In this document: positions 1 to 64,000 of the stretch, piece by piece | Position numbering within the stretch: position 1 is the first letter of the stretch | Layout of the letters: each line of letters begins with the position of its first letter | NCBI GenBank assembly: GCA_036507075.1 | Contig: DASXQR010000048.1 | Span: forward strand, 13,697 to 77,696 | DNA length: 64,000 nt | Direction of reading: 5' to 3' | Source of the DNA: Acidobacteriota bacterium | Lineage (GTDB): Bacteria; Acidobacteriota; UBA6911; JACQSX01 | The notes under the pieces: generated by a model | Database searches by the model: none | What the model was told of the DNA's origin: nothing | What the model saw: the letters and a program-made list of their open reading frames with translations, nothing else | Made by a program: the position numbers and the translations under genes

Positions 1-247
1 CCGATTCCGTTTCAAGCAGATGCCGGTACATCGCCTCGATAACAGGCCGGGGAGAAAGCCCCAGAGTTCCATTGTTCAAATAAGCGACGTCGTCCGGCAC
101 CAGGAACTCCCCCCGGATCTTTTTCCAGTAGTCGTCGGTAGAAGGCTCTGCCACCCATTCCGTCCAGGCTGACTTTTTACCCGGGGCCGGCAGCATTCGC
201 GCCAGTGCGAAAAGTGAAATCTCGGATGTAAAGCTTCTACGATCCAT
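1..247 (-). CDS. Class V PLP-dependent aminotransferase (isopenicillin-N epimerase/cysteine desulfurase-like), N-terminal part; runs off the window
   Basis: Manual translation from ATG at 247: MDRRSFTSEISLFALARMLP...DDYWKKIRGEFLVPDDVAYLNNGTLGLSPRPV. The YLNNGTLG.SP motif is typical of class V, and the N-terminus is Tat-like (RRSF). Not in the ORF track. Confidence 0.8.
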   Translation of the reverse strand, partial: MDRRSFTSEISLFALARMLPAPGKKSAWTEWVAEPSTDDYWKKIRGEFLVPDDVAYLNNGTLGLSPRPVIEAMYRHLLETES

Positions 248-327
248 ACATTTCTGCGGAACTGTTTTGCAGGTTTGAGTAAAGTCTACCGTCTCCACAC
301 CGCCTTTTCAAGCAAACGCCGACAATA

Positions 328-449
328 GCCACGAAGCCACGAAGGCACGAAGGGGACCATGCGGCCCGCACTGACACTTCTTGTTAATGTTTGAAATGTT
401 GCCGTAATGCCGTTTCAAACAGACCGTCAAATCTTCGTGTCTTCGTGGC
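328..449. repeat. Inverted pair of 8-bp arrays (CACGAAGN)
   Basis: gccacgaagccacgaaggcacgaag at ~328-352 and its reverse complement tcttcgtgtcttcgtggc at ~432-449. Confidence 0.7.
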
Positions 450-471
450 AAGTACCGAGGAGCCGCACGGA

Positions 472-1863
472 TCACTTTAGTTCCAAGACGCTCACTTTTC
501 CCAGTTCCTCAAGCTGTTTCTGGACATCTGGCGGACCGACGGCCAAAATAATCAGCTTGTCTGGGTGCAGATATTTTTGCGCTACGCGCTCCACATCAGC
601 AATCGTAACGGCCGCTACGCGATCGCGATACTGGTACAGGAAGTCTTCAGGCAATCCGAAGTAGCGGTACTGCATCTGTCGAATTACGATCTGTCGCGGG
701 CTGTCGAATGAGAAAACGAATGAATTGATTTCTTCATCCTTGGCGCGCTGCAGTTCCGACGGATCAATCTTGCCGGTTTTGAGACGCTGCAGCTCCGAGA
801 TGATGGTTTTGACCGTCCTGGCTGTAGAAGGCGCGGCGGTTTCAGCCGAGACGGTGAACGCTCCCAAGTCACGCATCCCTCCCTGAAATGAACTTCCCAC
901 ATGGTAGGCCAGACCCATCTGTGTGCGCACCGTCTGCGTCAGCCTTGAGGAAAAACCGCTCCCCAGGATTGTATCCATCACGCTTAAAGCAAAGAAATCA
1001 GGGTTGCTGATCCTGGTTCCAAAGTGCCCGATGCGGATGTTGGTCTGGCTGACGTTCTTTGGAACGTAGAATATACCGGCCGTGTATTCGCCGCTTGCGG
1101 TCGCCACTTGTGGCAGCGCAGCCGGCCGGGCGACCCATTTTCCAAACAGGCTTTCCAGCCTCACGATCAATTGTTCTTTTTTGAAGTCTCCGGCAAATCC
1201 AACCAGGATGTTGGCGGGAGCGTAAAACTTCTCGTAAAATCCGCGCACGTCGGCAACAGTAATGGACGCTACCTGGCTCTCTTTGGGAAAACGGGCAAGC
1301 GGATGGTCTTTCCCATAAAGAGCAATTAAGTATTCCCGGGAGACTATCTCGCCCGGTTCATCGTTTCGGCGGATCAAAGCTTCGATGAATTGCTTTTTAA
1401 TCAGCTCCAGCTGTTTATCGTCAAAGCGGGGACGCTGTATCACGTCGGCCATCAACTGCAAACCGGTGTCGGCATCCTTGGAAAGAACCGACATTGATAC
1501 CCTTCCGCTCTCCTCGCTGATGTTCGACTCTACAGACGCGGCTATGAATTCCAGCGCTTCGTTGAGCTCTTCCGGAGTCTTGGAGATTGTGCCTCCTGTG
1601 CGAAGCAGTTCGCCGGTAACTTCCGCCAGTCCCAGTTTGTCGGACGGATCATAAATAGAACCAGTACGCACCAGCGCATAGCCGTCCACAATGGGAACCT
1701 CATGGTCTTCCAGCAGGAATACCTCAATTCCGTTGGAGAGCTTCACCTTGTCCGTTTTGGGAGGATTGAACTTCAGTTCAGGAAATTTTAATTGAGGCAG
1801 TTGGGCGCTTGCGTGGATTATGCAAAAAGCGCCGAGCAACAGGATTGGCAGTAGTCGTTTCAC
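472..1863 (-). CDS. M16 (pitrilysin/insulinase) family peptidase, non-catalytic subunit
   Basis: 463 aa; signal peptide; LSNGIEVFLLEDHEVP, GSIYDP..K.GLA and GFSSRL...VR...GLAY; no HXXEH. Confidence 0.9.
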   Translation of the reverse strand: MKRLLPILLLGAFCIIHASAQLPQLKFPELKFNPPKTDKVKLSNGIEVFLLEDHEVPIVDGYALVRTGSIYDPSDKLGLAEVTGELLRTGGTISKTPEELNEALEFIAASVESNISEESGRVSMSVLSKDADTGLQLMADVIQRPRFDDKQLELIKKQFIEALIRRNDEPGEIVSREYLIALYGKDHPLARFPKESQVASITVADVRGFYEKFYAPANILVGFAGDFKKEQLIVRLESLFGKWVARPAALPQVATASGEYTAGIFYVPKNVSQTNIRIGHFGTRISNPDFFALSVMDTILGSGFSSRLTQTVRTQMGLAYHVGSSFQGGMRDLGAFTVSAETAAPSTARTVKTIISELQRLKTGKIDPSELQRAKDEEINSFVFSFDSPRQIVIRQMQYRYFGLPEDFLYQYRDRVAAVTIADVERVAQKYLHPDKLIILAVGPPDVQKQLEELGKVSVLELK

Positions 1864-1883
1864 AAAGGAACTCCTTGAACATT

Positions 1884-1962
1884 TCGGGAGCGGAGAGACG
1901 GCCTGAGGGCCGTCTCAGCTTGGCGCACACCGCAAAGAGACGGCCCTCAGGCCGTCTCTCCG
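1884..1962. repeat. REP doublet (REPIN-like) of GAGACGGCC-TGAG-GGCCGTCTC
   Basis: Palindromic units at 1895-1916 and 1937-1958 in opposite orientation; same unit at 32611, 32654, 52299, 52343, 57592. Confidence 0.85.
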
Positions 1963-1998
1963 TCAGCGCGCCCCCTTCGGGGCGCCTACTTGAACGGC

Positions 1999-3534
1999 TC
2001 ACTTTCCGGACGGTTTCTGAGCCGCCGAGTCCGCCGACCGCTTTTCAACAATGTAAGCCAGCGTCCGGTTGGAGCGTGTAAAGTACCGGGACGCGACTCG
2101 CTGTATATCCGGCGCCGTAATCTTTGAAACTTTGTCCTTGTACTCGATCAGATATTTCCAGTCGCCGCTGATGCCTTCCGCCTGGGTCAAGGCGGCGGCC
2201 ATCGTGGTATTGGACCGCAGGCGTCGGATGAAGGCAGCGTCAATCTGATTGATGTTTTTCTGCAGTTCCCGCTCGCTCACCGGCTCCTTTTTGAGCCGGT
2301 CCAGCTCGCCCTCAAGTGCTGCGGCGACTTCCTGAACGGTGTGGCCGGCGATGGGAACCGCCGCAAGCGTGAATATAGTGGAATATTTGCCGTACGTGAG
2401 CGGCAGCGTTCCCCAGGCTATTACTTCAGCGGCAAGCTGCTTGTCCTGCACGATGTTCTTGTACAGCCTCGAAGTTCGTCCGTTGGAAAGCAGGTTGGTA
2501 ATGACATCGAAAACAACGTCGTCAGCATGGTTGGCACTGGGTCGATGGAAGCCCATCATCACGAACGGCTGCGATTCGAATTCCACCTTCACTTCTTTTT
2601 CGCCGCCCTGTTCCAGCTCCAGTGTATGGATGGGGGCGGGTGCCGGGGCGGAAGGAAGCGGCGCAAAATAACGGTCCAGCATCGGAGTGAGCGCGGAGGT
2701 GTTGAAGTCGCCTACGATGGCGATAATGGCATTGGCCGGGACGTAATACTTCCTGTAGAACTCCTGTGTTTCACCCCGGGTAATATGCTGCAGGTCGGAT
2801 GGCCAGCCGACCCCCGCGTGAAGACCGTAGGGATGAGACTCAAAGGCATTGACCACGAATTTCTCGAACAGCTTCCCGAAAGGCGAGTCGTCGGTTCGCA
2901 TGCGGCGCTCTTCCTGAACCACGCTCCGTTCCTTGTAAAACTGGCGCAGCACGGTATTGACCATGCGGTCCGATTCCAGCACCGCCCAGAGTTCGAGCTT
3001 GTTGGCGGGAAGACTGATGTAGTACTCGGTCGCGTCCCGCCCGGTCTCCGCGTTCAGACCTACGCCTCCGTTGCGTTCCAGCAGCTCTGAGAACTGGTTG
3101 TCGTTAATAAACTTATTCTGCTGATTCTCCAGTTCTTCCATTTTCTTTTCCAGGGCCGCCACTTTTTCGCGATCCGCTTTTTCACCCTTGTCCAGCTCAG
3201 CGGCCATTTCCGCGGCGACCTGATCCTGCTGCTTCATCAGCGGGGCTTCCGCTTTAACATCTTTGGTGCCGATTTTCGAAGTGCCCTTGAAGGCCATGTG
3301 CTCGTACAGGTGAGCAATACCCGTCTGTCCGACCTGCTCGTCGACCGATCCGACGTTGAAAAACACATGAAAGGAAATAGTGGGACTGGTGTGGCGCTCC
3401 AGCAGCAGGAAGCGCAGACCGTTTTTCAACGTGTGACGTGTAACCCGCTTCTCCAGGTTTCCAATTCCCTGTCCATAGGCAACAGAGATGAGCAGAATCG
3501 CGGCGAAGAAAAAAAGGATGGATCTTCGTCTCAT
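1999..3534 (-). CDS. M16 family zinc metallopeptidase, catalytic subunit
   Basis: 511 aa; signal peptide; GIAHLYEHMAFKG (inverted HXXEH); LNAET..D.T.Y. Confidence 0.92.
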   Translation of the reverse strand: MRRRSILFFFAAILLISVAYGQGIGNLEKRVTRHTLKNGLRFLLLERHTSPTISFHVFFNVGSVDEQVGQTGIAHLYEHMAFKGTSKIGTKDVKAEAPLMKQQDQVAAEMAAELDKGEKADREKVAALEKKMEELENQQNKFINDNQFSELLERNGGVGLNAETGRDATEYYISLPANKLELWAVLESDRMVNTVLRQFYKERSVVQEERRMRTDDSPFGKLFEKFVVNAFESHPYGLHAGVGWPSDLQHITRGETQEFYRKYYVPANAIIAIVGDFNTSALTPMLDRYFAPLPSAPAPAPIHTLELEQGGEKEVKVEFESQPFVMMGFHRPSANHADDVVFDVITNLLSNGRTSRLYKNIVQDKQLAAEVIAWGTLPLTYGKYSTIFTLAAVPIAGHTVQEVAAALEGELDRLKKEPVSERELQKNINQIDAAFIRRLRSNTTMAAALTQAEGISGDWKYLIEYKDKVSKITAPDIQRVASRYFTRSNRTLAYIVEKRSADSAAQKPSGK

Positions 3535-3632
3535 AAATTCCTCGGATTTGCGGGAAGAACGATAATATCAGAGACTTCGCGAGGGCTGTTAACCACAAAG
3601 ACACAGCGCGGCGGCAGGCCGCAGCCAAAAAA

Positions 3633-3968
3633 TCACAACTGCATTAAGATCCAGGCCGTAACGATTGTACCAGCCATCGCCGCACCATAGCACACCACGG
3701 CGAGAGGCTTTCTCAGCGTTGCTAACCCCATATCGGTCAGAGCAAAATAGAAGCGATGGGCCCAGTGGTACAGCGGCAGGGCGATGAGCACAAAAAGGTA
3801 GGCCTTGATCCACCAGTGCCGATAGAGCGACCCGCTGTCAGGGATCCAACCGAGAGGCACGGCGAAACCAAAAATGATCATGTGAATGGGCACCAGGAAG
3901 GCGGCTACCACGCCTCCGGCCGAAAAGAGCGTCCACCAAAGCGGTTCAGCGGTGTTTTTAGTAGCCAT
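3633..3968 (-). CDS. frdD: Fumarate reductase membrane anchor subunit D
   Basis: EPLWWTLFSAGG..AAFL.P motif; position after frdABC. Confidence 0.88.
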   Translation of the reverse strand: MATKNTAEPLWWTLFSAGGVVAAFLVPIHMIIFGFAVPLGWIPDSGSLYRHWWIKAYLFVLIALPLYHWAHRFYFALTDMGLATLRKPLAVVCYGAAMAGTIVTAWILMQL

Positions 3969-3971
3969 CTA

Positions 3972-4385
3972 TCAGCTCTGAAGCGCGCGGAAAAAAACGA
4001 AAATGATCAAGGATACCGCTATCCACGCGCCTATGTTCAGGGCGGTTACCAACCCCCGTGGAAGCTTACGTTCGCCTATCTGCAGTGGCAAGATGACCGC
4101 CGTGGAGTAAAACCAGGTCAAGCTGTGATACAGGGCAAACAAGAGGGCCACAAGGTGGAATGCGATCCACCCCGGCGAAGCAAGCTTCCGCGTAAAGGCA
4201 ACGTATGCCTCCAGGCCATGACTCAGTTGATAAATCTGGATCAGGAAGACGAGCAGGAAAACTGCGATGAACACGCTCGACAGCTCCCGCAGCATAAAGA
4301 AGAAATAACTGCGACGCCTCAACCACCAGGTTGCCGGCATCTTGGGATAATAGAGCTTGGACTTGTCGGGCCTTGTTCCGTTCAT
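3972..4385 (-). CDS. frdC: Fumarate reductase membrane anchor subunit C
   Basis: [10 protein letters not shown]....[12 protein letters not shown] and LYHSLTWF motifs. Confidence 0.88.
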
Positions 4386-5128
4386 CTCTGACCCCAGGGA
4401 AGCAGTACGGATTTGAACCAGTCGTTAACAGTGTTAACTTTGGTCCGCTGGATAGCGGCCGCCGGGTCAACATTCTTGGGGCATACCACACTGCATTCCC
4501 CGACGAACGTGCAGTGCCAGATTCCTTCGTGACCCCCCAACACGGGTTGGCGCAGTGCTTTTCCCTCATCGCGCGAGTCCATATTGTAGCGGTAGCCCAG
4601 GGCTATTGCCGCGGGACCCACAAACCCCGGCTCCAAGCCGTAGACGGGACAGGCCGCATAACAGAGCATGCAGTTGATGCACAGAGTAAATTGTTTGTAC
4701 GCTTCCAGTTCTTGGGGGGTCTGCAGATACTCGCCTTCCGATACCGGTTTGTCCGCCTTGCGAATGATCCATGGCTTAACGCTCTTCAGCTTATCCAGAA
4801 AGTCAGTCATGTCGATTACCAGATCCCGGATAACCGGGAAATTCGTCAGCGGTTCAACGCGAATCTCGCCCGGGTAATAATCGCGCAGGAACGCGGCGCA
4901 GGTCAGCTTGGGTACGCCGTTGACCATCATCCCGCAACTGCCACAGACCCCCATACGGCAGGACCAACGGTAAGTCAACGTGCCGTCAATCTGGTCCTTG
5001 ATGTAATTGAGCGCATCCAGAACCACCCAATCCTTTCGATAGGGAACAGAGTAGGTTTGTGTTCTCGGCGCGCTGTCCTGGCCCGGTTGGTAACGGGTGA
5101 CATTCAGCGTAACGGTTGGCTCGCTCAT
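4382..5128 (-). CDS. frdB: Fumarate reductase iron-sulfur subunit
   Basis: [19 protein letters not shown] (2Fe-2S), [12 protein letters not shown] (4Fe-4S), [12 protein letters not shown] (3Fe-4S). Confidence 0.93.
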
Positions 5129-5140
5129 CAATTTTCCCTT

Positions 5141-6871
5141 CTAATATTTCCGCTCTTCGGGCGCCCAGCGGGTGATCTTCACCGGTGAATACTGAATTTT
5201 CGGCCCCTGGGGCGTACGATATGCAAGCGAATGTTTGAGAAATTGCGCATCGTCCCGCTTGGGAAAGTCGGTGCGCGTATGCGAACCGCGTGACTCCTTA
5301 CGATGCAGCGCCGCATGGGCGACCGTCTCGGCCACGTCGAGCATGAAATCGAGCTCCAAGGCGGCTATCACCTCGGTATTGAATATATTGCCGCGGTCCT
5401 CGATCTTGATTTCCGCGAAGCGCCCGCGCAGGCCGCGGAGAGTATTACAAGTCTTCTGCATCTCCGTTTCGCTGCGGTAGATTCCGGCTCCCGCTTCCAT
5501 CGCTTCCTGCATCTGTTGGCGAATCGTGGCAATTCGTTCGCTCCCGCCCTCTTTCCTCAAAAAATTCCGCTCAAGGCGTCGCTGTTCATCGTTGGCCAGT
5601 GTCGAAACCGGGTTGGAGGAAGCAGGGGGCCGGGTCAGTCCATACTCGGCTGCGGCACGTCCGGCGCGGGCGCCGAAGACTAAACACTCGGTCAACGAGT
5701 TAGAGCCCAGCCGATTGGCGCCATTGATGGAGACGCAGGCTGTTTCCCCGGCGGCATAGAGTCCTTCAACAGATGTTTTGCCCGTCACGTCAGTGTCGAT
5801 CCCACCCATCATGTAGTGCGCCACCGGACGCACAGGTATGGGTTCGTAGACCGGATCGATTCCAACGTATTTGCGCGCAAGTTCCCGAACGAAAGGCAGT
5901 TTCTTGTCGATCAGCTCCTCTCCAAGATGGCGCAGGTCGAGCTGTACGTAGTGACCGTAGGGACCCTCGAATGTGCGCCCTTTTTGATATTCCTGCATGT
6001 GACAGCGCGAGAGGATATCGCGCGGACCGAGCTCCATCTTGCGGTGCACGGGAGTGTCGGTGGGAGGGCCGAGGCCGTAATCCTGGAGATACCGGTAGCC
6101 GTCTTTGTTCTTAAGCCAACCTCCTTCGCCGCGGGATGCCTCGGTGATGAGGATGCCGGTTCCCGGCAAGCCCGTTGGATGATACTGGACGAATTCCATG
6201 TCCTTGAGAGCAGCGCCGGCGCGGTAGGCCAGCGCCATCCCATCGCCGGTCTTGATGGCCGCGTTTGTAGTGAATGGAAAGATGCGACCCGCGCCGCCCG
6301 TGCAGAGAATTACGGCCTTGGCTGCGATCACTTCCACCTGCCCGCTGTAAAGGTTGATCACCGTCACCCCGCGAACCTTCCCTTCATCTACCAGCAGTGA
6401 CGTCGCAAATGACTCGTCGTAGCGCACAATACGGTCGTACTTGAGCGAGGTCTGGAACAGACTGTGAAGCATATGAAAACCAGTCTTGTCGGCGGCAAAG
6501 AGAGTGCGATCGACGCTCATACCGCCGAAAGACCGCACGCTCACGCGCCCGTCTGGTTCGCGGTTCCATGGACATCCCCAATGCTCAAGCTGGATCAGTT
6601 CTCCGGGAGCTTCTTTGATGAACAATTCCACGGCGTCTTGATCCGCCAGGAAGTCAGCCCCGAAGATGGTATCCTTGGCGTGGAGATCGAAGCTGTCGTT
6701 ATCGCGCAAGACCGCAGCCGAGCCGCCCTCAGCCGAAACCGTATGGCTCCGCATGGGATAAACCTTCGAGACGACCGCGATGGATAGTTTGCTGGATAAC
6801 TCCGCTGCAGCAATGGCGGCGCGCAGGCCGGCACCGCCTCCTCCGACGAGGATAATGTCGTGAGAGAACAT
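5141..6871 (-). CDS. frdA: Fumarate reductase flavoprotein subunit
   Basis: GGGGAGL FAD motif; [10 protein letters not shown] (covalent FAD His); [33 protein letters not shown]. Confidence 0.93.
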
Positions 6872-7062
6872 CGGGGGCCTTTTAATGATGGAGAACCCGT
6901 GATGAACCAGCGGGTTTTCTTTTTATACGCTTGAAAATTTCAAACATCAAACCCAATTCCACGCGTGCATTCTATCCGCAACTGCCAAGACAATCGAAAT
7001 TAGAAATACAGAAAGTAAAGATAAGACGCGGGAATTCTGGTAACATGCGAGGTTTTTCAGAT

Positions 7063-7118
7063 TCACCACAGGGACACAGGGAACACAGGACCCGTGTCCC
7101 CTGTGTCTCTGTGGTGAA
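7063..7118. repeat. Inverted pair of 8/9-bp CACAGRGG arrays bounded by TTCACC...GGTGAA
   Basis: ttcaccacagggacacagggaacacagg ... ccgtgtcccctgtgtctctgtggtgaa. Confidence 0.75.
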
Positions 7119-7135
7119 AAAGCTGTTCCCCGAAT

Positions 7136-8293
7136 ATGAAGATCCACGAATATCAGGCCAAGAAGATCCTCAAGGAATTCGGGGTCAACGTTCCCAACAG
7201 CGCCGTCGCCTATAATGCGGATGAAGTATACGAAACCGCGCATCGCTTGGGGGACGTCGTGGCGATCAAGGCGCAGATCCATGCCGGCGGCCGGGGCAAG
7301 GGAGGCGGCGTCAAGATCGCAAAGTCTCCCGAAGAAGCGGAGCGCCTGGCGCGCGCCATGTTCGGCATGAAGCTGGTGACGTACCAGACCGGGCCGCAGG
7401 GGAAGGAAGTGCAGCGGGTCCTGGTTGAGGCCGGGCTGCGCATCAAGAAGGAGTACTACCTCGGAATCGTAATCGATCGATCTTCGCAGCGCGCGGTCTT
7501 CATGGCCAGCAGCGAAGGAGGAGTCGACATTGAGGAAGTAGCCGCCACAAAACCCGAAAAAATTCTGAAAGAGTTCATTGATCCCGCTGTTGGTTTTGCG
7601 GCGTTCCAGGCGCGCAAGCTCGCCTTTGGAATCGGGATCCCTGGCGACGCAATCAACAAGGCGGTCAAGTTGATGCTCGGCCTGTATCGGGCGTTCGAGC
7701 AGAAGGATGCCTCGCTGGCTGAAATCAATCCCCTGGTGTTGACCGAGGAAGGCGACGTTTACGCGCTGGACGCAAAAATGAACTTCGACGACAACGCCCT
7801 TTATCGACATCCGGAACTGCTCGAGCTGCGCGATTTCTCCGAGGAGGACCCGCTGGAGATTCGCGCGTCCCGCTTCGGATTGAATTACATCAAGCTGGAT
7901 GGAACCGTCGGTTGCATGGTCAACGGGGCCGGACTGGCGATGGCGACAATGGACATCATCAAGTATGCGGGAGGGAGCCCGGCTAACTTTCTCGATGTGG
8001 GCGGAGGAGCCAGTCAGGACCAGGTAAAGAATGCCTTCCAGATTCTGCTTTCCGATCCCAACGTGAAGGCGGTGCTGATCAACATCTTCGGCGGCATCAT
8101 GCGCTGCGATATCGTGGCCGGCGGAGTAGTAGAGGCCGTAAAGACGGTGGGTGTCAAAGTGCCTGTGGTGGTTCGCCTGGAAGGCACAAACGTCGAGCAG
8201 GGCCGCGAGATCCTGAAAAACTCCGGATTGAATTTCACGGTGGCCGCCGGGATGCGTGATGCTGCTGAGAAAGTTGTGAAGCTGGCGCGGTGA
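7136..8293 (+). CDS. sucC: Succinyl-CoA synthetase beta subunit
   Basis: [47 protein letters not shown]. Confidence 0.97.
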
Positions 8294-8298
8294 GAGCC

Positions 8299-8510
8299 GG
8301 AAGCGGAAAGCGGAAGGCAGGAGGCAGGAAGCAGGAAGCAGGAAGCAGGAAGCAGGACGCAGGAAGCAGGACGCAGGAAGCAGGAGGCAGGAGGCGGAAG
8401 GCGGGAAGCGGAAAGCAGCAGGAGAAGTGGAATGAGGCAGTTTCGCGCCTTCGCGCCTTCGCGGTGCTAATCACCAACTCGTGACTCGTAACCCGGTAAC
8501 CCGTAACCCG
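8299..8510. repeat. Composite short tandem arrays: ~17 x GGAAGCA-type heptamer, then TTCGCGCC 8-mer, then ACCCGTA/ACTCGTA heptamer
   Basis: Direct reading of the sucC-sucD spacer. Confidence 0.85.
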
Positions 8511-8538
8511 CCGCGCACGGCGGAACACTGGCAAAAGG

Positions 8539-9414
8539 ATGTCAATACTGGTAGATGAAAACACCCGATTGCTCGTCCAGGGAATTACCGGACGTGAGGG
8601 CGGCTTTCACGCGCGCCAGTGTGCCGCCTATGGCACAAAGGTGGTTGCCGGCGTGACCCCGGGAAAAGGGGGCCAGACGCACGAGAACATTCCCGTATTC
8701 AACACGGTTTCGGATGCAGCGCGCGAGACCGGCGCAGACGCCACCATGATTTTTGTGCCCCCGCCTTTCGCCGCCGATGCAATCATGGAAGCTGTCGATG
8801 CTGAAATTCCGCTGGTAGTGTGCATCACTGAAGGCATCCCGGTTTTCGACATGATTCGAGTACGCAAGTTCATGATCGGAAGAAAAAGCCGGCTTATCGG
8901 CCCCAATTGCCCCGGCGTAATCTCGCCGGGTAAATGCAAGATCGGCATCATGCCCGGCCACATTCACAAACCGGGGAATGTGGGCGTGATCAGCCGCAGC
9001 GGCACACTCACTTATGAGGCGGTCGATCAACTGACTCGCCTTGGAATCGGGCAGAGCACCTGCATTGGAATCGGCGGAGATCCGATCAATGGCACCAATT
9101 TCATCGATGCTCTGAGGCTCTTCCAGCAGGATCCGGACACTCGCGCGGTGGTGATAATCGGTGAAATCGGCGGATCTGCCGAAGAGGACGCCGCCGAGTT
9201 CATCCGCCGAGAGTTCAAAAAGCCGGTTGCAGGGTTCATCGCCGGACAAACTGCTCCTCCGGGAAGGCGCATGGGTCATGCCGGCGCCATCATCGCCGGC
9301 TCGCAGGGAACGGCAGAGGCAAAAATTGCTGCGCTGCGAAAGGCTGGAATTGAAGTTGTCGACAGTCCGGCCGAAATCGGCGCGGCCGTCCTTAAAATGA
9401 GTCGAAAGTCTTAA
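8539..9414 (+). CDS. sucD: Succinyl-CoA synthetase alpha subunit
   Basis: [36 protein letters not shown] (phospho-His). Confidence 0.97.
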
Positions 9415-9454
9415 AGTCTAAGGTCGAAGGTCTTAAAATCGAAATCCGGCTGCC

Positions 9455-9565
9455 ATCAGTACCGCGACCGTAAGAACGTGAGAAAAAATCAGTACCGCGA
9501 CCGTAAGGGAGCGGCGCAGCAGACTGGCACATATCGCCTCACGTTCTTGCGGTCGCGGTACTAAT
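9455..9565. repeat. REP-like inverted repeat, AGTACCGCGACCGTAAG(GGAGCGG) family
   Basis: 9455-9482 pairs with 9538-9565 (28 bp, 2 mismatches); extra direct copy at 9488-9517; relatives at 25351-25377 and 59025-59061. Confidence 0.75.
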
Positions 9566-9589
9566 GGCGCAGCAAGTAGAAGGATTACG

Positions 9590-10006
9590 ATGGAGCGCAC
9601 TTTAACTATTATTAAACCGGATGCCGTAAAGTCCGGAAACATCGGCAACGTTCTGGCAAGGCTCGAAAAGGAAGGATTTCGAATCCTCGGGATGAAATTC
9701 GTGCAGCTTACCCGCGAGAACGCCGAGGGTTTTTACGCCGTTCATCGGGAAAGGCCGTTCTTCTCCAGCCTGGTAAAGTTCATGACCGAGGGCCCCCTTC
9801 TGGTGGTAGCGCTGGAAAAACAGAATGCGATTGCCGACCTGCGGACGGCCATGGGGGCTACCGATCCGGCCAAGGCAGCGGCCGGAACGATCCGAAAGCA
9901 ATTTGCCGAAAATATTGAGCGCAATGCCATTCACGGCAGCGATTCGGCCCAGACCGCCGAGTATGAGATCGGATATTTCTTTAGTAAAATGGAGCTGTTG
10001 GACTGA
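9590..10006 (+). CDS. ndk: Nucleoside diphosphate kinase
   Basis: ERTLTIIKPDAV, MGATDP..A..GTIR, NAIHGSDS. Confidence 0.97.
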   Translation: MERTLTIIKPDAVKSGNIGNVLARLEKEGFRILGMKFVQLTRENAEGFYAVHRERPFFSSLVKFMTEGPLLVVALEKQNAIADLRTAMGATDPAKAAAGTIRKQFAENIERNAIHGSDSAQTAEYEIGYFFSKMELLD

Positions 10007-10116
10007 CTTTGGCCGCGGTGTTGCGGTTGACGAATTCTAAATCTTCAATTTGCCAATTGATGACTTGTCATAACTCGTAACGCGTTAACTCGTAACCCGC
10101 AAACTCGCAATTGCGT

Positions 10117-10332
10117 ATGCATCCGGGAAAGTTTTTGATGATTTCCGGCCTTGTTCTTCTGGTGATGGGCGCGCTCTGGTACTTTGCCGGGTCCGGCCCG
10201 CTCTCCAGAATGGGGCGATTGCCTGGAGACATTCATATTCAACGGGGTAACTGGAGTTTCTACTTCCCGATCGTCACCTGCATCCTGCTCAGCATCCTGC
10301 TTACGCTTTTGCTGAATCTGTTCCGTCGCTGA
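10117..10332 (+). CDS. Small membrane protein, DUF2905 family
   Basis: GRLPGDI.I...N..FYFPI.TCIL.S motif. Confidence 0.85.
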   Translation: MHPGKFLMISGLVLLVMGALWYFAGSGPLSRMGRLPGDIHIQRGNWSFYFPIVTCILLSILLTLLLNLFRR

Positions 10333-10335
10333 TCC

Positions 10336-11484
10336 TTGGCCTCCGCACTAGAGCTGTTTCCAGAATGCCGCCGGGAGCCGGTGAGCTTTCGCTTTGACTT
10401 CTTCCTGGAGAGAATCCTTTACCATCCGGAACACGGTTACTATTCACAGTGCCCAAGCTTCGGAAAGGAGGGAGACTTTTATACTTCACCCGGTGTTCAT
10501 TCCTTTTTCGCCGAAATCCTGGCCGAGCAATTCCTGCAGGGCTGGGAGGAGGAAAGCAAACCCGAATTTTTCACGCTGCTGGAGCTCGGGCCCGGAGATG
10601 CCACGCTCGCCTCTCAATTGCTGACCACCATCCGAGACCGCTTTCCTGATTTCTGCCGATCAATCCGGTATCTTGGGCTGGAAGTAAGCAGCCGGCTGGC
10701 TGCCCAGCAGCGCCAACGGCTATCTCAGTTTGAGAACGCCCGAATTTTCTGCCGTCATTTTTCGGAAATAGAGCTGGAGCCGTTTTCCGGATGTATTTTC
10801 TCCAATGAATTTTTTGACGCCCTGCCTTTTCGCAGATTCCAGCGCGGGTCTTCCGGATGGCTCGAATGCTTTGTCGAGATCAGCCCCAACGGCATTCAGG
10901 AGCAGTGGCACGGCGCGGATGTCAAGCCGGCACGGTTCACCTCCGGGAAGCGGCAACCGCCTGTTGAAACCTCGTCCGCGGCACTGCTTTTCCACAAACA
11001 CCCGATGCCCGCCGGCGGGATCGTTGAGTGGCGGGACCAGTTCCAAGCCTTTTATCAGTTTGCCTCGCGGGTTTTGCGCCGGGGCTCCATGTTTCACTTC
11101 GATTACGGAGACCTTGAAGAAAACCTCGATCCCATGGGGACAATGCGGACATTCCGCCGGCATCATCTCGGCGCCGATCCTTACGTCCATCTGGGAGAAC
11201 AGGACGTAACGGCCAGTGTGAATTTTTCGCAGTTACTGGCCCTCGGGGACAGCTACGGATTTGAGAGCCGGCTGCAGGGCCAGCGCGAATATTTGATCGA
11301 CCGCGGAATTCTGCAGAAGATCGCCGTGCGCTTTGAAGGAAAGACGCCGGAGAAACATCTCCGCGAAAAATTAGCCATCAAGAACCTGATCGTTCCCGGC
11401 GGAATCAGCGATCATTTCAAGGTGCTGATACAGAGGAGAATCCAAAACGGAACCGCAAAGGACGCCAAGAGCGCCAAGCTTTGA
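10336..11484 (+). CDS. SAM-dependent methyltransferase, MidA/NDUFAF7 family
   Basis: LYHPEHGYY, GDFYTSP, LELGPG, SNEFFDALP, DYG, GEQDVTASVNF; TTG start uncertain. Confidence 0.87.
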   Translation: MASALELFPECRREPVSFRFDFFLERILYHPEHGYYSQCPSFGKEGDFYTSPGVHSFFAEILAEQFLQGWEEESKPEFFTLLELGPGDATLASQLLTTIRDRFPDFCRSIRYLGLEVSSRLAAQQRQRLSQFENARIFCRHFSEIELEPFSGCIFSNEFFDALPFRRFQRGSSGWLECFVEISPNGIQEQWHGADVKPARFTSGKRQPPVETSSAALLFHKHPMPAGGIVEWRDQFQAFYQFASRVLRRGSMFHFDYGDLEENLDPMGTMRTFRRHHLGADPYVHLGEQDVTASVNFSQLLALGDSYGFESRLQGQREYLIDRGILQKIAVRFEGKTPEKHLREKLAIKNLIVPGGISDHFKVLIQRRIQNGTAKDAKSAKL

Positions 11485-11691
11485 ACTCAACGGCGACAAG
11501 GGGCATTCCTCCAGATCAACGATTCGACTGGGACGCCAAAGTAAAGAGTTTTGGCTTGGTGGTTCAATTTTTTTGACCACCAAGACACCAAGCTTCAAAA
11601 CTGTCATTTGGCGAGGTTGTTAGTCAGGCCATCCTGTGCTTCTACTGCTTTGCGGTCTTCGCGTTCTTGGCGGTTCCGTCTTCCGCGCAGC

Positions 11692-12216
11692 CTACGCGGC
11701 GTTTTTGCTGCTTCAGCCGCCGGCCCAGCGGGGCGCATCGGATGGAATGATGGGCCCAATGGTCCGTCCAAACTCAGCGGCTGTTCTCTGAGCGAGCCTT
11801 TCCCAAAAGTCTGCCGAGTATCCAAAGTCGCTCTCCAGAATCTTTCCGCTTCGAGCGACGAGGAACAGAGCAGGAACGTTGCTGATTCCCAACGAATCGC
11901 TCAATTCATAAGGGTCCTGGTCGAACAAAACCAGGCTGAAACGGATTCCCCAGTTCTCCAGAAATTCCGCGGTCTCGGCCGGCTCATCCTGAGAAATTCC
12001 CACAAAGGGAAGCTCCGGAATTGCTTTGACCAGATTGTTCATGTAAGGCAGAGAAAACTGCGACGTGGGACAATCCGTTTTAAACAGAGCAAAGAGCACG
12101 AGCGGCGCGTCTCCGACAACAGAGGAAAGGCTGTGAGTCATCCCCACGGCGTCTTTCAGAGCAAACTCCGGGAATAACTGCCCGGACTCCAGGAACGATT
12201 CAGATCCCTGTTTCAA
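11692..12216 (-). CDS. TlpA/AhpC-TSA (peroxiredoxin-like) thioredoxin-fold protein; probable UGA-selenocysteine at 11713-11715
   Basis: FPEFALKD..G, FKTDCPTSQ, VGISQD, GISNVPALFLV. After TGA the frame continues SSKNAA-TAG with a hairpin. TTG start at 12216 is inferred, because the longer ORF start lies in repeats. Confidence 0.75.
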
Positions 12217-12252
12217 TTTCGTATTCCACCGTTGAAATAATTGAGCCGCGTT

Positions 12253-12315
12253 TTTTGTGTCCTTTGTGCCTTTGTGGTGAATAATCGGACCACAAAGGCA
12301 CAAAGAGCACAAAGA
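12253..12315. repeat. Outward-facing inverted pair of CACAAAG 8/9-bp arrays
   Basis: tttgtgtcctttgtgcctttgtggtgaa ... accacaaaggcacaaagagcacaaag; near-identical structure at 18977-19040. Confidence 0.8.
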
Positions 12316-12317
12316 TT

Positions 12318-13826
12318 ATGGCAGAGAAGGCGCGCGCCGGTTGGACAGCGCATCCCGTCATTCAGCTTCTCATTGTAGCAGGACTGGTATTGCTGGCTGT
12401 CGCGCTTCGAGCCCGTTACCTGGATTGGGTCACGATTGATTGGGATGAAGATTTGTACCGGGCTTACGCGCAGGACCTGTTGCGCGGCAAACTTCTGTAT
12501 CGCGATATCTGGGATCACAAGCCTCCCGGAATCTTTTACCTCTTTGCGCTGATAAGACTGCTGAATCCGTCGCTTCAATTCTTCAGGATCGTGGCGATCG
12601 CCTGGGGAGCGGGATGCGGCTTGATTTTATATGCCATCGGCCGGCGATTATGGGGTTTTGGCGCCGGCTGCCTGGCCTTCCTTGGCTGGACGGCAGCGAC
12701 GGCGGACACCTGGGGCAGTCAGTCGAATTCTGAACTTTTCTTTACTCTTTTTACACTGGCAGGAGTCTGGTTGTTCGTATGCTGCCGGCTTCCCCGTCAG
12801 CAACTGCCTGAGGCGGGAACTGAAACCGGTTTTGCGCAGCTTTCCTGTTTCGTTCTGGTGGGATTGTTCTGCGGAATGGCGTTCCAGTTCAAGCCTGTTA
12901 CCCTGGCCGACTTTGCCGCGGTTTTGCTGACCGCTGCTGTCACGCCGCAAAAAGCTCGAAGACAATTCCTTTCTATGGCAATTCTTGGGTTTCTCCTGCC
13001 AAGCCTCGCGGTCTTTTTATTTTTTGCCTGCCATGGTCTGCTTGGGGAATGGCTTTATGCTGTCTACACGTACAACTTCCGCTACGTGTCCGATCCCATC
13101 GTGGAAGTGCTGCAATACGGCCCGCGGAATCTGAAGGACGTGCTGTTGGACAAGTCCCCGCTGTTCCTGCCGGGTTTTGCCGGCCTGGGCTTGATGGCCC
13201 GAAGAGAAAGACGAGAAGTGCGGTTTTTCTTTTGGTTTTGGGTGATTCTCTCTTTCTTATCCATTTCGCTTGGCTTAAAGTTCCTGAAGCATTACTTTCT
13301 TCAGTGGATGGCCCCGATGTCTCTTGCGGCTGGATATTATCTGGCTAAACCGTTGCCGGGACACGAGGTTGTACGACGGGCGATGCTCGCCGGTTTTCTC
13401 GTTTGGGTTGCCAGCATCACATATTTCCAGGCGCCTGATCTGGTAAAAAAAATACAAGACTGGCGGCCTGTCCCGGTGATTTCAGGCGGCGAGGCCGGCC
13501 GAACTGCGGCGTTCCTGAATTCGAGACTGAGTGGGCAATCGGTTTACGTCTGGCGCTCGCCCTACCTGTCCCTTTACTGGCTTACCGGTGGGCGTCCCGC
13601 GACCCGATTTTTGTTTTGGCGCCACTTGACGCGTCGTCCTCTTGTCTCGTGGATTGAAGATGAGTGGCAGGCAGCCCTTTCGGCCCGGCCGCCAGACGTG
13701 ATCATCAACAGCGAGTTGCCGAACTCGTCGTTAAAAAGTGATCTGTTCATGCGTCAGTTTATCAGGGAGCGCTACCGGATATTGCGCAGGCTCCGCGTGC
13801 TTACTATTTACGAGCGTAAACGGTAA
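12318..13826 (+). CDS. Membrane glycosyltransferase, GT-C fold (ArnT/PMT, GT39/83-like)
   Basis: DWDEDLY acidic loop; LYRDIWDHKPPG; many TM helices. Confidence 0.8.
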   Translation: MAEKARAGWTAHPVIQLLIVAGLVLLAVALRARYLDWVTIDWDEDLYRAYAQDLLRGKLLYRDIWDHKPPGIFYLFALIRLLNPSLQFFRIVAIAWGAGCGLILYAIGRRLWGFGAGCLAFLGWTAATADTWGSQSNSELFFTLFTLAGVWLFVCCRLPRQQLPEAGTETGFAQLSCFVLVGLFCGMAFQFKPVTLADFAAVLLTAAVTPQKARRQFLSMAILGFLLPSLAVFLFFACHGLLGEWLYAVYTYNFRYVSDPIVEVLQYGPRNLKDVLLDKSPLFLPGFAGLGLMARRERREVRFFFWFWVILSFLSISLGLKFLKHYFLQWMAPMSLAAGYYLAKPLPGHEVVRRAMLAGFLVWVASITYFQAPDLVKKIQDWRPVPVISGGEAGRTAAFLNSRLSGQSVYVWRSPYLSLYWLTGGRPATRFLFWRHLTRRPLVSWIEDEWQAALSARPPDVIINSELPNSSLKSDLFMRQFIRERYRILRRLRVLTIYERKR

Positions 13827-13830
13827 GCTT

Positions 13831-14134
13831 CGGGTTTTCGAGTGGGCGGGTTGGCGGGTTACGAGCTGGCGGATTACGGGTTGGCGGGTTACGGGTTGGC
13901 GGGTTACGGGTTTTTGGGTTACGGGTTGCGAGTTGGCGGATTGCAAAATTGGAAAATTGAAAATTACCGTATCAGGATGAGGGACATCCAGTTTTCCATT
14001 TCCTACTTCGTGACCTATTGCACTAACTCGAAATCCTAACCAACTCGGAACCCGATAACCCGGAAACTGAGAACCCGGAACCCGGAACCCGACAACTCGG
14101 AACCCGATAACCCGGAACCCGAAAACCCGGAACC
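13831..14134. repeat. Inverted pair of alternating 7/8-bp arrays (CGGGTTA/CGGGTTGG vs AACCCGG/AACCCGAT)
   Basis: Left arm ~13831-13941 and right arm ~14025-14134, enclosing a smaller AAAATTG/CAGTTTT inverted pair. Confidence 0.8.
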
Positions 14135-14147
14135 ATGGGGTTAAGCG

Positions 14148-15710
14148 ATGAACGAGAGATTACGAGCGGCTTACCTTCTTCTTCTGATAGCTCTCTTGCA
14201 CGTGTTGGTTAATTTCTTCTGGCTGCGCACTGACACGCGCCCCTGGATCTGGGACATGGGCTTTCACGCTCGTGTCGGCCTCGACTACCTGGATTTCCTT
14301 CAGCATCCCTCTGCAGAGAAACTTGCCTTCGCCTTCCGGGAAGGACTGCAATACCCGCCCTTGTATCACTTCATGGAAGGTTTGAGCTACATGCTGGCCG
14401 GCAGAAACGATGACGCTGCGGTTTTTCCCAACTTCCTGTTTTTGGGCCTGATGCTCTGGGCGGTATTTCGAATTGGTGAGAGAGTGGCAGACCCGGACGC
14501 GGGGTTATGGGCGGCCGCCATAACCAGCCTCATTCCAATTATTGCGTGGGTGTCGCGCACGCCGCTGCTGGACTTCTCGCTGGCGGCCATGGTCTGCACG
14601 GCGATCCATTTTCAGTATCAGACGGAAAATTTCGGGCTGCGAAAGCAATCCGTGGTATTCGGCGTGATTTGCGGGCTGGGGATGCTGGTGAAATGGACCT
14701 TCCTGTTTTTCCTGATAGGGCCGGTGATCTACGCTTATTTTGAGCGCCCCACGTGGAGATATCGCGTCTGCGTCTTTAATCTGATGCTGTCGGCCGCCGT
14801 AGCCGCCGCAATTTCAGCAGTCTGGTACCAACCGAAACTGACCTTCCTGTTGTTCAATTACCTGCCCGGCCATTCGGCCGAAGGCGCTGTTGAAGGAGAT
14901 CCTTCCATTTTCTCGCCCCTCTCGTGGGTTTTCTACCTTCAGTTTCTGCTGAGCTACCAGTTGTTTATTCCTCTGGCGCTGCTGCTTGCCCTCGGTGTTT
15001 TCTGGAGCTTTCGCAGAGGCTCGCGCTCTCCCTCTCTGGCGGTGATCTGGGTATGGGCGGTCAGTTCCTGGTTCATCCTCTCGCTGCTGCGAAACAAGGA
15101 CCCTCGTTACACACTGCCGCTGTTGCCGGCCATTGCCATTATTGCCGCCGCCGGATTTGCGGGAGAAGATCCGCTGCGCAGAATTCTAAAATGGCTCACG
15201 CTTGGCGTGGCGCTTGCGCAGTTTGCGGCAATCAGTTTCAACTTCCCGTCGCTGCCCGAAAAGATATCGCTGGGAACATTTCACAAAGGCACGAACACCT
15301 GGGAGTGGCAGGTGTTTTCCAAAACGTATGCCGGGTTTCTCGGTCCTGCCCGCGACGAGGAATGGCCCCTGGAAAGTGTGCTCACTCTCATTGCCGAAAA
15401 GGGAGGAGGAACCTTATACGTGGTGCCGGACCATCCTTATGTGAGTCCCCAGACTTTCCTCTACAAAGCCCGGCTGCAAAACCTTCCGGTGGAAATTCGC
15501 TCCGCGCCGTCTTCAAACGTCACAGGAGCGTTGACAGACTTCTACCTGCTGAAAACGGGCGATCAGGGAGATCTAAAATCTGCCGCGGAAGCGCAGCAAC
15601 TTACCGGCGAGATCCTGAGGAATCGCAAACTGCAGCTGCTGCGCGCCTACTCGCTGCCCGACGGCACCCAGGCGCTCCTGCTGGCTTCCAAGAAGCTGCC
15701 CATCGTTTGA
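14148..15710 (+). CDS. Membrane glycosyltransferase, GT-C fold (ArnT/PMT-like)
   Basis: P.IWDMGFH, YPPLYH, LGMLVKWTF, NKDPRYTLPLLP; multi-TM. Confidence 0.8.
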   Translation: MNERLRAAYLLLLIALLHVLVNFFWLRTDTRPWIWDMGFHARVGLDYLDFLQHPSAEKLAFAFREGLQYPPLYHFMEGLSYMLAGRNDDAAVFPNFLFLGLMLWAVFRIGERVADPDAGLWAAAITSLIPIIAWVSRTPLLDFSLAAMVCTAIHFQYQTENFGLRKQSVVFGVICGLGMLVKWTFLFFLIGPVIYAYFERPTWRYRVCVFNLMLSAAVAAAISAVWYQPKLTFLLFNYLPGHSAEGAVEGDPSIFSPLSWVFYLQFLLSYQLFIPLALLLALGVFWSFRRGSRSPSLAVIWVWAVSSWFILSLLRNKDPRYTLPLLPAIAIIAAAGFAGEDPLRRILKWLTLGVALAQFAAISFNFPSLPEKISLGTFHKGTNTWEWQVFSKTYAGFLGPARDEEWPLESVLTLIAEKGGGTLYVVPDHPYVSPQTFLYKARLQNLPVEIRSAPSSNVTGALTDFYLLKTGDQGDLKSAAEAQQLTGEILRNRKLQLLRAYSLPDGTQALLLASKKLPIV

Positions 15711-16007
15711 ACTAGCCGCCGATTTACACGAATTGACACGGATGAAAGCAGGCCGCCGATCTACGCGAATTACGCTGATTAATATCGGGGTCGAGGGATG
15801 GGCTCAGCCACCACTGTATGTCATTTACGTTGAGCCTGGTCGCCCATCCCTCGACCCCGATATTCTTCCGTGTTAATTCGCGTAAATCGGCGGCCTGCTT
15901 TCATCCGTGTCAATTCGTGTAAACCAGCGGCCCACTTCCATCCATGTCAATTCGCGCAAATCGGCGGCCTGCTTTCATCCGTGTCAATTCGTGTAAATCG
16001 GCGGCCC
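15711..16007. repeat. Large palindromic element: two 37-bp units, a perfect 23-bp stem, then four inverted 37-bp units
   Basis: AATATCGGGGTCGAGGGATGGGC (15781-15803) pairs with 15842-15864; right-hand units start at 15865, 15902, 15939, 15976; left-half homolog at 35922-35999. Confidence 0.85.
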
Positions 16008-16087
16008 GTTCTATTTGAAATCGCAACTGTGCGGCCGGTTACATTGCCTGGGACGGCGAGGATCTACTCTAGATTAACGACAGGGGC

Positions 16088-17410
16088 ATGCCTATGATTC
16101 GAATGCGCACAAGTCTTTTTCTCCTCCTTGTAATTGCTGTGCTCAGCTCGCCGGGGCTCTCGTCGAGCGCGGCAGAATCGCCCGCGGTCGCTGATGCCGC
16201 AGCTCTGCTGAAGCAGGTCAGCCAGACCTATTCGAGCCTTCGCAGCTATCACTTCGAAGGTGTGACGGTTTTGAGAACACAATCCGACTCGGCCCGGTCT
16301 GAGCAGGAGGTGCCGTTTGTATTTGCCGAGGTGCGGCCTTCCAAGATCCGCTTTGAGACGAAATCCTCGTTGACCGCCACGCTGTTTGTCTCCGACGGCG
16401 ATACGACCTGGACATACATGCCGCGCCTTCATGAGTACACTCACAAGAGATCTTCGACAGGCGACGGAGCGGCGCAGCAACCGGCGCCGTTTCGCAATCA
16501 AAATCCCGTCGCAGAGTACGAGCGTCTTGCCGACTATGCTCCGGTGGCCAGAGTCATTCGCCAGGAAGGCGCGATGATCTCTGGACGCGAGATCCCGTGC
16601 TGGGTGGTGGAATTGCCGGGAGCTCCGGAGACCGCCAATGGCGTTCAGAACTTCCCCAGACTGCTGTGGATCGAAAAAGAAAGGTCTCTGGTGCTGCGTG
16701 ACGTGCTGTCGTCCAGAGTAAGGCGGCCTTACACTCCGCCATCCGAACAAATCCGAACTTGTACTTTTACGCTGGCGAAAATCAACGAACCCCTGCCTGA
16801 TCCGCTTTTTCAATTTGTGCCTCCTGACGGGGCCAGAGAAGTCTCCGAGCTGAGCCTGAGCGGCGGCAGCAAGCTGGCATTTGCCGGAAGCGGCGGGATG
16901 AAGGCGAGAGTTTCGACTTCGAGCGCTCCCGCCGGTTCTCCGGCGTCATCTTCTGGGGAATCAACCGAAGCAACCGAAATCACAAGCCGATCTCAGGATA
17001 TGGCTGAAGCGCCTGATTTCACGCTTAGTGCCTTGCAGGGTGGTGAAGTTCGGCTTCGTGATCTGCGCGGCAAAATCGTGCTGCTTGATTTTTGGGCCAG
17101 CTGGTGCGGGCCGTGCAGGAAGGAGCTTCCGGTGATTGAAAAGCTCCATCGCGATTACAACCGAAGAGGAGTGGTCGTGCTGGGCGTCAACGACGAAAAT
17201 CCTGAAACGTCACAAAGGTACGTCCAGGCGAATAACTACAGCTTTTCCACGCTGGTGGACTCAAAGCGCGCGGTGCACCGGACTTACAGTGTCACGGCTA
17301 TCCCGACCGTTTACATCATAGACAGGAAAGGTCGCGTGGCCGCTCATTTTGTGGGCGCTCGAGGGGAACCCGAACTTCTCGGCGCCCTCCGACAAGCAGG
17401 ACTCGAATAG
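16088..17410 (+). CDS. Exported fusion: LolA/DUF2092-like N-terminal domain plus TlpA-family thiol-disulfide oxidoreductase
   Basis: Signal peptide; VSDGDTTWTY.P...EY and F.F.PP.GA (LolA-like); APDFTL, LLDFWASWCGPCRKE. Confidence 0.8.
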   Translation: MPMIRMRTSLFLLLVIAVLSSPGLSSSAAESPAVADAAALLKQVSQTYSSLRSYHFEGVTVLRTQSDSARSEQEVPFVFAEVRPSKIRFETKSSLTATLFVSDGDTTWTYMPRLHEYTHKRSSTGDGAAQQPAPFRNQNPVAEYERLADYAPVARVIRQEGAMISGREIPCWVVELPGAPETANGVQNFPRLLWIEKERSLVLRDVLSSRVRRPYTPPSEQIRTCTFTLAKINEPLPDPLFQFVPPDGAREVSELSLSGGSKLAFAGSGGMKARVSTSSAPAGSPASSSGESTEATEITSRSQDMAEAPDFTLSALQGGEVRLRDLRGKIVLLDFWASWCGPCRKELPVIEKLHRDYNRRGVVVLGVNDENPETSQRYVQANNYSFSTLVDSKRAVHRTYSVTAIPTVYIIDRKGRVAAHFVGARGEPELLGALRQAGLE

Positions 17411-17420
17411 CCAGGATTGG

Positions 17421-17672
17421 TTCACCACAGAGCTCAAGCGTAGCCGTAAGCCTCAACCACTCAAAAAGCCGAGGACGGCCCCGTGCACGTCAACGATAGA
17501 CGTCAACGACCACGTCAACGCTCACGAAAAAAAAGTCGCAAGTCTGCCTTCTGTTGACCAAGTCTTCAAGCTCTGAATCCTTCGAGCATTTGGACGTACC
17601 TGGTAGACGTGCACGTGGACGTAGACCTTAGACGTAGACGTTGACGTGATCGGTTTTTGTCTTTTCTGAAAT
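17421..17672. repeat. Hexamer (CACGTC/GACGTG) inverted-array cassette
   Basis: Aligns along its length with the reverse complement of 39612-39839. Confidence 0.8.
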
Positions 17673-17685
17673 TACGAAGTCCAGC

Positions 17686-18972
17686 TTAGATCCCTAAAAC
17701 AAGCCGGTTCGGATCTTCGATGCAGTCCTTGATGCGCTTGAGAAAGGTCACGGCTTCTTTTCCGTCCACGATGCGGTGATCGTAGGAGAGAGCCAGGTAC
17801 ATCATGGGACGAATCGCGATCTGGTCGTTGATAACGACCGGCCTCTTCTGAATGGTGTGCATCCCCAGGATGCCGCTTTGCGGCATGTTCAGGATGGGAG
17901 TGGAGAAGAGCGACCCGAATACTCCACCGTTGGTGATGGTAAAGGTTCCGCCCGTCAGTTCGTCGACCGTGATCGATCCCTCACGCGCTTTTCTGGCAAA
18001 TTCGGCCACCTTGTTCTCGATCTCGGCGAAATTGAGCTTGTCAGCATCGCGCATCACCGGCACCACCAGGCCCCGGTCGGTGGCCACGGCCACACCGATG
18101 TCGTAATACTCGCGGTAAACCAGGTTCTTACCCTCGATCACCGCGTTCAATGCAGGAACCGCCTGAAGCGCCTCGATACTCGCTTTCACAAAAAACGACA
18201 TCAGCCCGAGACCGATCCCATACTTCTGCTGGAAGCTCTCCTTATACCGGGCGCGCAGCCCCATGACCGCGCTCATGTCTGCTTCATTGAAAGTGGTCAG
18301 GATGGCGGCCGTCTGCTGTGCCTGAACCAGGCGCTCGGCAATTTTCTGGCGAAGAAGGCTCATGGGAACGACGCGCTCACGCTCGCCCGAGCGCGCCGCG
18401 GGCATCTGTTTGGGCACAGGCGAGCTTGATGTCTTCGGCTGCATGGGCACGGCAATGGGTCTTGCCGGCGCGGCAGCAGTCTCTGTTTTCTCCGAACCGA
18501 TCGCGTTCAGCACATCATCCTTGCTGACTCGGCCGCTCTTTCCCGTGCCCGGAACGGCGCCAGGATCCACGTCATGTTCCCGCGCCAGCCTTCGCACGGC
18601 CGGTCCTGAACGCGGCGGAGGCGCGCTTTCGTCCACCTCATGCCGGGGAGTGGGAGTTGCCGCCGGCACGGCGGCTTCCTTTGATGCCCCGCCCGATTCC
18701 GTCTTGCTCGATTGTGCCGCAGCGCCTTGTTTGGCGCCGTCGGTCTCCACAAATCCGATTACGTCGCCGGGAGCAACCGTTGCTCCTTCCTTTGCCTGAA
18801 TCGTCAACCGGCCGGACTGCTCTGCAGCCATCTCCATATTCGCCTTGTCGGTTTCCAGCTCAAGCAGCGGTTCATCCATCTGAACCGTCTCGCCGCTGTT
18901 CTTGAACCAGCGCGCAATGCGAACTTCGCTGACAGACTCACCGACTGAGGGGACTTTGATTTCCAGTTTCAT
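17686..18972 (-). CDS. sucB: 2-oxoglutarate dehydrogenase E2 (dihydrolipoyllysine succinyltransferase)
   Basis: Lipoyl domain [11 protein letters not shown]3-binding [11 protein letters not shown]; catalytic SYDHRIVDG; start at MKLEIKVP. Confidence 0.95.
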
Positions 18973-19042
18973 AGGCTTTTGTGTCCTTTGTGCGTTTGTG
19001 GTGAAGCCCGAATTACCACAAAGCCACAAAGGACATGAAGGG

Positions 19043-21760
19043 TCAGGCTAATGTTTCCTGCACGAGCGCGTTTTGTTCCAGCAGGTGTTGCTTATGGGAG
19101 CCGGTGGCCGGGCTGGCTGCTTCCGGTCGCCCGATGTACCTGAGTTTCTGCCCTTTGGACAGGAGTTGCTCCAGGCACGGTTCAACAAAGGTCCAGGCGC
19201 CCATGTTTTTCGGTTCTTCCTGCGCCCAGACGACATCGCCGCAGTCCGGCCATCGCGCCAACTGCTCTTTGACCCGGGCGCCAAGGAGCGGATAAAGCTG
19301 CTCTATTCGAACGAACGCGATATCGTCTATCTTTGATTTCTCCCGCTCGCGCAACAGGTCGTAGTAGAACTTTCCGGAACAGAAAACAAGCCTTCGAATA
19401 TTTCTGCCCGCGGCCTTATCTTCGAGTACCTCCTGAAATCTTGACTGCGTAAAGTCGTCCAGCACCGATGCGGCAGGGGCATAACGGAGCAGGCTCTTTG
19501 GAGACATGATGATCAAAGGCTTGCGGAAAGGGCGCAGCATCTGCCGGCGCAGGGCGTGGAAATACTGCGAGGGCGTCGTCAGGTTTACCACCTGGATGTT
19601 GTCTTCGGCGCTCAACTGCAGGAATCGCTCCACCCGGGCGCTGGAGTGTTCGGCGCCCTGTCCTTCAAAACCGTGGGGAAGAAGCAGCATCAATCCGCTC
19701 ATCCGTCCCCACTTGACTTCGGAACTGGCGATAAACTGGTCGATGATGATTTGCGCCCCGTTCCCAAAATCTCCGAACTGAGCCTCCCAGATGGTGAGGG
19801 CGGCCGGGTTGCCCGTCGTGTAGCCGAATTCAAATCCCACCGCCGCCAGCTCGGAAAGGGGGCTGTTGAAGATGCTCAGCCTCGCCTGCTGGTCGGAGAG
19901 ATGATTCAGCGGCACGTAGGGCTCGCCGGTTTCCACGTCATACAGCACCGCATGCCGATGGCTGAAGGTGCCGCGGCAGGTGTCCTGGCCCGTCAGGCGC
20001 ACGTGCACTTTTTCTTCCAGCAGACTGCCCAGGGCGAGCGCCTCGGCTGTCCCCCAGTCGAAGCCGCGGCCTGTTTCGGCCATGCGCAGGCGCTCTTCCA
20101 GCATCGGTTGCAGCTTGGGATGAAGATGGAAAGATTCGGGAACCGTGGCGATCCCGCGCGCAATTCGTCGCAATGTCTCGGCCGGCACGGCGGTGTCCAC
20201 GGGAGCTTCCAATTCGCTCCGGGTGGCGCGGTGGTAACCGGCCCAGGTGCTGTGAAGAGTCTGAGCCTGTTCGGCCGGGGTCATTTCGCGCGTGGTGTCG
20301 AGCGCTTCCTGCAATTCGCGCTTGAAGTTCTGCTCCATTTCGCGCGCCATTTCGGCTTCCAGGTCGCCGCGCCGCACCAGCTCGTCCGTGTACAGGCTGC
20401 GCACGGCGGGGTGCTCACGAATTCTCCGATACATCGTCGGCTGCGTGAATGACGGCTCATCTCCTTCATTATGGCCGTGGCGCCGGTAGCAGAGCATGTC
20501 AATGACAATGTCGCGGTGAAATGTTTGCCGGAATTCCACCGCCAGCCGGACACAGTGAATCACCGCCTCCGGGTCGTCGCCATTGACGTGAAGCGCGGGC
20601 GCCAGGACGATCTTTGCAATATCGGAAGCGTAACGGGTGGACCGGGCGTCCTTCGGGTCGGTGGTAAACCCGATCTGGTTGTTCAGGATCAGATGGATGG
20701 TCCCGCCCGTAGTGTATCCTTCCAGCTTTGAAAGGTTCAGCGTCTCGGCGACGGATCCCTGTCCCGGAAACGCGGCATCACCGTGGATCAGAAACGGAAG
20801 CACACGCATCCGGTCTCGATCGCCACGCAGGTACTGTCGTGCCCGCACCGCGCCTTCCACCACCGGATTGACCGCTTCCAGGTGGCTGGGGTTGGCGGCC
20901 AGGCTGATGCGGATTTTTTGACCGGAAGATGTTTCGTAGCTTCCGGAAAATCCCTTGTGGTATTTGACGTCGCCGCTGCCTTCTACCGCCCCCGGGATGT
21001 ATTGATCTTCAAATTCACTGAAGATCATCTCGTAGGTCTTGTTGAGGATGTTGGCCAGCACGTTGAGGCGTCCGCGGTGCGCCATGCCTATGATCATGTC
21101 ATCCACACCGAGCTGGGCGCCATAATCAATCAATTCCGCCATTGCCGGAATGAGCGTCTCCCCTCCTTCCAGCGAGAACCGTTTCTGTCCCACGTACTTG
21201 CTGTGCAGAAATTTCTCGAAGATTTCCGCCTTGTTCAAGTTGGACAATATCGTCCTCTTGTTTTCCAGCGTGAGAGAAGGGCGGTTGTGCTGCGGTTCGA
21301 TTCGCGCCTGAAACCAGTGCTCGATTGTGGGATCCTGAAGATCCATGTATTCAACACCGATGGTGCCGCAGTAGATCTGTTTCAGCGTCTCGACGATCCG
21401 GCGCAGGGTAACCGGAGACTGATCGATAAAAGAGACGCCCGGGAAGGAACAGTCCAGATCGGCGTCGGAGAGCCCGAAATTGCTCATTTCGAGCTGGGGA
21501 TGGCTCTCCAGATTGTTCAGCCCCAATGGATCGAGCCGGGCGATCAGGTGGCCCCATTTCCGGTAAGCTTCGATCAGGTCCTGCACGCGCGTATCAAAGC
21601 TGTATCCGGGAACGGCGCCCCGAAGGCCGCCGTCGTGCGCGAATTCCATTCCTTCGAAAAAGAAGCGCCAGCTCGGCTCGACGGATGCAGGGTCTTGGAG
21701 AAACTTCTGGTAAACAGACTCGATGTATTCTGCATTGGCCAGGCCCAACTCTGCCTTCAT
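19043..21760 (-). CDS. sucA: 2-oxoglutarate dehydrogenase E1
   Basis: [29 protein letters not shown] (TPP), [22 protein letters not shown]. Confidence 0.96.
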
Positions 21761-21818
21761 TGTTCAAGACCCTCGATTTTCACTGCGTGACGGTGCACTT
21801 TCACAGTATAAGAGGGAA

Positions 21819-23198
21819 ATGTCGGCTTTTGAAGCTGAAGCAAATTCTGCAACCAAAGCACAACTCGTGAGGAGCCTCGGATTCTGGGCGTCCACGGGAA
21901 TCGTTATCGGCGTTACCATCGGCTCCGGGATATTCCGAACTCCCGCCGGAATCGCTTCGCGCGTACCCAATCCCGCTCTGATGCTGTCGATCTGGGCGTT
22001 CGGCGGCCTGATTACCATTTGTGGAACGCTGACACTGGCCGAGCTTGGCGGACTCTTTCCCGACACGGGCGGGCTATACGTATACATTCGTGAAGCATGG
22101 GGCAGGCTGCCGGCATTTCTGTTCGGCTGGTCTCAACTGGTGCTGATCAGAGCGGCCGCGCTGGGAGCAATTTCGACGGTGTTTGCGGAATATTTTCTGC
22201 GCTCCATCGGATTCAATCCCGACGTTTATCCTGCTTCGGTTCATTGGATCGCCGCCGCGGCGATCGGATTCGCGACTCTGGTGAACATCCGCGGCGTCCA
22301 GTTCGGGGCCGCCGTCGTAGGGGGCGCGACGGTAGGGAAATACGGCTCGCTTGCCGTGCTGGTAATTGCTTCGATGCTTCTGGGCGGAAGTCGAGGCGGG
22401 AGCTTCCAACATTTCACGGCGACCGGGACGGTGAATCCAGGCCTTTTCGGCCTGGCGTTGATTTCCGTGCTTTGGGCCTATGACGGATGGGCGGATCTTT
22501 CGTTTATCGGAGGAGAAGTAACGAACCCGCAGCGTAATCTTCCTCGAGCGCTCATCTTTGGGACCTTGTGCGTGCTGGTGATCTACCTGCTGGCCAACGT
22601 GGCTTACCTCTATATGAATCCGATTCAGCAGGTAGCGAAATCGCGTTTGATCGCCGCCGACGTGATGTTTGCGCTGTTCGGGCGGCTCGGGGTGGCTCTG
22701 GTCTCCGTGACGGTGATGATTTCAACGTTTGGGGCGGTGAACGCAAGCATGCTGACTTCGCCGCGAATCTTCTTTGCGCAGGCAGATGATCGCCTCTTTT
22801 TCAAATCCATTGCCAGAGTGCATCCGCGGTATCACACTCCTTATGTTGCCATCGGAATGACGGGAGCGCTGGGAATTCTGTTTGTGCTCACCAGGACATT
22901 TGAACAACTCTCCGATACATTTGTGTTGGCCATGTGGCCGTTTTATGCCCTTTCGGTCGCGGCCGTTTACCGTCTGAGACGCAGCCGCCCCGAAGCGATA
23001 CGCCCCTACCGCACACCCGCCTACCCGGTGCTGCCGTTAGTATTCATTGCCGGCGTCGGCTACATCATGGTCAATGCCTTTGTGACCGAGATGCTCTGGA
23101 GCAGCATCGTATTCGGGATCGTCCTGGCCGGTGTTCCGGTTTACTGGTTTTACTTCGGCCGGCGTCCCGCTGCACCTGGGATAGAACCCCGGGCGTGA
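21819..23198 (+). CDS. APC-superfamily amino acid permease (LAT/SteT-like)
   Basis: IGSGIFRTP, AELGG.FP.TGG.Y.YI, WAYDGW, GEV.NP.RNLP. Confidence 0.9.
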   Translation: MSAFEAEANSATKAQLVRSLGFWASTGIVIGVTIGSGIFRTPAGIASRVPNPALMLSIWAFGGLITICGTLTLAELGGLFPDTGGLYVYIREAWGRLPAFLFGWSQLVLIRAAALGAISTVFAEYFLRSIGFNPDVYPASVHWIAAAAIGFATLVNIRGVQFGAAVVGGATVGKYGSLAVLVIASMLLGGSRGGSFQHFTATGTVNPGLFGLALISVLWAYDGWADLSFIGGEVTNPQRNLPRALIFGTLCVLVIYLLANVAYLYMNPIQQVAKSRLIAADVMFALFGRLGVALVSVTVMISTFGAVNASMLTSPRIFFAQADDRLFFKSIARVHPRYHTPYVAIGMTGALGILFVLTRTFEQLSDTFVLAMWPFYALSVAAVYRLRRSRPEAIRPYRTPAYPVLPLVFIAGVGYIMVNAFVTEMLWSSIVFGIVLAGVPVYWFYFGRRPAAPGIEPRA

Positions 23199-23266
23199 GA
23201 ACATGAGAAAAAATTAACCGCGAAGGCGCGAAAGCGCGAAAGCAAAAATTGCTCTAGTCCTTCTGA

Positions 23267-24355
23267 ATGGCCAGAACCACAGAAATTTCATTACTTAGTC
23301 ATAGTTCGGCAACCGGTGATCTATTTATTTCGCGCCTTCGCGCCTTCGCGGTTCCGGCTTTTTTTTTGCTGTCAACTGCCTGTTTCTTGAGGGCTGCAGA
23401 ATCGGGAGCTTTCAGTACTCCTGCCGCTGTTTCTTCGGAGAATCCTACCAGCGCTCAATTCGAGTTTAGAGGAACCGTCGTGCAGCCGAATCAGAAGCCT
23501 TTCGGGAATGTTCTGCCGGTGGTGTTTCTACGCGGCGCAATCACTCCCTTTACTTCCCAAACGCTGGCGGACGGCGCTGGAAAATTCAAGTTCAAGAATC
23601 TCCAGCAGGGTATGTACACGCTGACCGTCGCCATTCCCAATGCCGGCCAGACGCAACAGACCATTGAAGTCGGCCCCAGTGTGGCTGATGCAAAGCGGAT
23701 AGTCCGGAAGACCATCGTCTTTGATTCCAGTTCCGATCGTGAGTCGCATGTGGTGTCGGCGCGCCAATTGTCCGTCCCCGATAACGCGCGCATGCTTTAC
23801 CAGAAAGCGGAGGAGAGGTTAGGAAAACGGGATACACCCGGCGCCATAAAGCTTCTGGAAAGAGCGGTCGAACTCGCGCCTCAGTTTTCTACAGCCTGGA
23901 ATCATCTTGGAACGATTGCTTACCAGACTCAGCGGTATGATCAGGCCGAACAGTATTTCCGTGAGGCCCTCAAGCAGGATCCCGATTCCTATGCTCCTTT
24001 AGTCAACCTGGGAGGTACTTTGCTGGCGAAAGGAAAAGTGGAAGAATCGCTTCAGGTGAATCTCCGGGCGGTCAAGGCCCGGCCCGACGATGCGCTGGGC
24101 CACTCGCAGCTTGGGCAGAGTTATTTTCTGCTGGGACAACTCGACGATGCCGAGACGCAGTTAAAACAGGCCAAGGCGCTCGACCCGATGCATTTTTCGC
24201 TCCCACAACTGCTCCTGACCAAAATCCATCAGGCCAGGGCGGACTACCCTGCAATGATTCGCGAGTTGGAAGAGTTCCTGCGCCTTCATCCCGATTCCGA
24301 CCTGGCGCCACGCATGCGCGAACTGCTGGAGAAGGTCCGACCCTGGGGCCGATGA
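23267..24355 (+). CDS. Carboxypeptidase-regulatory-like domain plus TPR repeat protein
   Basis: GKFKFKNL..G.YTL.V; VS.RQL.VP..A; several TPRs; start uncertain. Confidence 0.8.
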   Translation: MARTTEISLLSHSSATGDLFISRLRAFAVPAFFLLSTACFLRAAESGAFSTPAAVSSENPTSAQFEFRGTVVQPNQKPFGNVLPVVFLRGAITPFTSQTLADGAGKFKFKNLQQGMYTLTVAIPNAGQTQQTIEVGPSVADAKRIVRKTIVFDSSSDRESHVVSARQLSVPDNARMLYQKAEERLGKRDTPGAIKLLERAVELAPQFSTAWNHLGTIAYQTQRYDQAEQYFREALKQDPDSYAPLVNLGGTLLAKGKVEESLQVNLRAVKARPDDALGHSQLGQSYFLLGQLDDAETQLKQAKALDPMHFSLPQLLLTKIHQARADYPAMIRELEEFLRLHPDSDLAPRMRELLEKVRPWGR

Positions 24356-24550
24356 GTCCGTTGTCAGTGGTCCGTTGTCAGTTGTCCGTTGTCCACTGTC
24401 AGTTGTCGAAGGGTAGTAATGAAGCGGGAGCACTGGGGATTACTCGACTACGCGGTAACAACCTGCCACGGACAACGGACCACTGACAACGGACCACGGA
24501 CAAGATTAGAGCAATTTCGCTTTCGCGCCTTCGCGGTGAATTTCTTCTCA
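24356..24550. repeat. Inverted pair of TCCGTTG/TCAGTTG heptamer arrays, followed by a TTCGCGCC 8-mer end
   Basis: Left ~24356-24407, right ~24468-24503; same family at 63576-63737. Confidence 0.85.
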
Positions 24551-24585
24551 CGGGCCTGTCCGAGACGCGTGTCGGTTGCCTCGTC

Positions 24586-25317
24586 TCATAACTTGGCCAG
24601 CACGCGCCTGGCGAATTGTCGCAGTTGCATGGAATCGGCTCCCCGGACTTCAAATTGAAGGGCTACAGCCAGGTTATCTTTCAGTGCCAGAATCTCAACC
24701 CTTGTGCGTTCCTCGTGGGTTCTGGAAAAGGCTGGAACGCCGGCGTCGGCAAGCAGGAGCGGCAGTCGCGGTCCGATATTCGGGTCGCCTCCCCGCTTTC
24801 GCACCAGGGCGCAATAGAGTTCGTGGTAACGACGGAATGCAGTCGATTCAGGATAAGTAAAGTAGCCGCTGAAATCAATGTCTTCGAGAATGGCAGTCCC
24901 GCCGGGGCGTAGACAGCCGTAGAGGGCTCGAACGATGCGAGCGGGATCGTCAAGATGTGTAAGCAGGAACCTTGCGTAGACGACGTCAAAGGCTTTCCCG
25001 ATGTCATCGGTGCGAACATCGGCAACGCGAAACTGCACGTTGCTGATTCCCAGCTCTTCGGCTTCGCGACGGGCGAGATTGAGGTTTGTCTCATTTATGT
25101 CGACACCCAGGACGCTCCCGCCCGGACCAACGTGCCTGCACATCTCGAATGTCGCATCTCCTCCGCCGCAGCCGACATCCAGGCAAGCCATTCCATCGGC
25201 AAGTCCCAAACGGGAAAAAAGAGAGCTGGTGCTGGCGTGCATGACGCGCGAAAGAAGTCTGAGACGTTCTCGACCTTCGACCCCGCCCCGCATCACGTAG
25301 TGATCCTGTTTTCGCAT
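24586..25317 (-). CDS. Class I SAM-dependent methyltransferase; C-terminus possibly replaced or truncated
   Basis: CLDVGCGGGD, FDVVYARFLLTHL.DP, LRPGG..ILED, GGDP.IG.RLP.LL.DAG. Confidence 0.8.
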   Translation of the reverse strand: MRKQDHYVMRGGVEGRERLRLLSRVMHASTSSLFSRLGLADGMACLDVGCGGGDATFEMCRHVGPGGSVLGVDINETNLNLARREAEELGISNVQFRVADVRTDDIGKAFDVVYARFLLTHLDDPARIVRALYGCLRPGGTAILEDIDFSGYFTYPESTAFRRYHELYCALVRKRGGDPNIGPRLPLLLADAGVPAFSRTHEERTRVEILALKDNLAVALQFEVRGADSMQLRQFARRVLAKL

Positions 25318-25403
25318 TTTATTTCGTTAAAGCTGCGCCGTCGCCAGCCGCAGAACACGACCGGAAGGGAGCGGCGCACCAATACGCTATAAAACTGGAA
25401 TCG

Positions 25404-26078
25404 CTATGCTGGAACTATTTTGAAGTTAGCGAAATCTCCGCCGGAGTTGTTCCCCACCCATAGACCCACCAATCCTTTCTTGCGGTCGCTTAACTGGTTG
25501 ACGACTAAGCTGGGTTCTTTCGCATCAGCGACAAAGACGCTCACCTTCGGGCTCGCGACGACAACGCGCACATGGAACCAGGCGTTCGGATCCGGCACGG
25601 GATTAACGGCCAGCTCGTACTTCCCCGGCTGCTCGGTTCGCAACTTCTGCCACGTATAGGTGGGATGAGAGATGTATTGTACGGCGCGGATGCGCCTTGC
25701 CGGGTCTTCAGCCCTGAAGTTGAACGGACGGAAGTAGATCGCATCATAAGTGGTTCCATCAACGCCATGAAAAGCAACACCGACGAAGCTCTGTTGCTGA
25801 ACGTCCTTGCCCTTGACATCAAGGTCAATGGTGCCATTGGTGAACTCAATCCCTTGCAGGTACGCTACGCCGTCGCCGGGGTTTTCACTAAGACGAACAC
25901 CTTTCTTAGCTCCGTCGTTGAGGCTGCTTACGCTGCGGTTGAAGACTTTCAAGCCTTTTCCTTCGGCAAGCTCAGCTAGATCAGGCTCGATCGTTTTCTT
26001 CTGACCGACAATCCTGGTAGCAGTGGACAGTCCAACGGCACAGGCAAACGTAGAGATTACAAAATCACGTCTGTTCAT
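25404..26078 (-). CDS. Tat-exported concanavalin-like/DUF1080-like beta-sandwich protein
   Basis: MNRRDFV twin-arginine signal; FVGVAFH, YFRPFNF, WFHVRVVV, GLWVGN. Confidence 0.65.
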   Translation of the reverse strand: MNRRDFVISTFACAVGLSTATRIVGQKKTIEPDLAELAEGKGLKVFNRSVSSLNDGAKKGVRLSENPGDGVAYLQGIEFTNGTIDLDVKGKDVQQQSFVGVAFHGVDGTTYDAIYFRPFNFRAEDPARRIRAVQYISHPTYTWQKLRTEQPGKYELAVNPVPDPNAWFHVRVVVASPKVSVFVADAKEPSLVVNQLSDRKKGLVGLWVGNNSGGDFANFKIVPA

Positions 26079-27133
26079 AGCTTTCCTTTCGTTTTGAGCT
26101 GATTATCGAAAAAGGCTTTCATGGACGCGAAGGCTTCCAGGGTGAAGCGGTGCTCGCCTGGCGGTTGGTGGATGACGAGAGCATCAGGCGCGCCGGCCTT
26201 CAGATACGCCGGGCGCACTATCCCGATAAACGCATCCACACCCTGTTTTGGCATTCCGATATCCTGTTGCGGAGCCCACAGCATGAGAGGTCGCGGCGCC
26301 ATGGCGGCGGCGAAATACGCCTGGTCTCCCTTCTGTAACATCCCCGGAATCCACCAGTAAAGACCATGATAGGCCGGAGTGCCGCGCTCCAGCAGCGATT
26401 GAACGGATCCGACTCCGCCGCAGATCGGCGCGGCGGCGGCAATTCGGTCGTCCGCCAGCCAGGTGTAAAAGGCAGTAATGCCGCCAAACGACATGCCTGT
26501 AATTCCAATTCGGGCCCGGTCTACGTCGGGACGCTGGCGCAGGTATGTGATCGCCTGCCGGATCTCGTAAACAATCGCCCCCATGAGCGTGCGCCCGCCC
26601 ACCAGCATTGCTTTTGCCTGGTCGTTTGTGTCGGGCGTCCTCCGATCCAGTCCGCGCTGAGTCAACGACAATGTAAGATAGCCGTGACGAGACAACTCTC
26701 GGGCCCACCCCAGCAACCTCTGGTGAGGAACCTTATCTCCCGGTCGGAGCCAGTCCCCTTCGCCGAATGTCCGCGTTGTCTCTGACTCTCGACTGCCGCC
26801 CGTGCCATGAAGGCAGATGATCGCCGGAAAAGGTCCCCTGCCTTCCTTGGGACGGATTACAAATGCCGTCGGTCTTTGCTGATCAAGGGACTCCCAGGAG
26901 ACATCCTGGATCAACAACCCTTCTTCGTCGTTACTGGATTGAACAGATACGGCTACTGGCGGCGGAGCAGCACTGATCTTCAACAGATCTGCAAAAATCC
27001 GTCGCGCCTCTGTTGCAGAAAGAGCACTGGCCGCCGCCAGCAGCACTGCAAGCCGCAACGCTCCGAACTGGACGCTGAAGCTGACAAAAGCCATCAGGAC
27101 CGCGGATCGCTTAATGTGTCTTTGAGTCTTCAT
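26075..27133 (-). CDS. Secreted alpha/beta hydrolase (dienelactone hydrolase/acetyl xylan esterase-like)
   Basis: PAIICLHG; RPDVD..RIG.TGMSFGG (nucleophile GxSxG); C-terminal GEH. Confidence 0.82.
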   Translation of the reverse strand: MKTQRHIKRSAVLMAFVSFSVQFGALRLAVLLAAASALSATEARRIFADLLKISAAPPPVAVSVQSSNDEEGLLIQDVSWESLDQQRPTAFVIRPKEGRGPFPAIICLHGTGGSRESETTRTFGEGDWLRPGDKVPHQRLLGWARELSRHGYLTLSLTQRGLDRRTPDTNDQAKAMLVGGRTLMGAIVYEIRQAITYLRQRPDVDRARIGITGMSFGGITAFYTWLADDRIAAAAPICGGVGSVQSLLERGTPAYHGLYWWIPGMLQKGDQAYFAAAMAPRPLMLWAPQQDIGMPKQGVDAFIGIVRPAYLKAGAPDALVIHQPPGEHRFTLEAFASMKAFFDNQLKTKGKL

Positions 27134-27370
27134 TTGCCCTTTTCCTTAAGTCTACAGGCTGTGGATTCGCAACACTGCTTTCACCGCAGAGACGCCAAGA
27201 TCGCCGAGTCTCGCAGAGTCCATAAATCAGGCTCTGCGACATTTCAGCGTGCTCTGCGAAGGCGGCGAATGCCACGATGCCGTCTTCACAAACCTGTATT
27301 CAAGGCAACACGCTTACTTCTAAAGCTTATGAATAATCCCGGGCCTGCTGTGCCGCGGGTGCAGCCCGCG

Positions 27371-28774
27371 CTACCGCGCTGGTCTTCTTGCCGCCCGGTC
27401 TTCGGGAGGCATTGTGTTCACTTTCGGCAGATGCCTGCGAAGCCTCTCCTTAATCGAAGCATACTCGGCCCGGGCGGCGAGATTCGTCCACTCCAGGGCG
27501 TCTTTGCTTTCGTCGTACAATTCCTCGCCTCCGTCGTTGTAGCGGATGTAACGCCACTTTTCGGTGCGGACCGCGTGGTTGTTATAAAGGTAAGTGGTGC
27601 GCGCAGGGCGCTCCCATTGGGCATTCGGGTTTTTCAGCAGCGGGCGGATGCTCACTCCTTCCACGTGGGCGGGTATCGGCAAACCGCAAAGTTCCATCAG
27701 CGTAGGATAGATGCTCATAAAATCCACAGTCCTGCCGCATACCGCATTGGGTTTGGTCACACCCGGTGCGATCCATATCAGAGGCGCGCGGGTTCCCTCC
27801 TCCCACAGTGTGAATTTGCGCCAATGCAGTTTTTCCCCCAGGTGCCAGCCGTGATCTCCCCACAACACGATAATCGTGTTGTCCTTGTATGCGCTCTGAT
27901 CGAGCGCGTCGAGAAGCCGTCCGATATTCATATCTGTAAAGGTGATAGCGGCAAGATACCCCTGCACCGCTTCTTTCCACCGGCCTGACTGGAGAATTTC
28001 AGCGTGATCCCCCCAGGGTTTCGCCATCTGCACACCGGCAGCAGGTATGTCCTGCAGATCTGTGTCCAAGACCGGCGGCAGTTGAATCTGGTCGAGAGGG
28101 TACATGTCGTAGTATTTTCGCGGCACGTTCCAAGGCATGTGCGGTTTGTGCACGCCGCAGGCAAGAAAGAATGGTTTATCGTGCCTGCGCTTTAGTTGGT
28201 CGATCGTCCAGGTAACGATCCGGTAATCACGCATATCTTCGTCTTTGCAGTCGAGTGGCGCAAATTTGATCCCGCCCACCCCGTCGTTCGTTCCTGTGGG
28301 CGGCGGATCAGGGCCTTCCTTCCGCAGATACGCGTCCCACTCGCTGTCGCGCCTGTAGAGCTCGTGGTAAATCTTGCCGGCCCCGGCGACAAAATATCCG
28401 TTCTTTCGAAACTGCGTCGGTAGCGTATGGCTCTCGGCAATCTGCGGCCGCCAATCCGTTCCGTTGTCGTAAACGCCGCTGGTGGAAGGAAGCAGACCGG
28501 ACATGAGCGCCGCGCGCGACGGATTGCATACCGGAGCTGCGCAGTAGCTGCGTGTGAACCGCACTCCGCGGCGCGCAATTCGATCCAGATTGGGTGTTTT
28601 TACCTGGGCATTGCGTCCCAGATAGCCCACCCAGTGATTCAAATCGTCAATCGCAATAAATAAGACGTTGGGCCTGGAGGAATGGCCGGGTTGTTCGGGC
28701 GGACGGGAAAAGAGCCAGCCTGCGGTAATGCTGAGCGCTGCGAGGACAATGCAAAGACGGCGAAGGTTCATCAT
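27371..28774 (-). CDS. Sulfatase (Cys-type formylglycine, iduronate-2-sulfatase-like)
   Basis: PNVLFIAIDDLN, CNPSRAALMSG (CxPxR), GKIYH, KPHMPW, GDHGWHLGEK. Confidence 0.92.
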   Translation of the reverse strand: MMNLRRLCIVLAALSITAGWLFSRPPEQPGHSSRPNVLFIAIDDLNHWVGYLGRNAQVKTPNLDRIARRGVRFTRSYCAAPVCNPSRAALMSGLLPSTSGVYDNGTDWRPQIAESHTLPTQFRKNGYFVAGAGKIYHELYRRDSEWDAYLRKEGPDPPPTGTNDGVGGIKFAPLDCKDEDMRDYRIVTWTIDQLKRRHDKPFFLACGVHKPHMPWNVPRKYYDMYPLDQIQLPPVLDTDLQDIPAAGVQMAKPWGDHAEILQSGRWKEAVQGYLAAITFTDMNIGRLLDALDQSAYKDNTIIVLWGDHGWHLGEKLHWRKFTLWEEGTRAPLIWIAPGVTKPNAVCGRTVDFMSIYPTLMELCGLPIPAHVEGVSIRPLLKNPNAQWERPARTTYLYNNHAVRTEKWRYIRYNDGGEELYDESKDALEWTNLAARAEYASIKERLRRHLPKVNTMPPEDRAARRPAR

Positions 28775-29034
28775 AAACACCTCGATATTTTCACTGTGCT
28801 TGATCCCAGGATCGATATCATACCTTTACCGGCGCTATGCTTGCCACGAAGACACGATGACACGAATAGCGCAGAAGGTCTTCGCCGATTTACATTACCA
28901 AGTGCCCTTAAGGTTTCCGCAGGCTCGGCCTGGGCAAGGTCATCGGAAAACGCACCTGGGGCGCCCGGCGCGCGCGCCCAGGCACATGTCCCTCGATAAT
29001 CGAAACGCCGACTATCACCTGATTCCGGGATTAG

Positions 29035-29111
29035 TGGTGGGCGCTCGCGGGCTCGAACCGCGGACCTCCGCCGTGTGAGGACGGCGCTCTAACCAACTGA
29101 GCTAAGCGCCC
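29035..29111 (-). tRNA. tRNA-Val(CAC)
   Basis: GGGCGCTTAGCTCAGTTGGTTAGAGCGCCGTCCT-CAC-ACGGCGGAGGTCCGCGGTTCGAGCCCGCGAGCGCCCACCA; full cloverleaf with encoded CCA. Confidence 0.96.
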
Positions 29112-29166
29112 CTTTTTTGCAGGGAAGAAGAGTATAACCAGCCTCGCCGTGTTACTTCAACGCCTT

Positions 29167-29375
29167 AAAGTCGAAGGTCGAATCGTCGAAAGTCAAAGGT
29201 CCAAAGTCGAAGGTCGAAGGTCAGCGCAATCATCGGTATGGCGACTGTAGGCAACGGAATGACGGGCCCTGCAGATCTTCTTGGCGATCACGATACAGAT
29301 GGTAATCCCAGGACTTTCGACCTTCGACTTTATGACTTTCGACTTTTTGGATTCGACTTTCAAACTTTCGATTTT
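29167..29375. repeat. Inverted pair of AAGGTCG/AAAGTCG heptamer arrays
   Basis: Left ~29167-29222, right ~29313-29375; single-arm copy at ~9405-9445. Confidence 0.85.
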
Positions 29376-29401
29376 AAAGGTAGTTGTGTTTTGATAATGC
29401 G

Positions 29402-30406
29402 ATGGAAAAAGTCGATGTTGCAATTGTCGGCGCCGGACCTGCGGGACTGGCGTGCGGCATCGAAGCAGAACGCAACGGGGCCAGCTACATGATCGTGGAA
29501 AAGGGCTGCCTGGTAAATTCGATCTTTCACTATCCCCGCGACATGGTGTTTTTTACCACGGCAGACCTGCTCGAAATCGGCGACGTTGCCTGGGTGTTTT
29601 CGCCTTCGGAAAAACCGCGACGTCATGATGGGCTGGACTACTACCGGCGGGTGGTCGACAGGTGGAATTTGAACATCCGCGACTACACACGCGTCTTGAG
29701 CGTTGACGGCCAAAAGGACCGCTTCCGCCTCATGCTGAAGCCGGAAGACCTCAATGGAAATTCAAGCGTGGAGATGATCGAAGCCAGGCGTGTGATTCTT
29801 GCCATCGGTTATTATGACAACCCGAATTACATTGGCATCCCAGGTGAAGACCTGCCGAAAGTTTCGCATTACTTTGACGAGGTTCACCCATTCTTTCGGA
29901 AAAAGGTCGCCGTCATCGGCGCCAAGAACTCGGCCGCACAGGCGGCTTTGCTGCTCTACCGCAGCGGGGCTGAAGTCACCTTGATTCATCGCGGAGCCGA
30001 GTTGAGCACTCAAATCAAATACTGGATCCTGCCCGACATCCAGAATCGGATTAAAAACAAGCAGGTACGAGCGCTGTTCAACACTGTCGTTACCCGCATT
30101 GAACCAAAGAGAATCTGGGTCAGGACGGGGGAGGAGGAGGAAGCGCTGGAGAATGATTATGTGTTTGCGTTGACCGGTTATCATCCGGACAACGATTTTA
30201 TGAGTCGCATCGGTGTGGCCATCGATCCGGAAACCTGCGCCCCCCAGCACGACCCGGAAACGCTGGAGACAAACGTCCCTGGCATTTATGTCGCGGGTGG
30301 AATGGTTTCCGGGAAATTCACCAACAAGATTTTCATTGAAAACGGCCGCTTCCACGGTACTCAGATCTTCGATTCCCCCGGCTTCAGGGACATCGGACGG
30401 CGCTAG
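29402..30406 (+). CDS. ypdA: YpdA-family putative bacillithiol disulfide reductase
   Basis: GAGPAGL, IVEKGCLVNSIFHYP..M.FFTT, KP.R..GL.YY, GYYDNPN, KYWILPD, IFIENGRFH. Confidence 0.88.
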   Translation: MEKVDVAIVGAGPAGLACGIEAERNGASYMIVEKGCLVNSIFHYPRDMVFFTTADLLEIGDVAWVFSPSEKPRRHDGLDYYRRVVDRWNLNIRDYTRVLSVDGQKDRFRLMLKPEDLNGNSSVEMIEARRVILAIGYYDNPNYIGIPGEDLPKVSHYFDEVHPFFRKKVAVIGAKNSAAQAALLLYRSGAEVTLIHRGAELSTQIKYWILPDIQNRIKNKQVRALFNTVVTRIEPKRIWVRTGEEEEALENDYVFALTGYHPDNDFMSRIGVAIDPETCAPQHDPETLETNVPGIYVAGGMVSGKFTNKIFIENGRFHGTQIFDSPGFRDIGRR

Positions 30407-30439
30407 CCTGGATTGGGCAAGATCGGTTTATGCGATTGG

Positions 30440-30635
30440 CACCACAAAGACACGGCGCAGCAGACCGCAACCGAGTAAAAGCCGTCGACGTCTAAGTGCA
30501 GGTGACACGTCAACGTCTACGTCTACGCTTACGTCACGCTTACGTCGGCGCTAAATAGTATGATTTTGATTGGCCGTCCTCGTGAACGTCGGCCGCGGAC
30601 GTTGACGTGTCACCTGCACGTAGACGTCGACGGCT
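30440..30635. repeat. Hexamer cassette with 38-bp inverted arms, preceded by the CACAAAGA...CCGCAACC motif
   Basis: 30480-30517 vs 30598-30635, one mismatch. Confidence 0.85.
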
Positions 30636-30665
30636 GTCTGCTTTCGTCGGTAGAATTCTACAGGC

Positions 30666-32318
30666 TCATTTCCTTTCATAAACGACCACCTGGAAAGGAG
30701 CTTCGTTTCCCTGGAAGAACCGGTCCCGCGGGTCCTTGCTGGTCTCGCAGTACCGGAGAATCCGAAATTGATTGGGCCGAAAGAAATCGGGAAAAATCCG
30801 GGCATCCCTGCCGAAAAAATGCGAGTCCCACAGAACAATCGTGCCGGGTGAAGTCATTGGAAGGCTGGTCTCCAGGTCGCGATAACCGTTGGCGACGTAA
30901 AAAGAGTCCAGACCCGACAGATCAAAGGGATCTCGCTGCACGGCAAGCCAGAACGAGGGATAAAGCACGATCACCGGCCTTGTTCTCAGGTCGCCCCGCG
31001 TAAACCACCCTCCGACATCTGCCCAGATCCAGTCTGTTGCGCGAAGGTTGTCGGGCTTTACCCAGCGAGCCAGACTCGCGAGAGACAAAAGCAGCAGAGT
31101 CACGCTGGCAAGCGTCCGTCCCAACTTCCAGCTCCATCGACTTTGCATCACCGCTATGCCTGAGACCATCCACGACGCAACCAGATGAAAGCGCGACACC
31201 GGCGAGCCGGGCATCAGATGCCATGCCGTCATACAGGCCGTTTGCAGCAAAATCACGACAATAAAAAATCCGTAGAGCGTTGGGCGCTTCCATGACAATC
31301 CAAAATACCGCTGCCCCATCTCAAAGAGGATCTCTTCACCCTGCGCCGCGATCACTCCCAGCAGCGGCGCAACCCCTGCAAAAAACCGCAGGTAGAAGGC
31401 CTCGTTCGAGTCGATGTAGCCGAGCATTCCACTGGCATAGACCCCAACCTGCAGCGCGACGTAGATCAAGGCGAGCGCGCAGATAAGCCGGTTGCGCCTT
31501 GACAACAGTCCGCTCAGCAGCCCAAGGGTTAATAGTGGCAGGACCGCCGGGCCCACAACTGTCGGCCAGTAAAGGAAGTAGTCGAACCAGCGGTGACCCC
31601 AGGATAGATTCCGCGTCGCTGCCCAGTAAGGGTTGTAGCTCCAAAGATAAAAGGGATCGCCGGTCACCGCCATTCCTGCGATGTTCCAAAGCAGCGGAAA
31701 AAACAGCAGAAACGGAGTGACGCGGAATTTCCGGCGCCAGACCAGCATAAGAAACCAAAATCCCAGGAATACAAACCCTTCAATTCTGGCCGCCGGCAAC
31801 AGAGAAATCACCAGGGCTGATGACAGAAACTTTCCACGCATGTAAAGCAGTGCCCCGCCCGCCAGCAGCAGACCGAAGAGGGGCTCGGTCAAAGTCCCAT
31901 AGGAAAGCTGAAGGAAGAGCGGCTGAACTGCCGTGAAGGCAGCCGCCAGCCAGGGACGACTTATCCCTGAGACGCGGGCAATTTCTGCCGCCATGTAACA
32001 GGCCAGCAATGAAACCAGGATGTTGAACCACCGCGCCGCACCCATTCCAAAATATGCCAGCGGCGATGACAGGATGGTGTAGGCAGGCCGTCCCCAGATG
32101 TCCGACAACAGATAAAAATGCGACCAGACGTAGCGCGCCTTCAGATAATGACTCACGTCATCTTCAGAGAACACACTTTGCGACTGTGACGCATAGAACG
32201 CCGACAAAATCAGAAATACGGCGAGCACCAAAGCGAGCGGAAGATTCCATGAATGCAAGACCGACTTTGTTTCCAAGGAAGGCTTCGGTACTGCAACTTG
32301 AACTGTTAGCCGGGACAT
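30666..32318 (-). CDS. Multi-pass membrane protein, putative GT-C glycosyltransferase
   Basis: EDDVSHYL.AR, WGRP, LTEPLF, R.EG; start MSRLTV inferred. Confidence 0.7.
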   Translation of the reverse strand: MSRLTVQVAVPKPSLETKSVLHSWNLPLALVLAVFLILSAFYASQSQSVFSEDDVSHYLKARYVWSHFYLLSDIWGRPAYTILSSPLAYFGMGAARWFNILVSLLACYMAAEIARVSGISRPWLAAAFTAVQPLFLQLSYGTLTEPLFGLLLAGGALLYMRGKFLSSALVISLLPAARIEGFVFLGFWFLMLVWRRKFRVTPFLLFFPLLWNIAGMAVTGDPFYLWSYNPYWAATRNLSWGHRWFDYFLYWPTVVGPAVLPLLTLGLLSGLLSRRNRLICALALIYVALQVGVYASGMLGYIDSNEAFYLRFFAGVAPLLGVIAAQGEEILFEMGQRYFGLSWKRPTLYGFFIVVILLQTACMTAWHLMPGSPVSRFHLVASWMVSGIAVMQSRWSWKLGRTLASVTLLLLSLASLARWVKPDNLRATDWIWADVGGWFTRGDLRTRPVIVLYPSFWLAVQRDPFDLSGLDSFYVANGYRDLETSLPMTSPGTIVLWDSHFFGRDARIFPDFFRPNQFRILRYCETSKDPRDRFFQGNEAPFQVVVYERK

Positions 32319-32575
32319 AGGCGGTCCTAATTTAACCTGCCGCGGTCTGTATTGAAAATCCCGGAACGGAGAATTTCCCAGCCGGGCGACGGCGCACCCG
32401 CCCGGCTTGCCGACTTGGTATTTCCAAGGAGAGCTGCATTGGATAGAATCGGCAACGTCTTCATTTCGGACTGAATCAACAAGGTGGTGCGAGTGATACG
32501 TTTCGCTGCGGCGAGGCTGTGATGATCTCCCTGTGTCCTCTGTGCCCCTGTGGTGGAACAAGTTCACCACAGGGG

Positions 32576-32725
32576 CTTAGCGCGGCGAAGCCGCAACCAA
32601 AAGTCAAGGAGAGACGGCCTGAGGGCCGTCTCTCTGCGGCGCCCTGCCAAGCTGAGACGGCCCTCAGGCCGTCTCTCCGCCCCGAATAATTTGCGCAGGC
32701 CGCGAAAATTCTCAGGGTTAGTAGT
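32576..32725. mobile_element. Non-autonomous MITE-like element carrying a REP doublet
   Basis: Flanked by ACAGGGG direct repeats (32569-32575, 32726-32732); second copy at 57541-57664. Confidence 0.7.
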
Positions 32726-32759
32726 ACAGGGGACACAGAGAGAGATTGCGGGGACGATT

Positions 32760-35700
32760 ATGAAAAGACAATTCGCTCAAATTTTTTGCGCAGCCGTACT
32801 GGCAGGCGCCGCGGGAATCGCTTCTGGTCAAAACGGGGTGGATCAATCCAGCGGCCCGATTGACGAAAAGATCCTGGGTAATCTGGAGTGGCGCAGCATC
32901 GGGCCGGCCAATATGGGAGGACGAACTTCAGACATTGAAGGCGTTCCCGGGAACCCGAACCTCGTCTTCGTGGCGACGGCATCCGGAGGGATATGGAAGA
33001 CCGTGAACGGCGGAGTCTCGTGGAAGCCGATCTTCGACCGGCAGAGCGTCCTTTCTTTCGGAGATATCGCGATTGATCCCAACAACCCCGATGTCATCTG
33101 GGCCGGGACAGGGGAAGCGGCCACGCGCAACAGCATCTCGTTCGGCAACGGGGTTTATAAATCGACCGACGGCGGATCGACCTGGCAGCACCTGGGTTTG
33201 AAAGATACCGAGCGAATTTCGCGCATTCTGATACATCCCGGCAACACAGAGACCGTTTATGTCGCTGCGGTGGGTCACGCTTTCGGACCGAATCCCGAAC
33301 GCGGGGTATTCAAGACAACAGACGGCGGAAAGACCTGGCAGAAGGTGTTATATATCGACGATCAGCATGGCGCGGCTGATCTGGACATTGATCCCTCCAA
33401 CCCCAACATTCTTTATGCCGCCATGTGGAGCTTCGAGCGCAAACCATGGACCTTCCGCAGCGGAAGCGAAAAAGGCGGCGTGTACCGGTCTATCGACGGA
33501 GGCCAAACCTGGCAGAAGCTCACCAAAGGATTACCCCAACTGATGGGACGCATCGGCGTCAAGGTTGCGCCCAGCAACTCCCAGGTGGTCTATGTAATCG
33601 CCGAGGCGAAGGATGGCACGCTTTATCGCTCGGATGACAGGGGTGACAATTTTCGCCGCGTTTCGAATGAAGCGCGCATCGTATCGCGTGGCTTTTACTA
33701 TACTCAGATTCGTGTGGACCCCTCCAACGAAGATCGCGTCTACGCGGTAGCATCAACCCTCTTTTTGTCGGTCGACGGCGGCAAGACTTTTCGCTCCATC
33801 AGCGCAAAAACACATATAGATTTTCACGCCTTCTGGATCGATTCGAAAAATCCGAACCGCATGTGGCAGGGCCAGGATGGGGGCATCGCGGTTTCCTATG
33901 ATCGGGGAGAACGCTGGGAGTATGTGAACAACTTCCCCATCGGCCAGTTCTATCACGTCCACGCCGACAACCGCGTTCCCTTCTATTACTTGATGGGCGG
34001 GCTGCAGGACAACGGCAGTTGGGCGGGTCCCAGCCGCACGCGCGAGCCGGCGGGAATTCTCAATGACGATTGGCGGATGGTCAGCTTCGGCGACGGCTTC
34101 GGAATGATCAACAAGTGGGACGAGCCGGACATCTATCTTTCCGAATCGCAGGGTGGAAGCATTGTGCGCACCGATTTTCGCACCAGAGAACAGCAATTGG
34201 TGCGGCCGTACGTGGGCGGCAGCGGCGGTCCGGCCTCAGACAGCAAGTACCGTTTTAACTGGGATGCGCCTCTGGTGGTTTCGCCTCATGACCGGGACAC
34301 GGTGTACCTGGGCGGGAACGTGCTGTTCAAATCCGTCGATTTTGGCAAAACATGGGAGAAGATCAGCCCTGACCTGACCACCAACAACCCGGAAAAGCAA
34401 AAAGAGGCAGGCGGGCCGATTGCGTTTGAAAACACCACGGCCGAATACCATTGCACGCTGATCAGCGTAGCCGAATCTCCGGCGCGGGCGGGGATGCTCT
34501 GGGCTGGGACAGACGACGGCAATCTCCAGCTCACCAGCGACGGAGGGAAAACATGGACCAATCTGATCGCCAACGTTACAGGTCTGAAAGCCGACTCTCC
34601 GGTGTCACATATTGAGCCTTCGCGCACCGGCGCCGGAGTGGCATACGCTGCGTTTGATCGCCACATGTTCGACGATTTCCGGCCTTACATTTTCAAGACC
34701 ACCGACGGCGGCCGCAGTTGGTCAAAAATCAGCGAATCCATACCGATGGGAGCTTACGTTCAGGTGGTGCGCGAGGACCCCCGGAATCCCCGCTTGATTT
34801 ACGCGGGGACGGAGCTCGGCCTGTTTGCATCCTATGACGGCGGAGGAAATTGGATTCGGCTCAATCTTAAGAATTTGCCCCCGGTCTCGATTCATGACAT
34901 CGTGGTGCACCCGCGCGAGAACGATCTGATTGTAGCCACCCATGGGCGCAGCCTTTGGATTTTCGACGATGCGTCGCCCCTCCAGCAGCTCGGCGCCGGC
35001 ATTCTGGCATCGGACGCATACCTTTTTGACATTCGACCGGCGCTGCGCTTTACCACTCGATTCACGCGTTACGGGATCGGAGACAAGGCCTTCACCGGCT
35101 CCAATCCGGCATACGGCGCGCTGATCACCTACTACCTGAAAGAGAAGGTGGACGACAAAACCACAGTGAAACTGCAGATTGTGGACGGCAGCGGAAAATC
35201 AGTGAGAGAAATAAAGGACATTCCCAGGGAGAAAGGTTTGAACCGCGCGTCCTGGGATCTGAAACTGCAGGCGGCCGAGCTGCGTCGGCCTCCCGCGGAA
35301 GAAGAGACCGCCTTCAGCGGCCCGCCGCGCGGGCCGCAGGCCCTTCCCGGCGTTTACACTGTCAGGCTGCTGGTGGGCGACAAGTCTCTGGAGAAGCGGC
35401 TGGAGGTGCGCCTGGACCCAAGCATCCAGGTCCCGGCGGCGGATCTGCAGATACAGTTCGATCATGCCTTGAAGCTGCGCGACATGCAGGCCGCGGCGAA
35501 TACCGCGCTGCGGGCGATCGACAGTATTCGCGATCAACTGCGGCAGATCGAGAAAACCATCAAAGACAGAGCGCCTGATGCCCCAAAAGAGTTGACCGAT
35601 GCAATTCCTGATGACTTGAAACAATTGGATGCTTTGGAATCGAAGCTGTCCAGCCCGCGCGAAGGTCTCGGCTATCGCGGACGCTCGCAACTGGCCGAAA

Positions 35701-35921
35701 AACTCAGCTCTCTTTTGCAGTCGATCGACGGCGTTAATGCTGCCCCTACACCTGCGCAAAGAGAGTTTTTCGGTGAGTTACAAGGGGAATTCAAAGAGAG
35801 AATGGCGGAAGTGAATAAGTTCATCTCGCAAACGATTCCGCAGTGGAATGAAGCCCTGAAGCGTCACAACGCGCCGATACTGATTCCGGGCAAGCCGGTG
35901 GAGATTTCCTCCAAAAATTGA
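32760..35921 (+). CDS. Secreted VPS10/sortilin-like BNR (Asp-box) beta-propeller protein (GH74-like fold)
   Basis: Signal peptide; WRSIGPANMGGR; repeated S.DGG.TW Asp-boxes; helical C-terminus. Confidence 0.85.
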   Translation: MKRQFAQIFCAAVLAGAAGIASGQNGVDQSSGPIDEKILGNLEWRSIGPANMGGRTSDIEGVPGNPNLVFVATASGGIWKTVNGGVSWKPIFDRQSVLSFGDIAIDPNNPDVIWAGTGEAATRNSISFGNGVYKSTDGGSTWQHLGLKDTERISRILIHPGNTETVYVAAVGHAFGPNPERGVFKTTDGGKTWQKVLYIDDQHGAADLDIDPSNPNILYAAMWSFERKPWTFRSGSEKGGVYRSIDGGQTWQKLTKGLPQLMGRIGVKVAPSNSQVVYVIAEAKDGTLYRSDDRGDNFRRVSNEARIVSRGFYYTQIRVDPSNEDRVYAVASTLFLSVDGGKTFRSISAKTHIDFHAFWIDSKNPNRMWQGQDGGIAVSYDRGERWEYVNNFPIGQFYHVHADNRVPFYYLMGGLQDNGSWAGPSRTREPAGILNDDWRMVSFGDGFGMINKWDEPDIYLSESQGGSIVRTDFRTREQQLVRPYVGGSGGPASDSKYRFNWDAPLVVSPHDRDTVYLGGNVLFKSVDFGKTWEKISPDLTTNNPEKQKEAGGPIAFENTTAEYHCTLISVAESPARAGMLWAGTDDGNLQLTSDGGKTWTNLIANVTGLKADSPVSHIEPSRTGAGVAYAAFDRHMFDDFRPYIFKTTDGGRSWSKISESIPMGAYVQVVREDPRNPRLIYAGTELGLFASYDGGGNWIRLNLKNLPPVSIHDIVVHPRENDLIVATHGRSLWIFDDASPLQQLGAGILASDAYLFDIRPALRFTTRFTRYGIGDKAFTGSNPAYGALITYYLKEKVDDKTTVKLQIVDGSGKSVREIKDIPREKGLNRASWDLKLQAAELRRPPAEEETAFSGPPRGPQALPGVYTVRLLVGDKSLEKRLEVRLDPSIQVPAADLQIQFDHALKLRDMQAAANTALRAIDSIRDQLRQIEKTIKDRAPDAPKELTDAIPDDLKQLDALESKLSSPREGLGYRGRSQLAEKLSSLLQSIDGVNAAPTPAQREFFGELQGEFKERMAEVNKFISQTIPQWNEALKRHNAPILIPGKPVEISSKN

Positions 35922-35999
35922 ACTAGCCGCCGATTTACACGAATTGACTCGGATAGAAATCGGCCGCTGATTTACGCGAATTAACACGGAGGAATATCG
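35922..35999. repeat. Half copy of the 37-bp-unit palindromic element
   Basis: actagccgccgatttacacgaattgac...aatatcgg matches 15711-15788. Confidence 0.8.
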
Positions 36000-37138
36000 G
36001 GACCGAAGAATCTCCGTGCGGTCTCCACCAGTATTGCCGCGCATTTCACAACCGAATCAAGATCCACCCATTCCACGGCTTCATGCGCCCCCGCCCCAGA
36101 AGGCCCGTAATTGACAGTCGGGATTCCGGCCGCCGAGAAGATCGCGGCATCCATCCAGTAGCCGACACCTGCGTCTTCCGGTGTTTCTCCTGTGACAGAT
36201 CGAACACCTTCTCGCAAACAAGACGCAATCCGGGAGTCTGAGGCGCATTTTAACGGAGGACGGTCCAGCAGGCATCGGATGTCCGCTTCTTCGCCCGCGT
36301 CGCGAACCACCGAAGCGAGCTCCTGTAAAACCATCGCTGTCGTTTCTCCCGGAAGAGTTCTGCGCTCCACTTGTACAGTGCATTGCTCGGAATAGGTCGA
36401 AAGCCCGCTGCCTCCGTGGATGAGAGCACAATGCTGCGAGGCAGGTCCTACCAGCGAGTCGGCACGGCGGCGAAGTTCTTCCTGATCAAAGCGCTCCAGC
36501 GCGGCGATGATGCGGCCCATTTTCCCGATCGCGCTCACCCCGAGATCCCAGCGGCTGCCATGGGCCGCTTTCCCTCTGGTGGTGATTTCAGCCCAGACAA
36601 AACCCTTGTGCCCCAGAATGAGCCGGCCCTCGCTCGGTTCGGTTACGATTGCGGCATCGGCTTTATGCCGCGCCACAAAATCACGCGCGCCTGCGCTGGC
36701 GTATTCTTCATCCGCCACCAGGGCAACCAGAACCGTTCCGTCCAGAGCCGTTTGACCGAGCGCCGCCGCTGCCGCCATCACCGCCGCTACGCTTCCTTTC
36801 ATGTCATAGCTTCCCCTGCCATAGACACGATTCCCTTCCACTCGAGGTTCAAACGGGGGGATCGACATTCCGCCGGTTGCGACCGTGTCCAGGTGCGCGC
36901 AAAAAACCAGCGCGGGCGAGCCATCGCCCACCTGGGCGACGGCATTGGGACGCGCGGGGGCCGCCTCCTCCAGCCAACTCTTGATGCCATGACTCGCGAA
37001 CCAGTCCTGTGCCAGCGCTGCAATTTTTCCTTCTCCGTACGCCTCTTCGGCTGCCAGGTCCGGGTTTACCGAAGGCGTACGGATCAACTGCTGCAGCAGC
37101 TCCAGGATAGAATCGCGGGATAGTGGGCCCTTTGTCAC
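35981..37138 (-). CDS. M20 family metallopeptidase/deacylase (ArgE/DapE-like)
   Basis: AHLDTV, GRGSYDMKG, ADEE, VTEP, GHKG, GKAAHGS, GAHEAVE. Confidence 0.9.
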   Translation of the reverse strand: MTKGPLSRDSILELLQQLIRTPSVNPDLAAEEAYGEGKIAALAQDWFASHGIKSWLEEAAPARPNAVAQVGDGSPALVFCAHLDTVATGGMSIPPFEPRVEGNRVYGRGSYDMKGSVAAVMAAAAALGQTALDGTVLVALVADEEYASAGARDFVARHKADAAIVTEPSEGRLILGHKGFVWAEITTRGKAAHGSRWDLGVSAIGKMGRIIAALERFDQEELRRRADSLVGPASQHCALIHGGSGLSTYSEQCTVQVERRTLPGETTAMVLQELASVVRDAGEEADIRCLLDRPPLKCASDSRIASCLREGVRSVTGETPEDAGVGYWMDAAIFSAAGIPTVNYGPSGAGAHEAVEWVDLDSVVKCAAILVETARRFFGPDIPPC

Positions 37139-37237
37139 AGCCGATTCCGTTTCGAGTTGAGCCGCGCCAGGCTGGCGCCTGGATTCCTTGATGCCGGCAT
37201 TTGTACGAAAAAGGGCTGCAGGATTGCTTCAGCGCTT

Positions 37238-37317
37238 TCACCGCAGAGCCGCAAAGGCCGCCAAGGCACGCAGAGCAACTCTGCGAACCTTTGCGATCTC
37301 TGTGCCTCTTCGGTGAA
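37238..37317. repeat. Inverted pair of 9-bp CGCAGAG/CGCAAAG arrays bounded by TTCACCGC...GGTGAA
   Basis: Same family at ~27180-27269, 39499-39578 and 43268-43362. Confidence 0.75.
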
Positions 37318-37352
37318 GCCTTCCCGATTCGAGTAGTTTCGCAGAAAACAAA

Positions 37353-39386
37353 TCATTGCGGACGCTGTTCCGAGGGGAAGTACTTCTGGTACCACTTCAC
37401 CGAACGGTCGATCGCATCGACGACGTGTCTGGGTTCGCGCAGGCCGTGGCCTTCCCGCGGGTAACGAACCATCACCGTGTCCACACCCACATCCTTCAGC
37501 GCGACATAAAACTGCTCGGCCTCCATAATGGGAACATCGTTATCATTTTCGCCGTGCAGCAGCAGCGTCGGCGTGCTCACTTTAGCCACGTGTTTCAGCG
37601 CCGAGCGCTCCCAAAGCACGTCCATCATGTTCCCCTGGTGCGGGAGAATTCCGAATTCCATTTGCTCGTACTGGTTGTAATAGGTTGTGTAGTTGTAGCT
37701 GACCAGATTGATGATCGCAGCCAGCGGAATCGCCGCCTTGAAAATTCGAGTCTGGGTGATCAGCCACGCGCTGAGCTGACCGCCGTAGCTGCCGCCTTCC
37801 ACTCCCAGCCGGTCCCGGTCGATCCACAAATTGCGGCGCATCGCGGCGCTCAGGCCGTAAAGCACGTCCTGCGCCTCGTTTCCGTTCTGGTCGCTAAAGA
37901 CCGCGTCGGTGAATTTCTGACCATAGCCGGTCGAACCCCGATAATTAACCATCAGTGTGGCCCATCCCAGCGCGGCATATACCTGGTTCTTGAAGTTGAA
38001 CGCAGGACCCTGCTGCCCGTGCGGGCCGCCATGGATCACCACGATCAGTGGATGTTTTGATTGGGTTGTCATAGCCAGAGGTCTGGTAAGAAAGGCCTCC
38101 ATTTCATACTTATTGTCATTGCTGATGAAGGTAAATGATTCTACCGGTGCAATGGAAACTCCCTGAAACGCTGTGGCATTCAGGTCGGTGACCTGCCGCG
38201 CGGGCGCTTCGTTCTTCTTAAGGTAGAGCTGCGCCAGATCCGTGGGACCGGCGAAAGCATACGCGATGCTGCCGTCCGGCCCGATCGACCATGCTCCAAC
38301 CGAGCCGCGGTCATCGATGACGACTTCAGGCTGTTCAGCGGAAACACCCATTCGGTACAAACGTACGTTCCCGCGCTGCTGCACGGTGAACAAAACGGAT
38401 TTCCCGTCGGCAGACCACTGAGGAGTTCCCTGGCGATTGTCGATGGCGGCGCCCAGCTCCCGGCGGTTGCTTCCGTCGGCGTCAATCAACCAGACGTGCG
38501 TGTCTTCCATGGTTGTTTCCAGGTCTGTAAGACCACGGCGTGTAGCCAGGTAAGCGATGGTTTTTCCGTCGGGGGACCAGCGCGCACGGTACTCGGCACT
38601 CTCGGTGGCCGTCAACCGTCGCATCGATCCATCCGCCACTTTCAACACCAGCAAGTCATAGTTGAAAAACTGATCTTCATTCGGCTCACGGTTCGAGATG
38701 AACGCGATTTCCTCTCCGGCGGGTGACCAGTCAACGGAATGCTCGTAGTGGTCGCCGCTGGTAAGCTGGCGGCTCCGACCGGAAGCCACGTCCATCAAAA
38801 AAATGTGCAGCCGGCGGTTATCATTAAATCGCGTCAGCCCTTCATCTGCGTCCGGCTTGTAGAGGTAGCGAGTGATTACAATCGGATCGCCAGTGGCCTC
38901 CGATGTTTCAGGACCGGGCGTCGACGAAACGTAAGCGATGCGTTTGCCGTCGGGCGCCCAGGCGATCGTTTTGCCGGTGGTGGGAAGCGGGCTGTTGGTC
39001 CCGCTCATTGGCGCGAGAAATCTCACCCCCGAGCCATCGGCGCGGACAATCATCAGGCCTGAATTACTTCCCTGGTGTCCGTCGAATGCAATCCACTGGT
39101 TGTCGGGTGACCACTCGGGATCGGAGCCGCTGTCCTTGTCGCCGCCCACGCGCACCGCTTCCCCGCCGTCGGCCTTCTGAATCCAAATCTGCGAATAGGG
39201 TCTTCCTGTCCTGTCGTTGTTGGAAACGACGTACGCAATCCGGCTTCCATCCGGCGACAATCGCACGTCGGTGACGGATCGAAGCCGGTACAGATCGCCG
39301 CTCTGTAAATTCCGCGCGTGCAGGGCGGACCAGCCCATTGCCGCCCATGGAATGGATAAGAACAGCATTAATTTGCGAAAGAACAT
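37353..39386 (-). CDS. S9 (prolyl oligopeptidase/acylaminoacyl peptidase) family serine peptidase with PD40 propeller
   Basis: WSPD repeats; IHGGPH, NYRGSTGYG, GGSYGG, HGEND, YPREGH. Confidence 0.92.
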   Translation of the reverse strand: MFFRKLMLFLSIPWAAMGWSALHARNLQSGDLYRLRSVTDVRLSPDGSRIAYVVSNNDRTGRPYSQIWIQKADGGEAVRVGGDKDSGSDPEWSPDNQWIAFDGHQGSNSGLMIVRADGSGVRFLAPMSGTNSPLPTTGKTIAWAPDGKRIAYVSSTPGPETSEATGDPIVITRYLYKPDADEGLTRFNDNRRLHIFLMDVASGRSRQLTSGDHYEHSVDWSPAGEEIAFISNREPNEDQFFNYDLLVLKVADGSMRRLTATESAEYRARWSPDGKTIAYLATRRGLTDLETTMEDTHVWLIDADGSNRRELGAAIDNRQGTPQWSADGKSVLFTVQQRGNVRLYRMGVSAEQPEVVIDDRGSVGAWSIGPDGSIAYAFAGPTDLAQLYLKKNEAPARQVTDLNATAFQGVSIAPVESFTFISNDNKYEMEAFLTRPLAMTTQSKHPLIVVIHGGPHGQQGPAFNFKNQVYAALGWATLMVNYRGSTGYGQKFTDAVFSDQNGNEAQDVLYGLSAAMRRNLWIDRDRLGVEGGSYGGQLSAWLITQTRIFKAAIPLAAIINLVSYNYTTYYNQYEQMEFGILPHQGNMMDVLWERSALKHVAKVSTPTLLLHGENDNDVPIMEAEQFYVALKDVGVDTVMVRYPREGHGLREPRHVVDAIDRSVKWYQKYFPSEQRPQ

Positions 39387-39578
39387 AGGTCTCCTCTTTT
39401 GATCTGGTAAGTTTACCGGCTAGCTGCCCCGGTGTTCCCAAAAATCGTTTTCAGGCGTCGGGCCCAAATCTAAGGGCGCCTTGACTCGGTAGGCTGCCTT
39501 CACCGCCGAGCCGCCGAGACCGCCGAGGCCGCGCAGAGTTTGCAGCCCAACCTCTGCGAAATCTCAGCGTGCTCTGCG

Positions 39579-39865
39579 TGGCACGGTGGCAACTTCTTGT
39601 TTTTAGACGAGATTTCAGAAGACAAGACCGATCACGTCGACGTTTATCGTCTACGGCCACGTGCACGTCAATGTCCACGACGCACGTCCAAATGCAAGGT
39701 GACAGATTTAGAGCCTAATCATTTTGGTCAACATTGACACGATGCGTTCCAAACTGCGATTTTTTCCTTCGTGAGCGTTGACGTGATCGTTGACGTCTAT
39801 CGTTGACGTGCACGTGCTCGTGGCCGTCCTTGGCTTTTTCTTTGGTTGCGGCTCTTCCGGACTGT
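39579..39865. mobile_element. Hexamer-array cassette with a possible four-helix-bundle gene remnant, inserted into the right arm of a 9-bp array
   Basis: Homologous to 17463-17672; minus strand 39708-39752 reads LERIVSMLTKMIRL-stop; separates ctctgcg (39578) from the array terminus gcggcggtga (~39866). Confidence 0.55.
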
Positions 39866-39987
39866 GCGGCGGTGATATAACGTGGCCGCCTTTTGAGAGC
39901 AAAGTCACAACTTATTGAGTGCCTTTAGGTTAAGTAATACAGTGAAAGGTCAGGTCCCGCAGGGGGCATTTCCGGAAATAACTCAAC

Positions 39988-42900
39988 ATGAACAGACAAC
40001 TGACAAGGGTCTCTCTCCTTCTCTTTGGCTCCGGGATGTGCGCGCTCATTTATCAGACCACCTGGCTGCGCGAATTCAGACTGATCTTTGGCGCTTCCAC
40101 GGCCGCATCTGCGGCAGTGCTGGCGATCTTTATGGGCGGCCTCGGATGGGGAAGCATGGTGCTGGGAAAGCGCTCCGATCGTCGCGCCAATGCTCTGAAT
40201 TTCTACGCAACACTCGAGATGGGAATTGCCTTCACCGCCGCGATTACGCCCCTGCTGCTGTGGGTGACTCATCTGGTGTATGTCAGCCTGGGGGGATCTC
40301 TTGTTCTCGGCGCAGGCGCCGCAACTTTGCTGCGACTTGCGCTGGCATCTCTTGTGTTGTGCGTTCCCACTTTTCTGATGGGAGGGACTCTCCCGGCGGC
40401 GGCCAGGGCGGTGGAAACCAATTCCGATCTGAGCAGGCGGAACCTCGCGCTCCTGTACGGGACAAACACCCTGGGAGCGGTGGCCGGCGCCGCCATTTCC
40501 ACTTTTTTTCTTCTGGAGCTTTACGGCAATAGAAAAACTCTCTGGCTGGCCTGCCTGCTGAATCTTTTGGTGGCGCTCACAGCCCGCAGCCTGGCGCGTT
40601 CCATCGTGATCTCAGGGGAGGAAAGTTCAGCAATCCTTCCTTTCACGCCGGAAGCGGAAATCGCTGTGGCGACACCATCGGGCACACATCCCGCAGCCAG
40701 TCTCCCGGCAACATTCGCCGTCATCGCCGCCGCAATCACAGGTTTCGTGTTTTTGCTGATGGAGTTGGTCTGGTATCGAATGCTCGGTCCATTGCTGGGC
40801 GGCTCGACATTCACGTTCGGTGTCATCCTCGCTCTCGCCCTGCTGGGAGTGGGCCTGGGCGGCGCGGCCTACGCTTTTTTTGGAAGCACCCGATCCCCGT
40901 CCCTGAATTCCTTCGCGCTCACTTGCGGGCTGGAGGCTTTGTTTGTCGGAATTCCCTACGCTCTCGGCGATCGCATTGCGCTGCTTGCCGTTCTTCTTCG
41001 CCCCTTCGGTTCAGTCGGCTTCCATGGCTATGTGCTGGCGTGGACCGGGGTAGCCTGCGTGGTTGTGCTGCCGGCCGCTTTGGTCGCCGGCATTCAGTTT
41101 CCGATGCTGATTGCGCTGCTGGGAAAAGGCAGGGAAAGGGTCGGACGCGATGTAGGGCTGGCATACACTTCGAATACGCTGGGCGCCATTGCCGGCTCGC
41201 TGGCCGGAGGCTTCGGTCTGTTGTCGCTTCTCGGCGCTCCGGGCACATGGCGGCTGGTGGTGCTGATACTCACCGGATTGTGTCTGGTCTCACTGGGTCT
41301 GAGCGGTGTGGCAAAGTCTGCATGGCGAAGGTCGGCACCCGTCTTCTGCCTGGCAGTGATCTCGGCCTGCACGATCTTCACGGTCGGTCCGACGGCTGTT
41401 TGGCGTCACAGCCAGATCGGCGCCGGCAGAGCCGAAGGATTTACTACCAGTCTCAACAACATTCGAGATTGGATGAGCTACCGGCGACGCTCTCTTTACT
41501 GGGAAAGGGACGGGGTGGAGAGCAGCGTGGCGGTCACGCGGAACGAAGGTCACACCTTTGTTGTAAATGGAAAGGTGGACGGGCACGCCAGATTGGACGC
41601 CGGCACTCAGGTGATGCTGGGCCTGGTGGGAGCAATTCTCCATCCGGCGCCCAAAAGCGCGTTGGTTATCGGGTTGGGCACGGGCAGTACCGCCGGATGG
41701 CTGGGGGCTGTCCCTTCCATAGAGCGCGTGGACGTGGTGGAGTTGGAGCCGGCGATCCTCAAAGTAGCCGCCGAATGTTCCTCTGTCAACGCGAACGCGA
41801 TGTCGAATCCCAAGGTTCACGTGCTGATCGGCGACGGTCGAGAGACTCTGCTTACCACACCCGCGCGCTATGACTTGATTGCCTCGGAGCCGTCAAACCC
41901 TTACCGCGCCGGAATCGCCAGCCTGTTTACACAGGAATTCTACCGCTCCGCATCCCGGCGCCTCTCCGATGACGGACTATTCCTGCAGTGGCTGCAGGCT
42001 TACGAAGTTGACGGTGAGACGATTCGGACCGTTTATGCCACCCTGTCGTCGGTCTTTCCGGTAGTTGAAACCTTTCAGACGACGTACGCGGACCTGCTGC
42101 TTGTCGGTTCGATGAAGCCCGTTTCGTACAATACGTCCATTCTGGCCGGCCGGCTGGGACAGGAGCCATTTCAGACCGCAGTCAGAGATACATGGCGCGT
42201 GTCGGGTGTCGAAGGCTTCCTGGCGCATTATCTAGCCAATTCGGCATTCGCATCAGCCATCGCCCACCAGCACAACACGCTCATCAACACCGATGACCGC
42301 ACGCCGATCGAGTTCGGCTTTGCGCGCAGCGTGGGGAAGCTCGGCATCTTCAACGTGGATCATGTCGCCAGGCTGGCCCGATCTCGATCCGAACACAGGC
42401 CGGAAAACCTTCAGGGTCAGGTCGACTGGACCAGCGTCGACGATCAGCGCGCTTCCATAAGAACGGAGGGATGGGTCGTTCCGCTGTTGCAGCCGTTCTT
42501 CACCCGCGAACAGCGCATTCGCACGGAAGCACAAATCCGATATGTCAGAGAAGATTTCGCCAGTGCGCTGCTGCTGTGGAAATCACAGCCCAAAGAGCCT
42601 GCTACTTTGACCGAGCTGACGATGGTGGCCGAGAGCCTGGCCGACAATGGCGACCCGGAGGCACTGAAACTGATCGAAAGGATACACGCCACGCACCCGA
42701 CAGAAGCGGAGGCGCTTTTGGGGCGTCTACTCTTGCGTCAGAAGCGGCTGGAAGAAGCTGCCATCGTTCTGGAATCCGCGTTCGTGCGTTATCGCAACGA
42801 CCCCTGGCCCCCGCCCTCATTGATGGAGCGCGCGCTGGACGTGGCAACGACGGTGGCCACGCTGGACCCGGGCAAACGACTCGCTCTCAGACTGCACGAT

Positions 42901-43245
42901 GCAATCAATCAGCCTTTCGCCCTGCTTCTTGCGAACAACAGCCGGCTCATCGCTGTCTTGAAAATTGCGCGCTACCTGGACGGCGGAGATTTCAGCCATC
43001 TGTCTGCCGATGCCATCGGGTCCTTTGAACCAAATATTCCCTGGCAGTTCGACTTCCTTGCGTACCGGTACCGATGCTACCAGAGCATGGCCAACCTGAA
43101 GGCTGAAGCAGCCAAACATGATCTGGAATCGTTTCTGGCAGCCGAGCCGTCTCCTCTGGCGCGAGGCATGGAAAAAGAATCCGCAGAAACGCCGCACCCG
43201 TCTCCTCTTACGGCGGTAGTAAAGACACCGGTAGCGAAACATTGA
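39988..43245 (+). CDS. Fused multi-pass membrane domain plus spermidine synthase-like SAM-binding domain plus helical/TPR C-terminus
   Basis: LFGSG.CAL.YQ..W.R, LMGGTLP, Y..NT.GA; VIGLGTGST, VELEP, DGRE, EPSNPY. Confidence 0.85.
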   Translation: MNRQLTRVSLLLFGSGMCALIYQTTWLREFRLIFGASTAASAAVLAIFMGGLGWGSMVLGKRSDRRANALNFYATLEMGIAFTAAITPLLLWVTHLVYVSLGGSLVLGAGAATLLRLALASLVLCVPTFLMGGTLPAAARAVETNSDLSRRNLALLYGTNTLGAVAGAAISTFFLLELYGNRKTLWLACLLNLLVALTARSLARSIVISGEESSAILPFTPEAEIAVATPSGTHPAASLPATFAVIAAAITGFVFLLMELVWYRMLGPLLGGSTFTFGVILALALLGVGLGGAAYAFFGSTRSPSLNSFALTCGLEALFVGIPYALGDRIALLAVLLRPFGSVGFHGYVLAWTGVACVVVLPAALVAGIQFPMLIALLGKGRERVGRDVGLAYTSNTLGAIAGSLAGGFGLLSLLGAPGTWRLVVLILTGLCLVSLGLSGVAKSAWRRSAPVFCLAVISACTIFTVGPTAVWRHSQIGAGRAEGFTTSLNNIRDWMSYRRRSLYWERDGVESSVAVTRNEGHTFVVNGKVDGHARLDAGTQVMLGLVGAILHPAPKSALVIGLGTGSTAGWLGAVPSIERVDVVELEPAILKVAAECSSVNANAMSNPKVHVLIGDGRETLLTTPARYDLIASEPSNPYRAGIASLFTQEFYRSASRRLSDDGLFLQWLQAYEVDGETIRTVYATLSSVFPVVETFQTTYADLLLVGSMKPVSYNTSILAGRLGQEPFQTAVRDTWRVSGVEGFLAHYLANSAFASAIAHQHNTLINTDDRTPIEFGFARSVGKLGIFNVDHVARLARSRSEHRPENLQGQVDWTSVDDQRASIRTEGWVVPLLQPFFTREQRIRTEAQIRYVREDFASALLLWKSQPKEPATLTELTMVAESLADNGDPEALKLIERIHATHPTEAEALLGRLLLRQKRLEEAAIVLESAFVRYRNDPWPPPSLMERALDVATTVATLDPGKRLALRLHDAINQPFALLLANNSRLIAVLKIARYLDGGDFSHLSADAIGSFEPNIPWQFDFLAYRYRCYQSMANLKAEAAKHDLESFLAAEPSPLARGMEKESAETPHPSPLTAVVKTPVAKH

Positions 43246-43525
43246 ATTGAGATGTCGACAAATCGCCTTCACCGCAGAGGCGCCGAGGACGCCAAAGTCA
43301 GCGCAGAGTTCTGACGGATTTCTCTGCGGACACTCGGCGATCTTTGCGTCTTTGCGGTGAAAAACGTCGCCGCCTCCGTCCTTTACCGGCATTTTTGCCT
43401 GGCTCCATAAAATTTTTTTCGCAGATTTCCCCACACCCCGGTTATGTCCTTTTGAACCATGGCTTGATTTCAGCGGCAACGTTCCGTGCCCCTGTAAAAT
43501 GCCATGAAACCATCGGAGCCAGGTT

Positions 43526-44410
43526 ATGAATAAACAGGAATTGCTGAAATTGGCCGACAATCCCGCCCTTATCGAAGGCATTTACAACTATTGCGACCGC
43601 TGGTGCGAGCGTTGCCCGCTGACGCCGCGGTGTCTGGTTTTTGCCATGGAATCCGCGGACAAAGAGCGTGCCGCCGCTGCAGGGGAAGAAGAGCAACTCG
43701 TTCATCAGCTTGAGGAATCTTTACGCCTGACAACAGAATTGCTCGCTGACTTTCAGAAGGAACAGGAAATGCAATTCAATTCAGAAGATAGCGCCGCAGA
43801 AACCGACGCAGAGGCGCACGTATTCTCCAAGCTTGAGGCAGAGGAACTGTCCGAGGCCCGAAAAATCGCACCCATAGCCGTGCGCGCGGCGAGGCATTAC
43901 ATCGACCTGGTCAATGACTGGTTTGATTCCCACGGTTCGCTATTTGAGGAAAAAGAGCGATCGTTGAATGCCGGAGTTCCTGTCGTCTCTGACGCGACAA
44001 ATCTTCAACATGAGGTCGACCAGATCACGGATGCTGTGGAAGTAATCCGCTGGTACCAGCATCAGATCTTCGTGAAATTAATGCGGGCGTCCAGAAACCT
44101 GGATGAGCTCGCAGAAGAATGTAAACAGACAAGGCCCGACAGCATTCTCCTGGATGCCGTAAAGCGGGACGTAAACGGCTCAGCCAAGGTTGCGTTAATC
44201 GGGGTGCAACGCTCCACTTCCGCATGGCTGTCTCTGCGCGGGCATTTGACCGATCAGGCTGACAGCATTCTTCACGTATTGATTCATCTGGAAAAACTGC
44301 GACGCAACTTGCTTTTGGCGTTTCCCGACGCGGAGACGTTCCTCAGGCCCGGATTTGATGAAATTGAAAAGGTTGAACCGACAGGGCCCGAAGAGCGCAA
44401 AAGGGCCTAA
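43526..44410 (+). CDS. Hypothetical acidic helical protein with an N-terminal Cys cluster
   Basis: GIYNYCDRWCERCPLTPRC; D.NGSAKVALI...RS; FP.A..F.RPGFDE. Confidence 0.75.
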   Translation: MNKQELLKLADNPALIEGIYNYCDRWCERCPLTPRCLVFAMESADKERAAAAGEEEQLVHQLEESLRLTTELLADFQKEQEMQFNSEDSAAETDAEAHVFSKLEAEELSEARKIAPIAVRAARHYIDLVNDWFDSHGSLFEEKERSLNAGVPVVSDATNLQHEVDQITDAVEVIRWYQHQIFVKLMRASRNLDELAEECKQTRPDSILLDAVKRDVNGSAKVALIGVQRSTSAWLSLRGHLTDQADSILHVLIHLEKLRRNLLLAFPDAETFLRPGFDEIEKVEPTGPEERKRA

Positions 44411-44492
44411 GTCCTGCTTGGCGCCTTGGGGGCTTAATTTTTTTAACCGCCAAGGCACCAAGACTCGTAAACTCTCGTGGTATCGGTCCTCC

Positions 44493-45428
44493 ATGTCGCG
44501 TGAAAAGATTTACCTGACCGGATTCCTTCTGACGGCCGGCTTCCTGCTGTTTGTCGGGCGGGGGCTGTTGGAAAGCTCTGTTTTGATCACCTGGACTCTG
44601 GCCTTTTCCGGAACCACGGCGGTTGCGATTCTGGGGGCAGTGGTTTACCGGCTGCAGCTTCAGTTGAAAGAGAGTCGCCATGAGCTGGCGCTGAAGGAAG
44701 CGGAGGTGAACTTCGCGCTCCAGGTTCAACAGCTTCTTTTCCCCAGGAAATTTCCCGAGCACTCGGGACTTGAATTCTCGGCCGCCTGCATTCCGGCTCG
44801 AGGAATCAGCGGCGATTACTACGACGTGCTGTCGATGCCGGACGGCCGTCTGGTTTTCGCCATTGCCGACATCAGCGGCAAGGGAATTCCCGCGGCGATT
44901 GTGATGGCTAATCTGCAGGCGCTCTTGCGAGTCCTGGTCGCGGCCAACCTTTCACCCCGCGAAGTATGCGGACGGCTCAATCAGCATTTGTATCAGGTGA
45001 CCGAGTCCTCCCGCTTTGCAACTTTCTTCTATGCCGAATGGACCAATAATGAAAGGAAGCTGCGATACGTCAACGCGGGTCATCATCCTCCTCTGGTGAA
45101 TGGCAGCAGCGAATTTCCTCTGGACAGGGGCGGCCTTCCGCTGGGCACATTTCCGGACAATGATTTCCAGGAAGGCGAGATCCTGCTGGAGCCCCAGGAC
45201 ATGCTGGCCCTTTACTCGGACGGTATTGTGGAGGCCATCGGGAAAACGGGGATCGAATTTGGCAAGGATCGACTGGAAGCCCTGGTGAGGGCGGATCTCA
45301 ATCAGTCTCTGGCACGCATTCAGCAGACCGTTTTAGACGAAGTCAAGCGGTGGACGAACCGGGAACCGCAGGACGACATCACGCTTGTCCTGGTGCGAGT
45401 GGAGCAGCCAAGAGAGGACGCACAATGA
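44493..45428 (+). CDS. Membrane-anchored PP2C/SpoIIE (RsbU-like) Ser phosphatase
   Basis: SGDYYD, IADISGKG.PAA, NAGH.PP, YSDGIVEA, DDITLV. Confidence 0.9.
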   Translation: MSREKIYLTGFLLTAGFLLFVGRGLLESSVLITWTLAFSGTTAVAILGAVVYRLQLQLKESRHELALKEAEVNFALQVQQLLFPRKFPEHSGLEFSAACIPARGISGDYYDVLSMPDGRLVFAIADISGKGIPAAIVMANLQALLRVLVAANLSPREVCGRLNQHLYQVTESSRFATFFYAEWTNNERKLRYVNAGHHPPLVNGSSEFPLDRGGLPLGTFPDNDFQEGEILLEPQDMLALYSDGIVEAIGKTGIEFGKDRLEALVRADLNQSLARIQQTVLDEVKRWTNREPQDDITLVLVRVEQPREDAQ

Positions 45429-45898
45429 ATATCTCAGGCCATAGTCTGAAGGACCACGTTTGGCTTTTGACACCACTGTTCGCCCTGATAACAGCGATCT
45501 GGGCGCTGCGGATGGTCTGCTATGCCGCGCATTGCCCGGCCTGGCTGCTACGCTCTGTCAGTGTCACTATGGGGGTTGCCGTCTGCGTGTTGCTGGCAAG
45601 CATCCTGATTCATGTGCGGCGCTTCGGGAGTTACGCCAACGTTGTTTTGGCGACCTTCCTTCTGGTTGCCTGGGCGCATATTCTAATCGTCGCCGCGATC
45701 GTATTTGCGGTCCTGACCGGCACGGATAATGTGTTTACGCTTCCGGAATATTCCTTTCCGGGTCCTGATCCCTATCATTTAAGACACATTCGGGGCCACC
45801 TGACGATTGGTCTCGGAGCCACTGTCCTGCTCGGCTCTGCCATGGGTTGCCTGCTGCTGTTCCTGCTTCGCCTGCTTTTGCCACGGAAGGATCGCTGA
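45425..45898 (+). CDS. Hypothetical four-TM membrane protein, translationally coupled to the phosphatase
   Basis: ATGA overlap at 45425-45428; hydrophobic helices. Confidence 0.7.
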   Translation: MNISGHSLKDHVWLLTPLFALITAIWALRMVCYAAHCPAWLLRSVSVTMGVAVCVLLASILIHVRRFGSYANVVLATFLLVAWAHILIVAAIVFAVLTGTDNVFTLPEYSFPGPDPYHLRHIRGHLTIGLGATVLLGSAMGCLLLFLLRLLLPRKDR

Positions 45899-45986
45899 AC
45901 AACCATTGCGTGGCTTTGCGGGCGAAGTACAGTTAAAATGAACACTCTGGAAGCAAAGCTGCACCGGGCGCCGATTCGCGCCGCCC

Positions 45987-46040
45987 GTAGAGACGCGACA
46001 TGTCGCGTCCGAGCTCAGACGCGGCATGCCGCGTCTCTAC
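45987..46040. repeat. GTAG-type REP doublet
   Basis: GTAGAGACGCGACATGTCGCGTC ... GACGCGGCATGCCGCGTCTCTAC. Confidence 0.8.
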
Positions 46041-46048
46041 ACCTAAAA

Positions 46049-48103
46049 ATGTCCAAACTCCATATAGTACTGCTGATTCTTTTTCCGGCATTGTCCCTGA
46101 ATGTTCGAGCCGATGAAGAAACAAAACTTCCTGCTCCGGTGCAACCGCGGCTGACTTCCGTTTTTCCGATGTCCGCGCAGCCCGGCGCCCGGCTTGAAGT
46201 CGAATTGCGAGGAGAATTCCTCGATCGCGTCAATCGCGTGCTCTTTGAAACCGGCGACCTCTCGGGAGCCGTTCTCTCTTCTACTTTCACTTCCGCCCGC
46301 ATCCAGATTCATGTTGCCGCGGGAGCACAACCGGGGGCGCGCTATTTTCGCCTGCTCTCTCAGCGGGGCGCCTCAAACCTGGTCCTGTTTCGGGTGAGCC
46401 GCTGGCCTGTTCCTTTGGAAAGCGAACCCAACGACGAACTGGACTCGCCGACTGTCGTGAGCCTGCCGGTTCTGATCAACGCCAGACTTTCTTCGATGAA
46501 CGACGTGGACTTGTTTCGATTTCACGCGAAAAACGGCGAGCGCATTCAGTTCAATGTTCTGGGAGCGCGCAATTGGACTCCTGCGGATGTCTCCCTGGCG
46601 ATCCTCTGGCCGAATGGTCGCGAAATCGTGCACGATGAAGGGCGATTCATCTGGGATCCGTACATCGATCACATGTTCGAAAAGGAAGGAGACTACCTGG
46701 CGGCCGTCACCGTCACAAGGATGCCCGCCGGTGGCCAGTCGCGCAATGACCTGAACTATCAGCTTGCCATCGGCCGCAGTCCATTCATCTGGTCACTGTT
46801 TCCCTTCGGCGGCGCAAAGGGCAGCACGGTCGAAGTTGAAATGCTGGCCGACTTCGTTCCCACGTCACCAGTAGTGATCTTTAGTGAGAAACGCATCGAT
46901 GCCAGGGTGCAGGCGGGAATTCGAAATAATTGCTGTAAAATTCTGACAGCCATTGCTCCCGATGCAACGGCGGGAATTCACGAGTTGTTGTTGGCTGAGA
47001 ACTCGGGAATCTTGGCGCCTGCGAAGTTTGCTGTAGGTGACTTTCCGGAATGTTTGGAAGTGGAGCCCAATGACAGCGCGCGCGTGGCGCAAACACTCTC
47101 ATTCCCGGCAACAGTCAACGGACGGATTGACCGGAACGGCGATGAAGACTGGTATCGAATATCGGCCGAGACGGGACAGGCTTTGACGTTCATCATCGAC
47201 GCGGAAAAGTATGGCTCGGTTCTCGATTCGCAGCTGACGCTTCTGGATACGGGAGGCAGGAGACTGGCTTCAAACGATGACGCCAAGTGGCCGGGGCGGC
47301 CACTCAACCGCGACCCCCTTTTAACTTACCGGTTCAAGGAGAAGGGAGACTACTTTGTCAAAGTCAGCAGCCCCTATCAACGCGGCGACCCGGACCATGT
47401 TTACCGGCTGACCGTGCGCCCGCAGCAACCCGGTTTTGTGGTGTCGCTCAACAGTGATCGAGCAGTGGTGGCCCGCGGAGGCTCGGGAAAACTGGGGATT
47501 TCCGTTGTTCGTCAGGAGGGGTTTGAAGGTGACGTGCGGATCGACGTAGAAGGCTTGCCGGCCGGTGTCACGGCAAAACCATTGATCATTCCGAAAGAAA
47601 AGGACAGCGACAGCCTCGTCGTTGAGGCGGCGGAGGGAAGTGATCAGCCATTAAGTGAAATCGAAGTATTTGGAGCCGCTGCCATTGGAGGAAATGAGAT
47701 TCGCCGGCGGGCCTGGCTGCCGCCATCGCGTTTTCAAGGGAGCGGCCCGGGTTTCAGCGATTACACACCGCGCAAGCCTCTCTTGTCAGTGGTGGACGCG
47801 CCGTGGTTTTCGCTGGAGTCGGCTGCGTCCACCGTTTACCTGGTGAGAGGCGGCAAGGCTGAATTCGGAGTTAAAATAACTCGTCGCCCGGAATTCACCG
47901 CACCGCTGGAAATCAGCTCGGAGAATCTTCCCGCTGGTGTAACGATAGACCAGGTTGATTTCATTGATGAAGGACGAATGGCTCGTATTACGCTGACGGC
48001 GACAGAATCGACACCTCAGGCGAGAATCCCCGACCTGGTGGTCGTCGGAAAGTCGCGCGAAAAGAAGGAATCGGCTCCGCGGATCTCACTACAGGTGGAC
48101 TGA
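46049..48103 (+). CDS. Secreted multi-domain protein with PPC (pre-peptidase C-terminal)/Ig-like repeats
   Basis: Signal peptide; two E.EPND motifs; VNGRI...GD.D.Y; LDS.LTL.D..G..LA.NDD. Confidence 0.8.
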   Translation: MSKLHIVLLILFPALSLNVRADEETKLPAPVQPRLTSVFPMSAQPGARLEVELRGEFLDRVNRVLFETGDLSGAVLSSTFTSARIQIHVAAGAQPGARYFRLLSQRGASNLVLFRVSRWPVPLESEPNDELDSPTVVSLPVLINARLSSMNDVDLFRFHAKNGERIQFNVLGARNWTPADVSLAILWPNGREIVHDEGRFIWDPYIDHMFEKEGDYLAAVTVTRMPAGGQSRNDLNYQLAIGRSPFIWSLFPFGGAKGSTVEVEMLADFVPTSPVVIFSEKRIDARVQAGIRNNCCKILTAIAPDATAGIHELLLAENSGILAPAKFAVGDFPECLEVEPNDSARVAQTLSFPATVNGRIDRNGDEDWYRISAETGQALTFIIDAEKYGSVLDSQLTLLDTGGRRLASNDDAKWPGRPLNRDPLLTYRFKEKGDYFVKVSSPYQRGDPDHVYRLTVRPQQPGFVVSLNSDRAVVARGGSGKLGISVVRQEGFEGDVRIDVEGLPAGVTAKPLIIPKEKDSDSLVVEAAEGSDQPLSEIEVFGAAAIGGNEIRRRAWLPPSRFQGSGPGFSDYTPRKPLLSVVDAPWFSLESAASTVYLVRGGKAEFGVKITRRPEFTAPLEISSENLPAGVTIDQVDFIDEGRMARITLTATESTPQARIPDLVVVGKSREKKESAPRISLQVD

Positions 48104-48107
48104 GAAC

Positions 48108-50651
48108 ATGAGAAAAAATTCACCGCGAAGGCGGGAACGCGCGAAGGCAACTCTTTGTGTCTTCGTGTCTTTGTGGTTTATATCCCTGGCCGCGGCCGCA
48201 CAAACTCCAAAGACTATTCCCACCCTGAAAGAGATCTTCTTCGAACCTAAATCTGTCTTCCTTTCCGGCGCCGGCGAGTCCCAGACATTGATCGTCACGG
48301 GCCGTTACTCGGACGGTTCAACGCGCGACCTGACGCGCGAGGTGAACTTCTCCTCAAACGACACATCAATTGCCGAAGTCAACTCGGCGGGGGTCGTGAC
48401 GTCCAAGGCTCCAGGCATGACTCGCGTTGTGGCGTGTCTGGATTCGACCGCTCAGGGATCACAGGCGGGCAATTCAAGTCCACTTCGCACTGCCGCCAAG
48501 GTTGGTAACGGGGCAAACCTTTCCGCTCTCGCGCTGGTGGTCATTCGAGAATTGGGAGGGCCCCGGAAACTCAGTTTCGCGAATGATATTGCGCCGATCT
48601 TCTCGCGCGCCGGCTGCAACGCCAGCGGCTGCCATGGAGCGCTCAATGGCCAGGGCGGATTCAAGCTTTCGCTTTTCGGTTATGATCCCGACGCCGATTA
48701 CCAGGCCATTGTTAAGGACAACAGCGGGCGGCGTGTAGATCTCAAATACCCCGAAGAGAGTCTGATCCTGTTGAAACCGACATTCACAATGCGCCATGGC
48801 GGGGGGCAGGTCATTACGGAGAATTCCCTGGAATACCGCGCGCTGCACGATTGGGTTGCTGCCGGAGCCCCGCAGGGCAGGACCGGAGGCCCGCGGCTGG
48901 AAAAACTGTTTGTTTATCCGAATGACCAGCGTTTCCTGACCGGACCGGACCAGAAACAGCAGTTGGTGGTAGTCGGCAAGTACAACGACGGCCGCGAAGT
49001 GGATATGACGCGCCTGGTGCGTTACAGCTCCAGCGACGAAACGGTGGCGATGGTAAGCCAGGGCGGACTGGTTCAGCCCCGGCGCAGCGGCGAAACGAAT
49101 ATCATGGTGCGCTCACTGGGGGCCGTCGGCGCGGCGCGTGTTGCCGTGGTGCTTCGTCCTCCGCTTGCAGCCCATCAAAAGATGGCGCGGAATAATTTCA
49201 TCGATGATCTGGTGCTGGAAAAGCTCGAGAAGATGCGCATCATCCCATCCGAGATTTGCACCGACAACGAGTATGTGCGCCGCGTGTACCTGGATCTGAT
49301 AGGGACGCTTCCCGCTCCGGAAGAAGTAAGGGCGTTTTTGCGTGACCGCTCCAGGGACAAAAGAACGCGTCTCATTGACGCGCTCTTCAAACGTCCCGAA
49401 TACGCCGATTTCTGGTCTCTGAAATGGGGAGATCTGCTGACCAACAGCCCGCAATTCCTTTATAACGGCACGGCCTATTTCCAATCATGGCTGAGAGACG
49501 CATTCGCACACAACATGCCTTACGACCGCTTTGTGCGTGAACTCCTGACCTCCAGCGGCGGGACCTACCAGGCGCTTCCCACAAATTTTTACGCCGCAGG
49601 CAAGAAGCCCGAAGACATGGCTACATTTACCAGCCAGGCATTTCTGGGCCTCAGTCTGGAATGTGCGCGCTGCCATGACCATCCGAGCGAAAAATGGAAG
49701 CGCGACGACTTCCTGGGTCTGGCCGCCTTCTTTTCACAGGTGAAGTTCAAGAACGGCGCGCGCAACAACGAGCGCTTTCTGTACGTCGACCCTGAAAAAG
49801 AGTTCCAGCATCCTCAGACCAAGCGGGTAATTCCGGCAAGGTTTCTCGGCGCCGGCAACGCGGATTTCCGGCCGCAAGAGGACCGCCGGGCGCGCCTGGC
49901 TGCCTGGCTCACCTCACCCTCGAACCCCTACTTTGCCCGCGCCATCACCAACAGAATCTGGCGCGAGTTGATGGGTCGGGGCATCGTCGAACCTGCGGAC
50001 GATTTCAGGATCACCAATCCTCCCACTCATGAAGTCCTGCTGGACCGGCTGGCCGCGGATTTTGTGAAAGACGGCTTCGACCTGCAGCATTTGATGAAGC
50101 GGATCCTGATGTCGAGAACTTATCAGCTCTCTTCCCGCACCAATGAAACTAATCACGATGACAAGACTGCTTACTCTCACTACCACCTGCGCCGGCTTAC
50201 AGCCGAGCAGCTTGCCGATGCCATCTCACAGGTGAGCGGAGTTCCGGAAAAGTATCCCTTTTTCTATCCCGGAAAACGCGCCATCCAGTTGCCCGATCCG
50301 ATAGTGGATTCTTACTTCCTTACGATTTTCGATCGGTCCACTCGCGAAAATGCAACCTGCACGCGCAAGCAATCGGCCAGCATGGCTCAGTCGCTCAATC
50401 TGGTCAGCGGCGAGACGATCAACGCCAAGCTGCGTCATGACAAGGGAATACTGGCGCGTTTGATTCGGGAAGGAAAGACTGACAAAGAAATCGCGGAACA
50501 CTTCTGGATTTCCACGCTGTCGCGCGCTCCAAGCAAGTCGGAGCTGAAGGCCGCACAAGAAGGGATTAGCAGGGGCCAGTCGCGGCGCGAAGGGTTGGAG
50601 GATTTTGTCTGGGCGCTACTGAACTCGAAAGAGTTCCTGTACAATCACTAG
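48108..50651 (+). CDS. Ig-like (Big_2) plus DUF1549/DUF1553 (PSD1/PSCyt-type) protein
   Basis: SF.NDI.P.F...GCNASGCHG; NNFID..V..KL; RRVYLDLIGTLP; CARCHDHP; NPPTH; WALLNSKEFLYNH. Confidence 0.88.
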   Translation: MRKNSPRRRERAKATLCVFVSLWFISLAAAAQTPKTIPTLKEIFFEPKSVFLSGAGESQTLIVTGRYSDGSTRDLTREVNFSSNDTSIAEVNSAGVVTSKAPGMTRVVACLDSTAQGSQAGNSSPLRTAAKVGNGANLSALALVVIRELGGPRKLSFANDIAPIFSRAGCNASGCHGALNGQGGFKLSLFGYDPDADYQAIVKDNSGRRVDLKYPEESLILLKPTFTMRHGGGQVITENSLEYRALHDWVAAGAPQGRTGGPRLEKLFVYPNDQRFLTGPDQKQQLVVVGKYNDGREVDMTRLVRYSSSDETVAMVSQGGLVQPRRSGETNIMVRSLGAVGAARVAVVLRPPLAAHQKMARNNFIDDLVLEKLEKMRIIPSEICTDNEYVRRVYLDLIGTLPAPEEVRAFLRDRSRDKRTRLIDALFKRPEYADFWSLKWGDLLTNSPQFLYNGTAYFQSWLRDAFAHNMPYDRFVRELLTSSGGTYQALPTNFYAAGKKPEDMATFTSQAFLGLSLECARCHDHPSEKWKRDDFLGLAAFFSQVKFKNGARNNERFLYVDPEKEFQHPQTKRVIPARFLGAGNADFRPQEDRRARLAAWLTSPSNPYFARAITNRIWRELMGRGIVEPADDFRITNPPTHEVLLDRLAADFVKDGFDLQHLMKRILMSRTYQLSSRTNETNHDDKTAYSHYHLRRLTAEQLADAISQVSGVPEKYPFFYPGKRAIQLPDPIVDSYFLTIFDRSTRENATCTRKQSASMAQSLNLVSGETINAKLRHDKGILARLIREGKTDKEIAEHFWISTLSRAPSKSELKAAQEGISRGQSRREGLEDFVWALLNSKEFLYNH

Positions 50652-50753
50652 GATGGGGCGGGACGAACCCGCAACCGAACGAAAAAGCCGTTCACGTGCA
50701 CGGTTTTTGTTTTCTTCAAGCTGGGAAGACTTTTCCAGGACGGTAGAACTGAA

Positions 50754-52082
50754 ATGGCTAAATGTGACTGCGGGCGAGTACCCAAAGAGTTGTTCGGCCG
50801 GCGTGATTTCATCCGCATCGGATCGCTGGGCATGTTCGGATTGGGATTGCGGGAATGCTTCGCCTTGAAAGCACTCGCATCCGATAATCCGGTCCACGCG
50901 ACCGCCGCTGCGTCACCGGATCGCTCGATCATCGTGGTATGGCTCAGTGGCGGTCCGCCGCAACTGGATACATTCGACATGAAACCTGATGCCCCTCGTG
51001 AAGTGCGAGGCCTGTTCCGGCCAATCTCCACCAACGTTCCCGGCATCCAGATTTGTGAGCACCTCTCCCGAACCGCCAGGGTGGCCGATAAACTTGCCAT
51101 TATCCGGTCGATGACATCGCGCGAGGCCAACCACGAGCGCGCGATTAATTACCTGCTTACCGGTTATCTTCCTTTGCAGACTCTGGAGTTTCCTTCCATC
51201 GGTTCAGTCGTTGCCAAGGAGAAGGGGCCGAGGAACGGACTTCCTCCCTATGTCGCCGTGCCAAACATATTTCCCTCTTACGGTCCCGGGTTCCTGGGCG
51301 GCGCTTACGGGCCCTTCATCGCCGGTGATCCCAATGTCACCGGTTATAGAGTTCGTGATTTGAACCTTCCCACAGACCTGGACTGGGGTCGAGTGAACAA
51401 TCGCAAGTGGCTTCTGAGCCAACTCGATGAACAGTTTCGTCGGATCGACAGCAGCGACGAATTCAAAACGGTGGATACCTTCTACGAGAAAGCGTATGAC
51501 CTGATGCGCTCCTCGGCAGCCAGGAAGGCGTTCGATATTGAGTCGGAACCCGATTCGGTCCGGAACCGCTATGGAAGAACGCCGGTGGGACAGGGATGCC
51601 TTCTGGCGCGAAGGCTCGTCGAGGCTGGTGTTCGCTTCGTCACCGTCAGCAAAGGCTGGCTCAACTGGGACACTCATGGTCAGAACTTCACCACACTGGA
51701 AAAACTGCTGTTGCCCGAGCTGGATACGGCCTATTCGGCGCTGCTTGAAGACCTGGACCAGCGTGGGTTGCTGGCATCGACGCTGGTGGTGTTGATGGGA
51801 GAATTCGGACGCACGCCGGAGGTTAATGCTGATGCCGGAAGAGACCACTGGTCAAAGGCTTTCTCGGTGGTGTTGTCGGGCGGGGGCGTCAAAGGAGGCC
51901 AGATACTGGGCGTGACCGACAGCAAAGCTGCCGAAGTGGTCAGCGATCCATACCAGGTGGAGGACCTGGTCGCAACCCTCTACGATCGCGTCGGCATCGA
52001 CTTCAACCAGGAATACCAGACGCCGATCGGCCGCCCTGTGAAACTCTCCAATGGCGGAAAAGTAATCTCGCGGCTGTTTTAG
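50754..52082 (+). CDS. DUF1501 family protein with Tat-like signal
   Basis: GRRDFIRIG; WLSGGPPQLDTFDMKP; LARRLVEAGVRFV; WDTH; GEFGRTP; GRDHW. Confidence 0.9.
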   Translation: MAKCDCGRVPKELFGRRDFIRIGSLGMFGLGLRECFALKALASDNPVHATAAASPDRSIIVVWLSGGPPQLDTFDMKPDAPREVRGLFRPISTNVPGIQICEHLSRTARVADKLAIIRSMTSREANHERAINYLLTGYLPLQTLEFPSIGSVVAKEKGPRNGLPPYVAVPNIFPSYGPGFLGGAYGPFIAGDPNVTGYRVRDLNLPTDLDWGRVNNRKWLLSQLDEQFRRIDSSDEFKTVDTFYEKAYDLMRSSAARKAFDIESEPDSVRNRYGRTPVGQGCLLARRLVEAGVRFVTVSKGWLNWDTHGQNFTTLEKLLLPELDTAYSALLEDLDQRGLLASTLVVLMGEFGRTPEVNADAGRDHWSKAFSVVLSGGGVKGGQILGVTDSKAAEVVSDPYQVEDLVATLYDRVGIDFNQEYQTPIGRPVKLSNGGKVISRLF

Positions 52083-52088
52083 ATTCGA

Positions 52089-52262
52089 ATGAAAAAATCA
52101 CTGACTTGCAACCGCTGCCGCAAGAAGTTCGTTGTCTGGGGAGAAGCGGGACGGGCGCAGGAACGCCCCCAAACCGTCACCTGTCCTCATTGCCAGGCGC
52201 CCAACCGCGTGATGTGGCCCGGCAATGCAGGCTTTCAAGTCGAACGCCCGGACCGTGGATAA
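52089..52262 (+). CDS. 57-aa zinc-ribbon protein (below the ORF-track cutoff)
   Basis: MKKSLTCNRCRKKFVVWGEAGRAQERPQTVTCPHCQAPNRVMWPGNAGFQVERPDRG; two CxxC; starts 6 nt after the DUF1501 stop. Confidence 0.65.
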   Translation: MKKSLTCNRCRKKFVVWGEAGRAQERPQTVTCPHCQAPNRVMWPGNAGFQVERPDRG

Positions 52263-52298
52263 CTCGGCGACGCTTCCAGCGGGATGATCGGCAGCGGA

Positions 52299-52364
52299 GA
52301 GACGGCCTGAGGGCCGTCTCAGCCCGGCAGTACATCGCGCCAGAGACGGCCCTCAGGCCGTCTC
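52299..52364. repeat. REP doublet (GAGACGGCC family) between convergent genes
   Basis: Units at 52299-52320 and 52343-52364. Confidence 0.85.
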
Positions 52365-52444
52365 TCCTAGTGCAGCTACGCTGCGCCAGGCCCACCCGCT
52401 TTCTGGGCGACAGCGAAAAGTTTTTTCGGCCCGTGGCTTCATTT

Positions 52445-55400
52445 TCAAAACGACAACTTCAGCGCGAACTGCATCTCGCGGTCTGACGAGCCGGCAGTGG
52501 AGATTCCAAAGCCGCTCCCTCCAAGGGCGCTCCCCGGCACGCCGAAGTGCGGCGTGTTGAAGGCGTTGAACATCTCGCATCTGAACTGCAGGCGGTATCT
52601 TTCCTTAAAACGAAAATTCCTTAAGATCGCCAGATCGAAATTCACCCAACCGGGCGAAGGCATCACCGTTCGGGGTGCATTTCCATGAGTAAAGCGCTCC
52701 GGCACCCCGAAGGCCGCGGGATCGAACCACTGAATCCCGCGCACACCGCCCGAAGCCGGATGCCCCTTTTGAGACGCCGGCAAATTCGGGCTTCCCACCA
52801 GGTTGGGACGAAGGGTTTTTCCATCCGCGTTGTCGCCCAGGATGTCGCGAGGACCGTTGTTCACCGTCACACCAAACGGGGAGCCGCTCTGCAGAGTCGC
52901 AATAGTGCTGATCGACCAGCCGCGCAGCGTCTGACCGGCAGGGCCGTTCTTCAACCAGCGCTTTCCCGGCCCAAAGGGCAGCTCAATGATGGGACTCATC
53001 ACCAGTCGCTGGCGAATGTCGTTTGTGGAAAGGGAACGTTCGGCCCTGATGTTGTAGATATTCTGGATCTGATCGTCATCGCCAAACGTGACGTCATCAC
53101 CTCCGGTGAAAACGACATTGTCTATCCATTTGGAGAGTGTGTAGGACGCGATCCAGCCGATTCCCTGGTCGAAGCGCTTCTCTGACTTGACGACCAGCGC
53201 ATGGTAATTTGAAATGCCCCAGTTGGGCGAAAGGATTTGGACCTGCGCCGTGTCCCCGGGGTACTGAGGATAGGGCCGGCGCAGCCGCGTCGGGATCTCG
53301 GTCCGTGGAAGAAGATCCGGCGGGATGTGGTTCAGATTAATATTGGGAAACGGAACTTTTCGCCCCAGGTTCCCCAGATATGTGACCTCAAACGCGATAT
53401 CCTTGTACTGGTGCGCCACGGTCAGGTTGAAATTCTGGTTGTAATTGGTGCGCCGGTTTGGATCGAGAAACTGAATCTGCTGCTGCGGCCACCGCGAGCC
53501 CAGCGAGCCGAATTCCGGAACCAAATCCGCTTCGGACGGAAACTGCAGCGAACCGGCCGGCACCCCCTCGCCCAGCGCAAAAGGGATCGGAGTGCGAAAA
53601 TTCGCCACTCCTCCAAAACCAAGGCGCAACTGCTGGATGATTTCTCTGTTGTAGGGGCTGCCGTAGAAAATTCCATAGCCGGTGCGCACCACTGTCGACT
53701 TTCCACCAAAAGGCCTCCATGCCAACCCGAAGCGAGGAGCAAAATTATTGGCATCCCAATTCACCAGATATTTGCCACGGCCGTTCCGTCCCGGGAAAGT
53801 AACAACCCCCCGGGTACCTGCAGGGATCAACTGCCCGTCGACGACCTTGCCCGCAAACGGGTGCGGAGCCTCGGGATCGAAATTATTCTGCCGGTTGCCC
53901 ACTTCGGCGACGGGAGACTCCAGCTCATAGCGAACGCCGAGATTCAATGTCAATCGCGGATGCACTTTCCAGTCATCTTGAAAAAAGCCCCCCGTGTAAT
54001 AACTTCGCTTTCCTATGCCGGCATCAATTCGCAGATTTATCGAATCAATGACGCCCAGGAGAAACGAAGCCAGCGGCAAGCCTGAATTGGGAATCACACG
54101 GTTCTGTGCATCGCGTCCCTGTGTGGGAGCGGCCTGAAAAGTGAACTGTCCGGAAGCGAACTGGCGGTTTACCTCGTTGGCATTGAAGCTCCAGTAATCC
54201 GCGCCGAAGCGCAGGTTGTGCGCGTTGTTCACCCAGTTCATGCTTCCCGTAAATTGAGTGTTGGTGAATGCCGCCAGGCGGTTCTGGTTCCCCGTGGTCC
54301 CGAAATTGGTCATCGGCACTCGCCCGGCGCCGAAATTGAAGCGTGGAAACGCATCCGGCTCCACACCCTTCAGGCCGATTGTGCCGGGGACATCCTGTCC
54401 CAAACTGATGGATTTTCGAACAATGGTCAAACGCGTCCCTCCCGCAATCAGCGTGCCCACCACCCGAGGAGAAAAGACGTGCTGAAAATTGATTGCCAGA
54501 TTTTGACGGCGGTTGGAAATATCGATCGCATCGGGATCGGCGACACCAAAACCAGGCGCCGGACCATCCGGGCTGTCATCCGGTTGCGTCAGGATATGCC
54601 GGACGAAGATCTTGGTGTTTGAAGAGAAGTCGTGATCGAAGCGAACGATGTGATAGTCACGCGTGTTGATGTTGACACTGTTCTGCTGCCAATTCCCCGC
54701 TCCCGTAATAGGATTGTTGGGAGCGCGATTAGGAAGGGGAAGATACTGAAGCGCTTTTCGCGCCACAGGATCCTGCCGGGAAGACGGAATCACATTTCCG
54801 GGGAATTGCTGCCGGGTCACTGGATCGTAAATCGGCAGTATCCCGCCGGAAACAGCCGGCGACAACTCAAACGTCGTCTGTGAAAAATTGCCGCTCCGTT
54901 CAAGCTCAGTTGGGACCCGGCGTGTCCGCACCTGCCCGCGCCGTTCACGCAGACCGTCATAGTTATAAAAGAAAAAGGAGCGGTTCTTTCGGATCGGCCC
55001 TCCCAGCGTCCCTCCGAACTGATTCCTTTTAAGAGGGGCTTTCTCATCCACACCCCAGCCCTTTGAGTCCAAAACGTCGTTGCGCAGAAACTCGTAGAGC
55101 GAGCCATGAAATTCGTTGGTGCCGGTCTTGGTTGTGGCATTGATCAATCCGGCCGACGTGCGGCCAAACTCGGCCGACATGTTATTCGCCTGAACCTTAA
55201 ACTCCTGCATCGAATCAATCGGAGGATTGGTTTCTATATTCTCAACGGCAAGCCCTCCGCGGCTGTTGAAAACACCATCGAGCATGGCCGACGCCGCCTG
55301 CGTTCGTCCTCCGGCAATGGAGACGGCGCCTCCCAACCGGAATGAAGCCGGTGTCAGGTTGACCAGGTCGAAGACATTGCGACCATTCAGCGGCAAATCA

Positions 55401-55948
55401 AGTATCTGGCGGTTTTGCACGACGTGCCCGATGGAGCTCGACTCGACGTTGATCAGCGGCGTCTCTCCTTCGACCTTGATCGCCTCGGTGATCTCTCCGA
55501 CTTCCAGACGCAGATCCACGACTACAGAGTCGCCCACATTCACCTGTAAGCGTCTGATAGTGAGTTTCTTGAACCCGGGCATCTCGGCGGTCACGCCGTA
55601 GAGGCCCGGCAGAAGTTGCGGAGCATGAAAAGAGCCGTTATCCAGGGAGATGGCTTGAAACCGGGATCCGGTTTCCTCATTCACCACCGTTATGTTGACG
55701 CCGGGGAGCACCGCGCCGCTGCTATCAGTGACTGTGCCGCTAATTGAGCCACGCTGGCCCTGGCCCAGCAGAATGGAAGGCAGGAACGGCTGCGAAACAA
55801 TGGCGCCCAAGGCAAAGAAGGCAATGAGTTCCCTCGCCTTGGCAAGCGACCTTCCAGCTTTTCCGATGATGCGGTTTGTTCCGCCGAACCAACCAATCGG
55901 TATCAGACAATTCGTCGGGGAAGGAAACAGAAAACGTTCATTTCGCAT
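52445..55948 (-). CDS. TonB-dependent receptor with N-terminal carboxypeptidase-regulatory-like domain (Acidobacteria-type)
   Basis: GSISGTVTDSSGAVLPG, LPLNGRN, SGTN-like TGTNEFHGSLYEFLRN, QDDWKV..RLTLNLG.RYE, terminal MQFALKLSF. Confidence 0.92.
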   Translation of the reverse strand: MRNERFLFPSPTNCLIPIGWFGGTNRIIGKAGRSLAKARELIAFFALGAIVSQPFLPSILLGQGQRGSISGTVTDSSGAVLPGVNITVVNEETGSRFQAISLDNGSFHAPQLLPGLYGVTAEMPGFKKLTIRRLQVNVGDSVVVDLRLEVGEITEAIKVEGETPLINVESSSIGHVVQNRQILDLPLNGRNVFDLVNLTPASFRLGGAVSIAGGRTQAASAMLDGVFNSRGGLAVENIETNPPIDSMQEFKVQANNMSAEFGRTSAGLINATTKTGTNEFHGSLYEFLRNDVLDSKGWGVDEKAPLKRNQFGGTLGGPIRKNRSFFFYNYDGLRERRGQVRTRRVPTELERSGNFSQTTFELSPAVSGGILPIYDPVTRQQFPGNVIPSSRQDPVARKALQYLPLPNRAPNNPITGAGNWQQNSVNINTRDYHIVRFDHDFSSNTKIFVRHILTQPDDSPDGPAPGFGVADPDAIDISNRRQNLAINFQHVFSPRVVGTLIAGGTRLTIVRKSISLGQDVPGTIGLKGVEPDAFPRFNFGAGRVPMTNFGTTGNQNRLAAFTNTQFTGSMNWVNNAHNLRFGADYWSFNANEVNRQFASGQFTFQAAPTQGRDAQNRVIPNSGLPLASFLLGVIDSINLRIDAGIGKRSYYTGGFFQDDWKVHPRLTLNLGVRYELESPVAEVGNRQNNFDPEAPHPFAGKVVDGQLIPAGTRGVVTFPGRNGRGKYLVNWDANNFAPRFGLAWRPFGGKSTVVRTGYGIFYGSPYNREIIQQLRLGFGGVANFRTPIPFALGEGVPAGSLQFPSEADLVPEFGSLGSRWPQQQIQFLDPNRRTNYNQNFNLTVAHQYKDIAFEVTYLGNLGRKVPFPNINLNHIPPDLLPRTEIPTRLRRPYPQYPGDTAQVQILSPNWGISNYHALVVKSEKRFDQGIGWIASYTLSKWIDNVVFTGGDDVTFGDDDQIQNIYNIRAERSLSTNDIRQRLVMSPIIELPFGPGKRWLKNGPAGQTLRGWSISTIATLQSGSPFGVTVNNGPRDILGDNADGKTLRPNLVGSPNLPASQKGHPASGGVRGIQWFDPAAFGVPERFTHGNAPRTVMPSPGWVNFDLAILRNFRFKERYRLQFRCEMFNAFNTPHFGVPGSALGGSGFGISTAGSSDREMQFALKLSF

Positions 55949-56187
55949 CCTTCACTCCTTTCGAAAGGGCGCTAATCCGGGGAGCGCGTGGGTTGCATCA
56001 TTCTACTCCCTACTCCCGCCCGGACCCAATCGTGAAACCGAGCAAAAGGACTTAACTGGAGATTTGCGTACCAACGCCAATTCTACTTGACAACTGCGTC
56101 GGCGGACGAGATAAGTCCAAATCGAGCATCCATTTGCCCAAGAGCAGACACAAATCAAAGCAGAACCGATCATGCGCGAAATGACAC

Positions 56188-57516
56188 ATGGTAGCTGAGC
56201 CGCGCCTTCCGCCGAGCGGACTTTTCTCCACCCTAAAGCAGCTTGGACCGGGAATGATTCTATCCGGTTCGATCGTGGGTTCCGGAGAACTGATCGCTAC
56301 GACCACGCTGGGGGCGCGAGTGGGCTTTGCGGCGTTGTGGCTGATCATTGCCAGCTGCCTGATCAAGGCCGTTGTCCAGGAGGAATTAGGGCGATACACC
56401 ATCATCACCGGTGAAACGACGTTCCGCGCCCTGGACAAAGTACCCGGACCGCGATGGCGCGTGTCTTGGGTGGTGTGGTGCTGGATGATCATGTTTGCCG
56501 GGGTCACATTCCAGCAGGGCGGTATCATCGGCGGCACCGCACAGGTTTTTAATATTGTATCCCCCAACATCAGCGTGCTCTCCTGGACGATTATCATTGC
56601 AGCCGTCACAGTCGTTCTGCTGACCACCGGGCGTTATCACTTTGTGGAGCTGGCAAGCACCGTTATGGTGGTCGGCTTTACGTTCATCACCATGGGGGGA
56701 GCCCTGCTGCTCGCCTGGACTCCCTATGCGGTGCGTCTGCACGATGTGACCGATGGCTTGAAGTTTCATTTTCCGACGGGAGGACTGGGGGTGGCATTCG
56801 CCGCTTTTGGGATAACCGGCGTGGGGGCAACCGAACTTATTTATTATCCGTACTGGTGCCTGGAGAAGGGCTACGCGCGCTTTACCGGCCGCAATGACCA
56901 GTCAGCGGGGTGGTTGACGAGGGCGCACGCCTGGGTCCGAATCATGCGAATCGATGTCCTGGTGGCGATGGCTGTTTACACTCTGGCCACGGTGGCATTC
57001 TATGTGCTTGGCGCCAGCGTGCTGTACGGAATCGGAAAAATACCGGCAGGCTATGACATGGTCCGTACACTTTCGAGCATCTACACTACAACCTTTGGGG
57101 AATGGGCCTTCTACTTATTTCTGCTGGGCGCCTTCTTTGTCCTGTATTCGACGATTTTTTCCGCTAATGCCTCGAATTCGCGCGTTCTAACAGATTTCCT
57201 GGAAATGATCGGTGTCATTAGAATCAAAGACGACCGCCACCGCTGGTCCTGGCAACGATCCATAATCATGGTTTTGCTTCCGCTGTACGTCTTGCTGTAT
57301 TTATTCCTGGGAGAGCCTGTATCGATGGTGATTGTCGGCGGTGTGGCTCAAGCCTGCATGCTGCCAATCATCAGTTTGTCGACGCTGTACCTGCGCTACC
57401 GGCAAATGGATCCTGCAATGCGGCCCGGATTGTTTACAGACCTGCTGTTGTGGATCTGCTCAGTGCTGATGATGGCGTTTGCAGTGTATGTGCTGGTTGT
57501 CCGGCTGAGAGGATAA
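56188..57516 (+). CDS. Nramp-superfamily divalent metal/solute transporter (MntH-like, divergent)
   Basis: LGPG.ILSGSIVGSGELI, GITGVGA.E...YPYWCLEKGY; about 11 TM. Confidence 0.8.
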   Translation: MVAEPRLPPSGLFSTLKQLGPGMILSGSIVGSGELIATTTLGARVGFAALWLIIASCLIKAVVQEELGRYTIITGETTFRALDKVPGPRWRVSWVVWCWMIMFAGVTFQQGGIIGGTAQVFNIVSPNISVLSWTIIIAAVTVVLLTTGRYHFVELASTVMVVGFTFITMGGALLLAWTPYAVRLHDVTDGLKFHFPTGGLGVAFAAFGITGVGATELIYYPYWCLEKGYARFTGRNDQSAGWLTRAHAWVRIMRIDVLVAMAVYTLATVAFYVLGASVLYGIGKIPAGYDMVRTLSSIYTTTFGEWAFYLFLLGAFFVLYSTIFSANASNSRVLTDFLEMIGVIRIKDDRHRWSWQRSIIMVLLPLYVLLYLFLGEPVSMVIVGGVAQACMLPIISLSTLYLRYRQMDPAMRPGLFTDLLLWICSVLMMAFAVYVLVVRLRG

Positions 57517-57540
57517 TCAAAAAACAATTCACCACAGAGG

Positions 57541-57664
57541 CTTAGCGCGGCGAAGCCGCAACCAAAAGTCAAGGAGGTGTCCTGCCAAGCTGAGACGGCC
57601 CTCAGGCCGTCTCTCCGCTCCCGAATAATTTGCGCAGGCCGCGAAAATTCTCATGGTTAGTAGT
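57541..57664. mobile_element. Second copy of the MITE-like element (one REP unit)
   Basis: Flanked by ACAGAGG direct repeats (57534-57540, 57665-57671); ends match 32576-32725. Confidence 0.7.
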
Positions 57665-57724
57665 ACAGAGGACACAGAGGGGCCCTGTGTTCTCTGTGTC
57701 TCTGTGTTTAACAGGATGTTTCCG

Positions 57725-59002
57725 ATGCAGCACGAATTCGCATTTGAAATGGCCACTTCCAGTATCCGTTTCGGTCCCGGGGTGACGCGGGAAGTAGGGA
57801 TGGAAGTGAAAGAGCTGGGGGTACGCCAGGTGATGGTATTGACAGACCCCAACCTGAGCCGGCTGCCACCGGTAGCAACCGTTCTTCAGTCGCTCCACGA
57901 GCAGCAGATTCACTTTTCTCTGTTCGACCGTGTTCGGATTGAACCCACGGACGAGTCTTTTCAGGATGCGATCAATTTCGCAAGGCAGGCGGAATTTGAT
58001 GCCCTGATCGCCGTGGGCGGAGGATCGACGCTCGACACGGCCAAGGCGGCGAATTTGTATTCAACGTACCCCGCCGATTTCCTGGATTACGTCAACCCTC
58101 CGATCGGACGGGGCCTGCCGATTCCAGGCCCGCTCAAGCCGCTCATCGCCATTCCCACCACGGCAGGCACCGGCAGCGAAACCACCGGCGTTGCGATCTT
58201 CGATTTCAAACAGATGCATGCAAAGACAGGCATCGCGCACCGCAGACTGAAACCGACGCTTGCCCTGATCGACCCTGAAAACACCCGCACCCAGCCGCCG
58301 CAGGTAGCAGCCGCCGCGGGCCTCGATGTGCTCAGTCACGCTTTGGAATCCTATACAGCCGCTCCCTTCCACAACCGGCCTTATCCGGAGCGGCCTGTGC
58401 TGAGACCGGCCTACCAGGGTTCCAACCCCATCAGCGACGTGTGGTCGCTTGAAGCGCTGCGGCTGGTTTCGAAATATCTGATCCGGGCGGTGGAAAACCC
58501 GTCCGACGACACCGCAAGATCCAATATGCTGCTGGCAGCATCATTCGCCGGGGTCGGTTTTGGAAACGCCGGCGTGCACCTTCCGCATGGAATGTCTTAT
58601 CCGGTTTCCGGAATGGTTCGAAATTTTCACCCACCCGGTTATGCGGTAGACCATCCAATGATTCCCCACGGAATTTCCGTAGTGCTTAACGCTCCCGCGG
58701 TTTTTCGATTTACGGCTCAAGCAAACCCGGAGAGGCACCTGCGGGTCGCCGAAATTCTGGGCGCAAATGTTTTCGGCGCCCGGCCCGCGGACGCAGGGAA
58801 GATCCTGGCCGATCAGATCATCTCGGTCATGCAGCGACTGAAGGTGCCGCGCGGGCTGGCAGATCTCGGCTATACGCGCAACGACATCCCGGCACTGGTA
58901 CAGGGAACACTGCCGCAACACCGCGTCACCAAGCTTTCGCCGCGCCCCGCGGGGGAAGAAGAGCTGGCGCGGATTTTCGAAGAAGCGCTGAGCAATTGGT
59001 AG
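57725..59002 (+). CDS. Hydroxyacid-oxoacid transhydrogenase (Fe-ADH family, ADHFE1-like)
   Basis: AFEMATSSIRFG.G.TREVG, GGGS.LDTAK, PTTAGTGSETT, RPAYQGSNP.SD, GVHLPHGMSYPV. Confidence 0.9.
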   Translation: MQHEFAFEMATSSIRFGPGVTREVGMEVKELGVRQVMVLTDPNLSRLPPVATVLQSLHEQQIHFSLFDRVRIEPTDESFQDAINFARQAEFDALIAVGGGSTLDTAKAANLYSTYPADFLDYVNPPIGRGLPIPGPLKPLIAIPTTAGTGSETTGVAIFDFKQMHAKTGIAHRRLKPTLALIDPENTRTQPPQVAAAAGLDVLSHALESYTAAPFHNRPYPERPVLRPAYQGSNPISDVWSLEALRLVSKYLIRAVENPSDDTARSNMLLAASFAGVGFGNAGVHLPHGMSYPVSGMVRNFHPPGYAVDHPMIPHGISVVLNAPAVFRFTAQANPERHLRVAEILGANVFGARPADAGKILADQIISVMQRLKVPRGLADLGYTRNDIPALVQGTLPQHRVTKLSPRPAGEEELARIFEEALSNW

Positions 59003-59024
59003 CGCATCCCCCTTTGTACACCAG

Positions 59025-59061
59025 CCGCAGTACCGCGATCCGTCAGGTCGCGGTACTGCGG
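59025..59061. terminator. 16-bp hairpin between convergent genes (REP-derived; possible bidirectional terminator)
   Basis: CCGCAGTACCGCGATC / GGTCGCGGTACTGCGG; no strong U-tract. Confidence 0.45.
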
Positions 59062-59099
59062 ACGTGTGAATCCGGGCCTGCGCGCGGCTTGGTTTGTGG

Positions 59100-59930
59100 T
59101 CAAGTCTGCTTCGGTTTAATCAGGCGATTATAGAGTTCCCGACGAGAGAGCCCACGGCTCTGAGCCAGTTTTCGCAGCGCGGATTTGCGGTCTTCTCCGT
59201 GTGCGGTGAGACGCTCGAACTCTTTCTCCAGGGATTCATCGGCGGTCTTTGGGGAGCCCGCCGGCCGCTGCACCAGAAGAACAAATTCACCCAAAACCCG
59301 CTGGCGCTGTTCCAGCAGCGCCTTTAGTTCTCCGGCCGTGCCTCTCAATATTTCTTCGTGAAGTTTGGTAAGCTCACGTCCGGCGACAATCTGCGGATCC
59401 TGCCAACACACCCGCAACTGCTCCAGCAACTTGAGGATGCGGTGGGGCGATTCGTAGAAGCAGTAAATCCCCTCCTCACTGATTCCAACCAGAAATTTCT
59501 GGAGCTGGGACGCCCGAGCGGGCGCAAAGCCCAGGAATGTGAGGCGATCCATCTCCCATCCCGAAATCGACAGAATGGCCGGGAGAGCGGAAGCTCCAGG
59601 CACCGGCACGCAGCGAATTCCAGCAGCAACAGCCGAATGCACCAGATGTGCTCCGGGATCGGACAAACCCGGCGTACCCGCGTCGGAAAGTAGAGCGACC
59701 GATTCGCCGGATTTCAGCCTTCCGACCAGTTCCCTGCTTCGCTGTTTTTCATTATGTTCGTGGTAGCTGGTCAGCGGTTTTTGAATCCCGTAATGACGCA
59801 GCAGTTTCGAAGTGACACGCGTGTCTTCGCAGGCGATACAGGCCACCTGGCCCAGCACCTCGAGCGCGCGCAGGGTAATGTCCTTGAGATTTCCAATGGG
59901 AGTAGCCACGACGTACAGGATCCCGCTCAT
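59100..59930 (-). CDS. rsmI: 16S rRNA C1402 2'-O-methyltransferase
   Basis: LYVVATPIGNL.DIT.RA, CEDTR, SDAGTP.LSDPG, FYESPHR, RELTKLHEE. Confidence 0.95.
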   Translation of the reverse strand: MSGILYVVATPIGNLKDITLRALEVLGQVACIACEDTRVTSKLLRHYGIQKPLTSYHEHNEKQRSRELVGRLKSGESVALLSDAGTPGLSDPGAHLVHSAVAAGIRCVPVPGASALPAILSISGWEMDRLTFLGFAPARASQLQKFLVGISEEGIYCFYESPHRILKLLEQLRVCWQDPQIVAGRELTKLHEEILRGTAGELKALLEQRQRVLGEFVLLVQRPAGSPKTADESLEKEFERLTAHGEDRKSALRKLAQSRGLSRRELYNRLIKPKQT

Positions 59931-59956
59931 GTCGAAAAATCAGAGTTCGCGCTCAA

Positions 59957-60056
59957 AATGCGGATTTCGGAATGCGGAATGCGGAATAGGGACTGGTCTT
60001 GGACTCGGCCTCGCAGAATTAAGCTTGGCATATTCCGCATTCCGCATTCCGCATTC
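59957..60056. repeat. Inverted pair of AATGCGG heptamer arrays
   Basis: 59957-59987 and 60032-60056. Confidence 0.85.
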
Positions 60057-60080
60057 GGAAGTGTGTGCTCAAAACAGCTA

Positions 60081-61541
60081 TCACACCGCCAGTCGCGGAG
60101 GCGGGAGCGCAAATGAACGTTCCAGATGATAGGCGACGTTGAGCAGCTTTCCCTCCTGGAAGTGACCAGCCAGCAACTGTACGGCCACCGGAAGGTTCTG
60201 ATCCGAGTATCCAGCCGGCACTGAAAGTCCCGGTATTCCCGCCAGATTTGCCAGCACGGTGAAGACGTCGGTCAGGTACATGGCCAGGGGATCGTCCGCC
60301 TTTTCCCCGACCCGAAAAGCCGGCGTGGGCGCCACCGGCAGCACGATGACGTCCACCCGGTTAAACGCATTGCGAAAGTCCTGTATCAGCAGGGTCCGCA
60401 CCTTGGACGCCTTCAGAAAATACGCGTCATAATAGCCGCTGCTCAAGGCGTAGGTGCCAAGCATGATGCGCCGCTTCACTTCCTTTCCAAAACCGCGGGC
60501 CCGCGTCTTCTGATACATCTCCCGCAGGTTTGAGAAATGCTCGGCTCGATAGCCGTATTTGACGCCGTCATAGCGCGCAAGGTTCGAGCTTGCCTCCGAG
60601 GGCGCAATCAGATAATAAACCGCCACTCCGCTGGAGGAATGCGGCAGTTCCACGGGCAACATTTCGCAGCCCATTTGTCTCAACGTCTCGACAGTCCGCT
60701 CCATTCCCTGCTGGATCGAAGCATCCAGCCCGCTTTCCAGCAAAGAAAAGGGAACTCCAATTTTCACCCCTTTCAGCGAGGCAGCCAGCGCGCTGCTGTA
60801 GTCCTCCGGTTCGGAAGGGTGACAAGTCATGTCGCGCGAGTCGTGACCGGCGGTCGTCCTGAAAAGCACAGCCAGGTCCTCAACCGTGCGCGCAAAAGAC
60901 CCGATGGTGTCAAGCGACGAAGAGAACGCCACCAACCCGTAGCGCGATACGCGGCCGTAGGTTGGTTTCAGTCCATAAACTCCGCAAAACGCCGCCGGTG
61001 TCCTGACCGAACCGCCCGTATCGCTGCCCAGCGCCCCCATAGCTTCGTATGCGGCGACAGCCACCGCCGAACCGCCGCTGGACCCGCCGGGAACCCGATC
61101 CAGCGCAAACGGATTACGGGAAACATGGAACGCGGAGTTCTCCGTGGAAGAACCCATTCCGAATTCATCACAGTTGGTTTTCCCCACGATCACCGCGCCG
61201 GCTTCGACCAGCCTTTCCACGACCGTGGCGGAATAGGGAGCAACATAGCTGGCCAGGATGTTCGAGCCGCAAGTAGTCTTCAAGCCTTGCGCACTGATGT
61301 TGTCCTTGATGGCGACGGGAATACCCGTGAGAGCCCGCAAACCCGCGCCGCTCGATATTTCGCGATCCGCCTTTTCGGCCGCCTGCAGCGCATACTCCGG
61401 AGCCACGGTAATGAACGCTTTCACTTTTGGTTCGACTTGATCGATCCGCTTCAAGTGGGCCGAGATGATTTCGCGGCAGGAAAATTTTTTTGCGGTCAGA
61501 CCTGCGTGAATCTGTGAGATGGTGAGGCGTGTCAGATCCAT
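60081..61541 (-). CDS. gatA: Asp/Glu-tRNA amidotransferase subunit A
   Basis: AIKDNI, GKTNCDEFGMGSSTENS, PGGSSGGS, GSDTGGS, SSNLARYDG, EVKRRIMLGT. Confidence 0.96.
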   Translation of the reverse strand: MDLTRLTISQIHAGLTAKKFSCREIISAHLKRIDQVEPKVKAFITVAPEYALQAAEKADREISSGAGLRALTGIPVAIKDNISAQGLKTTCGSNILASYVAPYSATVVERLVEAGAVIVGKTNCDEFGMGSSTENSAFHVSRNPFALDRVPGGSSGGSAVAVAAYEAMGALGSDTGGSVRTPAAFCGVYGLKPTYGRVSRYGLVAFSSSLDTIGSFARTVEDLAVLFRTTAGHDSRDMTCHPSEPEDYSSALAASLKGVKIGVPFSLLESGLDASIQQGMERTVETLRQMGCEMLPVELPHSSSGVAVYYLIAPSEASSNLARYDGVKYGYRAEHFSNLREMYQKTRARGFGKEVKRRIMLGTYALSSGYYDAYFLKASKVRTLLIQDFRNAFNRVDVIVLPVAPTPAFRVGEKADDPLAMYLTDVFTVLANLAGIPGLSVPAGYSDQNLPVAVQLLAGHFQEGKLLNVAYHLERSFALPPPRLAV

Positions 61542-61545
61542 GGGC

Positions 61546-61842
61546 TTATCGGATCACCTTTGGCACGCGAAATTGTCCCTGGTCCTCATCGGGTGCGTTT
61601 GAAACAGCGCGGTTCCGGTCCAGAGAAGCCTGCTCCTCATCCGGGCGCGCCCTCTGACGGTCAATCTTGAAAGGAACCGCATGGTAAGTAGGTTCGATCC
61701 CTTCGGTATCAACTTGGCGTAGTTGTTCTATGTAATCCAGGATTTTCGAAAACTGAAGGATGAAGCCTTCGAGTTCCTGCTGCGAAAATTCCAGATTAGA
61801 AAGATCGGCGATGTGCTTGACTTCTTCGATTGTGATGGCCAT
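61546..61842 (-). CDS. gatC: Asp/Glu-tRNA amidotransferase subunit C
   Basis: IT.EEVKHIA.LSNL, VDTEGIEPT.H, NAP....GQF.VPKVI. Confidence 0.93.
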   Translation of the reverse strand: MAITIEEVKHIADLSNLEFSQQELEGFILQFSKILDYIEQLRQVDTEGIEPTYHAVPFKIDRQRARPDEEQASLDRNRAVSNAPDEDQGQFRVPKVIR

Positions 61843-61857
61843 AGATTCGATTCTTCC

Positions 61858-62796
61858 TCAGTTGACCCTGGCAAAATACCGCCGCCCGAGTTTGATGTCT
61901 TTGCGAATACGCTGGACCAGTTCCTCGGGAGATGCAAACTTTTTTTCCGCCCGGATTCGAAAATGAAAGAACAGCTCCATCTCGCTGCCGTACAGGTCCT
62001 CGTTCAAATCAAACAGGTGTGTTTCCACGATGGGATGTTCAGACGTTCTCTGCGTAATCGTGGGCCGAAAACCCACGTTGGTCACTCCCTGAACTGTTCT
62101 TCCCGACAGTCTGGCCGCAGTCACATAAACCCCGGTCTGGGGTATCAGCTCATTCTGCACGCTCAGGTTCGCCGTCGGAATGCCGATGCGCGCGCCCAGC
62201 CCGTCCCCGTGAATCACGGTACCGACCAGGGAAAACGGGCGGCCCAGCATCCGCTTTGCAATTTCCACATGACCATGGGAAAGAAAACGGCGAATTCGCG
62301 TGCTGCTCACCTTTATGTTGCGAAAATAATATTCGGGAATTTCCCTGATCTCTATCCCAAACCGAAGGCCCAAATCCTTCAGCAATGTGACGTCTCCTTC
62401 GCGGTTATGACCGAAGCGAAAATTCGCGCCCACATGAAGCTCTCGTATTCCCAGCCTCTGGTGAATGATTTGACTGACAAAATCATGCGCAGAAAGCTGG
62501 GCCAGGTCCCAGGTAAACGGGATCAGAGCCAGCAGGTCCAGCCCCAGTTTTTCCAGCAGCGCCGCTTTCTGTTCGAACGTCTGCAACAATCGTGGGGCGT
62601 CTCCGGAAGAGATGATTTTCTGCGGGTGAGGATGGAACGTAAGCAGGGCCGCAGTGCCTCCGTTTTGCCGCGCCCGCGTTACGATTCCCTTGAGTATGGC
62701 CTGGTGGCCGCAATGAATCCCGTCGAAACTTCCGATGCTAAGAATGGGATAGGGATAGTTTTCGGTAATTTCATGAAGACTGCGGACGATCCTCAT
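61858..62796 (-). CDS. ribF: Bifunctional riboflavin kinase/FAD synthetase
   Basis: IGSFDGIH.GHQ, TF.PHP, VSSTRIR, G.PTANL, GVY, NVG.RPT, ETHLFD. Confidence 0.96.
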   Translation of the reverse strand: MRIVRSLHEITENYPYPILSIGSFDGIHCGHQAILKGIVTRARQNGGTAALLTFHPHPQKIISSGDAPRLLQTFEQKAALLEKLGLDLLALIPFTWDLAQLSAHDFVSQIIHQRLGIRELHVGANFRFGHNREGDVTLLKDLGLRFGIEIREIPEYYFRNIKVSSTRIRRFLSHGHVEIAKRMLGRPFSLVGTVIHGDGLGARIGIPTANLSVQNELIPQTGVYVTAARLSGRTVQGVTNVGFRPTITQRTSEHPIVETHLFDLNEDLYGSEMELFFHFRIRAEKKFASPEELVQRIRKDIKLGRRYFARVN

Positions 62797-63545
62797 AGCT
62801 CCAGGGTCAACCCGTCATACGCCAGTCGAACTTGGGGGGGTAACGAACGCTCCACTTCCTCATGATCCAGTTGGTGTGAAATATGAGTCAAAAAAGCCTG
62901 CCGGGGCTGGATCTTTCCGATCTGTTCTACGGCCTGGTTCACTGAAAAATGCGCAAAATGAGGCGTGTGGCGCAACGCGTTCAGCACCACACAGTCGACA
63001 TTTCTGATCCGCCGGATCGTTTCCTCCGGAATGAAGCTGGCATCGGTAATATAGGCAAAATTGGAGATTCTGAATCCGAGGATTGCGAGTCTTCCGTGAA
63101 TGATCTCGAGCGGTTCGATTCGCATACCGTTGATATCCAGAGGGCCGTCGATCGCCCGGGCCTCCACTTTGGGCGCGCCTTCGTGAGACGTTCCATCAAA
63201 GATATAAGAGAAAGTTTCCCTGATCCGCTGCAGCGTGCGCGCATTCCCGTAGATCGGAATGGCGCCTTTTTGCCAGTAATTGAAGGGACGGATGTCATCC
63301 AGGCCCAGAATATGATCGGCGTGCCAGTGCGTAAACAGCACCGCATCCAGGCGCGAGATGGGGTGGCGCATGATCTGACTCCGAAAATCAGTCCCAGAAT
63401 CGATCACAATCTGGGCGGAGCCCTGGATCAGCACCGACGGCCTCGTCCTTCGGTTCCGGCTGTCGCTGGACTTGCACACGCGGCAATCGCAGCCAAGCAT
63501 CGGAACTCCATGTGAAGTTCCGGTTCCGAGAAATGTAACTTTCAT
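62793..63545 (-). CDS. Metallo-beta-lactamase-fold phosphodiesterase (PhnP-like)
   Basis: FLGTGTS.GVP..GC.C.VC, THWHADHILGLDD.R, AYITD, THISH. Confidence 0.9.
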   Translation of the reverse strand: MKVTFLGTGTSHGVPMLGCDCRVCKSSDSRNRRTRPSVLIQGSAQIVIDSGTDFRSQIMRHPISRLDAVLFTHWHADHILGLDDIRPFNYWQKGAIPIYGNARTLQRIRETFSYIFDGTSHEGAPKVEARAIDGPLDINGMRIEPLEIIHGRLAILGFRISNFAYITDASFIPEETIRRIRNVDCVVLNALRHTPHFAHFSVNQAVEQIGKIQPRQAFLTHISHQLDHEEVERSLPPQVRLAYDGLTLEL

Positions 63546-63575
63546 TTTCGGTAATTGTGGGGAATGCGCGATTGC

Positions 63576-63737
63576 CAGTTGTCCGTTGTCCGTTGTCAGT
63601 GGTCCGTTGTCAGTGGTCCGTGGTCAGTGGTTCGTTGAGAGCGGTAAGACTACGCATAACTAACCGTAAAACCGACGAGAAACCTGACAAGTCGACCACT
63701 GACAACGGACAACTGACCACTGACAACGGACAACTGA
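63576..63737. repeat. Inverted pair of TCCGTTG/TCAGTGG heptamer arrays
   Basis: Left ~63576-63636, right ~63695-63737. Confidence 0.85.
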
Positions 63738-63745
63738 ACAGCCGT

Positions 63746-64000
63746 TTACAGCTTGCCCTTGTTTTTTGCCAGGAATTGCATCCGCAGTTCATACAGCAGA
63801 TTTTCGAGCAGATGGCTCTCCTCGGCAGTGCGATTTCCTTCTGTTTTTTTCTGCAGCACGGATAGCCAGTCGATCATCTGCTTTGCCGCGGCGATGTTTT
63901 GCTGAGCGCGTCCCGCAAGGGGATCGGCCGACGCTTCCATATACATCATGGCCGTATTCGCCAGCGACATCAGAAACGCTCCAAACTCGGCGCTGCTGTC
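63746..64000 (-). CDS. DUF1844 family protein, 5' end outside the window
   Basis: F..FLMSLA.TAM.YM...DP; AKQMID.L.VL..KT.GN.T.EE..LL..LLYELRMQF. Confidence 0.85.
   Translation of the reverse strand, partial: DSSAEFGAFLMSLANTAMMYMEASADPLAGRAQQNIAAAKQMIDWLSVLQKKTEGNRTAEESHLLENLLYELRMQFLAKNKGKL

Follow-up and report, generated by a model that had tools for sequence, protein, structure and literature searches.

About one third of the gene-gene gaps in this Acidobacteriota genome carry short tandem repeats, often arranged as mirror-image pairs, and the 64,000-nucleotide stretch analysed here (the window) raises the question of what these pairs are and how they reached so many gaps. An earlier note on this DNA had proposed that they are empty shells of a transposase-free, repeat-flanked cassette family encoding four-helix-bundle (4HB) or GxxExxY proteins, the repeat period marking the cognate protein.

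The arrays far exceeded chance expectation. At a Tandem Repeats Finder (TRF) score of at least 40, rows of period 7, 8 and 9 numbered 1022, 568 and 370 in the genome versus 0, 0 and 4 in a block-shuffled genome, and 90-95% of them were intergenic, though 80% of the DNA lies under strong ORFs. Genome-wide totals were 2,467 intergenic arrays of 6-9 bp units and 572 inward inverted pairs. Polarity was fixed: in a count over 12 array families that left out three two-way clusters, 554 close pairs faced inward and 2 outward. The core between paired arms ranged from less than 10 to about 250 bp, beyond the 10-100 bp originally described. Heptamer arms varied from about 4 to 15 units, and the three-unit arms of the GxxExxY-type families were nearly invariant in length. 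Elements were also found nested inside and adjoining one another, and many arms were unpaired.

Within the window (Table 1), arrays were present where the earlier note had placed them, and the inverted-alignment score was above all 40 shuffles at 20 of its 23 coordinates, the exceptions being 8477, 10073 and 39499. Departing from the proposed grammar of array, core and reverse-complement array, 8299, 8477, 9405 and 10073 proved to be lone arms. Between sucC and sucD there are thus three arms, each of another family and none of them paired, and a separate REP-like palindrome accounts for the score at 9405. The pairs at 12253, 18977 and 44418 and the inner one of 11451-11675 stand back to back, and 27180 is marginal. 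Arrays do lie inside the sucC-sucD, sucA-sucB and gatA-rsmI gaps, whose genes were established by NCBIfam; the supposed PhnP gene (ORF 62793-63545) encodes an MBL-fold hydrolase, but its PhnP match is weak and below the cut-off.

Table 1. Repeat elements and associated features of the window.
Feature	Position	Strand	Remarks
Inward inverted pair	327..449		three 8-mer units per arm, GxxExxY-type arms; fold z -4.3
Short inward pair, 8/9-mer arms	7063..7118		directly upstream of sucC; fold z -6.1
sucC-sucD gap, three lone arms	8295..8510		left arm 8295-8418; right arms 8442-8470 and 8476-8510
Lone heptamer left arm	9400..9433		followed by unrelated REP-like palindromes
Lone heptamer right arm	10071..10107		inverted-alignment score not above shuffles
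Nested element	11451..11675		outer 9-mer inward pair, inner back-to-back 8-mer pair
Back-to-back 8/9-mer pair	12254..12315		between divergent genes
Long 7/8-mer inward pair	13831..14134		family also flanks a broken 4HB gene on C73
Inward pair, 37-bp-period compound arms	15715..16007		absent from the earlier note's list
Hexamer pair	17463..17647	+	core with decayed promoter box and decayed last 4HB codons
Back-to-back 8/9-mer pair	18978..19036		fills the sucA-sucB gap; fold z -5.6
Copy of a 10-member gene-less family	23216..23353		arms and 82-88-bp core copied as a unit; fold z -7.0
Heptamer inward pair	24356..24503		begins at upstream stop codon; fold z -6.2
Degenerate 9-mer pair	27180..27260		marginal
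Heptamer inward pair	29167..29376		adjoins tRNA-Val
Hexamer inward pair	30480..30635		between convergent genes
9-mer inward pair	37238..37315		inverted-alignment score above shuffles
Degenerate 9-mer pair	39499..39590		not above shuffles
Hexamer-family shell	39612..39810	-	left arm, upstream promoter box, last 4HB codons, right arm
4HB gene 3'-end relic	39708..39749	-	13 codons and stop; E 4e-4
9-mer inward pair	43268..43361		fold z -3.9
Two-box promoter-like motif copy	43411..43447	+	upstream of unannotated 294-aa ORF (43526-44410)
Short back-to-back 8-mer pair	44418..44460		inverted-alignment score above shuffles
Heptamer inward pair, gatA-rsmI gap	59957..60060		commonest family (389 arrays); fold z -6.0
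Heptamer inward pair	63572..63737		fold z -6.8

Profile searches confirmed that 4HB (PF05635/TIGR02436) and GxxExxY (PF13366/TIGR04256) genes of this genome lie between the same array families. Thirteen such loci have the arms of the gene-less pairs, and 8 are intact, a ratio of roughly 70 gene-less pairs to each intact gene. The full cassette reads left arm, promoter motif, gene, right arm. Among the window families, that of 24356..24503 also flanks an intact 4HB gene on C88, and the arms of 15715..16007 resemble, by eye, those of a GxxExxY cassette on C145. For the commonest family and three others, no cognate gene was found in this 96%-complete assembly.

As to the array period, 88 4HB flanks comprised 72 with 7-mers, 5 with 6-mers, 1 with 8-mers and 10 with none, and 160 GxxExxY flanks from 80 genomes of many phyla comprised 39 with 8-mers, 28 with 9-mers, 5 with other arrays and 88 with none (distal controls: arrays in 8 of 147). 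The GxxExxY genes pair with three-unit arms. That the period tracks the protein is thus a strong rule, but not a strict one, since 4HB genes also occur with 6- and 8-mers. An arm profile was shared by 10 of the 14 4HB protein pairs above 60% identity versus 4 of the 324 pairs below it, and across genomes the arm word followed 4HB phylogeny (Mantel rho 0.31, 0 of 2000 permutations as high) in a comparison that drew on 28 of the 44 4HB loci and in which related genomes are not independent. This agreement may reflect mere inheritance of the cassette as a block.

Direct traces of gene loss were detected in two cases. Fifteen gene-less hexamer elements have retained the 4HB gene's 3' end (E 1e-8 to 7e-3) and fall into two nested lineages of deletions, with 11 and 4 members; the shell at 39612..39810 belongs to the latter, secondary lineage, and its relic matches the terminal part of the intact C37 4HB gene. 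On C82, an 8-mer shell still has the promoter and about 20 codons. For the hexamer family and this 8-mer element, the retained gene parts establish, at the level of sequence, that the empty pairs are gene-less copies of one-gene cassettes, and the empty pairs of the remaining families likely have the same origin. The term "empty shells" fits the former well, but most of the latter lack a recognisable gene or promoter relic: tblastn detected no cassette-gene relic in 493 cores, nhmmer detected gene relics in just one of 15 profile groups, the hexamer one, and the promoter motif was not enriched in cores.

Of the 432 cores of at least 40 bp, 184 fell into multi-copy clusters of up to 30 members and 248 were singletons. 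Copies at unrelated sites have sharp common ends and a constant core length, and within multi-copy families they are only about 80% alike. Most gene-less pairs were amplified as units and did not each decay in place. Direct repeats of at least 5 bp, as a sign of target-site duplication, did not exceed shuffled pairings in most of 10 families; they did in one (0.22 versus 0.08, n=23). Alternatively, no transposition would be involved, and the elements would owe their passage from cell to cell to natural transformation together with host recombination, be it by arm-primed illegitimate or homology-facilitated recombination or by gene conversion; slippage would lengthen the arms, and the cassette protein would only bias the process. 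The variable heptamer arms, the nesting and adjacency of elements, the modest similarity among copies and the co-regulation with DprA, RecA, ComM and RadC described below are in line with this scenario, but sharp ends and constant cores at unrelated sites, together with the near-invariant three-unit arms, argue against it, as does the occupation of the same gap by different families in relatives, where the flanks offer no common arm homology. We consider it improbable.

In relatives, orthologous gaps contained another family, a full cassette or nothing, so these spacers are not invariant. The sucC-sucD gap holds other array families or measures 27 bp; the G002 gap orthologous to 11451..11675 carries a complete 4HB cassette with heptamer arms (L086); and the G001 gap orthologous to 13831..14134 is 8 bp long. 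The family of 29167..29376 lacks a gene in this assembly, but in G001-G003 its arrays surround 4HB genes. At the gap orthologous to 63572..63737, a periodicity test detected no array in four relatives, and the gap is shorter in G002 and G004. The earlier cassette interpretation is therefore supported: neither a lack of arrays around the two gene families nor invariance of orthologous gaps was observed.

Folded as single-stranded DNA, eight elements gave z values from -3.9 to -7.0, each equalled by no more than 1 of 200 shuffles. Such long stable stems could also mean that the host keeps the pairs for the hairpins they form in RNA, be it as RNase III sites, as terminators or to stabilise mRNA, comparable to the stem of 23S rRNA intervening sequences (IVS), mobility being past or minor. 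Elements indeed lie near stop codons (median distance 19 bp) and are more frequent in convergent (46%) than in co-directional gaps (30%), and the heptamer-bearing IVS stem of Coxiella is described, in the part of the source used here, as cut by RNase III (PMC4990558). Nevertheless, the transcribed strand shows no G-U over A-C bias (318 versus 312), the same gap is bare or holds another family in relatives, many arms are alone and the multi-copy families point to amplification. A host-maintained RNA function as the main explanation is therefore very improbable, though a secondary RNA role may exist alongside the element history.

What is new here is a two-box motif that joins the cassette genes with competence genes. 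It is non-palindromic, with a 12-nt spacer in 11 of 13 seeds, and has 60 sites in the genome versus 0-1 in shuffled DNA, just 5 more scoring between 15 and 18. Downstream ORFs encode ComEA, ComEC, ComF, DprA, ComM, RadC, SSB, a pilin and RecA, and also RecG, RecQ, UvrD and an ERCC4 nuclease. The motif precedes 10 of the 12 Y1 transposases (PF01797 matches). The 58 ORFs scanned behind motif sites include 5 4HB, 5 GxxExxY and 10 Y1 genes, and for 25 of them Pfam gave either no family or an unrelated one; more than a third of the sites belong to Y1, 4HB and GxxExxY cassettes and their relics. As cassette genes and DNA-uptake genes share this predicted promoter, copies likely spread during DNA uptake.

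In a held-out test with G001-G005, the motif was found at 21 of 38 cassette genes (17 had no passing motif) versus 2 of 716 control windows. It is kept at dprA in all four genomes of the family having this gene, and in G001-G003 only 5 nt separate its second box from the ATG. A model trained on 7 dprA sites of other orders matched 11 of 48 cassette genes in relatives (37 not passing) versus 5 of 1165 controls, a test not fully independent because a softened version of this genome's model had served to choose its training sites; the matches are the host's own motif variant. A strict pattern in G002 gave 13 sites versus 3 in the control, including sites upstream of radA, uvrD, a pilin gene and the genes of two integron integrases. 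Directly behind dprA sit two GxxExxY genes that lack the motif. A motif common to the dprA genes of other phyla was not visible by eye, and the promoter link was unseen outside the host's class; many cassettes there begin, again by eye, right behind a stop codon, leaving no room for a promoter.

The motif might instead belong to a LexA-independent DNA-damage or general stress regulon, with the element history unchanged. Stress often induces mobile elements, and recA, recG, recQ, uvrD, radA and the ERCC4 nuclease gene would suit such a regulon. On the other hand, unlike a LexA (SOS) box, the motif is not upstream of lexA (best score -3.8 within 400 bp), and the set with comEA, comEC, comF, a pilin, dprA, comM and radC is the classic late-competence one, making this option quite unlikely. 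Late-competence regulons include those of streptococcal ComX/sigma-X, Haemophilus CRP-S and the Legionella RocR targets, and dprA and a pilin are members of the late-competence set. In Legionella, the competence genes named in the portion of the source used here include comEA, comEC, comM and radC, along with comF (PMC12378983). As in these systems, one motif lies before comEA, comEC, comF, dprA, comM, radC, ssb, recA and a pilin gene; unlike them, the motif is another one, the host is an acidobacterium, the regulator is putative and over a third of the sites serve selfish cassettes or relics.

The shared promoter also bears on which enzyme moves the elements. The gene-less pairs could be cassette-derived but moved in trans by Y1 (IS200/RAYT-type) transposases or another co-regulated enzyme, the 4HB and GxxExxY proteins being passengers or helpers. 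Ten of the 12 Y1 genes have the same promoter and the same layout of repeats, promoter, gene and repeats, the arms form single-strand hairpins, and HUH transposition leaves no target duplication, as here. However, the Y1 genes carry their own palindromic REP-like repeats instead of the arrays, whose arms are not self-complementary (cosine of a family to its own reverse complement at most 0.01; 0.28 in the hexamer family), and arm word and period follow 4HB and GxxExxY across phyla, which would be needless for a passenger. This possibility is unlikely but has to be taken seriously: the label "transposase-free" remains unproven, as the Y1 enzymes could act in trans.

Taken together, we lean slightly towards the paired arrays being non-autonomous hairpin elements derived from one-gene cassettes and copied in trans during competence. 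The full cassette has an arm word tied to its protein clade, and internal deletion stripped the gene, as traced in the hexamer family and the 8-mer element and presumed elsewhere. The sequence further shows that the shortened unit then multiplied at a fixed length with sharp ends and no target duplication, copies lying mostly close behind stop codons and also in the middle of other elements. The motif, a putative alternative-sigma promoter of a competence regulon, would switch on the cassette genes, whose proteins would copy elements in trans. On single-stranded DNA supplied by competence, the arms would pair as a hairpin and be bound by the cognate protein. The GxxExxY protein, of predicted PD-(D/E)XK fold, would make the cut; 4HB would hold the arms and depend on a co-expressed nuclease, or on host RecA, DprA or ComM for strand transfer. 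No solved relative of either parent protein was found by sequence, fold matches were weak (Cas4, alkaline exonuclease and Hjc, E 0.04 or worse), and we know of no catalytic site in 4HB proteins.

Known elements offer partial parallels. Bacterial MITEs are internal-deletion derivatives of insertion sequences, and our elements share with them inverted ends, internal deletion of a gene-bearing unit (in the hexamer family and one 8-mer shell) and later amplification into families of fixed length; unlike in MITEs, target-site duplication is not above shuffles and the parent gene does not encode any known transposase; a search turned up no DDE transposase that has these array ends. In REPIN/RAYT systems, as the part of the source used here describes them, REP doublets form hairpins and are moved by REP-associated tyrosine transposases (PMC3116915). 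In both, extragenic inverted doublets fold into hairpins and favour certain spacings, non-autonomous copies are many and the genes bordered by the same repeat few, single arms persist as remnants, and the doublet is multiplied as a unit (here the clustered cores). The arms here are, however, tandem 6-9-bp arrays instead of palindromic REPs, and the flanked gene encodes a 4HB or PD-(D/E)XK-fold protein instead of an HUH Y1 transposase. Genuine REP-Y1 cassettes are also present in this genome, and they carry the same promoter motif.

According to the sections drawn on, the ORF-bearing 23S rRNA IVS of Coxiella and Leptospira (S23p, PF05635/TIGR02436) vary in heptameric repeat number, and the Xanthomonas S23p protein is a pentameric toroid (PMC4990558). 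They likewise enclose an S23p/4HB ORF in inverted ends with heptamer repeats, but the window elements lie between protein-coding genes rather than in a 23S rRNA gene, and the cassettes have their own promoter-like motif and are greatly outnumbered by gene-less copies. Cyanobacterial STRR are intergenic heptamer-type repeats. Unexplained intergenic heptamers occur in Xanthomonas, Nostoc and Beggiatoaceae, xanthomonads having 70-75 convergent inverted pairs; the portions of these sources consulted propose G-quadruplex or translational roles and make no general link to mobile elements (PMC4692102, PMC4679880), and the term "four helix" is absent from PMC4692102. Those repeats resemble ours as intergenic, strain-variable 7-mer arrays in convergent inverted pairs, and may share their origin.

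A broader proposal, which we hold only tentatively, is that an undescribed class of transposase-free elements is mobilised by 4HB (Avd/S23p-like) and GxxExxY proteins, which would each recognise their own arms on single-stranded DNA, be induced by a competence sigma factor and seed hundreds of gene-less hairpin copies per genome. If true, this would explain where the 7-bp repeats between the genes of many bacteria come from, and would endow two large protein families of unknown function with a DNA activity that is repeat-specific and programmable.

The host genome (G000; 6.1 Mb in 233 contigs, 96% complete) was scanned with Tandem Repeats Finder, which returned 1022, 568 and 370 rows for periods 7, 8 and 9, respectively, compared with 0, 0 and 4 in shuffled DNA; 90–95% of these rows were intergenic. 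The host is probably a member of the Acidobacteriota, since its DprA is nearest, of the named records, to those of Bryobacteraceae, Acidobacteriaceae, Pyrinomonadaceae and Terriglobia. A periodicity scan of the whole genome detected 2,467 intergenic arrays, and 1,321 of 3,919 gene gaps contained an array. Clustering of 571 close inverted pairs produced 15 clusters of at least four members, corresponding to about a dozen families because some clusters reverse the arrangement seen in others. Arm polarity was fixed, with 554 close pairs facing inward and 2 outward when three two-way clusters are omitted, and inward pairs with a core of at most 250 bp amounted to 572 genome-wide. Arms of the GxxExxY type almost always consisted of three units, and heptamer arms of about 4–15. 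A full pair was nested within another pair in 16 gaps. In five of seven families examined, an arm's own partner scored above the arms of other elements, and in two the scores were roughly even. The earlier note had described inverted pairs of such arrays in the gaps of the window, and arrays were indeed found at its positions: 20 of 23 listed coordinates exceeded all 40 shuffles, but four of the sites are lone arms and four of the pairs face outward. Features of the window are collected in the table.

Features of the window discussed in the text (coordinates count from the start of the window)
Coordinates	Strand	Feature	Remarks
1893-1962		Classical REP-like palindrome, some of this class as doublets	Palindromes of this type additionally border broken Y1-like genes that follow motif sites (loci L038, L056)
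9454-9564		Classical REP-like palindrome	
11485-11712		Gap with gene-less 9-mers	In G002, occupied by a complete, heptamer-armed 4HB cassette
13827-14147		Gap	8 bp in G001
17463-17647		More decayed hexamer-family member	
21761-21866		Gap	Orthologous gap (loci L006, L007) of G001 and G003 holds a small two-gene insert with hexamer arrays that by eye looks like a PIN-type toxin-antitoxin pair
23216-23353		Member of a 10-copy gene-less family	
~27326-27345		Half of the palindrome in which many copies of the 27-copy 9-mer family are centred	
29035-29111	-	tRNA-Val(CAC)	Directly adjoins a heptamer pair
39612-39810	-	Hexamer shell	Among those lacking a further 42 bp
39708-39749		Gene relic	13 residues matching the end of the intact 4HB gene on contig C37
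43411-43447		Two-box motif	Only motif site in the window
43526-44410	+	294-aa ORF	No Pfam/NCBIfam family; the motif site ahead of it ranks among the strongest
48108-48175		Further mixed arms	Overlap or abut the next gene's start codon; absent from the earlier note
52296-52368		Classical REP-like palindrome	
57527-57707		Further mixed arms	As for 48108-48175
57592-57617		Classical REP-like palindrome	

Genes for four-helix-bundle (4HB; TIGR02436) and GxxExxY (PF13366) proteins were located in the host genome, with 8 matches at 7 loci (4 intact) for the former and 6 matches (4 intact) for the latter. Read by eye, their flanks carried the same array families as the gene-less elements, as the earlier note had anticipated, and two gene fragments showed a partial layout only. 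At 44 4HB loci (40 from relatives and 4 from the host), the best flanking period of the 88 flanks was 7 in 72, 6 in 5 and 8 in 1, with none in 10. The cross-phylum scan covered GxxExxY alone, since the 4HB alignment, of four sequences, was too divergent to be used on the collection. Its 160 flanks, which belong to the best 80 among 596 confirmed stretches and represent Bacteroidota, Verrucomicrobiota, Planctomycetota, Chloroflexota, Desulfobacterota, Alphaproteobacteria and further groups, had a best period of 8 in 39 and 9 in 28, 6 or 7 in 5 and none in 88, compared with 8 arrays in 147 distal control stretches. Both counts support the proposal that the repeat period marks the cognate protein. 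Moreover, among the 28 4HB loci whose inverted arms match (16 others were omitted because one side had no array or a neighbouring element had been picked up), the arm profile was the same for 10 of 14 protein pairs with more than 60% identity and for 4 of 324 pairs with less, the two members of each pair coming from different genomes. As far as sequence comparison goes, this shows that arm and 4HB protein travel together.

A profile built from three hexamer-armed 4HB genes was run with nhmmer against intergenic DNA, revealing 15 matches to the last 40–65 nt of the gene. In 11 of these shells, the left arm (lost in one of them), promoter and ribosome-binding site are followed directly by the last codons, the stop codon and the right arm; four of the 15, including one in the window, lack a further 42 bp. 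The hexamer-family empties are thus, to judge from these relics, shells of a 4HB cassette, and as each deletion arose once and was then copied, gene-less units have multiplied. More decayed members of the family lie in the window and on contig C192. That the empties in general are emptied cassettes, as the earlier note had supposed, holds for the hexamer family and for one shell on C82, which retains from the C231 cassette the arm, the promoter and some 20 codons, but nhmmer found no gene relic in the intergenic DNA for 14 of 15 profile groups. Likewise, tblastn gave no protein-level match in 493 cores, and promoter relics were not enriched in cores generally. We nevertheless consider it very probable that the empties originate from cassettes. 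Among 432 cores of at least 40 bp, 184 belonged to clusters, the largest comprising 30 copies; members of a cluster were of constant length, had sharp ends and were about 80% identical. Target-site duplications were not found above the level of shuffled pairings. Many copies of a 27-copy 9-mer family of the host are centred in another short palindrome, and this insertion in palindrome centres suggests a preferred target.

Orthologous gaps were compared in four genomes of the same family (G001–G004) and one of the same order (G005), all from genera other than the host's. Filled, empty and absent states were all found, so that the gaps are not invariant, an outcome the earlier note had proposed to check. 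Array families in the sucC-sucD gap differ among G000, G001, G003 and G004; in G002 the gap has a degenerate pair, and in G005 it measures 27 bp. The ribF-gatC gap, of 15 bp in the host, is filled in three relatives. Across genera, these differences reflect independent insertions into the same gaps, not one element caught moving. On the transcribed strand, G-U mismatches were as common as A-C mismatches (318 and 312), so that selection for an RNA stem is not indicated.

Upstream of 11 of the 13 cassette genes, a motif search detected a pair of boxes separated by 12 nt; the other two genes are 5'-truncated. The refined consensus, AAATTTTTTCGCAGATTT-N9-CCAGTTATGT, had 60 sites in the host genome, compared with 0–1 in shuffled DNA, and 59 of the 60 lay outside strong coding sequence. 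The ORFs behind 58 sites (two more being too short) were scanned against Pfam/NCBIfam, revealing ComEA, GspH-type pilin, ComEC, ComF, DprA, ComM (YifB), RadC, SSB, RecA, RecG, RecQ, UvrD and an ERCC4 nuclease, together with mobile-type ORFs (10 Y1 transposases, 5 4HB and 5 GxxExxY); six matched unrelated families, and the remaining 19 had no match, although several of these look by eye like broken cassettes. The motif preceded 10 of the genome's 12 PF01797 matches. Family-less ORFs behind it include loci L026, L033 (C28), L031 (C97), L045 (C87), L049 (C192), L053 and L066 (C83); two family-less paralogues on C28 flank the ERCC4 nuclease gene, all behind the motif. The 294-aa ORF of the window, which has similar unnamed clusters in Acidobacteriota and Bacteroidota, is a candidate new competence gene.

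From its two non-palindromic boxes, fixed spacer, position and gene set, the motif would be an alternative-sigma promoter for competence, a reading that its sequence context makes likely. An identity as a LexA box was rejected, as lexA itself has no motif. An ECF sigma gene with a zinc-finger anti-sigma gene (G000:C17:70859-72081) lies about 5 kb from recG, as a possible regulator or possibly by chance; it was not accepted as the regulator, its junction match being in coding sequence with a low score (25).

Held-out tests matter here because the cassette sites themselves trained the motif model. In G001–G005, after removal of 6 entries that were second pieces or fragments at contig edges, the motif was present at 21 of 38 cassette genes and in 2 of 716 control windows; all 21 belong to G001 and G003, and weaker variants are visible in G002, G004 and G005. 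In G001–G003, dprA carries the motif with its end 5 nt upstream of the ATG; of 24 more distant dprA genes, about 8 show a version in which the second box differs. A model from 7 distant dprA sites recognized 11 of 48 cassette genes of G005–G030 (4 truncated 4HB matches dropped) and 5 of 1,165 controls. A strict pattern had 13 sites in G002, compared with 3 in the control, lying before radA, uvrD, a pilin, two integron integrases (L337, L338) and others. A broken GxxExxY gene lies directly 3' of dprA in both G001:C383 and G003:C73 (L118, L119, L142, L144). In other phyla, no shared motif was seen by eye upstream of dprA (57 matches, 60 genomes of other groups), and many cassettes start immediately behind a stop codon, where they would ride on the host operon; for these reasons the promoter link is shown for the host's class only.

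The layout, the deletion lineage, gene-less multiplication, turnover between genomes and the common motif are established by these comparisons, and the mechanism that we propose goes further. Cassette proteins would act in trans, and hairpins together with the company of Y1 transposases and integron integrases point to single-stranded DNA as the probable substrate. Both of these enzymes act on single-strand hairpins. GxxExxY had no sequence match in the PDB, and its fold was predicted with confidence (pLDDT 93), with E41, D81, E91 and K93 invariant or nearly so; fold matches were all weak and all to PD-(D/E)XK nucleases (Cas4, alkaline exonuclease, Hjc), so on this model GxxExxY could supply the cut. 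The 4HB protein is related to Avd in the Pfam/NCBIfam scan, and S23p of Xanthomonas forms a pentameric ring according to the available portion of PMC4990558. Such a ring suits a binding role, so that 4HB elements would need a partner for catalysis; 4HB is accordingly predicted to bind the arms, with a separate catalytic partner. The whole chain, in which cassette-derived empties are mobilized in trans during competence, is in our judgement slightly favoured.

The elements work like REPIN/RAYT, as far as the accessible part of PMC3116915 describes it, and like MITEs; they differ from the former in having no palindromic REP and no Y1 parent, and from the latter in having no DDE parent and no target duplication. 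The protein and the heptamer ends of the filled form resemble those of the ORF-bearing 23S IVS (PMC4990558), but its location differs. For Xanthomonas, inverted heptamer pairs are on record, as are heptamer arrays for Nostoc and Beggiatoaceae (PMC4692102, PMC4679880), without a tie to such cassettes in the available sections of these papers. The accessible text of a 2025 review of competence and mobile elements (PMC12378983) contains neither "IS200" nor "competence promoter", and that of PMC3479197 nothing on RAYT regulation. In the open-licence PMC/bioRxiv literature, we found no report that connects 4HB or GxxExxY with competence or, apart from 23S IVS, with repeat arms. The elements form a real and large family of non-autonomous units, very probably descended from 4HB and GxxExxY cassettes, and their tie to a competence regulon is new and testable.

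These results join three loose ends, namely two very common protein families of unknown function, the long-noted excess of intergenic heptamers and the timing of small selfish elements' movement. The deletion relics trace at least one repeat family back to a 4HB cassette. The common motif points to competence as the condition to examine; it also delineates a predicted competence regulon in a probable Acidobacteriota lineage, for which none was described in the literature searched. In the better-known case, mobile elements block competence; selfish genes placed on a competence promoter (Y1 transposases, integron integrases and 4HB/GxxExxY cassettes) would be the reverse. As each protein clade has its own short target word, direct assays of binding and cutting are feasible, and if 4HB and GxxExxY proteins do mobilize these repeats, they would constitute a new class of element.

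Follow-up and report, generated by a model that had tools for sequence, protein, structure and literature searches.

The window, a stretch of 64,000 nucleotides from an Acidobacteriota bacterium, carries on its minus strand a 288-bp inserted element (39578-39865). This unit is an internally deleted four-helix-bundle cassette enclosed by carrier ends, and we consider it probable that it was placed in trans by an enzyme that nicks and joins single strands. The movement in trans is best read as the work of the carrier's enzyme rather than of the product of the lost four-helix gene. What is new here is that the gutted cassette is itself a passenger in a carrier, in a nested history with exact ends.

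Architecture of the inserted element

Excision of the element restores a host repeat, a hairpin with 9-mer arms. The larger part of this hairpin, located by reconstruction, lies at 39499-39577 and belongs to a family with at least 120 empty copies. The host terminus beyond the element occupies 39866-39875, where 8 of 10 nucleotides are identical to its own inverted far terminus. The range previously proposed, 39579-39865, agrees with the measured element to within one base. Read along the minus strand, the element begins with the left end of the carrier, or leader (39844-39865), which consists of an nnAG tetranucleotide, a short hairpin, and a conserved tail, and is common to unrelated payloads. 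The leader is followed by the left hexamer-repeat arm of the cassette (39769-39823), homologous to the arm 5' of an intact gene, and by a remnant of the upstream box of the parent promoter (39754-39765), recognized by alignment with longer copies (class A, below) and intact parents. The last 13-14 codons and the stop codon of a TIGR02436/PF05635 gene, a pseudogene remnant identified by profile search and nucleotide identity, occupy 39708-39752. The right hexamer-repeat arm (39628-39689) is inverted relative to the left arm, and the right end of the carrier (39578-39604), which by eye contains a short imperfect palindrome, is common to heptamer and other payloads. The downstream promoter box, the ribosome-binding site, the start codon, and approximately 98 codons are deleted in this copy. 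The inverted hexamer arms are internal and start approximately 40-50 nt inside the element ends. Folding of the element strand gives a z of -2.98, a value that the arms alone would also give. The element is intergenic, with a peptidase S9 gene on one side and a spermidine-synthase-domain gene on the other.

A second copy is located on the plus strand at 17434-17653; its neighbors are a thioredoxin-domain gene on one side and, on the other, a 2-oxoacid dehydrogenase E2 gene. It comprises a leader (17434-17458), two arms (17480-17527 and 17592-17653), a promoter-box remnant (17528-17542), and, out of frame, what is left of approximately the last 7 codons (17552-17576); its right carrier end was not recognized. 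The identity between the two copies is 80-83%, in which 80% is the mean column identity. The sequence-only reading had described a more decayed copy of the whole cassette. The shared blocks that it listed are present, but this copy represents a sister deletion class (class C), sharing a junction of its own with that class (7 copies). The window also contains other gene-less arrays, mostly inverted pairs, with 7-mer, 15-mer, or 37-mer units, at 8282-8512, 13832-14134, 15707-16016, 24346-24514, 29173-29361, 59946-60073, and 63557-63737.

Identity of the gene remnant

The minus strand at 39708-39752 translates as LERIVSMLTKMIRL followed by a stop codon and is flanked by CACGTC-type and GACGTG-type hexamer runs; translation confirms the 14-codon reading proposed between the inverted arms. 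A profile of 12 intact proteins, built with all cassette copies excluded, placed this fragment at the top of the 2283 that six-frame translation of the window gives, with E 4.0e-4 against 4.6 for the runner-up, which bears out the suggested resemblance to the C-terminal helix of TIGR02436 proteins. In the genome-wide search with the same profile, the fragment scored E 0.04 among 229,655 fragments, and 13 remnant copies were found at E below 5. The earlier suggestion of an HMM check held for this clade profile but not for the stock TIGR02436 and PF05635 models, which gave no match to the remnant on this contig because it is too short.

A gene-bearing cassette with the same arms, which had been proposed as a check, exists on another contig of the same genome and also in relatives. 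The gene at G000:C37:4143-4481 is intact and encodes 113 residues; it lies between hexamer arms, shares its left flank with the cassette, and encodes a C-terminus that agrees with the peptide. Its product aligns over the full TIGR02436 and PF05635 models (64.4 bits against a cut-off of 24, and 67.1 against 33.8, respectively), and PDB 2GSC, an uncharacterized protein, is the one solved structure related to it at an E below 0.5. The alignment score between the window element and the C37 locus is 178.7, compared with 77.6 +/- 7.6 (maximum 101) for 200 shuffles. Within the 42 nt of the remnant, 36 are identical to the intact gene of locus L073 and 31 to the C37 gene, indicating that the C37 gene is a cousin and not the direct parent. 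These sequence comparisons identify 39708-39752 as the 3' end of a TIGR02436 four-helix gene.

The genome contains seven TIGR02436 loci (9 matches), each adjoined by short-repeat runs of its own type, by eye mostly as inverted arms. Three of the seven, on contigs C73, C231, and C17, are frameshifted or truncated. A scan of the genome collection yielded 14 loci, in which those of the C37 clade have hexamer-type runs and two Paludibacteraceae loci have other repeats; the hexamer arms accompany the C37 gene clade across phyla. A gene of this clade was matched at E 1e-10 in 4 of 40 relatives. Inspection by eye of loci L010-L019 of the clade revealed no leader. Extra partial copies lie beside several intact genes: a gene tail with an arm occurs once in L010 (1900-2029) and twice in tandem in L011 (1930-2220), and L073 contains at 100-300 an arm, the promoter, and the first 9 codons. 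Another gutted four-helix cassette, apparently of an 8-mer-arm type, is located near position 21432 of contig C82 on the minus strand; by eye, it keeps an intact promoter box, approximately 15 N-terminal codons, and 14 C-terminal codons.

Copying of deleted cassettes

The dispersed cassette family, searched with a profile from 11 copies, comprises 157 non-overlapping loci, 32 of them at 100 bits or more, and many of the weaker loci represent a sister hexamer family. By pattern, the copies fall into deletion-junction classes A (11 copies), B (5), C (7), D (2), and E (5), with one extra copy each of classes A, C, and D recognized by eye. In class A copies, the two promoter boxes and the ribosome-binding site are retained, and the gene resumes at approximately codon 96. 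Class B, to which the window copy belongs, lost a further 39 nt relative to class A, and class E lacks any gene tail. By eye, short microhomologies mark the junctions of classes A and B. Besides the window copy, class B includes three full copies, which share 91-93% identity with it and have different flanks. In the tree, these four copies group with a support of 0.62 and the inner three of them with 0.94; a fifth, rearranged class B copy falls elsewhere.

Since identical junctions occur at unlinked loci with different flanks, copying followed gene loss. The proposal of an internally deleted cassette copied after losing its gene was therefore correct, and amplification extended to four or more further junction classes. 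A first deletion, between the ribosome-binding site and approximately codon 96, probably occurred at a microhomology and gave class A. A second microhomology deletion would then have removed the rest of the promoter, giving class B and the window copy, and each shortened form may subsequently have been copied as a passenger. The survival of the gene tail can be attributed to its position adjoining the right arm, the sole reason we propose.

It is hardly credible that the 14 codons were retained as a peptide or a needed signal. Sixteen copies keep the tail, most of them in frame, and independent deletions of four-helix genes in relatives also keep the last 7 to 57 codons. On the other hand, class B has neither a start codon nor a ribosome-binding site, and class E and other copies spread without the tail. 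The 16 class A and B copies show 6 synonymous and 16 non-synonymous variants, with no synonymous excess (neutral share 0.21; P 0.29 for excess), together with two indels that shift the frame in 2 of the 16 copies, one new stop, and one lost stop. No selection for a protein is evident in the remnant, which is a by-product rather than a product.

A route through a reverse-transcribed RNA copy, in which the four-helix protein would act as a helper in the manner of Avd, is likewise highly improbable. The kinship of the four-helix family to the Avd protein of diversity-generating retroelements, together with the extra copies of the gene 3' end and arm beside the intact genes in L010 and L011, would speak for such a route. 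However, L073 has an extra 5' copy instead, and the dispersed copies retain DNA upstream of the promoter, which would be absent from its transcript, and occur in either orientation to the neighboring genes. No reverse transcriptase was found beside the C37 gene, the two matches in the genome being on other contigs (C146 and C119).

Ends of the element and its insertion site

The leader, defined as the tetranucleotide and hairpin, occurs 123 times in the genome, with payload classes of 31, 24, 21, 19, and 4 members and 24 unclassified cases, and 57 carrier right ends were detected. The leader and right end also frame payloads unrelated to the four-helix gene, and different modules are chained head-to-tail at the same insertion spot. 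Since the element ends lie outside the arms and are common to unrelated payloads, the hexamer arms are not supported as the definition of the mobile unit. No right end was recognized for 87 of 132 leaders. In 70 of the 123 leader hairpins, the loop consists of three bases, G-N-A, closed by C-G; such loops are unusually stable in single-stranded DNA. At 32577-32725 and 57542-57664 of the window (plus strand), the same leader precedes a REP-like paired-hairpin payload; the right end there is of a second type, and the host position of the insertion is unchanged. A sister-family hexamer hairpin lies behind a leader at about 30440-30640, with a spacer unlike the four-helix remnant. A further element apparently interrupts the hexamer arms at one fixed spot, leaving half cassettes with a common foreign end on contigs C69, C210, C213, C103, C37, C51, C166, C24, C144, and C190.

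The start of the 9-mer-arm hairpin repeat, a family with at least 120 empty members, lies upstream of the leader. Excision of 39578-39865 yields a hairpin that can be aligned over its full length, minus 3 nt, to the empty paralogue at G000:C145:6641, and the reconstruction needs no duplicated bases. Contigs of sequencing run X1 diverge from the window sequence at 39578, from where they run on into an empty hairpin. Another empty host hairpin, with flanking bases common to the window's host, is present at G000:C67:1180-1310; it lies upstream of a paralogue (70% identity) of the gene at 39988 in the window, but in the opposite orientation. Thirty elements have both ends. Twenty-seven follow a C, and AC or GC comes directly after the element in all 30, a consensus that the search patterns partly build in, and 3 of 30 repeat the first 4 nt after the right end. 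The tetranucleotide ends in AG in 29 of 30, an ending favored by the parsing rule, and its first two bases vary. The far host terminus was found in 10 elements and matches the left terminus of the same locus at 10/10 nt in nine and at 8/10 in the window copy (1 in 20,000 by permutation, a test independent of the consensus in the search patterns). A far host arm within 150 nt was detected in only 9 of 31 framed elements, against a background of 3.9%. The element is inserted at one fixed position in the 9-mer hairpin repeat without target duplication.

These boundaries bear on two further explanations. According to the first, no dedicated enzyme is involved, and template switching or gene conversion among short repeats, aided by RecA and ComM on incoming single-stranded transforming DNA, produced the copies. 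The junctions do lie within short repeat units that are shared; modules are often chimeric, inverted, or arranged in tandem; no enzyme emerged from the searches made; and recA, comM, and dprA share the promoter box described below. We nevertheless regard this explanation as somewhat unlikely. A homology-driven process is expected to leave ragged ends, but modules that differ from the host in their first bases all enter at one position, both host ends are locus-specific, and the same position holds new payloads in four other genomes.

The second explanation takes the hexamer arms as the ends and has the gutted cassettes copied in trans by the intact four-helix protein, alone or together with a host partner. 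It accords with the presence of an intact gene in the genome, with the inverted repeat arms that each four-helix gene there has of its own, and with the hexamer arms that track the gene clade across phyla, including L010-L019, in which no leader is visible by eye. The insertion boundaries, however, lie outside the arms and are common to non-hexamer payloads, leaders occur in two relatives, G004 and G005, in which the query used found no gene of the clade, and the only solved relative found for the protein (PDB 2GSC) is uncharacterized. This makes the protein a distinctly unlikely mover of the gutted copies, although the evidence is compatible with a role that it may have had in the first movement of the cassette between lineages. 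The arrays are linked to the protein family, as the sequence-only reading had proposed, through the intact C37 gene with the same arms, but neither the arms as the mobile unit nor the four-helix protein as the mover was upheld.

Distribution among relatives, reads, and viral contigs

Leaders number 105 in genome G001, 48 in G003, 16 in G004, and 76 in G005, and are absent from G002 (reversed control, 0-1). At the 30 loci examined in relatives, the leader mostly occupies the host position used in this genome and heads other payloads. Across these four relatives, the same leader and position surround new payloads, including intact and independently deleted four-helix genes, and the leader flanks the intact four-helix genes of G001 and G003. 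With the query used, the C37 gene clade was not found in the leader-bearing G004 (77% complete) and G005 (92%). G002 (93% complete) has no leader, no C37-clade gene, and only two partial Y1 matches, possibly reflecting loss of the system. The strict leader pattern had no match in 400 other genomes of the phylum, a sample without G001-G004; it also missed G005.

No empty allele was seen at the orthologous site; a 1.4-kb query matched only repeats and one neighboring gene, the relatives being too distant. In contigs from four of the eight listed runs, none bridges the element and no joint skips it. Since X1 and X2 may be the source sample, the run contigs do not bear on polymorphism. Viral contigs gave no match to the leader and 19 to the right end, none of which came with the element; the best of them by profile, at E 0.01, fell within a phage gene.

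A putative promoter motif common to competence genes

A two-box motif precedes the four-helix genes. A matrix derived from five four-helix sites gave 36 genome matches above 23 bits, some double-counted at shifted offsets, against 1 in shuffled DNA. From the top 61 motif matches, 17 downstream ORFs not already known were picked and annotated. Ten match recA, ssb, comEA, comEC, comF, dprA, comM/YifB, radC, recQ, or a minor pilin gene, several below the curated cut-off; the rest comprise two matches to Y1 transposases, one weak TPR match, and four ORFs without a match. The box is also present before most intact Y1 and GxxExxY genes. The nature of these downstream genes suggests that the motif is a promoter active in competence. 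Since the parent gene and the REP-type Y1 genes share this box with DNA-uptake genes, movement of the element might, speculatively, take place during competence. Within the window, the two-box motif at 43412-43447 precedes a 294-residue ORF (43526-44410, plus strand) without a Pfam match, a candidate member of the regulon.

Possible chemistry and the search for the enzyme

The unlike hairpin ends, the single position, and the lack of duplication point to single-strand chemistry of the IS200/IS605 or REP type (PMC6006769, PMC8266576, PMC3119063). By analogy with IS200/IS605 and REP-associated HUH enzymes, the enzyme would read the terminal hairpins on single-stranded DNA. The insertion junction observed here is C|A or C|G, and one REP transposase cuts C|A as well as C|T (PMC8266576). 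The leader is absent from the flanks of the 12 Y1 matches in this genome and, in relatives, from the 30 Y1 loci inspected out of 52 matches in incomplete genomes, and among these 12 and 30 loci no cognate RAYT gene flanked by the same repeat was found. A RAYT flank in G003 (L131) contains a similar hairpin without the conserved tail. Near position 37931 of contig C212 (plus strand), a leader module runs by eye into the 3' end, approximately 30 codons, of a gene for a REP-type Y1 transposase. The search of this genome gave no full-length carrier, and the one long framed element (1 of 132) was judged to be a chance pairing across host genes. A Rep_trans gene (PF02486) was not found over the cut-off in any of five genomes, the single weak match being, by eye, in an apparent outer-membrane efflux gene. 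Guide sequences in IS608 pair with the cut sites by defined rules, and the carrier ends do not cleanly fit these guide-to-cut pairing rules.

Comparison with known elements

Mobile insertion cassettes carry passenger DNA between reusable ends. The present element resembles them in this respect, and resembles MITEs, as defined in PMC3119063, in being an internally deleted derivative amplified after gene loss. It differs from MITEs in its internal inverted arms, its two unlike ends, and its lack of target duplication, 4 nt being repeated in only 3 of 30 cases. The PATEs (palindrome-associated transposable elements) and SMR-A elements of Haloquadratum walsbyi, described in the same report, are short and gene-less, without terminal inverted repeats or target duplication, and have palindromes near their ends. 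Our element likewise lacks terminal inverted repeats and duplication and has near-terminal palindromes, the right one assigned by eye. Some PATEs keep C-terminal coding remnants, and SMR-A elements target palindromes of other elements (PMC3119063). PATE ends, however, match IS605-type transposons, and no such partner was found here among the Y1 loci examined; in addition, the present carrier holds varied passengers, including the four-helix cassette, and targets a 9-mer tandem-arm hairpin.

REP, BIME, and REPIN sequences with TnpA-REP (RAYT) enzymes share with the carrier mosaic tandem arrays and a tetranucleotide before a short hairpin, which ends in AG here under a parsing rule that favors this ending (PMC8266576, PMC6006769, PMC3733652). 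The C|A junction is compatible with one characterized enzyme of this type, and the genome has many Y1 genes. In contrast to the GTAG of REP sequences, the tetranucleotide here varies, no examined Y1 gene is flanked by the carrier hairpin, and the element has two distinct ends and a cargo. CGTC-tagged REPs were rejected as a match for the arms, being single 8-9 bp stem-loops rather than tandem hexamer arms (PMC3733652).

Intervening sequences with an S23p ORF in the 23S rRNA genes of Coxiella and Leptospira encode the same protein family, have tandem repeats beside the gene and hairpin-forming arms, and tend to lose the ORF by deletion (PMC4990558). The cassettes here differ in having hexamer arms, a competence-type promoter box, and dozens of dispersed gutted copies, and the window element does not lie within an rRNA gene. 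The origin of ORF-bearing intervening sequences is described as open in the same source.

The element works like a PATE with passengers; it has neither the terminal repeats and target duplication of a MITE, nor, among the Y1 loci examined, a cognate RAYT, nor a location in rRNA. The full-text literature searched, which includes few subscription papers and was judged from listings and the beginnings of abstracts, contained no four-helix cassettes with repeat arms outside rRNA, no competence link, and no such carrier. Four-helix genes are not mentioned, under the terms searched, in the paper on Beggiatoaceae heptamers (PMC4679880), and paired short-repeat arrays in Geobacter were catalogued as probable regulator binding sites (PMC2700814). 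Repeat families are also listed in the supplements of PMC2700814 and PMC6006769, which may be relevant to the claim of novelty.

Implications

This one element preserves the intact gene, the stepwise deletions, the amplification of each step, the exact ends, and the empty target sites. Its history separates the cargo from the carrier and defines single-stranded substrates for direct tests of the enzyme and of the role of the four-helix protein. Tentatively, and with rather less than even confidence, we propose an undescribed repeat-targeting single-strand system that acts as a general shuttle for whole or gutted four-helix, REP-like, and heptamer cassettes, with genes timed to competence. If this proposal is true, the shuttle plants cassettes through one pair of ends at one site in a third repeat, and timing to competence, when single-stranded DNA is plentiful, would explain the short-repeat hairpins that fill the intergenic gaps of such genomes.
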